A stretch of 33,381 nucleotides of DNA, taken from NCBI GenBank assembly GCA_000934665.2, contig JYFJ02004279.1, positions 1-33,381 of the forward strand, written 5' to 3'. The notes under the pieces were generated by a model, which saw only the letters and a list, made by a program, of their open reading frames with translations, was not told the origin of the DNA and did no database searches. Within the stretch, counting starts at the first letter, position 1; each line of letters begins with the position of its first letter. The position numbers and the translations under genes are program-made. This DNA is from Catajapyx aquilonaris (Eukaryota). This document shows, in pieces, positions 1 to 33,381 of the stretch.

Positions 1-619
1 ATGAGTTGTACTCAAAGTCTACGTGTTTCATTTGCCCACAAATATTTTTTCTGCAAAGAAAAAAATTCGCGAAAACTGCTAAAATGTCGTAAAACAGCGT
101 TTTTGCCAATTTTTTGCGCGGTTGCTAATTATACATTCGCAATTATTTTATATCGAAAATTCAGACCTAGGTAGGCAGTTGCTCCATTACAAATTTGGTT
201 TCTCTGTAACGAACAGGAAAATTGGTACAGGCGTCCAAAGTTGAGAAAAAATGAACTTGGAGAAATAGCAGATTTGGTACCCCTGCGGTTATGATTTTTT
301 TCAGGGCAAATAAAAAATGACACTGAAAAATAGCCAGTGTCATTCGTCATCATTTCGACAGTGGTACTTCGTGTAATTTTTCCGTAATAATCGGAGACCA
401 AGCCCTGACAACTTTTCTGGATCTGGCCTGATTTGAAATGGAACCACCCTTCTTCTTCGAAGGTATGCTGTAAATTGTGTCATGTATGTCTTATCAAGGT
501 TGAAGCATTTTTTGACAGAACAATTTCTACCCCTGTTCCTTAATATTTTAAAGACTTGGGCAACGTTTGTTGCCAGATCATGAGCGTACAAGGTGATAGA
601 ACGTGTCGCTTGCGGCTGG

Positions 620-835
620 CTCGGGCCAGTGAATATACGGTGTTTGCAAAAATGAGGCTACAAGTTGTAGTTGAAATCTGAAATAATACTGCAATACGTG
701 CAAATGAAAGTGATGTTTTCGATGTGATCATGACAAGGACAATTCTATGTTCTGTGCTCAATGCCCTACTAGTGTTGCTGGACAGTGTCGACAATCTCCG
801 CAAGCTCTGCCAACAACTAACAACAATTAATTCTT
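620..835 (-). mobile_element. ISL2EU/IS5-like transposase helix-turn-helix fragment
   Basis: LSTEHRIVLVMITSKTSLSFARIAVLFQISTTTCSLIF resembles the HTH_Tnp_4 pattern (LxxxxKxxLSFxxLAxLFxISxxTxSxIF). Confidence 0.55.
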
Positions 836-1094
836 GCCATCCCCGCCTGGTTGTCCATTCCCCTTTCTCTGGCTTCTTCTTGTTGTGCATATCGTCTCGG
901 TCTATCCTGAGTGTACCCTTGATCGTCTCTCGTCCCTGTGCACCTTGGTTGTGTGTACCCCTGTCACCTGTTTCTTTTTGTTGTGCATGTCGTCCCTGGG
1001 TTATCAGGTTGTTCCGTTGGCTGTCTCTTCTCTGTGCCCCTTGGTTGTATCGTTGGTCGTTTGTCCCATTCTTCTTTCTTGTTTCCGAAAACCC

Positions 1095-1650
1095 ATTGAC
1101 GGTGAATGCTTAGCGTGGCTAACCCATTCAACATCTTCAGCCATAGTGCTTCTTAGACATGTTTTAATTCGGCGAAGCGAGCTAAATGAACGCTTTATAG
1201 TGCTTGTTGTGCAGGGCTGTGAAAGCAATATCATAAGCGCTTTTCTAATGGTCGGGAAAAACAATTCGCTCTTTTTTTTAAACCTCAATGATGTCTGGCG
1301 CTTCCTGTACCCCATTCCACATTTTGAACCACAATTCCCTTTCTCCTTCGATGTCTTCCAAATTGTAAAAAGTTGCACAAGATGAAGTACTTTCATTCCA
1401 TTCTGCCAATGAAACATTTCTCATCTTACTCGGATGGAAATGTGTTAATCAAAATGCAGGCGATTTGTCTGCCGAAAATCTGACCCCTAAAGATATGATG
1501 GAATCCGAGTAAGGAATTATTAGAGACCTTCGCCAAAATTCGGGTGGATTTTCGACTGGAGGGTTGCTTCTATCCTTTTGTCGGCCAGCAACGCGATTGG
1601 CGGTTATATCAACATTCAAATTCCCTGCTACAAACAGTTTGAAACACTCA
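1095..1650 (-). mobile_element. hAT transposase C-terminal fragment including the dimerisation domain, frameshifted
   Basis: Manual minus-strand translation: RVAGRQKDRSNPPVENPPEFWRRSLIIPY...FFPTIRKALMILLSQPCTTSTIKRSFSSLRRIKTCLRSTM...LNGLATLSIHR. Confidence 0.85.
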
Positions 1651-2084
1651 AGGAGGAAAGGTCATTAAGATGTAGCTGCTTCATCGGAAGATTTTATAAT
1701 CACCAGACGGCCTTGCCTTTAAAATAGGTGCTGACGACATCACTTCAAAATGCAACCCCTCAATCCGCGCAGGATGCCGTCTTCGAAGGATAGGAAATTC
1801 ATAATCCACACAAGCTTCTTCTTCGGACATCACTACACCCTTTCCTCCTCCACCACCTCCTCCTACCGACACATGCATCTGTTGCTCAACCGTGTTTACA
1901 ATATCCGTGCCAACTCTATGAATCGGCAGATGACAAAATCTACATCCACCCTCGATGCACATATTATCACCCAGGAAAGGTCTCTTGTCAGTATTGAAGG
2001 CTATTAAGACTCGTTAAGATCAGAAGAATCTAGTGGAAACAAGTTCCTTTAAAAATGGCACCCTATTTCCAATTCGGGTCACTT

Positions 2085-2284
2085 ACCTTCTCAAAGGCGG
2101 CCAACTGCTGGGCCGCCATCTCCCCATACTGCCTCTGATAGTGTGGGGAGTCCTCCCATAGTCTTCCCAAAGCGTAATTGACTTCATTCACCGTGAAGCT
2201 AGGGTTAGCAGACTCAATCTGTTGTCTATGAGCATTGGCAAACAACGTAAATGCTGCCATTGGCCTGGATTGCTTCTTCTTCAT
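2085..2284 (-). pseudogene. HMG-box domain exon fragment
   Basis: SRPMAAFTLFANAHRQQIESANPSFTVNEVNYALGRLWED...QYGEMAAQ matches the HMG-box pattern RPMxAFxxF...NP...LGxxW. A GTAAGT donor follows at about 2085. Confidence 0.7.
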
Positions 2285-2712
2285 GGTCTGAGGAAGTTAT
2301 ATATGGTATTTAAATGATTGTGAGCTATGGGAATACAGCAATAAAGAAAATAGAGAAGACGTCCACCATCGTATAAAAAGCCAAACCTTTGCTCTGTATC
2401 ACAGGGTCAAATCTTAAACTTTTTGTCCACATGCAAAGTTTTCACTCTCTACACTTTCATCTGGAGTGCAAATTGCTTACTTGCAGTGCTTAATTTTTAA
2501 TTACTGGATTTAGCCTTTGCACTCCATGGCTCACTTTGGAGTGCAAATTAGACCATTTGCCGAATACTGTGACCCCTGGTATAAAGAACATTAGATGCAA
2601 AGGGATCTGAGGCAAGTCGATGAAAGGTTTCGCCCGACCACCATGCCTCCCTATTTCCTTCACTAATTGCACAATACAGGGTGGTAAACTGCCCTTTCCT
2701 CAAGGCATGAAA

Positions 2713-2985
2713 TACAGGGTCATCGAAATAGAATGTCCCATTTAAAAATCCATATAACTCAAAAACTTGCAGACATATCTGAATGATTTAAGTTTTGAAA
2801 TACTAAGAAAGGTCAACAGTTTTGGTTTAAGGTTAGTTTTTTTCGATGTGAGCTTCATTTATACTGTAGCTAGGCAGATTAAAAAGCCTGTATTCGGCGT
2901 CGGGACAAACCCTATCAATCACATCTGGAGTCACCGTTGCAATCCTATCCCGTAGGTGCTGGATATCTCGGATACACCACAGACA
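2713..2985 (-). mobile_element. Tc1/mariner-superfamily 3' end (transposase C-terminus plus TIR)
   Basis: IRDIQHLRDRIATVTPDVIDRV...EYRL...AHIE C-terminal motif, and a TA+CAGGGTCATCGAAATAGAATGTCCC terminus at 2713. Confidence 0.6.
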
Positions 2986-3499
2986 TTGTTCTTGATGATT
3001 GAAATATATAAAAAAAAAAGTCGCCTCATCCATGAAATAAACCTGCAGTAGAAAATTTTTATTTGTTCAGCTTCCCAGTGTGAGAAGTCTCATATGAGAA
3101 ATTTCTCCATGCATAGCTCGTCCAGAATTAGGGGACCCCATCGAATTACGCACATAATATATTGCTGCGATCCATCGAAGTACGCACTGCATTACGCACC
3201 GCTTTCCACTGCAATATGTGCATCGAATTCCGCATCGGTTCCAGACTGTCACTTGTTTCTACTTTGGGGATGGCAGCCCTAAGGAAAATGCTACCTACTA
3301 GTCTACTTCCAAAGAATTATTTGCTGTTTACTCGTATTTTGCACGTGTAACCCTTAGTCAGAAATATATCACAGCTGTACATTTATGTGGCCCTTTTTAC
3401 TGCTACACCATCATCATGTTCTCAAAACCCGTCTGACACCGGGAATCTCGTAGCAGCTAGAACCCGCCTGCAATTATTGAGTATGCTCCTGATGGGATT

Positions 3500-3600
3500 G
3501 GTGCCTGGGAATGGCCGGATTAGTTTGGCTTGAGGGCAAATGCGGCAACTCCAACAAAGAAGTATGGCACACAGAATTTCTCCACATTAGAAATCACCAG
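3500..3600 (-). mobile_element. PIF/Harbinger transposase catalytic-core micro-fragment
   Basis: VPYFFVG(V)AAFALKP..LIRPFPG against the consensus PYxxVGDxAFPLxxxLMRPFPG. The catalytic Asp is mutated. Confidence 0.6.
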
Positions 3601-3659
3601 CCCATTTCATGTCATCCAGGAGTTTTAATTCCCCACTACGGCTCCTGGTTCCGACTGTC

Positions 3660-3712
3660 GTACACTTTGATACACTTATCCCACCGGGACAGTAGTTATT
3701 CCATGCCACTGC
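3660..3712 (-). mobile_element. mariner transposase C-terminal micro-fragment
   Basis: GME*LLSRWDKCIKVY against the consensus GIxKLxxRWDKCIxxxG. Only about 17 codons. Confidence 0.45.
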
Positions 3713-4318
3713 ACTTCTGTTCTCTACTGGTGGTCTCTGTCTGGCTACACGGGGTTGTTTGATGTCAGGTCATGCCTGCGCCTCCGGTGGAAATAGAATG
3801 TGGCCGAAATAGCGATTGTTGCACTCCAATCATGGTGAAGAAACTTTGACTCATGATCATGTTTTTTCACCAGGCTACACTTTTGGGTCTGGAGGTACTT
3901 TTACTTCCATGCCTGGGACTTCCCTAAGGTGAAATGCAAAGTACTGTATTTCATATGTTAACAGGATTAATAACATACAGTTAACAGGTAGTTCGATTAC
4001 TCACCATCGTACTCAACTCTGACATAAATGCATTTGGTAATCTGTTCTAGATCTCTTATGGTCAGAATGCCCTCCTAGACATACTATGTATGGAATATTT
4101 TTCTATGGATGTATCCTTTTTTTCCCCCTATTTGAGACAATGTGGTCGGAAACCAGATTTGCACTGGCATTTTCCTATGTGAAAATGTTAAAAAATACAT
4201 TAACAACCAATAATAGTTCGTCTCATATGCTTGATTTTGTTATATATTGTCATTGCATGTCATGTAATAAATCCAATCAAATCAACTAATCCAAACAGAT
4301 CACAAATTGAACATTTTT

Positions 4319-4981
4319 TTGGCGGTACCCAAGTAGAGATTGTGCGTGATATCAATGCTAGAAATCCGACAACATCAAAATACACAGTTAATTGGGTTAG
4401 GCAGATAAATATTGACCATATTTCGCTGACAATAATCTTCAGTTCTTCCACTACTGGCTCCATGAAGGAATTTAACGAGCTAGGCTCCTTACTCAGATAA
4501 GAAACCCCCCACTAGAATAATGTTTTTAAATAAAAATCTTTCTCGTCGTGGTAGATTCATTATGCTAATGAACATTATCCCCACCGAGTAAGCGTGCAGG
4601 TTTTTGAAAGGTAGGAACCAATCCACATTTAACATGAGTGCAAAATGGTTTCTTTCGCTAAGAAATGGTTCACCTTTGAATGACTGAAACTGCTTCCAGA
4701 TGCTGCCGTCATATATGTCAAACATATGGGTCCTCTTCAACATGCCTGTTGCGCCATTCTTCACACGTAGTCAGAAAACCTGGCGTTTTGCACAATATCG
4801 CCAAGAATTCAATAATTATCGTATATTGGGTAGCAGTATGTGTGTAACGGGTAAAAAGCTTTCTTCACATTTTTGCGGGAGGTTTCCTTGAACAATTTTG
4901 CTTTACATTCTTCCTTGTATTGTCTACCATCAATAAACGTCGAATTCCAGCAGAGTCGGGAGGGTTTTTCCCATGGAACAG
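4319..4981 (-). mobile_element. CACTA/EnSpm transposase (Transposase_21-like) fragment, copy 1
   Basis: FYPLHTYCY...EEWRNR..MFDIYDGSIWKQF...ALMLNVDWFLPFKN...SVGIMFISIMNLPRRERFLFKNIILVG. Near-identical to 14333-14988. Confidence 0.85.
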
Positions 4982-5065
4982 CCATCACCATGGACATCTT
5001 ACGACCAGCTTCACTTGGCCAATCCTGTTGGTTGCCTGGCGCAGGCCAAGATTTTCCACCTTACG
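4982..5065 (-). mobile_element. Possible MULE transposase micro-fragment
   Basis: RKVENLGLRQA...VKLVVR..MVMA resembles the MULE pattern RKxQxLGLxxxY...RxxMAL. Short match. Confidence 0.4.
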
Positions 5066-5802
5066 GGCGATGGCCTGAAGGGAACAAAAATTATTATTAA
5101 TATTCATAGGTATTTATTATTGTTAATAATAGTAATGCTATAATTAGGAACACCTGCTGTTCTCCTCATCATCTCCGCTGATTTTTAAAAAAATCTCAGA
5201 GCACAGGTCAAATGCTCGCAGATGGATTCCTTGCGGGAGCATGGTTTGGTCATGGGGAGAGGATGAAGGAGGGGGAGATTGTGAGGAAGGTTTACTTTGG
5301 TTGTGTATCCCAACAATGGTCCAGTCACCAACATATCAAGACCTCGGGAGGAGAACGATCAAGGGCCAACTCAGGTGGAACAGAGATATTGCAATTGCAA
5401 ATAATTTCGAAGGTTCATAAGATTCTACTGTAAATCTTACTTTCGGGGCCTCCCATAGTGACATAAATCACATGGCGCTTTCGAGTAGGGGAAACCCAAC
5501 AAGCCCTGCAGCCTGTGGGCCCCTGCAAAATCACAAAATGAAATTGCTGGTTGCTTTATGGGCAAAGAGAGTTCCTGTCGCATCTACAAAATTATTGGGC
5601 ACAATCACACAATCATATCATGCAATGCTTCAATATGGCATCAAGAGTAAGTAATAACATTATTACATGCAGTACTGCAAGACGTATTTAAGTTACATCA
5701 GAGCTGAAATTCTTCACTACAGCCAGCCATGAAGATTATGTATCAACGACTCATGCCTGTATATATGCATTCGTCCTGTCTCAGTAGCAAAGGTCACCTT
5801 AC

Positions 5803-6111
5803 CTGGCACTCTCTTCGTCGAAAATCGTTCTCAGCGACTTTTCTGGCTCAGTCTCGGCTCGCCTCTTACAAGAAGCGAGGAAAGCCCGCTTACTTGCCTC
5901 CGTTGGAACCGAATCGTGATTGTGGCCGGTTTGGCCCGCTGGCACGAAAGTGCCATCCAAAAGAAGGTGTGCCGCTCCTCCACAATCACGATTTATGCAC
6001 CTCAAGTAAGTTGTGCCATTCGTAAGGGACACCTTGTTCTTTCTGTAAAGGAACCCTTCAAAAACGTATTGGTGCGAACCACGTCGCAAACCTTCCTGTT
6101 CCATATCGAAG
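5803..6111 (-). mobile_element. FLYWCH zinc-finger exon, MULE-type transposase N-terminus
   Basis: YVFEGFLYRKNK...TYLRCINRDCGG...HNH...AFLASCKRRA...SLRTIFDEE, bounded by a TTTCAG acceptor (6112-6113) and a GTAAG donor (5802). Confidence 0.75.
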
Positions 6112-6204
6112 CTGAAAGAGAGGGAGCAGAAAATCAGATCAGTACGTGATAACCTGACACGGTGAAATAACGGTGAAAACCCGTTGCGTCATATGCATGC
6201 ATAT

Positions 6205-6606
6205 GACGCAAAGGCTATAGGCCCTTTTTCCTGCTCCAGTATGGCCACGATTCCTATGGGTGACGCATCGCTACTCACCGGCTCACTGGGGTCAAAATAG
6301 CTTAGGGTTGGTGCCTGGAGCACCCTTCCCTTCGCTGCCTCAAACACCTTCGTATGGGAGCCGGGAGGTGGTCCATTTCCACATCTCCTTTCTTCAAGAG
6401 CTGTAGAGCCTGCACCTCGTCTGCGAGATGTGGTATATACGTATCTCACCAGGTAGTTGATCATCCCCAGGAAGCACCGTAGAGACTCCGGAGTGTCCGG
6501 CGTGGCAAACTTTACTATGGCTTTCACCTTCGCTGGGTCTGGCGACATCCCTGTTGCATTGAAGACCTGAGCCAGCTGGAGTTTCTCCTTACGGAAGCGC
6601 AACCCA
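6205..6606 (-). mobile_element. Ty3/Gypsy pol fragment (RT thumb to RNase H) with internal deletions
   Basis: GMSPDPAKVKAI...LRCFLGMINY...FEAAK...APTLSYFDP...DASPIGIVAILEQ..PIAFAS. Confidence 0.9.
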
Positions 6607-7220
6607 TGGCTATTCTAGGCACCCGGGTTCTTCGAGCCCAGAACATTCGCAATCGTGGATATCCTAATACTGAAGCCATCATGCCAATGCCAAAGAAATG
6701 TTTGATTTCTTGTGCATGAGTGTTCATGGAAGAACCTTTGCTACTGTTTTTTACACCTCATATTGGTGTACATTGCCACTTCTTCAAAATACGCGTCGTC
6801 TCAGTAGCGCTGAAAGTATTCAACAGGCTTCTTGGGGGCATTCGGCATAGGACGTTGACCTCCTGATAGGCTGATTGGCACGGTTGGGTTGAAACTGTAA
6901 TAAAATAAAAAAAGTGTCAACAGAAATCTCAATTCTTCTATTATTCTCGCTTTTCTGTCAACTTACTCATTACCACGCCTCCATCGTCTTTTCTTCTGCA
7001 AAAGAGCAGTCACAGCTAGTGGTGTGTCATCTGAATCACTCCAGTCTGATGAATCATCCTGCTGGTCACGGTCTTGGCTATTGCCTACATCATCAGACTG
7101 ATCATGGGCTTCCAGGTCACTACTTTCTTCATCGCTTTATTCATCAATCTCCGAGTCATCGGGATTTAGTATGTCCCACAAATCAAGTTCGTCCCCACAG
7201 ACTTGATTCTATTCATCAGC
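6607..7220 (-). mobile_element. piggyBac transposase N-terminal fragment with retained intron (6895-6966)
   Basis: Acidic N-terminus (SDWSDSDDTPLA..RWRR) splices in frame via GTAAGT..TTACAG to PKKPVEYFQRY, followed by YTN and EIKHFFGIGMMASVLGYPRLRMFWARRTRVPRIA. Confidence 0.75.
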
Positions 7221-7319
7221 CTTAAGGCAGCACCGTCCTTCAGAAGCACTGGTACATACTGCATCGTGTGACCGTCCGTGATTCCACGTAACACACACGC
7301 CGCGTCGAACTGATGCCTG

Positions 7320-7500
7320 TATCCCCCCCTTTGTTGTAAACCAATATCCTAAGTATCTGTATTTGTTGACCACTTCTATCTCTTCCCCTTTCCTAAACCA
7401 TCCGTCCCTTTTGGACCTTTTTCCTCCATTCCTAAATACCATGATTTTCGTCTTTCCCGCATTCAGCTCTAAATCGGTTGAATAGGCGTGAAGCGCAATA
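7320..7500 (-). mobile_element. Non-LTR retrotransposon RT C-terminal fragment
   Basis: LELNAGKTKIMVFRNGGK...GEEIEVVNKYRYLGYWFT. Confidence 0.75.
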
Positions 7501-7574
7501 TGCTCATTGTCTTACCGTTTGTTTTTGAGAGAGATTATGCGCAGTACCTCATGTTGTTCATTTTATTCGGGATC

Positions 7575-7930
7575 GCTTGAGTTGGAACAACTTGCATTAC
7601 ATAGGCACATTATTGTGCAAAACTCAGCACCTCTAAGGCATACACAGAGGTTTCGCTTAGAGCAACCTGTTTTACAGTGGCAGACCGCAATTTTTGCGCA
7701 TGCTTTTGGGACAGGAGGAATAGGTGAGAATGGGGATATCCTTTATCGGAGTCCTTCCAACCACATGCCAGAGGGGATGGTAACGCAGGCTCAGCTAGAA
7801 GGGCATTTTCCCACACAGCGGTTTGCCAATGGCTGCGTTTGATGTGCTGATGGACTGCATCGGTGGTGGGTGGCAGAACCTCCGGTTTCTTTGCTTTGGT
7901 TGCTTTGAATAAAGCTGCGTGGATAACGGA
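7575..7930 (-). mobile_element. Academ (AcademX-type) transposase C-terminus with Cys-rich finger
   Basis: LPPTTDAVHQHIKRSHWQTAVWENAL...LPSPLACGW...CHCKTGCSKRNLCVCLRGAEFCTIMCLCNASCSN. Confidence 0.7.
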
Positions 7931-8434
7931 GCGAAAATCACCATGATCATCATTGGCAGGTGAAAAAGGTGGCCTGTCATCTTTCCCATGGACTGCACGA
8001 GCTGTTAGCGTGTGTCGGGTTAATGTTAATGCTACAATTATAATTTTTACTTAGCTAGCTAAGTTAAAAAGACTTGTGCAAGTATGGAATTTGTGCATTC
8101 ACAATTTTTTAATTGAAGGGTTTGGGGCAAAAACCAGATGAGTCCACTTTTGTTACTTTCGAGAAAACAAAGAAAAATCGAATTACCGGCTAATTTTTTT
8201 AAATGTTTCTAATAATTTTTTGTTGACCCCATGATGGATAAACAGCGTATGATGGCCAAACTCCCTCGATACGATAGAATGCTGAAGGTGGTCCAGCCAC
8301 TGGTGCGTCGGGGCCGATATTTCCCGCGCTTTCATGGAGTGGCATAGGAAAATGATGTTCCGAAAGGACTACTTTCAACTCCTGGGACATTTAGAAGCAT
8401 TTCTGTTGTATATATGGATGGCTTGATGTTCTGG

Positions 8435-10615
8435 CTACCATTTCCCACGTATTTCAACCCTAGGGGCATGAGCAATAAATTGTTGCCGGGGTCGCGAAAT
8501 CCTGTCCCAATACTTTATTTTATACACCAGCTTAGTCATTTCTACTTTAAACAGGTCCCTCTGCTTCACAGTCATCTGCCTCATAGTTTCTGCAAAAGAG
8601 ATGCAGAAATGTTCGCAATCGTCCAGATTGGACAGTTGTCTCATGACATCGACTTGTGTGAGAATATCATCTTCTATGATCTGAGGGTTGAATCTGTTAG
8701 ACTCTGTTGAATTTGCGAGTCGTCCATTGCCGGGTTCAGTGTTCTGGCTTTAAGGATGTCTCCCTTCTTCATCATACCAGCTTTCACCATCTCTTTCGTC
8801 CACGAAGTAAAAGCTAATAGGACTTCCCTCTTTGTCCCCTACGGTGGACAAAACATTGCCAGTTGTGCTGCAGAGAAAATGTTTTAATTAGAGCTTGTGC
8901 AAGAAGCTCAGCACCAGTCTACACTTCCTTCCCTCCACTTTAGTGTCCCCTCATCATGTCATAGCAGGCCCACTTGGTGCGGTACACCTCATCTGTGCCT
9001 GAACCCGATGGCGCTGACATTGCCATCTTTATTTTCCCCCTGGAATACCCATCGCGCAGGGTGTTGAACCTGGCCTTCACATCAGCGACTAGATTTTAGA
9101 AAAATGAAACAGCGTGATTAGGAATACATGACACTTTCCCATTAGTAAAAGACCTGCATCTGTACTTGTATGTTATCAATAAGTTTATGGAATTTTCTTT
9201 TTGGTTACAATTCAGTAAATCAATGGTTATCTGATGATTATAACATTGAGATACCTAATGATCTTTGAAGATGAAATAATTATCTCTATGGAACTATGCA
9301 TATTATAATTCATTTTAGTATGAGTACTATGGAACGGGGTTTACTTTGTCCAAAAAATCTGCTATACGCATATATAAACATGCGGATATTAATCCACGAC
9401 TGTGACAATTTCTTAAAGGCCAGTGGAAAGAAATTTTTTCCATGCAGGGCAATTCTGCTGTAACTGACGCAACCCGTGGGCATGATTCACGATGTATTGA
9501 TCATATTCAATATGAGAAGCTGAATTATCTTAATCTAATTTATCTAACATTGTACAGAGGAATTGGTTTTTTCTGCTACCACACCATCACTTCTCTACTA
9601 CACTGTAAACTGCAAAACATAAAGAGCATCACTGGTGAGTCTCTCATGGACCATCAATTTAATGGTCTTCTAATGCTCCTGTGATGCTTTTTGTTGCTAA
9701 AAAGCATCACAAGAGCATTAGGAGAGCCTTAGAAGAGCATTAAAAATTGATGTTCCATGAGAGACTCACCAGTGATGCTCTTTTAATGTTTTGCGGTTTA
9801 CAGTGTACACATGTGTAAACCGGAGAGAGAGCACATGACTAAAAGCATGGCACATTATCAGAATCACTGTAGCATGTGTAACAAGGATCCCTTCCAGGAA
9901 TGATTTTGCTCTGATAATATTTAGTGCCAATTGCTCCTAAGATGAAAGTGACAGCAATAACTGGGATGCCCAATAACTGTTGAGCTCATAATTCCCCGTA
10001 AAATTAAGTCAAGGTAATGGGCAAAACTTGGCACAAAACTCACCCGGGAGTCCGACCTCACGGGCCACTTCAGCCCAAAGTACTTGTGTGATGTTCCTGT
10101 CGCGGTGGTCCTTCATCGTCTTATCCCAGATTGCCGCCCTGTCTTGCACCGCGATGATCAGGGCTTCCTTCGAGGCCACCGTACTCTTCCGCGCCTCTGC
10201 CTTCGCCTTCCTCTGACTCATTTTGTACAGTAAGTTCCCGACACCAGCAAGGCGGCAACTCCAACTCAGTGGACTCACACAGAAAGATGGCTGCTGCCTG
10301 ACCGGCACAGGTGACACGTGACAGGTCTCCCCGGCCTCCCCAACCCCCAGCTCCCACCCTCCCAGTCCCCCATTGGCCACACACGGTCACGTGGTCTCCA
10401 AGCAGTTATTCGCTTTGTAAAATAAGCGCCCAAAATTCGCTTCTATCTGTCTCTGGCAGGCGAGCGCGATTTTGTGTTTAGACGCGCGAGTAACCAAAAT
10501 TCGCTCGCGTCTTGCGGGAATTCGCCGATACGTGAATTGCTTTTGTCGACGCGAATTCGCGGAAGGCTGTTTTTCGCTCGCTTTTGACGCTTTTCGCGTA
10601 TATGTGAATCCAGCT
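8435..10615 (-). mobile_element. Harbinger remnant: one TIR plus a three-exon MADF-BESS accessory pseudogene
   Basis: Terminus TAA|AGCTGGATTCACATA at 10615. Exon 1 at 10221-10044 (LIIAVQDRAAIWDKTMKDHRDRNITQVLWAEVA) splices in frame to exon 2 from 9088 (VADVKARFNTLRDGYSR...SGSG...KWACYDMM). Exon 3 ends in BESS-like DDCEHFCISFAETMRQMTVKQRDLFKVEMTKLV. Stops and a frameshift are present. Confidence 0.75.
9601..9805. mobile_element. Palindromic MITE with CACTG...CAGTG ends and TA flanks (CACTA/EnSpm-like), in the MADF intron
   Basis: TA|CACTGTAAAC...GTTTACAGTG|TA, with arms complementary over most of the 205 bp. Confidence 0.85.
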
Positions 10616-10616
10616 T

Positions 10617-11190
10617 TATGCTGCTCAAGTGTTTAGCAATAGTTTCAGTGCTGCCATGGGAGTCTTGGCTAAGTACAATGTGTTGCCAGGTCCCCAAGCG
10701 ACAAGTGACTTCATTTTGCAGATGGACAAGTATTGTTTATTTGTTTTCATGGTACTTACAGCGATAAAAAAGAACTCCGGAGGCATGGCGAGATGGGGGT
10801 AAAAGTGCCCAGTTTCTTATGTCAATGTGCAATCAAATGAAGAAATAATGGAAGTTTAGGACTAAGGGCCGGTTTCACCGAGCTCAGTATATGATAAAAC
10901 CAGGGTATTTCTCAAAATCCCTATCTATTTGTATGGATTTTCCTAAAGAAACCTGGTTTTATCATATACCAAGCTCGGTGAAACCGGCCCTAAGTCACAC
11001 ATTCCTTGTGTTGGAGGGTTACGGCTGACCATTCAGGCAGTTATCATGCTTTGGGATGATCTAAGACCATGAAATGTCATTTCTATGTACAAGAAACTTG
11101 AACCAGGATTGCCTTAAAAACCTCTGCCAAAATTCGTGGCAGAGGAGGTTTGGAGAGTATCATTGCTCATTAGAGAAGGTCGCTGCTGCA
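10617..11190 (+). mobile_element. P-element/THAP9-like transposase, inverted C-terminal catalytic segment, interrupted by a MITE
   Basis: YAAQVFSNSFSAAM...ATSDFILQMDK...IPCVGGLRLTIQAVIMLWDDL...FLCTRNLNQDCLKNL..KIRGRGG read on the plus strand. Confidence 0.8.
10866..10990. mobile_element. Tourist-like (PIF/Harbinger) MITE, 125 bp, TAA TSD
   Basis: TAA|GGGCCGGTTTCACCGAGCT...AGCTCGGTGAAACCGGCCC|TAA. Confidence 0.9.
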
Positions 11191-11193
11191 TGT

Positions 11194-11256
11194 CGATGAT
11201 GTGATATCTTGGAAGCACATATAATTATTATGTGCTTCCAAGATATCACATCATCG
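11194..11256. repeat. Perfect 28-bp inverted repeat with 7-nt loop at an inversion breakpoint
   Basis: CGATGATGTGATATCTTGGAAGCACATA (11194-11221) and its exact reverse complement (11229-11256). Confidence 0.95.
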
Positions 11257-11565
11257 TTTACAACAGGTCATATTTCTTCAGGTTATTTCGAATTGACTTG
11301 AGTAGGTGAGGAGGATCAAACATTAAAAAAAAACCTTTTGACCAGCAATGTATACATACGGTTTTTCATGGGTCACTCCCATCCTGGAAAACATGCACCT
11401 GTTACTAGGCCCCTGGTCACAGATTACCACTTCCACAATTATACCAATTTCAAATAGTTTCTCTATGCATTCTTCTACAATGCTCATTAACTCTAAACTT
11501 GTGGCGCCATCCTGTACGCCGAAACAGCATAATGGTTGTTACCATCTGCCACAAATCGGCCATGA
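11222..11565 (-). mobile_element. P-element/THAP9-like transposase, N-terminal RNase H segment
   Basis: ICGRW*QPL...CIEKLFEIGIIVEVVICDQGPSNR...EKPY...MFDPPHLLKSIRNNLKKYD...ISWKHI. Confidence 0.85.
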
Positions 11566-12451
11566 ATGAATTTTCATTCAGGAAAGAGGTTTTGCTCGTT
11601 GTCTATGACTGAGCCCATTGCAGAATGTTTCCAGCCTCCATTTCATCAGCAGTGGTGGACTGAAACCTTGACGTCGTGATTGTGCTTGCATTTCTTCATG
11701 TATGGTAGTCCCAATTAGAGGCAGGTGGCTGGGGCCCATGGTGGCTGGCAGTTCCAAGACAAAAGCGCAGGGGCCAACCCAATCACGGGTAGTCCACTCG
11801 GAGAAGGTGGGCTCCCGCAGAACCCCGGTCCACTTCCAGGACGAGCCAAGGTGGGGGGGGCACTGGGTGGTCGCAGACCACGTTCTCCCCTCCAGGTCCT
11901 GCCCTCCCTGAATCAAGGTAGCCTAATCCTTTATGTTCTTCCTGGTAGCTTTATTTGCTAATTACCAAATTCATACAGGGTGATGTGATTAGATGATCAC
12001 GTGGTGTCTCTGGGTTGGCAATACTGCTAGCACTCAGAAGCGGGTGGAATCTAGGTTGACTCCAGTTTCCCGGTGGTTATGTGAATGATATCAACTGGAA
12101 AATGTACTCCTAGTGAAGAATTATTCCACAAATTGCATCACAAACACCCCACAATTATAGGTGTCCTGTTTATGTTCTCATAAAACGTCCTGCCCACGCC
12201 ACGCCGCCGTGAGCAATCCCCAAACACACTCTCAAGATGGCCACAGCTCGGTGACGCTTTGCAGGCCTGCATCCCTATCAGAATATAATTTCCTCGATGA
12301 CTCGTGTCATCAGTTGTGTGGATGGCTCGATGAAAAAGGCAGCAAGTGAGTCCTGGTTTTGGTGTACCATGTCAAGGACGCCAAGGATTGCCAATACTTC
12401 CTTGAGTATGGAAGACCGAGGAAAACTTGTAACGTGAAAAATGCATTATTT

Positions 12452-12774
12452 GGTCAAGATGAAATGCAGCAGCAAAATCTGGCCACATGGACAACGAAGA
12501 CAGTCTTCCTCCACCTGTACGTCTGGGTACAGGGAAGGTGAGTGCTATGTACAAAGGGGGAAGACAGTGCAAACTATGTACAAGGACCACTCGGGCCAAA
12601 ATAAAACCAATAAACTACAGCAAATAGAATACCCCCCACCGACACTCGGGCAAAAACACTTGATAAATATGTGGGCGTTTAGGGCCCTACCGGGGAAACA
12701 CGAAGGAATCCCCGGTAATGTGGTCCCCTCACCTCGAACAGGCACCCACGTCGAGGGGGGTCAAGATGAAATGC
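12452..12774. repeat. 16-bp direct repeat flanking a 291-bp segment (possible TSD of a truncated retro-insertion)
   Basis: GGTCAAGATGAAATGC at 12452-12467 and 12759-12774. The insert is not identified. Confidence 0.5.
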
Positions 12775-13654
12775 TCCTCATTGAACTTACTGATATGCAA
12801 TGGTAGAATGCAATATATTTTATAGTCGGTCTTTGTTCTGGATGCTATATATGGCTCCTCCGGCACCCACTTGTCTCCATAATTCTATCAAATTCGAATA
12901 TAGTGACCAAAGAGAGGTCCAAAGCTGGTATGTTTGGCGAGAATGTGATCATCTTTACATTTCAAGTCACTATCGAGTAAAACAATCGTAATTGTTCAAG
13001 ACCTTTCTATACACCCAACCTGCTCCATAGTAATCTGCATTTTCATCATATGCCATCCACTGACATTTTCTGAGCTTCCAAGTAATGTGCAAAGGTAGCA
13101 TTGAAGCTAGCATTGGACATAATTATAAAGTATTCCAGGTAATAATAATCCGACAGTATTGCTACTGCTCAGTCACAGAAGTATTTGTCATCAGGTAAAA
13201 TGCCAAGTCTGCTACCTGACATATTTATCTCGTCGATGTCTGCCTTCTGTGTGTCTTCTCTATCATGGTCCACCCTCCTCCATACGCCACCGTGAATCAA
13301 TGCACCTGAGGACATGACAACACGAAATGTGGCCTGCAGTCATTCAGTGTGAATGTATCTTTTTAATGTGATTCTCGCCTGGACTTATTTTCCGGAGATG
13401 GTCACGGAATACACCCGAGATGTTTTATGTCCTCGTTGATGGTTATGTCAAACCAATTAGCTGTACCCGTACCCGTGTCCAGGATTTCCTTCCATGTCTG
13501 CTGCTCGTAGTCAGTGGCGTTTGGCTTTCGACAAATTGAAAGAAATCGTGGATGACGTCCTGTGGGGCGTTTGACAGAATTTCGACCTTGTTTGACGGGG
13601 AGAAATCCAGTTCAATTACATATACCTGACGTCGCCTGTCCAAATTACAATTTT

Positions 13655-13795
13655 TCAGAATGCTGTCGAAGCGTGGACTTCGGTATCCCAAATCAGCTGC
13701 TACCCGTACAGGGATCATCTTATCAAGAACTTCCCTCAGAGCTTTTTTGACAGCATCTTCGGATATGAAAGCACGGTTGGTTTTCCTCTTGTATT
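13655..13795 (-). mobile_element. pogo/Fot1-like transposase N-terminal pipsqueak HTH fragment
   Basis: YKRKTNRAFISEDAVKKALREVLDKMIPVRVAA(frameshift)FGIPKSTLRQH. Confidence 0.65.
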
Positions 13796-13799
13796 ATCC

Positions 13800-14045
13800 C
13801 ACCCAGCCTAACCTCCACCCCGCTGAAAGAGATCACAGGGGGACTTTCCACCTCCTCCCAGTAAAGATACAGGGCCTCAGTTTTCGGGACGTTACAGCAC
13901 AGGCCGCTCTGGGCAGCCCACTCCAGAAATCGGGGTTCGAGAGCCCCCTAGCTATTCTGAATGGACTCTACCATATCCCAGGTCATCAAGATAAGCTGAT
14001 CATCCGCGTAGGCCTGAAGGCGCACCCCAGGGGCCCTCGCCCCAA
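13800..14045 (-). mobile_element. Non-LTR RT catalytic fragment (R1-like)
   Basis: GVRLQAYADDQLIL...LEWAAQSGLCCNVPKTEAL...PVISFSG, with one in-frame stop. Confidence 0.8.
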
Positions 14046-14224
14046 AAAATTCGGATCCTTTCTCGTTCTTTTGGTATATTAATTATGACTATCTGTTGTG
14101 TAGTGTATTTTTGGTAAATTTTAAAAATGAGGTCAAGACTTATGAATAACCCTGTATATTGCTTAATCAGAAATGTATTGCTTTACAAACTGAAACATAC
14201 GAGTATAAACATCCAACAACTTAC

Positions 14225-14325
14225 CCGTCAGTCTCACAAGAAGGCCCTGCTGTCACACCCATCATCTTCATGATAGCCATGTATGTGTTGCCCCCTTCAT
14301 TGAAGAATAGCAATGTAGCTGGATG
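14225..14325 (-). mobile_element. Possible Kolobok transposase micro-fragment
   Basis: FFNEGGNTYMAIMKMMGVTAGPSC resembles FNxGxxxxxxIMxxMGIxxG. A GTAAGT donor follows. Confidence 0.45.
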
Positions 14326-14332
14326 TAGCTGG

Positions 14333-15047
14333 TTGGCGGTACCCAAGTAGAGAGTGTGCGTGATATCAATGACAGAAATCCGACATCAAAATACACTAAT
14401 TGGGTTAGGCAGATAAATATTGACCATATTTCGCTGACAATCTTCAGTTCTTCCACTACTGGCTCCATGAAGGAATTTAACGAGCTAGGCTCCTTACTCA
14501 GAGAAGGAATTACCCCCACCAGAATAATGTTTTTAAATAAAAATCGTTCTCGTCGTGGTAGATTCATTATGCTAATGAACATTATCCCCACCGAGTAATC
14601 GTGCAGGTTTTTGAAAGGTAGGAACCAATCCACATTTAACATGAGTGCAAAATTGTTTCTTTCGCTAAGAAATGGTTCACCTTTGAATGACTGAAACTGC
14701 TTCCAGATGCTGCCGTCATATATGTCAAACATATGGGTCCTCTTCAACATGCCTGTTGCGCCATTCTTCACACGTAGTCTGAAAACCTGGCCTTTTGCAC
14801 AATCCCTCCAAGAATTCAATGATTATTGAATATTGAGTAGCAATATGTGTGTAACGGGTAAAGAGATTCCTTCACATTTTTGCAGGAGATTTCCTTGAAC
14901 AATTTTGCTTTACATTCTTACTTGTATTGTCTACCATCAATAAACGTCGAATTCCAGCAGAGTCGGGAAGGTTTTTCCCATGGAACAGATAGAATCAGTC
15001 AGAGGGGTTATAAATTGCACAGTTGGGGTAGAGAACATATTTTGACT
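14333..15047 (-). mobile_element. CACTA/EnSpm transposase fragment, copy 2
   Basis: Same motifs as copy 1, plus ILVGVIPSLSKEPSSLNSFMEPVVEEL and an upstream KYVLYPNCAIYNPSD (degenerate KYVxCPxCxxxY). Confidence 0.85.
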
Positions 15048-15345
15048 ATTCATGGACGCTGTCGAGCAGAAGTACAAGCCACACACTGAGCAGGTTCGCC
15101 CCTCTACTATTTCCCGCAAAGATGGACAGTAAAAATCATAAGGTCACTCTTGTGCTGGGATAATCTGGACGAAGTGTCAGGCACTGCTGGACGGCCCTGG
15201 CTCTCCCTCACATGACTAGCATACCAGTTGTCTACACAGGAGTTGTTTCTGGTAGACTTGCACCAGGTGGCACGTATGTAGCCACAACATTGTACCCATC
15301 TATATTAATTTTGGACCAGATTTCGGCCAGTGTTTCACCTGCAAA
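15048..15345 (-). mobile_element. Zator transposase C-terminal fragment with internal deletion
   Basis: AGETLAEIWSKINIDGYNVVATY...WYASHVRESQ[gap]PYDFYCPSLREIVEGRTCSVCGLYF. Confidence 0.7.
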
Positions 15346-15668
15346 ATGATCATGCGAAACTTTTAAAGTGCACCCAATGGGGTATTTAAATTGACAACAC
15401 AACTGCATGCTGAAAATTAGCAGACGTCTGGAGGAAGGGATTCTCGCACGATAGAAAACTGTCAATCAGGGCAGTACATTTCTGTATGCACTTACTCTCT
15501 GGTTGCAGTAGATTGACGTACAGAGGAAAACCATCGCAGAGGGAAACCTATTATTGTCACCATGCAGTCAAAAGCCTTCTCTTGCACTTAATTAGTAGCT
15601 CTTTGTCCCGAACTAAAGCAATTCATTTTCAATCTGTATTTAAAAGTTAATGTTGGAATGCACCCCAT

Positions 15669-15790
15669 TTACTGGCCGACCAGTTTTTTATACTTGTCCT
15701 TGCACTGTGGCCCAGTCTTCTTTTCGCCTTTCTCTGCCAGTGCTGCAGATATGGCTTCATAAATAGGGCGATTCATGTAATACCTGTTAC
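15669..15790 (-). mobile_element. Myb/SANT (trihelix) DNA-binding fragment, Harbinger accessory type
   Basis: NRPIYEAISAALAEKGEKKTGPQCKDKYKKL. Confidence 0.65.
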
Positions 15791-16108
15791 CTGTAGGACC
15801 ATAAAATCACCTAGAGGTACCATACCTGCAGAGCCCTGCAGCGGGAGACGTGGGTTGGTGCACTCCAGGGGCCTGCTGCACCCTGCACAGTACCGTGCTG
15901 GGGAGTCAGTCGCTGTGACAAACCCACAACTGGGTTATCGGTTGTGGAGTGCACATTCGGGAAACTCAAAGGACGATTTAGATGTCTACTTGGCGGAAAA
16001 GGATACAATTCGTCAGCAGTACATGACCGAGCAAAAGAAAAGCGAAGTACAGTATAAACCAAAAAGGAAATCGGTCACACACCCCACGGCCACGATAAAG
16101 AAAGAACA

Positions 16109-16500
16109 ACAGCTGCTCGTAGGATTCTTCGTATCCGTATCCATAGGTCAGCTACACGTAGAATTCTTCGTGTCCGTAAATCAGCAGTTCGTAACGACGT
16201 TCGTATCTGTAAACCAACATCACGTAGTCATATTCATATCCATAAATGCAGCTTCACGTACGGGTTCCTCTTAAATATCTTCTTATTCGTAAGGAAGCTT
16301 TTCGTAATGGTAATTATATTCGGATACATCCGGGACTGTTCGTATTTCCTGCTCGTAGCGGCTGTTCGTAAATGTCAACGGATACATACGTGGTTGTACA
16401 CGGATTCGTACGGAACTTGTTCGCAAATTCGACTCGTAATACTGTTCGTAACACGGCACGTAACTTTTATTCGTAGCACTTCACGTAACGTTTTCTCGTA
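16109..16500. repeat. CGTA/TACG-rich tract with degenerate ~33-bp units, probably DNA-transposon subterminal repeats
   Basis: Units such as CAGCTACACGTAGAATTCTTCGTGTCCGTAAAT and CAGCAGTTCGTAACGACGTTCGTATCTGTAAAC, with dense CGTA motifs up to 16500. Confidence 0.6.
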
Positions 16501-16509
16501 ATATTTCAC

Positions 16510-17850
16510 ATTGCGCACATCGCGGCAAATTTCACGTTTCCGTTCTGTTGGTAGCTTCCCCTCGTGGCTTCTTTTGTCGGTGGCTCTCCCTTTTCTTCTC
16601 TCGCATCGATGAAGTGCATCATACTTCGAAGAATTTTTTCCAACCTATCTGTGCCTTTCGTCTCCACCAGTCGGACTGATTTTATTGTGTTGAGTCTTTG
16701 TGACGCCAGGTTTAGGAGTAGTTATAGGTAAAGTTAAAGGTGACCAAAGAGTGTGGTGTTGTTGGTGCACCTGCCCCGATTCGGGCTTCCGCTAACCTTG
16801 GGCTGGTTAGTGAGAGGGAAGCTCTTACTAGACTGTTGTTCAGATTACCTCTTTTTGCCAAGACTGTTAGGTTCGGATATTAGTGCGACGCAGATGCCTG
16901 CTGGCCCTAATATCTTCTGCCTTGTCAGCGTATGTATGGGCGACGCAGATGCCTGCTGGCCCATCCATGACACGTGACTGGTCAGTCTTGACTGGACGGA
17001 TTCATATATCTGGGCGACGCAGATGCCTGCTGGCCCTGATATAATGAATGCCTGGTTGGTGTATATCTGGGCGACGCAGATACCTGCTGGCCCTGATATG
17101 ACACCTGTCCCTAATTGCTGAGTAGTCCTGAAAGGTGGGAGTAAATAATACAACAGTGGTCTGTGTATTGATCGGGTCCTGAACCATGCCAAGCCAGCCA
17201 GCACCTTTCTCAGAAGGTGTTACCTCCTCAGAGGTTGGCGACTGACTGACTCCGCAGGCTCAGTACACCTCTTTTTATAGTGCAAAGTTTGTTTACAAAA
17301 ACATGACAACGGAATTATACAACATCAACAACTAATAAAACAATTGAACAATACTTAACAAGTCATGACAACAACAACAAACAATTGAATAACATTTAAC
17401 AAGAACGATCAACAAGAACAAAACAATTGAACAACAAACATGAATGAAACAATTGAATCACATATCCTGGGCATTACATCTTCGTTCGCCTCCTGAAGAG
17501 CAGCTATTGATACGGCCTCATCGAAAGTGGGAGGGTTCGCATAGCGCACAAATCTGCGGACATCAGGGGACCTCAGCCCCCTGGTGAACTGCGCCGTCAT
17601 TTGTCCTGTTAGGAGGGTGTTGTCGTGGCTGGATCTCGTGGTCTCCGCAATCCTTGAGCCCAGCTGCCGTATCCGTGTCGCGAAGGCGCGGGTGGTTTCG
17701 CCTGCCTTCTGCTTGACCTCCGCCAGTTGTTGTATGAGGGTCGCGGTGGTGGCTATCTTGTCTTTAGAGCTTCTGCCCATGGAAGAGTGGCGGCGTTGGG
17801 TAGGGAGTTCAGTAAAGCCCGTGCCTCTCCACTGACTCCCCAGTTTCATA
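16510..17850 (-). mobile_element. Gypsy gag fragment split by a solo LTR
   Basis: QLAEVKQKAGETTRAFATRIRQL...AQFTRGLRSPDVRRFVRYANPPTFDEAVSIAALQE at 17479-17760. Probable continuation below 16699. Confidence 0.7.
16699..17478 (-). mobile_element. Solo LTR, 780 bp, 4-bp TSD TCTT
   Basis: TCTT|TGTGACGCCAGG...CCTGGGCATTACA|TCTT (TG...CA with imperfect inverted ends). A minus-strand CTATAAAAAG (17271-17280) followed by TCAGTCAGT gives the orientation. Four internal 23-bp repeats. Confidence 0.8.
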
Positions 17851-18131
17851 ATTGAAGACCTCGGTGCAAGAACAAGATAAGTCCATAAAGTGAAATTTTA
17901 CAGGAGGAACAAATAACGCTCTTGGCTTCTAGGAACATGCAGCCCTTTTTCCCATCCCTGGTATATACCTTTCCACTTCACATAAGAAGGTGAAGCACTA
18001 GATATCGTTAATTGATTTTAAAATATTTGCAATTGTTTACCTTGGACTTACCTTGTTCTTGCACCAAGGCAGGAAAATCAAGCCAAATATCACATGTTTC
18101 ACAAACTTTGTTTGGAAAAACTACATGATTG

Positions 18132-19350
18132 TCATTCACTATCAGCGTCATCTGCTGGAACATCATCACTCGAGAGTAATGCATTGTAGTATGGCATCCA
18201 GGTCAGGGAGCATATACTACATAAGAGGCGCAAACATTCGATTTTTTTCGTCTCTCTGTTTATGGCGTTGTCAAGGCTGGCGGCCATCTTGGAGTGTGTG
18301 GTATGTCAACGAGGTGTAAATTGGGTACAGGCAGGCCGTCAAGGTCCGCGGGGTCCGCCATCTTTGATGGTTTGGGCTGCCATGGCAATACACGGCAACA
18401 ACAATTTACTTACCCATTTTCCAATATCGAATTCAAATTCGCGCGTGTTATTGCCGTGTATTGCCATGGCTGCCAAAACCATCAAAGATGGCGGACCTTA
18501 TTTTTGCCTGTACCCTATTTATACCTCGTTGGCATCCCACACTGGTCAAGATGGCCGCCGGCCTTAGTAACGCCCTATAAACAGAGAGACGCTAACAACA
18601 ATGGCCTGACAGAAGTTTGCGCCTCTTATGTAGTATATGCTCCCTGTCCAGGTGGTGTAGCATTTCCAGATGCAGTATAGGACTGGGGTCGTTGGTAAAG
18701 TACGGGTTGCAAAAGTGGGTTGTTGATATTTTGAGGATGACTGGGCATATCAACTTGAGGAACATACTTCCGTGCCAAAGTCATGACATCAGCATACTTT
18801 TTGGCTGCAATAGGCAACTTTTCTGGATAAGCCAACGAGGGTAGTAAGTCATACGATTTCTTGATCTTTTTCTCCAGTTTAAATCTTCGGGGGTTTCCCA
18901 TGCAATGAGCTGTTGATACAAACACTTCATTTGGCTGCAAATGGCTGTACTCAAGCACCTTGTATTTGGAAATCGCAAACTTCTGTGGTCCATTTTTAAC
19001 AATCTTTTTGAAGGAATGTGAGAGAGCTTCTTTGTAGTTCTTGACGTATGACTGAGTTACCTGTTCCACCGCAAAGTTCTTTGAAGCCTTAGATACTAGA
19101 GAAAACCACTCAGTGGGTGAGTAAACCCTTTCCTTCCTGCGTTTGGCTTTTCCGATAGTACCAAATGCTCTGTCGCAAGGCATAGAATTATGGCCTCTCT
19201 CAGCAAAGTGATGTAGGATCTTATCTAATATTTTGTTCTTAACAAGAGTAAACAAATACTGCACCAATGTCATATTCTTGTTTTGAGCTGCGCAGTTATT
19301 GCTAAAGAGATGCAGCTCTTTTACTGATGACTGGACGTATTTTGAAAAAC
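18132..19350 (-). mobile_element. Sola1 transposase C-terminal half, interrupted at 18198-18743
   Basis: ELHLFSNNCAAQNKN...HHFAERGHNSMPCDRAFGTI...VYSPTEW...LPIAAKKYADVMTL. KYVPQVDMP rejoins YYNALLSSDDVPADDADSE* once the insert is removed. Confidence 0.8.
18204..18646. mobile_element. Fold-back MITE, 443 bp, 7-bp TSD (P/Galileo-superfamily-like)
   Basis: TCCAGGT|CAGGGAGCATATACTACATAAGAGGCGCAAAC...GTTTGCGCCTCTTATGTAGTATATGCTCCCTG|TCCAGGT, with arms complementary almost to the centre. Confidence 0.9.
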
Positions 19351-20704
19351 GTAAACATGCAAGCATTCTGGTTAAATTTATCTGCAATGTAGCCGAAATG
19401 TAGTGCGCCGCAATATATCTATTTTCGTCGTAGAACCATATTTTATTGAAATTTGTTTTAGAAATATTCCGGCTATTTATATCATTCCTGACCTCAGTGT
19501 CCTTCATGGTTTGAGTCAGGCTGACAATTTTCCTGAACCCTTTTCAATACAAAGGGGGGGGGGGGGACNAATTACCTCTTCTAAATGTCGTAGGGTGAAG
19601 TCTCCTTTTTTCCTGTACCACTGCCTGGATCACTCACTCTCTTGCTGACTGACTTGACATTAGAAGAGTCCAGCGTTTATATACTGATCAATGAGCTGAC
19701 CTCGGCTAGCTATTGTTTTCTTTATTAATAGCTGAGGGCTCTTACATATGTTTTGAGTTGTTACGGATGTCCCAATATTTGATAAGGGATGTTTACTGGT
19801 GCTGAGTCAGGCTGACATATAGTGTGCTGAGTCAGCGATGGCAACAATAACACGTTCAATGACAAATTTGGTGCCAAACGATGGCCCAGCTGACTTAAAA
19901 ACTGGACTGCTTCGGGAGGAGCTGTGAATAAGTGTGCAAAAAAATTATTAGCTCCCACAAAATGTCATCGCACATCCTGGAATTGTCCCAAAATATATCA
20001 TGCAAATTACCGTGTTTGAAATTCTTCCTGCATCCTGGCAATCATGTCATCCTTCTCCGCAATAATCCTCCTCAGCTCATTAACTTCTGAAGACACATCA
20101 GGTGAGTCCCTTGGGTTGGGGAGGCCACAAATTGCTCTTCCCCTAGCTCTTCCATTAACAATTCCTGTGTGGAGTGTTTTTTTTGCACTTGTGCACTTCT
20201 TTTGCTGCTCCTTCCTTGAAGTCAGGTCGTGAATGGAGGTGGCCACTGTTTTGTGGACCCAGCCGCGAATACACTTGACACAACACATCATCAGGCAGAT
20301 TTAACTGCCGAAACCACAACAAATAACAAGCCCCAAAGGGGAAATCCGGGTAACCCATGGCTTTAAAGGCCCTGGCGACACTTGGGTGTTCCATCACATA
20401 TACACGGGCTATGGGCTATACATCCAAACTAATCACTGAGACCTTTCTGATGACATTCCGAGTTGGAAATTTCCTGTGTAATTTTGGTGGAAGAGACTCC
20501 CGAGCCACAAAGATATGTTATTGCAAAATACATTACCTCGGATACGGCAAATGGTGCAGATAAGGATGGAATGCCTCTTCTATGAGACTTGCAATCATTT
20601 TAATCTTTCCCTCTCAGCCCCGCGCTGCTTGCCAACAAATTATGAACCGAAAAGCTCACCTTAATATTCAAGAGATCCTGTCCATTCCTCCTTGGAAAGG
20701 ACAC

Positions 20705-21051
20705 CAGTCTTATCTAGCAGTGCGTCTATGACGTCCCTCAAGCAGTTGCTCACATACATTTGGGACATTGCATGTTCGTAGTTGTTGCCAACTGCCTGCT
20801 GGAACCCTCCCGTTCCGAAAAATCGAAGGGAACTTGTCTTCGACGGATAATCTTCGCGTTGAAGGTCTCTCACCCGTGAGCTGATCCCGAAGTTCGTCGC
20901 ACAAGAACATTACCGCCTCACGGGGGAAGCGGTAATATGATATGAAGAGGTCGTCGGGAAGCTCAAATGCATTGCGCCGGTCGCGCAAGACCCTGTCCCG
21001 GCGAAAATGTACGCGGACCAAATGGTCTATCGCCCAGACGAAGACCGCCAT
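20705..21051 (-). mobile_element. Harbinger (HARBI1-like) transposase N-terminal fragment
   Basis: RVLRDRRNAFELPDDLFISYYRFPREAVMFLCDEL...LSVEDK[gap]LRFFGTGGFQQAVG...MSQMYVSNCLRDVIDAL. Confidence 0.85.
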
Positions 21052-21099
21052 ATTCCCACTACAATTTGTCAAGTTCACGCTTCTTCCGCTTGGCGGCCA

Positions 21100-21365
21100 A
21101 ATGAAGCACAACTGCAGTGGAGCAATGGTGGTGGGGCAGGAGGTAGATCAGTGGTAACTGGATAATACTCATTTTTTTTCTCTCAATTCCCATCCCCAGT
21201 CACATGGATTCAAAGCCTCTTCTTCCATCTTCCATGCACATATCTGATAATAGACACGGAAAGTGTGGTACTTCGTGGCAGATGTTGTGGGATGTAGTCT
21301 TTCAGGTGTAACAAAGCATTTGGATGCAATAATTTTCGCTGTTAACATACGTTGACGCAGATGGG
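21100..21365 (-). mobile_element. Second Academ (AcademX-type) C-terminal fragment, different family from 7575-7930
   Basis: VTPERLHPTTSATKYHTFRVYYQICAW...LNPCDWGW...YPVTTDLPPAP..LL..CSC. Confidence 0.7.
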
Positions 21366-21384
21366 TCAGTGTCTCATTAAGTTT

Positions 21385-21600
21385 GACGCTGGGTTTTGTG
21401 CTTTTAAATGTTGCCACCAAATAGCCGGGTCCAATTTGATAGAGTTAAAGGCACTTGTGGATTTAATAATTTTCCAAAATCTGGTTGCAGATTGAGGATG
21501 CGCAAGTTGATTCCGCAAAGTGTCGGCGTAATAGTATCGTTTCTTTGCCTTCACCCGGTTTTTAAAACTTTTTTGACTCGTTATATAAGACTGCCTGTCG
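21385..21600 (-). mobile_element. LINE ORF2 fragment (endonuclease-RT linker)
   Basis: YITSQKSFKNRVKAKKRYY...RFWKIIK...WWQHLK. Confidence 0.55.
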
Positions 21601-21829
21601 GTGAAGTGGAGGTGAAGTGTAGTTAGGATGTAGTAATGGTAAAATGGGTCACATAATACTGTCGCAGTACTGTACACCACTAGTTTCCAACAAGTGGGCC
21701 CAGTTTTTTTACCATGCAATTCACTATTTGCCATGATAGAGAAGATCAGAAGGAGGGAGGTTGTATGATTTTTCGTCTCTCCTGAAAAGTTTTCATTCCT
21801 GGACTTGGGACCTTTTGCAATTCAGGTCT

Positions 21830-22590
21830 TCAAATTGTGTAAATCAGGACATGTGATGTTACGCATGTGGTGTCCTTCTTCGCCGTTGCGTTGATTCGTA
21901 AATCATCGTACAATTCCCATTGGCCGTCAAAGCGACGGCAATACGCAGTGTAGTGTCCAACGCCGCCATCAGTTGGTGTGGCTGGTGCTACAAAAGCCGC
22001 CCGCAAGGAGTGTGTCATGTTCTTAAATTTTACTTCCTTCGGAATGTCTCTCAGGACGACTTTATAATGCCTTTCACTCTTGCTGTTATCATAGCCTGTC
22101 TCTCCTGATGCATAGTCAATCATTACGTGCCCCTCACTGAATGTAATGGAACCTGTAGTCTGCCCATTGCACATACGACCATTCTTGTGTGCGCTGCGGC
22201 ACACTGAGATGTTCCCTTCCAGAATTGATGCATCGCTGAAGGCCTGTTGAAGGCATCGTACCCCGCCTTTTTCAATCATGGCACAATTTATTTGTAAAAC
22301 TGCTAAGTCAGTTTGACGTGCCGGACTACAGGACTTAGAACATTGCCTGATTTCTGTTGCACTGGCGCATTTGGGGAAAAGCTTCAGCGCCATTGAAGAA
22401 GCAACCAGTTCACAGTGAACAACAATTACATTCGACACATTATTGCTTTCTCCCGGTAGCACCTCCTTCAAAGCTTTCGCCCGCAGGTAGTACAAGAGTG
22501 CTTCGTCACACCCTTAGAACACATATGGTGAACTACCTGCAGCGTTATGCATAGACTTGGATATTTCTCCGCATAGGTTTTGTATGAGTC
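21830..22590 (-). mobile_element. USP/C19-peptidase-like C-terminal domain fragment, resembling MULE/NOF-FB-type element proteins
   Basis: His-box-like HSLRAAFV...GVGHYTAYCRRFDGQWELYDDL...VLIY. The Cys box is absent. The NOF link is from recall. Confidence 0.55.
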
Positions 22591-23619
22591 GCTGTCATGA
22601 CATGACACCGCCAAGGCCGGTGGTAGGCTAGAATCGGGGCAGGGATGAGTTTCTCTTTTAAGACGTCGAACGCCGTAAAGGCGCTGAAGGAGGTCACAAA
22701 AGGGCGACGCCGCCCGCCTTCTGCTTCATCTGCGGCTGATTATCATTACCAATAATTTCTCAATGATAGCATGAGTGTATTATTATTTACATAAAGGCTT
22801 TAGTAAAAGCAGCATATTTGCAGAATATATATGTTTGTAGAGTGGTTATGTGGTGTCAACATAATCGGCGGTATCTTTGTAGCTATTCCCTCGACGGAAA
22901 AAATGATACGGACCGAATATGTGTAAATTCGTTCAATCTTTCATTTCGGATCTTCTCTTATTATAAAGCACCCTGAATCCAACATGGCGTCTGTTGCGAG
23001 AGTTTTCTCTTTTTGAGACTTTCTGGTCCGGATTGTGGGTAGAACCGGGTGGGATCGAGTCACAGGTCGTCAGTTTCGAATAAATGGAGTTGCAGAGGGA
23101 CTGATAGGGGAACGAGCCATGGCCCCAGTCGACATGGAGATGATGATGGAGACAATCTTGTCCGTGAAGCATCTCCTGGAACTGATCCATCCTCGACTGG
23201 ACGTACTGGAGGATGGTGTGGGCTCCCTGAAGGAATGTGCCTGGTGTGGCGGGTGCAGAGTGAGTGAAGAGGGAGAGGGTGAGTTGAAGGGGACCTGAAT
23301 TTTTAAAAGGGGGACTTTGACATGATGTGAGACAAGTGGTTGCATTCCAATCGGGGCTGCCAACCGTTTCTAATGGAAATCAAATGGAATTATTCCATAA
23401 TGAGCTACAGGTACGCCATAGGGTAACCTCTGGCTATAGTAAAAAAGTTGGACCCTCATATTGCGTTCTGAACATACCTTCCCTTCTCATACTGACGTGC
23501 CCAATGACTAGAGGCAGCAGAAATTGCCACAATTACTTCATTCCTATACATCGGAGGTTGCCTCTCAGAGCACACCTCCGACGGACGGCGCTTCACCACC
23601 AGGTCTCCCCCCCCTCTTT

Positions 23620-23842
23620 GTCGTCCCAAGTACGTGGGCTTCGTCTAATTTTGTGAACCATATGTTCACCTTGGGGCTTCGCCAAGGAAACGCCTTCACC
23701 CCAAACACCCTCATAGATGTGTCCTCGTCCCCGCCGCTCTCCTCGCTACTTATGTAGCCTTTCTTCAGGACTTTCAACATCATCTCCTTTTTTTTGGCCG
23801 TGTACTGGCATTTCTTATATGCGTTTAATCGCCGGGTGAGCT
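23620..23842 (-). mobile_element. C14orf93-like domain exon, probable DNA-transposon (EnSpm-type) accessory ORF
   Basis: KLTRRL...YISSEES...VKAFPWRSPKVNIWFTKLD, following a TTTTCAG acceptor. Confidence 0.5.
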
Positions 23843-24019
23843 TCTGAAAATAAATAACCCTGTTTTTTTTCGTGGTCATTTTCACCTGCCTCGTTCTTCT
23901 CCATCCAACCACTATTATATCCCCCCTTTGGCCCTTCCCCACTTCTTCTCCCTTGTCGCCCCTTTACAATGCCATTCAAATTTAAGATGTGGGACACTGC
24001 AGGGCATCACGTAAGTCAA

Positions 24020-24860
24020 GAACTTGATATGCTGTTCCAGGTATCTCCGCATTTTTGTGCTGGTGAATGTTGACACGTTCTCAACATCAGCCCATACAGT
24101 CTGGACCACTTAGATTTTGAAGGGAACCTTTGTGGCAGAAGGAAAAGACAAACTTGTTGGTTGTGGGAATGCCTACAGCAGCCCTGGTCTCTAGGAGCAA
24201 CTTAATAGCTGCGGTGACTTCTGGCGTCAGAAGGACTGGCAGCTGGCACAGTTCTTCCACGTTTCCCTCTAATCTTCACAAGGTTCATTTTCTCACAGAA
24301 TCTCTTTTCTAAATCCGTCAGTGTGGAGCGGAACAAATTTTCACATCCTTTGTGCCATTCAGGGACATACATTTTCATTAGGGCCGCTTCACCACCTCTG
24401 CGCTTGTTAAACACAAACATTCGTGTCAATGTCACTTCTGCCAATTCTTTGTATGTTGCTTTGCTAGGATCATTCTTCAATTTGAACCTTAAATCATCTA
24501 TCTGCAGCAGCTGGAACTTGGTAAATTTTTTCAGCTCCTCTTGTGATGGAAGGTGTTCAACTTTATTCGGTTTCCTTTTGTTCATAGTGGACAGAGAGCA
24601 TGCGGAGATATTCTTGTTGCCCATTGCAAGTCAAGTAAATGCAAAAAAGACTCAACATTTCTAAGGAGATGTGAGTCCTTCTTCCTTAATGCCTTGCCAC
24701 GCAGTACACACCTGCACATTTTCTGAGTGTGCGCCCATACTTCAATGCACGGGACGGGGGTTATCATATCCTGATCGCCACAATGTGACTTGGACATGCA
24801 TTTAACTGTTTCTATGAAGAAGTCAAATGTTGCCGGCCCGGAAGAGAATTGAAATCGTCC
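24020..24860 (-). mobile_element. Crypton-like tyrosine recombinase fragment, frameshifted
   Basis: LAEVTLTRMFVFNKRRGGEAALM...VKIRGKRGRTVPVLLTP...NKFVF...TSTKMRRY contains the catalytic R and K plus the xxRx box. The C-terminal H/Y is missing. Confidence 0.65.
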
Positions 24861-24948
24861 CAGTGGCGCCATGTTCTTTGTACGCAAGAATTCGAAACTC
24901 GGGACGTTTTATTACTCAAAAGAAATGAATAGGGCCTACACCCTACAG

Positions 24949-25010
24949 CAGTGGTTCCCAACCTGTGGGTCGTGAAGCCTTTTCCGGGGGCCTCGCGTGG
25001 TGGCCGCGAT
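24949..25010. mobile_element. Single hAT (Charlie-like) terminal repeat
   Basis: CAGTGGTTCCCAACCTGTGGGTCG. No partner TIR was found in the window. Confidence 0.6.
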
Positions 25011-25189
25011 ATAATTTTTACTTCCTATAAATTTATATGAAATTTTACCACGAAGGTTTTTATGTCTTAATAATTATGTCTACAATACATTGATTGTTGA
25101 GTGCGTCAAACATATAATTTACTTTCCCTACCAGCTCAATAGTCCCTAAGCTATAAGGGTGACCAATTCCAAAAACTTAGGTGCGTTTC

Positions 25190-25715
25190 AAGTGAAGCTG
25201 CCACTTAACACTTGGGCAGCCCTCTTAACTTTCATTTTACTCAAACTGTCCGTATAAATGTGCTTTCTTGTTAACTTCGGAGCGGAAGGAAACCGCTGCA
25301 TTTTGTCCCTCTCATACATTTGTACAATAGGCTCCCAGCTTGCCACCATACCTTGAAATCGAAAATCATACTTCATGAGGTTGTATCGCAGGCTTTTCAG
25401 GAGGTGGGGGACATCATAAATACAATACAGCATTTCTCCCTTGTGGTTAAAGTAATGGCTGGTCTCTGACACCTTCAGGGACCTAGGCAAAGCACACATG
25501 TTGGGACCCTGGTCTGAGACCACGCCTACCGGTCGTAACCCACACTCTTGCAACAATTCGAGGCATTTTCGCAACAACACAAGACGGACACTGTTTGGGG
25601 CCGAGGCAGGAGCCAAAAAATACCCCTAAGGTTGCTTCCACTGTCCAGCCACTCCCCGTGCCATTACAACTAATACTGATTTGGCCACTTCTGGTTTTTC
25701 CAACCCTAACCCACC
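25190..25715 (-). mobile_element. P-element/THAP9-like transposase fragment, second family
   Basis: VMARGVAGQWKQP*GYF...VVSDQGPN...YDVPHLLKSLRYNL...ASWEPI...APKLTRKHI...KMKVKRAAQVLS. Confidence 0.9.
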
Positions 25716-26774
25716 CATGTTATACCATTATACACATTATACCACACCTTATACTTTATACCTTTATACAAATTATACCACACCTAAAACACGTTACACC
25801 ACATCCCATAACGACATTTGAAAATGCATTGAGAAAGTGGAGGTCAAACGTTACAAAGGGGGAAGAAACAAACAAATACAAAACAATTGAAAACTGCATG
25901 ACACAGAATGTAACACAGTTCGAGTTCGGAACAGGAGCATTCCGACAAAAAGCACATGACACAGTACGTAGAGGAAAAGGTATGGCAGAAAAAGTACGCC
26001 AGGAAAATTCCGACAGGCTGCCTGAGCAAACAAACCACAACCTTACATATTCTTACATATAGCACATTTGTAACACCAGCTGGAATCCTGGGCCTGCCCC
26101 GAGGCCGTAGCTGGACCGTGCCTCATCAGGAGCATCTCTCATTCTGTATTTATACCATTGAAACCGTCACATGTTCAGGATAATTATTTTCCACTGAGGT
26201 TGCCATTGAAGCATGTCTGAACTTATGTGGGACTGGCGCAGTTCGTGTAGGGATTGACACATACCTCCATGTTCCAACTTCCATCGTTGTTAGAATCGTA
26301 GACGTTGTGTGGGACACTGAACTCCCCTTCGGGGACGGTGTCCACAGTTAATTGAACTATTCACTGGATGAAGATGATTACTGTTTGGACCATAAATTTA
26401 TGTGCGGCGTTATAGTAAAAATTCCTGCCTCATTTCTTTGTGAGTTACAGCAATAAATTCTAAAAGTGCCAACTGTAACTTGCAGACATGAGAATTTATT
26501 GCAAAAAATTTCCCACCATAGTAAAAAAGTGATCATGGCTTGCAGATGCCAAGTTTTGTGAGCATTTTTGAATGAATGGATTTCAAACACCATCGCATTA
26601 ATTAAGTATGAACATTGTTATCACAGAAAATTTGACTCGGACAACAACTGACTCATACATTAGCCTACATTGTCTTATGTGGCATAGCAAGTGTAGAATA
26701 ATTTCTCAGGGAAATCCATGAGCCATGCACCTATTTAATGCAGCAGTTAATGATTTGTAATTAATTTGAAAGTG

Positions 26775-26882
26775 TTGTGTCTGGGGTTTCTGACTACGCA
26801 GGTGTGCCATCCTTCATCCGCCTGTGTCACATTTGCCACAACCAATTTTTGGGGATCAGTCATTACATCATCCCCTCCAAAC
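26775..26882 (-). pseudogene. Ig I-set C-terminal half exon, FGFR Ig3-like
   Basis: After a pyrimidine-rich CAG acceptor: FGGDDVMTDPQKLVVANVTQADEGWHTCVVRN (LxIxNVTxxDEGWYTC pattern). Confidence 0.55.
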
Positions 26883-27189
26883 TGGATTTGGTAAAGAGAT
26901 AGAGGGCAAGAAGGAGGAGAAGAAGATGTCAGTGAGACTGCTGTATCTGTGACAAGGCAACCAACCAGCCAAAGTTGCGTTGGTCGAGATTGATGACTGC
27001 AAGCATTCATCATGCTCGAAGCAATAATATACATAGGAAACCTGCTCCTCGGGAACCTGCGTAACGCATACTAACTAATTTATTATTTGGAAAAGGGGTC
27101 ATCATCTCCAGCGCAGCAAATGAGGGTATGCCCCCTTTTCAAAATGACCGATTCAATTACGTATGCAGGTATATATTATAGGCCAGGGA

Positions 27190-27690
27190 TTTGTTAATTT
27201 CCAACAGCAATGATATATGGCTGCATGATGCCATCTGCCTTGTTTTTGGCCACATTTCCACATCTTCACCCAACTGGAAGAAAATAAAACAACCTCAAAT
27301 TTCTGCACTGTCATTTAAACTGTCACAGTAAAAGTTTCTTACCTGCACAAATTTAATTTGTGATGTCTGCTTTTCCGGCCTTCTCTGCCTTCTTCACAGT
27401 CCCCACAGCAATGATGTATGGCTGCAACAGTTGATCCGACTTGTTTTGTGCAACGACTTCTACATCAGATCCCAGCTGGGAAGAAAAATTAATTGTAAAA
27501 CAAGTGATGTATGGTATAAATTGGCTGCAGATAAATGACTTTCCTTACCGTGGCAAACTTGATCAGGGATGACTGCCTACTGTCTGCTGATGCCTTGCTG
27601 CTTCCTTTGCGCCGGATTGACACTGGGACAAGTTGCAAAAGGAGCAATACACTTTTCAGGCACTCTGTTAATGATAGTTATGAGTTACCA
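27190..27690 (-). mobile_element. EnSpm-type accessory ORF exons, two paralogous modules in tandem, introns retained
   Basis: VLLLLQLVP..RRKG...LIKFAT|GTAAG..CAG|LGSDVEVVAQNKSDQLLQPYIIAVG, then KFVQ|GTAAG..CAG|LGEDVE..VAKNKADGIMQPYIIAVG. Confidence 0.55.
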
Positions 27691-27869
27691 AAAGTGTCCT
27701 TCAGACTATATGACATGGTACTATCACTATATTTTTATACTCACTGTCCTGCACTTCATTGTAGGTGGAGAGTAAATCTGGGCATCCATATCCATATCCA
27801 TTCCTCCTTTATGACACACTTGCCGCTTTCGACTTATGACCACCTTCACAGGTCAAAGGCTCCACTGTG

Positions 27870-28115
27870 CGCCGCCTAACCACTAGCTGCATACCACTGC
27901 CATAAATTGTAGTGAGGAAGTTGACGTCCCGCTTGTCCTTCCACCTTCCAGCTAGCATGTTCCCAGCTCTGAGAAAATGGGCTTCCCCAACCTCCACTTC
28001 TCCCAGCATGGTGTCAGGAAAGCCCCTGGAGTTTGGGCGGATCGTGCCACAGGCAAAGGTGTCCACATCCATAAGGTCCTGCAGCAACCTGGGTGTTGTG
28101 TATGGTACGCCAAGT
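27870..28115 (-). mobile_element. piggyBac transposase core fragment
   Basis: YTTPRLLQDL...ACGTIRPNSRGFP...GE...WKDKRDVNFLTT. Confidence 0.85.
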
Positions 28116-28479
28116 AGTAGTCTGTTATAGTTCTCTTGAGACTGGCTCAGCAGCAGCGGCGGCGGCACCTGCAGGGGCAAGAACAGCAGCCGGAGGGGCA
28201 ACTACAGCAGCGGGGACAGGTACAACAGCAGCATTCATCTGGGTCTCTAGATAAGATGATGCAAACTAACTGGCTTCCCCGAGGAAATCAATGTGGCTTG
28301 CCATCTGACCATTGGTAAACCTCTCCTGTAGACGACGGATTTGTAAGTCCTGCCGATTCCAAGTGCGGGACCTGGGCCTCCGCGGCCGAATACCGTCTCT
28401 GGCACGTTGATAGTCCAGGGACTGCGCCTCCTCGGTGGTCCGAAGTCGCCCTGGAAATTAATGCATCTCTCAGAGGTGC

Positions 28480-28845
28480 CCATGATCGATTGATCAACAG
28501 GTCCTCCATTGTTGCCGGTGCAGCCTGCACCAATTCCCTCAGTGATGTAAATGTACACCCCCGGGAATATGTTTTTAGTTCAGGATGAAACCTCTGCATG
28601 ATGAACTGTACTCGTTCGAGCTGGTCAGCCTCCAGTTTGACCTGCTCAAAATAGCCCTGAATGGCCGTAATGAAATGGTAAGCGGCTCAGCACTAGCCTG
28701 AGTGCGCTTCTCCATCTCTTCCCGTTCCCGGAGTTGGAATGCGTATCCAACACATTCGAACTTTTTACCCTGAATGCAGACACAAAAGTGTCCCAATCAT
28801 TAAACCGCCATGCAGTTCATACCAGGCCAATGCCTGACCGTCAAG
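28480..28845 (-). mobile_element. Gypsy gag (Arc-like capsid) fragment, frameshifted
   Basis: GQALAWYE...WDTFVSAF...EEMEKRTQASAEPL..FITAIQGYF...ERVQFIMQRFHPELK...FTSLREL. Confidence 0.7.
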
Positions 28846-28924
28846 AGCGGTCGGCATGACCTCCTGGAGCACTTCCTTTTTTGTGCACCTCAGGATCCGA
28901 CAATATCTGTCGACCTCCTGTAAG

Positions 28925-29050
28925 AATGGTACTTAGAGGCTGGTAGTATTTTAATCCAAAGACTGCGTGCATGGCTAAGAAGGCAGCTACCCCCATCACT
29001 ACATTGCTTTCTGAATGTGAATTGTTGTTACAAAATGAATACAACAGCGG
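28925..29050 (-). mobile_element. Possible EnSpm-type accessory ORF C-terminal micro-fragment
   Basis: GVAAFLAMHAVFGLKYYQPLSTIL resembles FxxxxVFxLxYP. Short match. Confidence 0.4.
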
Positions 29051-29073
29051 TAGGCCAGTACAGAAGAGGCAAA

Positions 29074-29540
29074 TCATTCTAAGCGGAAATTGAGTCGGCG
29101 AGGCTTCTTTGCCAAAAGCTCTAGAATGTCCTCCGATCTGACGCAGACGTCTCGATGGATGTTCAAAAGTGCCAATCCATTCATGCGGCCTTGATTTGTT
29201 GTGCTTCGCAGGTAGGTTTTCAATCTTCGCAAGGTTGAAAATGATCTGTCAAAAACATTCAAACTCTTAAAGATATGAATATTTGCTTGAGCCATTTGTA
29301 TTTAAAATATTCGTCACTTGCCTTTCGCTGGAACTGGTTGACACCGGGAGAGTGGCAAGGTATTTGAGCAGCCGTCGAACAGTTGGGTACAAATCGGCGT
29401 TACACATCATTACAGCATCCATGGCATTTTTTTGGAGGCTGTTCCATCGTCGCCACCCGTCGATACCACATTTCCAATTCCCCAAGTGCAGTCAGATGGT
29501 CGCACTTAACGTCCTCTGCATATCTGTCCACGAGTTCCTT
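29074..29540 (-). mobile_element. hAT transposase C-terminus (second family) with retained intron at about 29248-29320
   Basis: GELEMWY...LYPTVRRLLKYLATLPVSTSSSER|intron|SFSTLRRLKTYLRSTTNQGRMNGLALLNIHRD...KKPRRLNF. Confidence 0.85.
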
Positions 29541-29876
29541 CATCTGCTTTTTCTGTGAATTGTTCGGCGTGGGAGAAGCTCGTGTTTTGATGGCTGACCA
29601 AATCTGCCTCTTCACTGGCATCAACTGCACCTTTGCCATGAGAGGTAGCGAAAAAATTCCACCTAACATTTCTGGCAGGCTCTTCTGAAGATAACATACA
29701 ACACCTTGAACATGAACTTGTTCTTGAATTGAGATGCTGCCCCGTCACTGAATACATCAATTGTATCAAATCTCGCATGTCCACTTTTTATCATATCGTC
29801 AAGGATCTCGGACAGGCAAGCAGAAACGGCAAACTTATCGTGTTGTAGGGCGTCAGAATTGATGACGTATGATTTT

Positions 29877-30220
29877 TTTTTTTTTTAATGTACCCCGTTG
29901 TGGGCCTAAGCCCTATAGGGGAGTGGGACACCACCATTTCTTTTTGTTCGATTTTCTATATTTTCCAACTCCGGTGCAAGGACGAAAGGACATGGGGTAA
30001 GGATAGGGACTTTTTGGGGAGGGAACATAGGTGCAGGTGCAATGTCTACAAATGGGTCATGTGCTGTCCCCCAGGAGGGTAGGTTGCCAGACACCTCCTT
30101 GGTGCAGGTCAGAGACCCTCCCGACGCAGGTGAAAGGAAAGTTCCCCAGGCGGGGATCGAACCTGGGGCCTTTCACACAGCAAGCCGTGACGTTACCATC
30201 ACGGCCACCACACCTCCCCT
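29877..30220 (-). mobile_element. tRNA-derived SINE, full length, poly(A) tail, 15-bp TSD
   Basis: TSD ATGACGTATGATTTT at 29862-29876 and 30221-30235. A-box TGGCCGTGATGG (30196-30207) and B-box GGTTCGATCCC (30153-30163). T-run to 29886. Removing the insert restores Sola2 TKSYVINSD. Confidence 0.9.
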
Positions 30221-30584
30221 ATGACGTATGATTTTGTACCCTGCTTGCCTGTCCACAAGACGGCTGTGAATAGGGTAAATTGCTTCTTGTGCCTCATAGG
30301 AATCTACCTGCAGCACTGCAGTATTCGATGAAATTCCTTGAATGTCAAGTTTTGCTGCCGCTTGATGAATCCATGTTTCAGAAAGGAAGGAACATCAGAC
30401 TGAAGTTCATCAATGACCTCTGATACCAAGGCCGTTTTTGCAATCTTCTCCACTTGTCCATGAACCGTAGCCCACGTGAACCATTGTACCTACAGGGCAT
30501 AACATCGTATGAAACACAGACTGCATGAGCCCCAAAAGTGGCCGAATTTACACTCTACCAAAATTGACTCATCATGAATGATAT

Positions 30585-32099
30585 TTTTTTAAAAAAAAAT
30601 TTTAACCCCTTGATAGTGTGACCGCAAGGGTAGGAAACACGGGATCTCACTGGACTAGATTTATCGCTTTCAAGACTCAACGTACAGAGGATAAGGATGG
30701 GATTTGAAATGGGGAGAGGAACGGTATGTGGACGACCAGTCGCCAGCTTGGGGCGCTGACGACAGGCCTCGACAGCAGTGGAAAAGAAGTATTCATCAGA
30801 AAAGGGCATACAGTGCATGATGGGTATGACGCTAGGTTGGAACAGTATGGCCGTAGGGTATGATGGGTAAAGTACTATGCAGTAGATGATGAACACAGAG
30901 ATAACAAATACGGAAAGCAAACCTGTCCTTGACTACAAAAGAAAATCGATGATACTACAGTTAGATGAGGTATGTAGCAAAAGTGTAAGGCGGGAGAATA
31001 CTAAAATTTCTCAGGTCACAATAGCCTTGAAGGCTTTTCGGGGGACATTCCCCCCAGCATCAAATTTACATACATATAAATTACTTACACTCAAAATAAA
31101 CAGCAAAAAAAGAAAGGTTATTCACACAAATCCAGAATCTTTAGCAGACCACTGAAAAAGAGAAAAAGGGCATATGCTTTGTCCTTGGTTAAATGCGCAA
31201 AGAGCCAATGAAGCCTGTCCGGTGGAACTTTGGAAAATTCCTGTAAGTACCTCTGACTTAGTTTCCGCGTCTGCCTGCACTCCATTAGGACGTGATGCAA
31301 AGAAAAAGTCTACTCCAGGTTGCACAATTGACAATAATCTTCCGTTTTAAATACAATTTTTTCGCCCTTAAACCAAATGCACTTACTGTTAGACATATTT
31401 CTGAGGTTGCAAATTAACCTAGTGACTGGTAGTGGGAGATTCCAGTTTAAGTAAGGCGTTTTATCCTCTACGCTCCTTATTTCCAAATAGTGTGCATATT
31501 TAACCGTCGCCGACAGCCTACTTATTAGGTCCTCCGAGCGGAGCACCGGGTCTTGGCCGTCCCAGCACGTGCGCCCGCTGGAACTCGATGTTTTCCGGGT
31601 GATCATGTAGGTTATGTTGTCCAATAAAATGGCGCAACTGCTCCACGACCTGCTTCCATGTATCGTTTGGCTTACTTGTTTGGATGCCAAAGAAGATCAA
31701 GTTGTTGCGGCGCTCGCGATTCTCCATGTCATCTATCTTGGCCATCAGCTCGGATTGTTCCATCTGCATCTCTTGTATTCGCCCGTTTGCTTCAGACAGC
31801 TGCGTCTCAAGCCCCCCTTGGCCTTCTCTTAATGCTTCCAGGATTGCTGTCCGCTTGGTATCCATAACATGGACAGCATGGTCCAGCCTCTTTGCAAGGC
31901 TGTCTGCTAGGTCCATCTTTAGCGCATCCAAAAGCGCATTGACTTCCTCCTTTGTGGCCATTTTACGGGAAGGCAAACGTGCCCCGTACTACAACCACCA
32001 GGTCGAAGTAGGCACAAAACGAGGGGACGATAAGGATTGCAAGCCAACCTCGGAGCCACTCGACCTGCCTTCTCCACTGCTGGGTAGGAACTGGGAAGT
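30585..32099 (-). mobile_element. Internally deleted LINE (5'UTR, ORF1 N-terminal part fused to ORF2 C-terminus, 3'UTR), 17-bp TSD
   Basis: TSD CTCATCATGAATGATAT at 30568-30584 and 32100-32116. ORF1 coiled coil plus MENRERRNNLIFFGI...FQRAHVLG. ORF2 end CQLCNLE*..LHHVLMEC. A-rich tail. Confidence 0.85.
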
Positions 32100-33381
32100 C
32101 TCATCATGAATGATATAATCGCCATGTTAGAGAATGTTAGAAGAAAACTTTGAAACTCACCTGCAGTTGCAAATCGTCATCGTCCAATTTTTTGATGATC
32201 CCGTCATGGAGGAAGCCCAGGAGAGAGCAAGTTGGGCACTCACCTAACATGCAGACTGGACTCTCGCTGTCGCATACTATGCTGTCAACCAGTTCTGTTC
32301 ATGTCGGTGGGAATATCTTGGGAAACTCGGAGTGGAGACACTGCAGCACCAACCGCAAGTTTTCATGATGTTTACACAAGCACACAGTAACAGGCATATC
32401 TGAACTTAGGCAAACATGAGGTGGACGTAGCTGGCAAAACTTTGACAAGCCAAGTATGACGTCAGGTTGCTCCTTCTTGAAGCAGTCTCGAAGAGACGTC
32501 TGCAGGTGTCTCTTTTGGAGCTTCTGCTTTTGTCCATGTTTGTCTTTGACAATGACAAAATCACGAATGCCCGGGGCCTGTCTGGATATTTCGTCACTAT
32601 CATAGTAATTCCTTACGATAGCCTCATCATCATTGGGAAGCACGTCTACTTGCTTTTTAGGTGGTGGCTTCGTGCTGACATTGTCCTTCGCCGCCAACGC
32701 CTTGATGACTGCAATCCTTTTATCCTGATCTGCAGGCAGCGCTCTCTCTGCCTTCTTTACTGCCCTCCTAAAAGCCTGGCGGCAGCTGAACGGAAAGTGT
32801 GAACTGGCGGTCACACCCTGGACAGTCGGAGGACTTGGTGGGATGGTGTCCTTTTCACGCCTTTTCTGCTTAAAACGACGCTGACGTGCCCTATTGTCAC
32901 TTCTTGTCATCTCTCGACAAGATTAGGCACTATACGGAAAGGCATACTTGCCAATGGTGCCTTTTCCCTTCTTCTTGAGTTCCTCTTCCTGTGTGCTTCT
33001 TTAGCCTTGTAGGCTTCATCATTCTTCTTTCGCAATCGAAACATATGCTGACGTTGTTGGTTGGTTTTTGAGGGAGCTTTCATGTTTCATCTGAATCCGA
33101 GTCCTAATTTTTAATTGAAATCGTCTTAACATCATATTAATATACTCTAATCCTAGCTAAGAAATGCTGTAATATTATCAAGAGCTAATAACTGAGAGCA
33201 TGTGACAAGTCCTTTGCCGTGACTGAACCTACATTCGAGTAAAACCAGCTCCGACAAGGCGGAACTAATATGTCCAGCTGTAGGTAAGGTTGCTCCTCCC
33301 ATAGAGGGTGACAGGAGGGTTCACGCACCTGCACTTGATCCATGGCCGGGCGAAGGAGGTGGGGGTGAGGCATGCGGGGGG

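Follow-up and report, generated by a model that had tools for sequence, protein, structure and literature searches.

A one-way array of transposon fragments with the layout of a unistrand piRNA cluster

The window, that is, the whole stretch of 33,381 nucleotides analyzed here, carries short pieces of transposons and of DNA-binding domains. Both strands were treated alike by searching Pfam-A with all stop-to-stop open reading frames (ORFs) of at least 40 aa, 249 on the plus and 253 on the minus strand. The features described below lie on the minus strand unless stated otherwise. A Harbinger/PIF-type transposase fragment (543..1109; HTH_Tnp_4, E = 5.5e-5, profile 2-44 of 53, below the curated cut-off) is followed by a hAT transposase C-terminal dimerisation fragment (1007..1420; Dimer_Tnp_hAT, E = 3.2e-7, profile 20-67 of 84, above the cut-off) and by an HMG-box ORF (2066..2296; HMG_box, E = 2e-10), which may be host-gene-like or a transposon accessory. 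Copy A of an internal fragment of an EnSpm/CMC-type transposase was found at 4319..4981 (Transposase_21, E = 6.3e-4). Between 5802 and 6757, pieces of unrelated families adjoin directly within about 1 kb: a FLYWCH zinc-finger fragment (5802..6188; E = 1.4e-4, slightly under the cut-off), an LTR-retrotransposon pol fragment of the RT-RNase H region (6192..6614; RT_RNaseH_2, E = 2.7e-7, profile 5-63 of 100) and an N-terminal fragment of a piggyBac transposase (6527..6757; DDE_Tnp_1_7, E = 1.5e-5, profile 29-67 of 349).

A MADF-BESS unit extends over three frames at 8438..10386 according to Pfam, with MADF positions 1-47 at 10012-10386 (E = 6.1e-6), MADF positions 43-82 at 8943-9095 (E = 3e-3) and the BESS part at 8438-8749 (E = 7.3e-7); roughly 0.9 kb of sequence containing a palindrome (9599-9807) interrupts the unit. 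The sole candidate plus-sense piece of the window is a weak P-element-like fragment (10608..10799, plus strand; TNP-like GBD, E = 0.0033, below the cut-off), which has a short motif in common with the minus-sense P-like copy (E = 0.022). A P-element/THAP9-type fragment comprising part of the RNase H N-terminal region is located at 11326..11538 (TNP-like_RNaseH_N, E = 3.1e-8, profile 85-137 of 137). Two palindromes (10860-10996 and 11194-11256) lie between these oppositely oriented pieces, and the plus-sense one is possibly a local inversion adjoining 11326-11538.

Copy B of the EnSpm/CMC-type fragment (14333..14988; Transposase_21, E = 1.1e-8) is followed by a Myb/SANT-like DNA-binding fragment (15672..15806; Myb_DNA-bind_4, E = 5e-5, below the cut-off). 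An imperfect palindrome of 455 bp at 18198..18652 (inverted match in self-blastn, 74% identity; also recovered by a repeat search) is readable on both strands and carries in its arms what we take to be a Tc1-like motif. The longest ORF of the window, with 305 aa, encodes a fragment of a DUF7869-type transposon protein (18629..19543; DUF7869, E = 3.5e-10) and is similar to aa 452-513 of an unnamed 704-aa protein, P0001. A ubiquitin-hydrolase-like ORF of 227 aa at 21833..22513 is weakly supported (Pfam UCH, E = 0.01); its Atlas recognition was 2536, with UCH clusters at 0.90-0.93, and a word-indexed protein search gave no match for it. A second, independent P-element/THAP9-type fragment at 25191..25625 contains the RNase H N end and the GTP-binding insertion (TNP-like_GBD, E = 1.6e-8; TNP-like_RNaseH_N, E = 3.3e-4). 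Further on lie a second piggyBac fragment, from the catalytic core (27812..28201; DDE_Tnp_1_7, E = 1.5e-8, profile 204-283 of 349), and a second hAT dimerisation fragment, which Pfam detects in two frames as adjacent ORFs (29077..29491; E = 1.5e-3 for profile 26-55 and 3.4e-3 for profile 52-83).

An element related to P0001 occupies 29617..32802 (E = 1.6e-28). Four colinear minus-strand matches were obtained by tblastn, covering aa 90-285 (32802-32227), aa 314-371 (30489-30331), aa 424-479 (29875-29699) and aa 490-506 (29667-29617). The element is colinear on either side of about 1.7 kb of other sequence that interrupts it, and within this insert lies a 156-aa ORF on the minus strand that may be L1-ORF1-like. 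The window holds at least one co-oriented nested interruption. Additional minus-strand ORFs are, on our assumption, pieces of a non-LTR reverse transcriptase, L1-ORF1, Gag, a pogo HTH and a tyrosine recombinase; these identities found no confirmation in Pfam at E ≤ 2 or in PDB searches.

The strand polarity of the remnants was evident from the Pfam tally. A family was matched at E ≤ 0.01 by 19 of the 253 minus-strand ORFs and at E ≤ 1e-3 by 15, and 11 exceeded the curated cut-off. On the plus strand, three of 249 ORFs had a match at E ≤ 0.01 (Pet127, 0.0062; TNP-like_GBD, 0.0033; ORF20A, 0.0053), while none reached E ≤ 1e-3 or the curated cut-off. Since chance alone would give some 2.5 such ORFs on each strand at E ≤ 0.01, the three plus-strand matches are at noise level. 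The two longest plus-strand ORFs had no relative among 1.84 billion protein representatives and, with an Atlas recognition of 990, no usable match there. When adjacent ORFs of one unit were joined (the two MADF parts with BESS, and the two hAT ORFs) and the tblastn-mapped P0001-like element was added, about 16 minus-sense units stood against one weak plus-sense piece, the P-element-like one, and one palindrome readable both ways. The two-sided binomial test gave p = 6e-5 for 15:0 and about 3e-4 for 16:1. The polarised pieces span 543 to 32802, reaching both ends of the window, so that any borders of the array fall outside it. The polarity across these 33 kb is confirmed as real.

A preliminary description of this DNA had counted 40 of 41 pieces as minus-sense, with p of about 4e-11. 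The near-total polarity was reproduced, at roughly 16:1 by Pfam and tblastn, but the counts were not, and the significance is much weaker (about 3e-4 to 6e-5), although still clear. Likewise, its density of more than one piece per kb shrank to about 0.5 tool-supported pieces per kb, covering about one third of the window with some two thirds lacking tool-supported annotation, and its approximately 18 unrelated lineages were reduced to seven clear transposon lineages plus four types of DNA-binding domain. Its statement that no intact gene is present held, as the longest ORF has 305 aa, the domain matches are partial and there is no long open gene. Nor did the search bring up comparable numbers of plus-strand transposon fragments, the ORFs at E ≤ 1e-3 being 15 minus versus 0 plus.

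The at least seven unrelated lineages are Harbinger, hAT, EnSpm-type, piggyBac, P-like, LTR pol and the DUF7869/P0001 type. Their pieces are short internal fragments, mainly of cut-and-paste DNA transposons (the first five of these), and each covers just part of its domain or protein. LTR-type content amounts to one of about 16 tool-supported units, and no RVT_1, rve or env match was found by Pfam among the 502 ORFs of both strands. Four families (piggyBac, P-like, hAT and EnSpm-type) are present twice, co-oriented and kilobases apart. Neither the piggyBac nor the P-like pair can be the two halves of one element, since the order of the piggyBac pieces is wrong for this and the profile spans of the P-like pieces overlap. 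EnSpm-type copies A and B are 94% identical over 665 bp in direct orientation and have identical break points in different surroundings. Copy B has 41 longer relatives with up to 59% identity, and tblastn of these full-length relatives showed that the copies cover only about aa 136-310 of their 776-950 aa, on the minus strand only. Apart from this pair, self-comparison of the window revealed almost no internal repeats and no sizeable direct repeat; therefore, the polarity does not stem from one duplicated unit.

This layout is that of a unistrand piRNA cluster, in that dense remnants show the strand bias characteristic of such loci (15 minus versus 0 plus ORFs at E ≤ 1e-3), and the piRNA-cluster reading is plausible. 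The likeliest reading, towards which we lean, is that the window belongs to a flamenco-type, unistrand cluster of piRNAs in an arthropod-like genome. The locus would then be a graveyard of short transposon fragments kept almost solely in one orientation, transcribed into a long plus-strand precursor antisense to the minus-sense fragments. This precursor would be processed into piRNAs by which PIWI proteins are directed to matching active elements, and the orientation bias would reflect selection that favours antisense output and disfavours insertions in sense. The one-way array is well supported as a sequence pattern, and the piRNA function is a candidate one. The co-oriented HMG-box, MADF-BESS, FLYWCH and UCH-like pieces may be host-gene remnants, whose orientation is not obviously explained if selection favours piRNAs antisense to transposons.

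As described for Drosophila, flamenco-like loci were found from transposon strand bias alone, and piRNA production was confined to one strand in both of the candidate species for which small-RNA data were publicly available (PMC10643416). The array resembles flamenco and the flamenco-like clusters (PMC10643416; FlaHMM, PMC11400887) in its dense remnants, in their nearly uniform orientation throughout the 33 kb and in having no long open gene. Strand bias, the sequence property by which the array stands out, is also the criterion by which those loci were found. The content and the strand bias of the Drosophila clusters are, however, driven by Gypsy elements only (PMC10643416), whereas the window is made up mostly of cut-and-paste DNA transposons, with about 1/16 of its units LTR-type. 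In the narrow Drosophila sense, which entails dominance of Gypsy/ERV-type LTR elements, the window does not qualify, its sole LTR-type piece being the RT_RNaseH_2 match at 6192-6614. Promoter, transcript and piRNAs are known for Drosophila flamenco, while the present array is known from its sequence. A single unidirectional flamenco-like cluster has been reported from Aedes aegypti (PMC7161354), with a similar one-direction layout outside Drosophila, and by that account the kind is not confined to flies. The Aedes cluster, which is known through its small RNAs and its transcription, is described as rich in endogenous viral elements, whereas no viral domain was found in the window. The term 'uni-strand' also appears in papers on Trichoplusia (PMC5844692) and Rhodnius (PMC11614815).

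Antisense bias is well established for intronic transposons, and the window could be a long intron of an ordinary gene on the plus strand, or lie in some other long unit of transcription, in which sense insertions bearing splice and poly(A) signals are purged by selection and the antisense remnants have no piRNA role. No exon-like Pfam match on either strand contradicts this explanation, which we nevertheless consider unlikely. The biases reported for introns are moderate ones, chiefly of retroelements, and are far exceeded by the tally of 15:0 or 16:1 here, in which fragments of DNA transposons prevail; under a 65:35 bias, the probability of 15:0 is about 0.002. Moreover, the plus strand, that of the proposed precursor, shows no shortage of poly(A) signals, with 25 AATAAA/ATTAAA motifs on the plus and 33 on the minus strand (27 ± 5 and 29 ± 6 in simulations); this counts against the piRNA-cluster reading as well. 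Oriented nesting, duplications within the locus or an insertion bias of the region, for example with replication direction, might also produce such an array as a structural outcome without selection or function. The duplicated EnSpm-type fragment and the nesting of one element in another are consistent with this. We regard it as distinctly doubtful, as the 665-bp pair is the only sizeable direct repeat and the orientation is common to at least seven unrelated lineages with different insertion chemistries.

That HMG, MADF-BESS, FLYWCH and Myb-like domains share the strand of the transposase pieces would also fit a row of host genes on the minus strand, arranged in tandem, assembled from domains of transposon origin and now decayed. 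However, repeat search and self-blastn revealed no recurring promoter or leader cassette, ORFs reach at most 305 aa, matches are as partial as 39 of 349 piggyBac positions, and unrelated families adjoin within about 1 kb at 5802-6757, making such an origin improbable. Very improbable, in our judgment, is a directed acquisition process, loosely comparable to the uptake of spacers by CRISPR arrays, in which short internal transposon pieces are copied into the locus always in one direction; the array would then not have arisen passively through selection acting on random insertions. Room for it is left by the short internal cut-and-paste fragments, which had no recognisable element ends in limited checks, by the direct junctions at 5802-6757, and by the 665-bp internal fragment present twice with exactly equal break points in different surroundings. 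Least probable of all is that a fragment-capturing element, of Helitron or Pack-type, collected these pieces in one orientation as its cargo. The fragments are indeed short, internal and co-oriented, and one is repeated with identical ends, but Pfam detected no Rep/helicase or other capturing-element domain among the 502 ORFs, no terminal structures were noticed in the searches made for other features, and a span of 33 kb is far above the sizes known for such elements.

If small-RNA data confirm the unistrand-cluster reading, the window would represent such a cluster in a non-model arthropod, with a polarity that extends to cut-and-paste DNA transposons. The polarity there would not be one of Gypsy-type retroviruses, and one-strand archives would appear tuned to the mobilome of each host. 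What is understood of the piRNA pathway today would not be altered.

The polarity of the window is further supported by strand differences in ORF sizes and base composition. ORFs of at least 100 aa number 35 on the minus versus 22 on the plus strand, and in 10 of 11 3-kb bins the minus strand has more residues in ORFs of at least 80 aa. The plus strand contains more T than A and more C than G, and in half-overlapping windows the AT skew was negative in 27 of 32 and the GC skew in 28 of 32.

Stop-to-stop open reading frames (ORFs) of at least 40 aa were taken alike from both strands (249 plus, 253 minus) and all were compared with Pfam-A at E ≤ 0.01. Matches were obtained for 19 of the 253 minus-strand ORFs, 15 of them at E ≤ 1e-3 and 11 above the curated cut-off. 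Three of the 249 plus-strand ORFs matched a family (TNP-like_GBD, E = 0.0033; ORF20A, E = 0.0053; Pet127, E = 0.0062), while none did so at E ≤ 1e-3 or past the curated cut-off. Since about 2.5 matches per strand are expected by chance at E ≤ 0.01, the plus-strand yield only reaches the level of noise. After merging of ORFs that belong together, about 16 minus-sense units stood against one weak plus-sense unit; the tool-supported content comprises seven transposon lineages and four types of DNA-binding domain, at a density of about 0.5 units per kb and with a coverage of roughly one third of the window. The strand polarity of the transposon pieces is confirmed in substance, with weaker statistics than those of the preliminary description, which had placed 40 of 41 pieces from about 18 lineages, over the full 33,381 bases, in sense orientation on the minus strand (p = 4e-11). 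The polarity holds when the same rule is applied to both strands, but the count of 41 pieces does not, the tools support fewer than half of the lineages, and the two-sided binomial test on units gives 6e-5 for 15:0 and about 3e-4 for 16:1. That description had also asked for a strand tally by unbiased annotation, and in the present one plus-sense pieces are not comparable in number (0 plus-strand vs. 15 minus-strand ORFs at E ≤ 1e-3).

As far as it can be read from sequence, the layout of the window matches that of a unistrand piRNA cluster, and we regard such a cluster as the most likely reading, with a slightly better than even chance of being right; by analogy with known unistrand clusters, the plus strand would be the precursor. 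Unistrand loci in Drosophila have been found from transposon strand bias alone, and in the two candidate species for which public small-RNA data exist, piRNAs arose from a single strand (PMC10643416); PMC11400887 describes a predictor based on transposon strand bias. A one-direction cluster is reported for Aedes (PMC7161354), and "uni-strand" appears as a term in work on Trichoplusia (PMC5844692) and Rhodnius (PMC11614815). Flamenco-type clusters of Drosophila are described in PMC10643416 as drawing their content and strand bias from Gypsy elements, whereas the window holds a single LTR-type unit and a majority of cut-and-paste DNA transposons. Pfam detected no domain of the reverse transcriptase (RT) core, integrase or envelope type in any of the 502 ORFs. 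If the cluster reading is true, the DNA-transposon-rich content would be the main point of interest, the kind of locus being already known.

The transposon pieces recognized by Pfam on the minus strand are a Harbinger HTH_Tnp_4 domain (543-1109), hAT dimerisation domains (1007-1420 and 29077-29491), EnSpm-type Transposase_21 in the ORFs 4492-4770 and 14271-14822, RT_RNaseH_2 (6192-6614), piggyBac DDE domains (6527-6757 and 27812-28201), and P-element-like RNase H and GTP-binding parts (11326-11538 and 25191-25625). The same strand carries an HMG box (2066-2296), FLYWCH (5802-6188), BESS and MADF (8438-10386), Myb_DNA-bind_4 (15672-15806), DUF7869 (18629-19543) and a weak coiled-coil match, "MAD" (31521-31988). 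Within 5802-6757, a piggyBac N-terminus, an LTR pol RNase H and the FLYWCH domain, from three unrelated families, succeed one another nearly end to end over about 1 kb. The DUF7869 ORF is the longest of the window, and a single N, which may mark a small assembly gap, lies at 19569 just past its upstream end. In a protein search, the 207-aa minus-strand ORF 32302-32922 matched P0001, an unnamed protein of 704 aa, with E = 1.6e-28. P0001 matched no Pfam family and resembles the DUF7869 ORF along one stretch. When P0001 was compared with the window by tblastn, four colinear matches were obtained on the minus strand only, from 32802 down to 29617; its residues 285 and 314 are separated by about 1.7 kb, so that a single element is split by other sequence.

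A sensitive self-comparison revealed only one pair of sizeable direct repeats, the EnSpm-type pieces at 4319-4981 and 14333-14988 (94% identity), apart from some short repeats of tandem or palindromic type. As the window is almost without internal repeats, the polarity does not stem from one unit that was multiplied. Four families are present twice (piggyBac, P-like, hAT and EnSpm-type), with both members of each pair pointing the same way. The piggyBac pieces do not form one element, because their order is wrong; the P-like pieces overlap on their profile, as do the hAT pieces, and the EnSpm-type pieces are separated by 10 kb. The EnSpm-type ORF matched 41 longer proteins carrying PF02992 (776-950 residues) with an identity of up to 59%, and when these were mapped back, both copies spanned only about residues 136-310, again on the minus strand only. 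In the 665-bp alignment the copies share two identical break points, their flanks are unrelated and terminal inverted repeats are absent. The repeated piece may belong to a short repeat family, or its second copy may stem from a small duplication or from a copying process.

The HMG box, MADF-BESS, FLYWCH and ubiquitin-hydrolase-like pieces may be host-gene remnants, and selection for antisense piRNAs offers no obvious explanation for their shared orientation. The MADF-BESS frame (8438-10386) has a start codon and is broken into three frames, with about 0.9 kb, including a 209-bp palindrome (9599-9807), between the MADF halves; the stretch may be a decayed host gene, an intron-bearing gene or a transposon accessory gene. 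The minus-strand ORF 21833-22513 (227 aa) has a His-box region of the ubiquitin-hydrolase type at its end (Pfam UCH, E = 0.01). It reached an Atlas recognition value of 2536 with ubiquitin-hydrolase-like (UCH) clusters and had no relatives in a word-indexed search of longer proteins only; it may be of either host-gene or transposon-cargo origin. Two other readings were rejected: host genes with transposon modules in a decayed tandem array, as there is neither a repeated cassette nor a long open gene in the window, and the cargo of a Helitron-like capturing element, for which no Rep/helicase was found among the 502 ORFs. The window may belong to an ordinary long intron from which sense insertions were removed by selection, but the bias seems too strong for this and the element classes involved are the wrong ones.

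The longest plus-strand ORF (15651-16271, 207 aa) had no relatives at E ≤ 1e-3 in an exhaustive HMMER search of 1.84 billion representative proteins, and the second longest (25487-26059, 191 aa), with an Atlas recognition value of 990, gave no usable match. The single plus-strand match to a transposon family, P-element-like, lies at 10608-10799, has a short motif in common with the minus-sense P-like copy and sits about 0.5 kb from the minus-sense P-like piece at 11326-11538. This plus-sense match may represent a genuinely inverted piece, and the two neighbouring pieces together suggest a local inversion inside one element. Palindromes at 10860-10996 and 11194-11256 lie between them; with those at 9599-9807 and 18198-18652, they make up four imperfect, foldback or MITE-like palindromes of 63 to 455 bp. 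The 455-bp palindrome (18198-18652) is readable in both directions in the self-comparison, and both of its arms seemingly contain a transposase-like motif, which we take to be Tc1-like.

Further minus-strand ORFs were likened, on our own assumption, to non-LTR RT, L1-ORF1, Gag, pogo, Harbinger N-terminus and tyrosine-recombinase pieces. The minus-strand ORFs 31521-31988, 13446-13793 and 7212-7511 and the plus-strand ORF 18190-18564, which we presume to be L1-ORF1-, pogo-, non-LTR-RT- and Tc1-like, respectively, gave no relevant match in PDB sequence searches. A relaxed Pfam search (E ≤ 2) of the 47 ORFs of at least 100 aa without a clear family (22 plus and 25 minus, one of the latter already with the weak "MAD" match) yielded only weak leads on the minus strand (UCH, 0.01; Ty3_capsid, 0.063; Ig, about 0.05) and only weak, unrelated matches on the plus strand. 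Six 1100-aa pieces of one minus-strand frame (15082-33381), read through with stops as X, matched no Pfam family at E ≤ 1e-3 in what is a less sensitive search than the ORF scan.

Softer signs, namely ORF numbers, ORF residues and base skew, agree with the minus-sense polarity: there are 35 minus-strand vs. 22 plus-strand ORFs of at least 100 aa, residues in ORFs of at least 80 aa are more numerous on the minus strand in 10 of 11 3-kb bins, and the plus strand has more T than A and more C than G. The plus strand, which would be the precursor, shows no depletion of poly(A) signals over the whole window. The Rfam, tRNA and tandem-repeat scans of the window detected neither an RNA gene nor a SINE-type feature to orient by, and the Rfam and tRNA scans no promoter landmark within it. 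Two tandem arrays are present, one of four units of 55-74 bp sharing a core of about 25 conserved bases (16872-17107) and one of 2.7 units of 41 bp (17324-17436).
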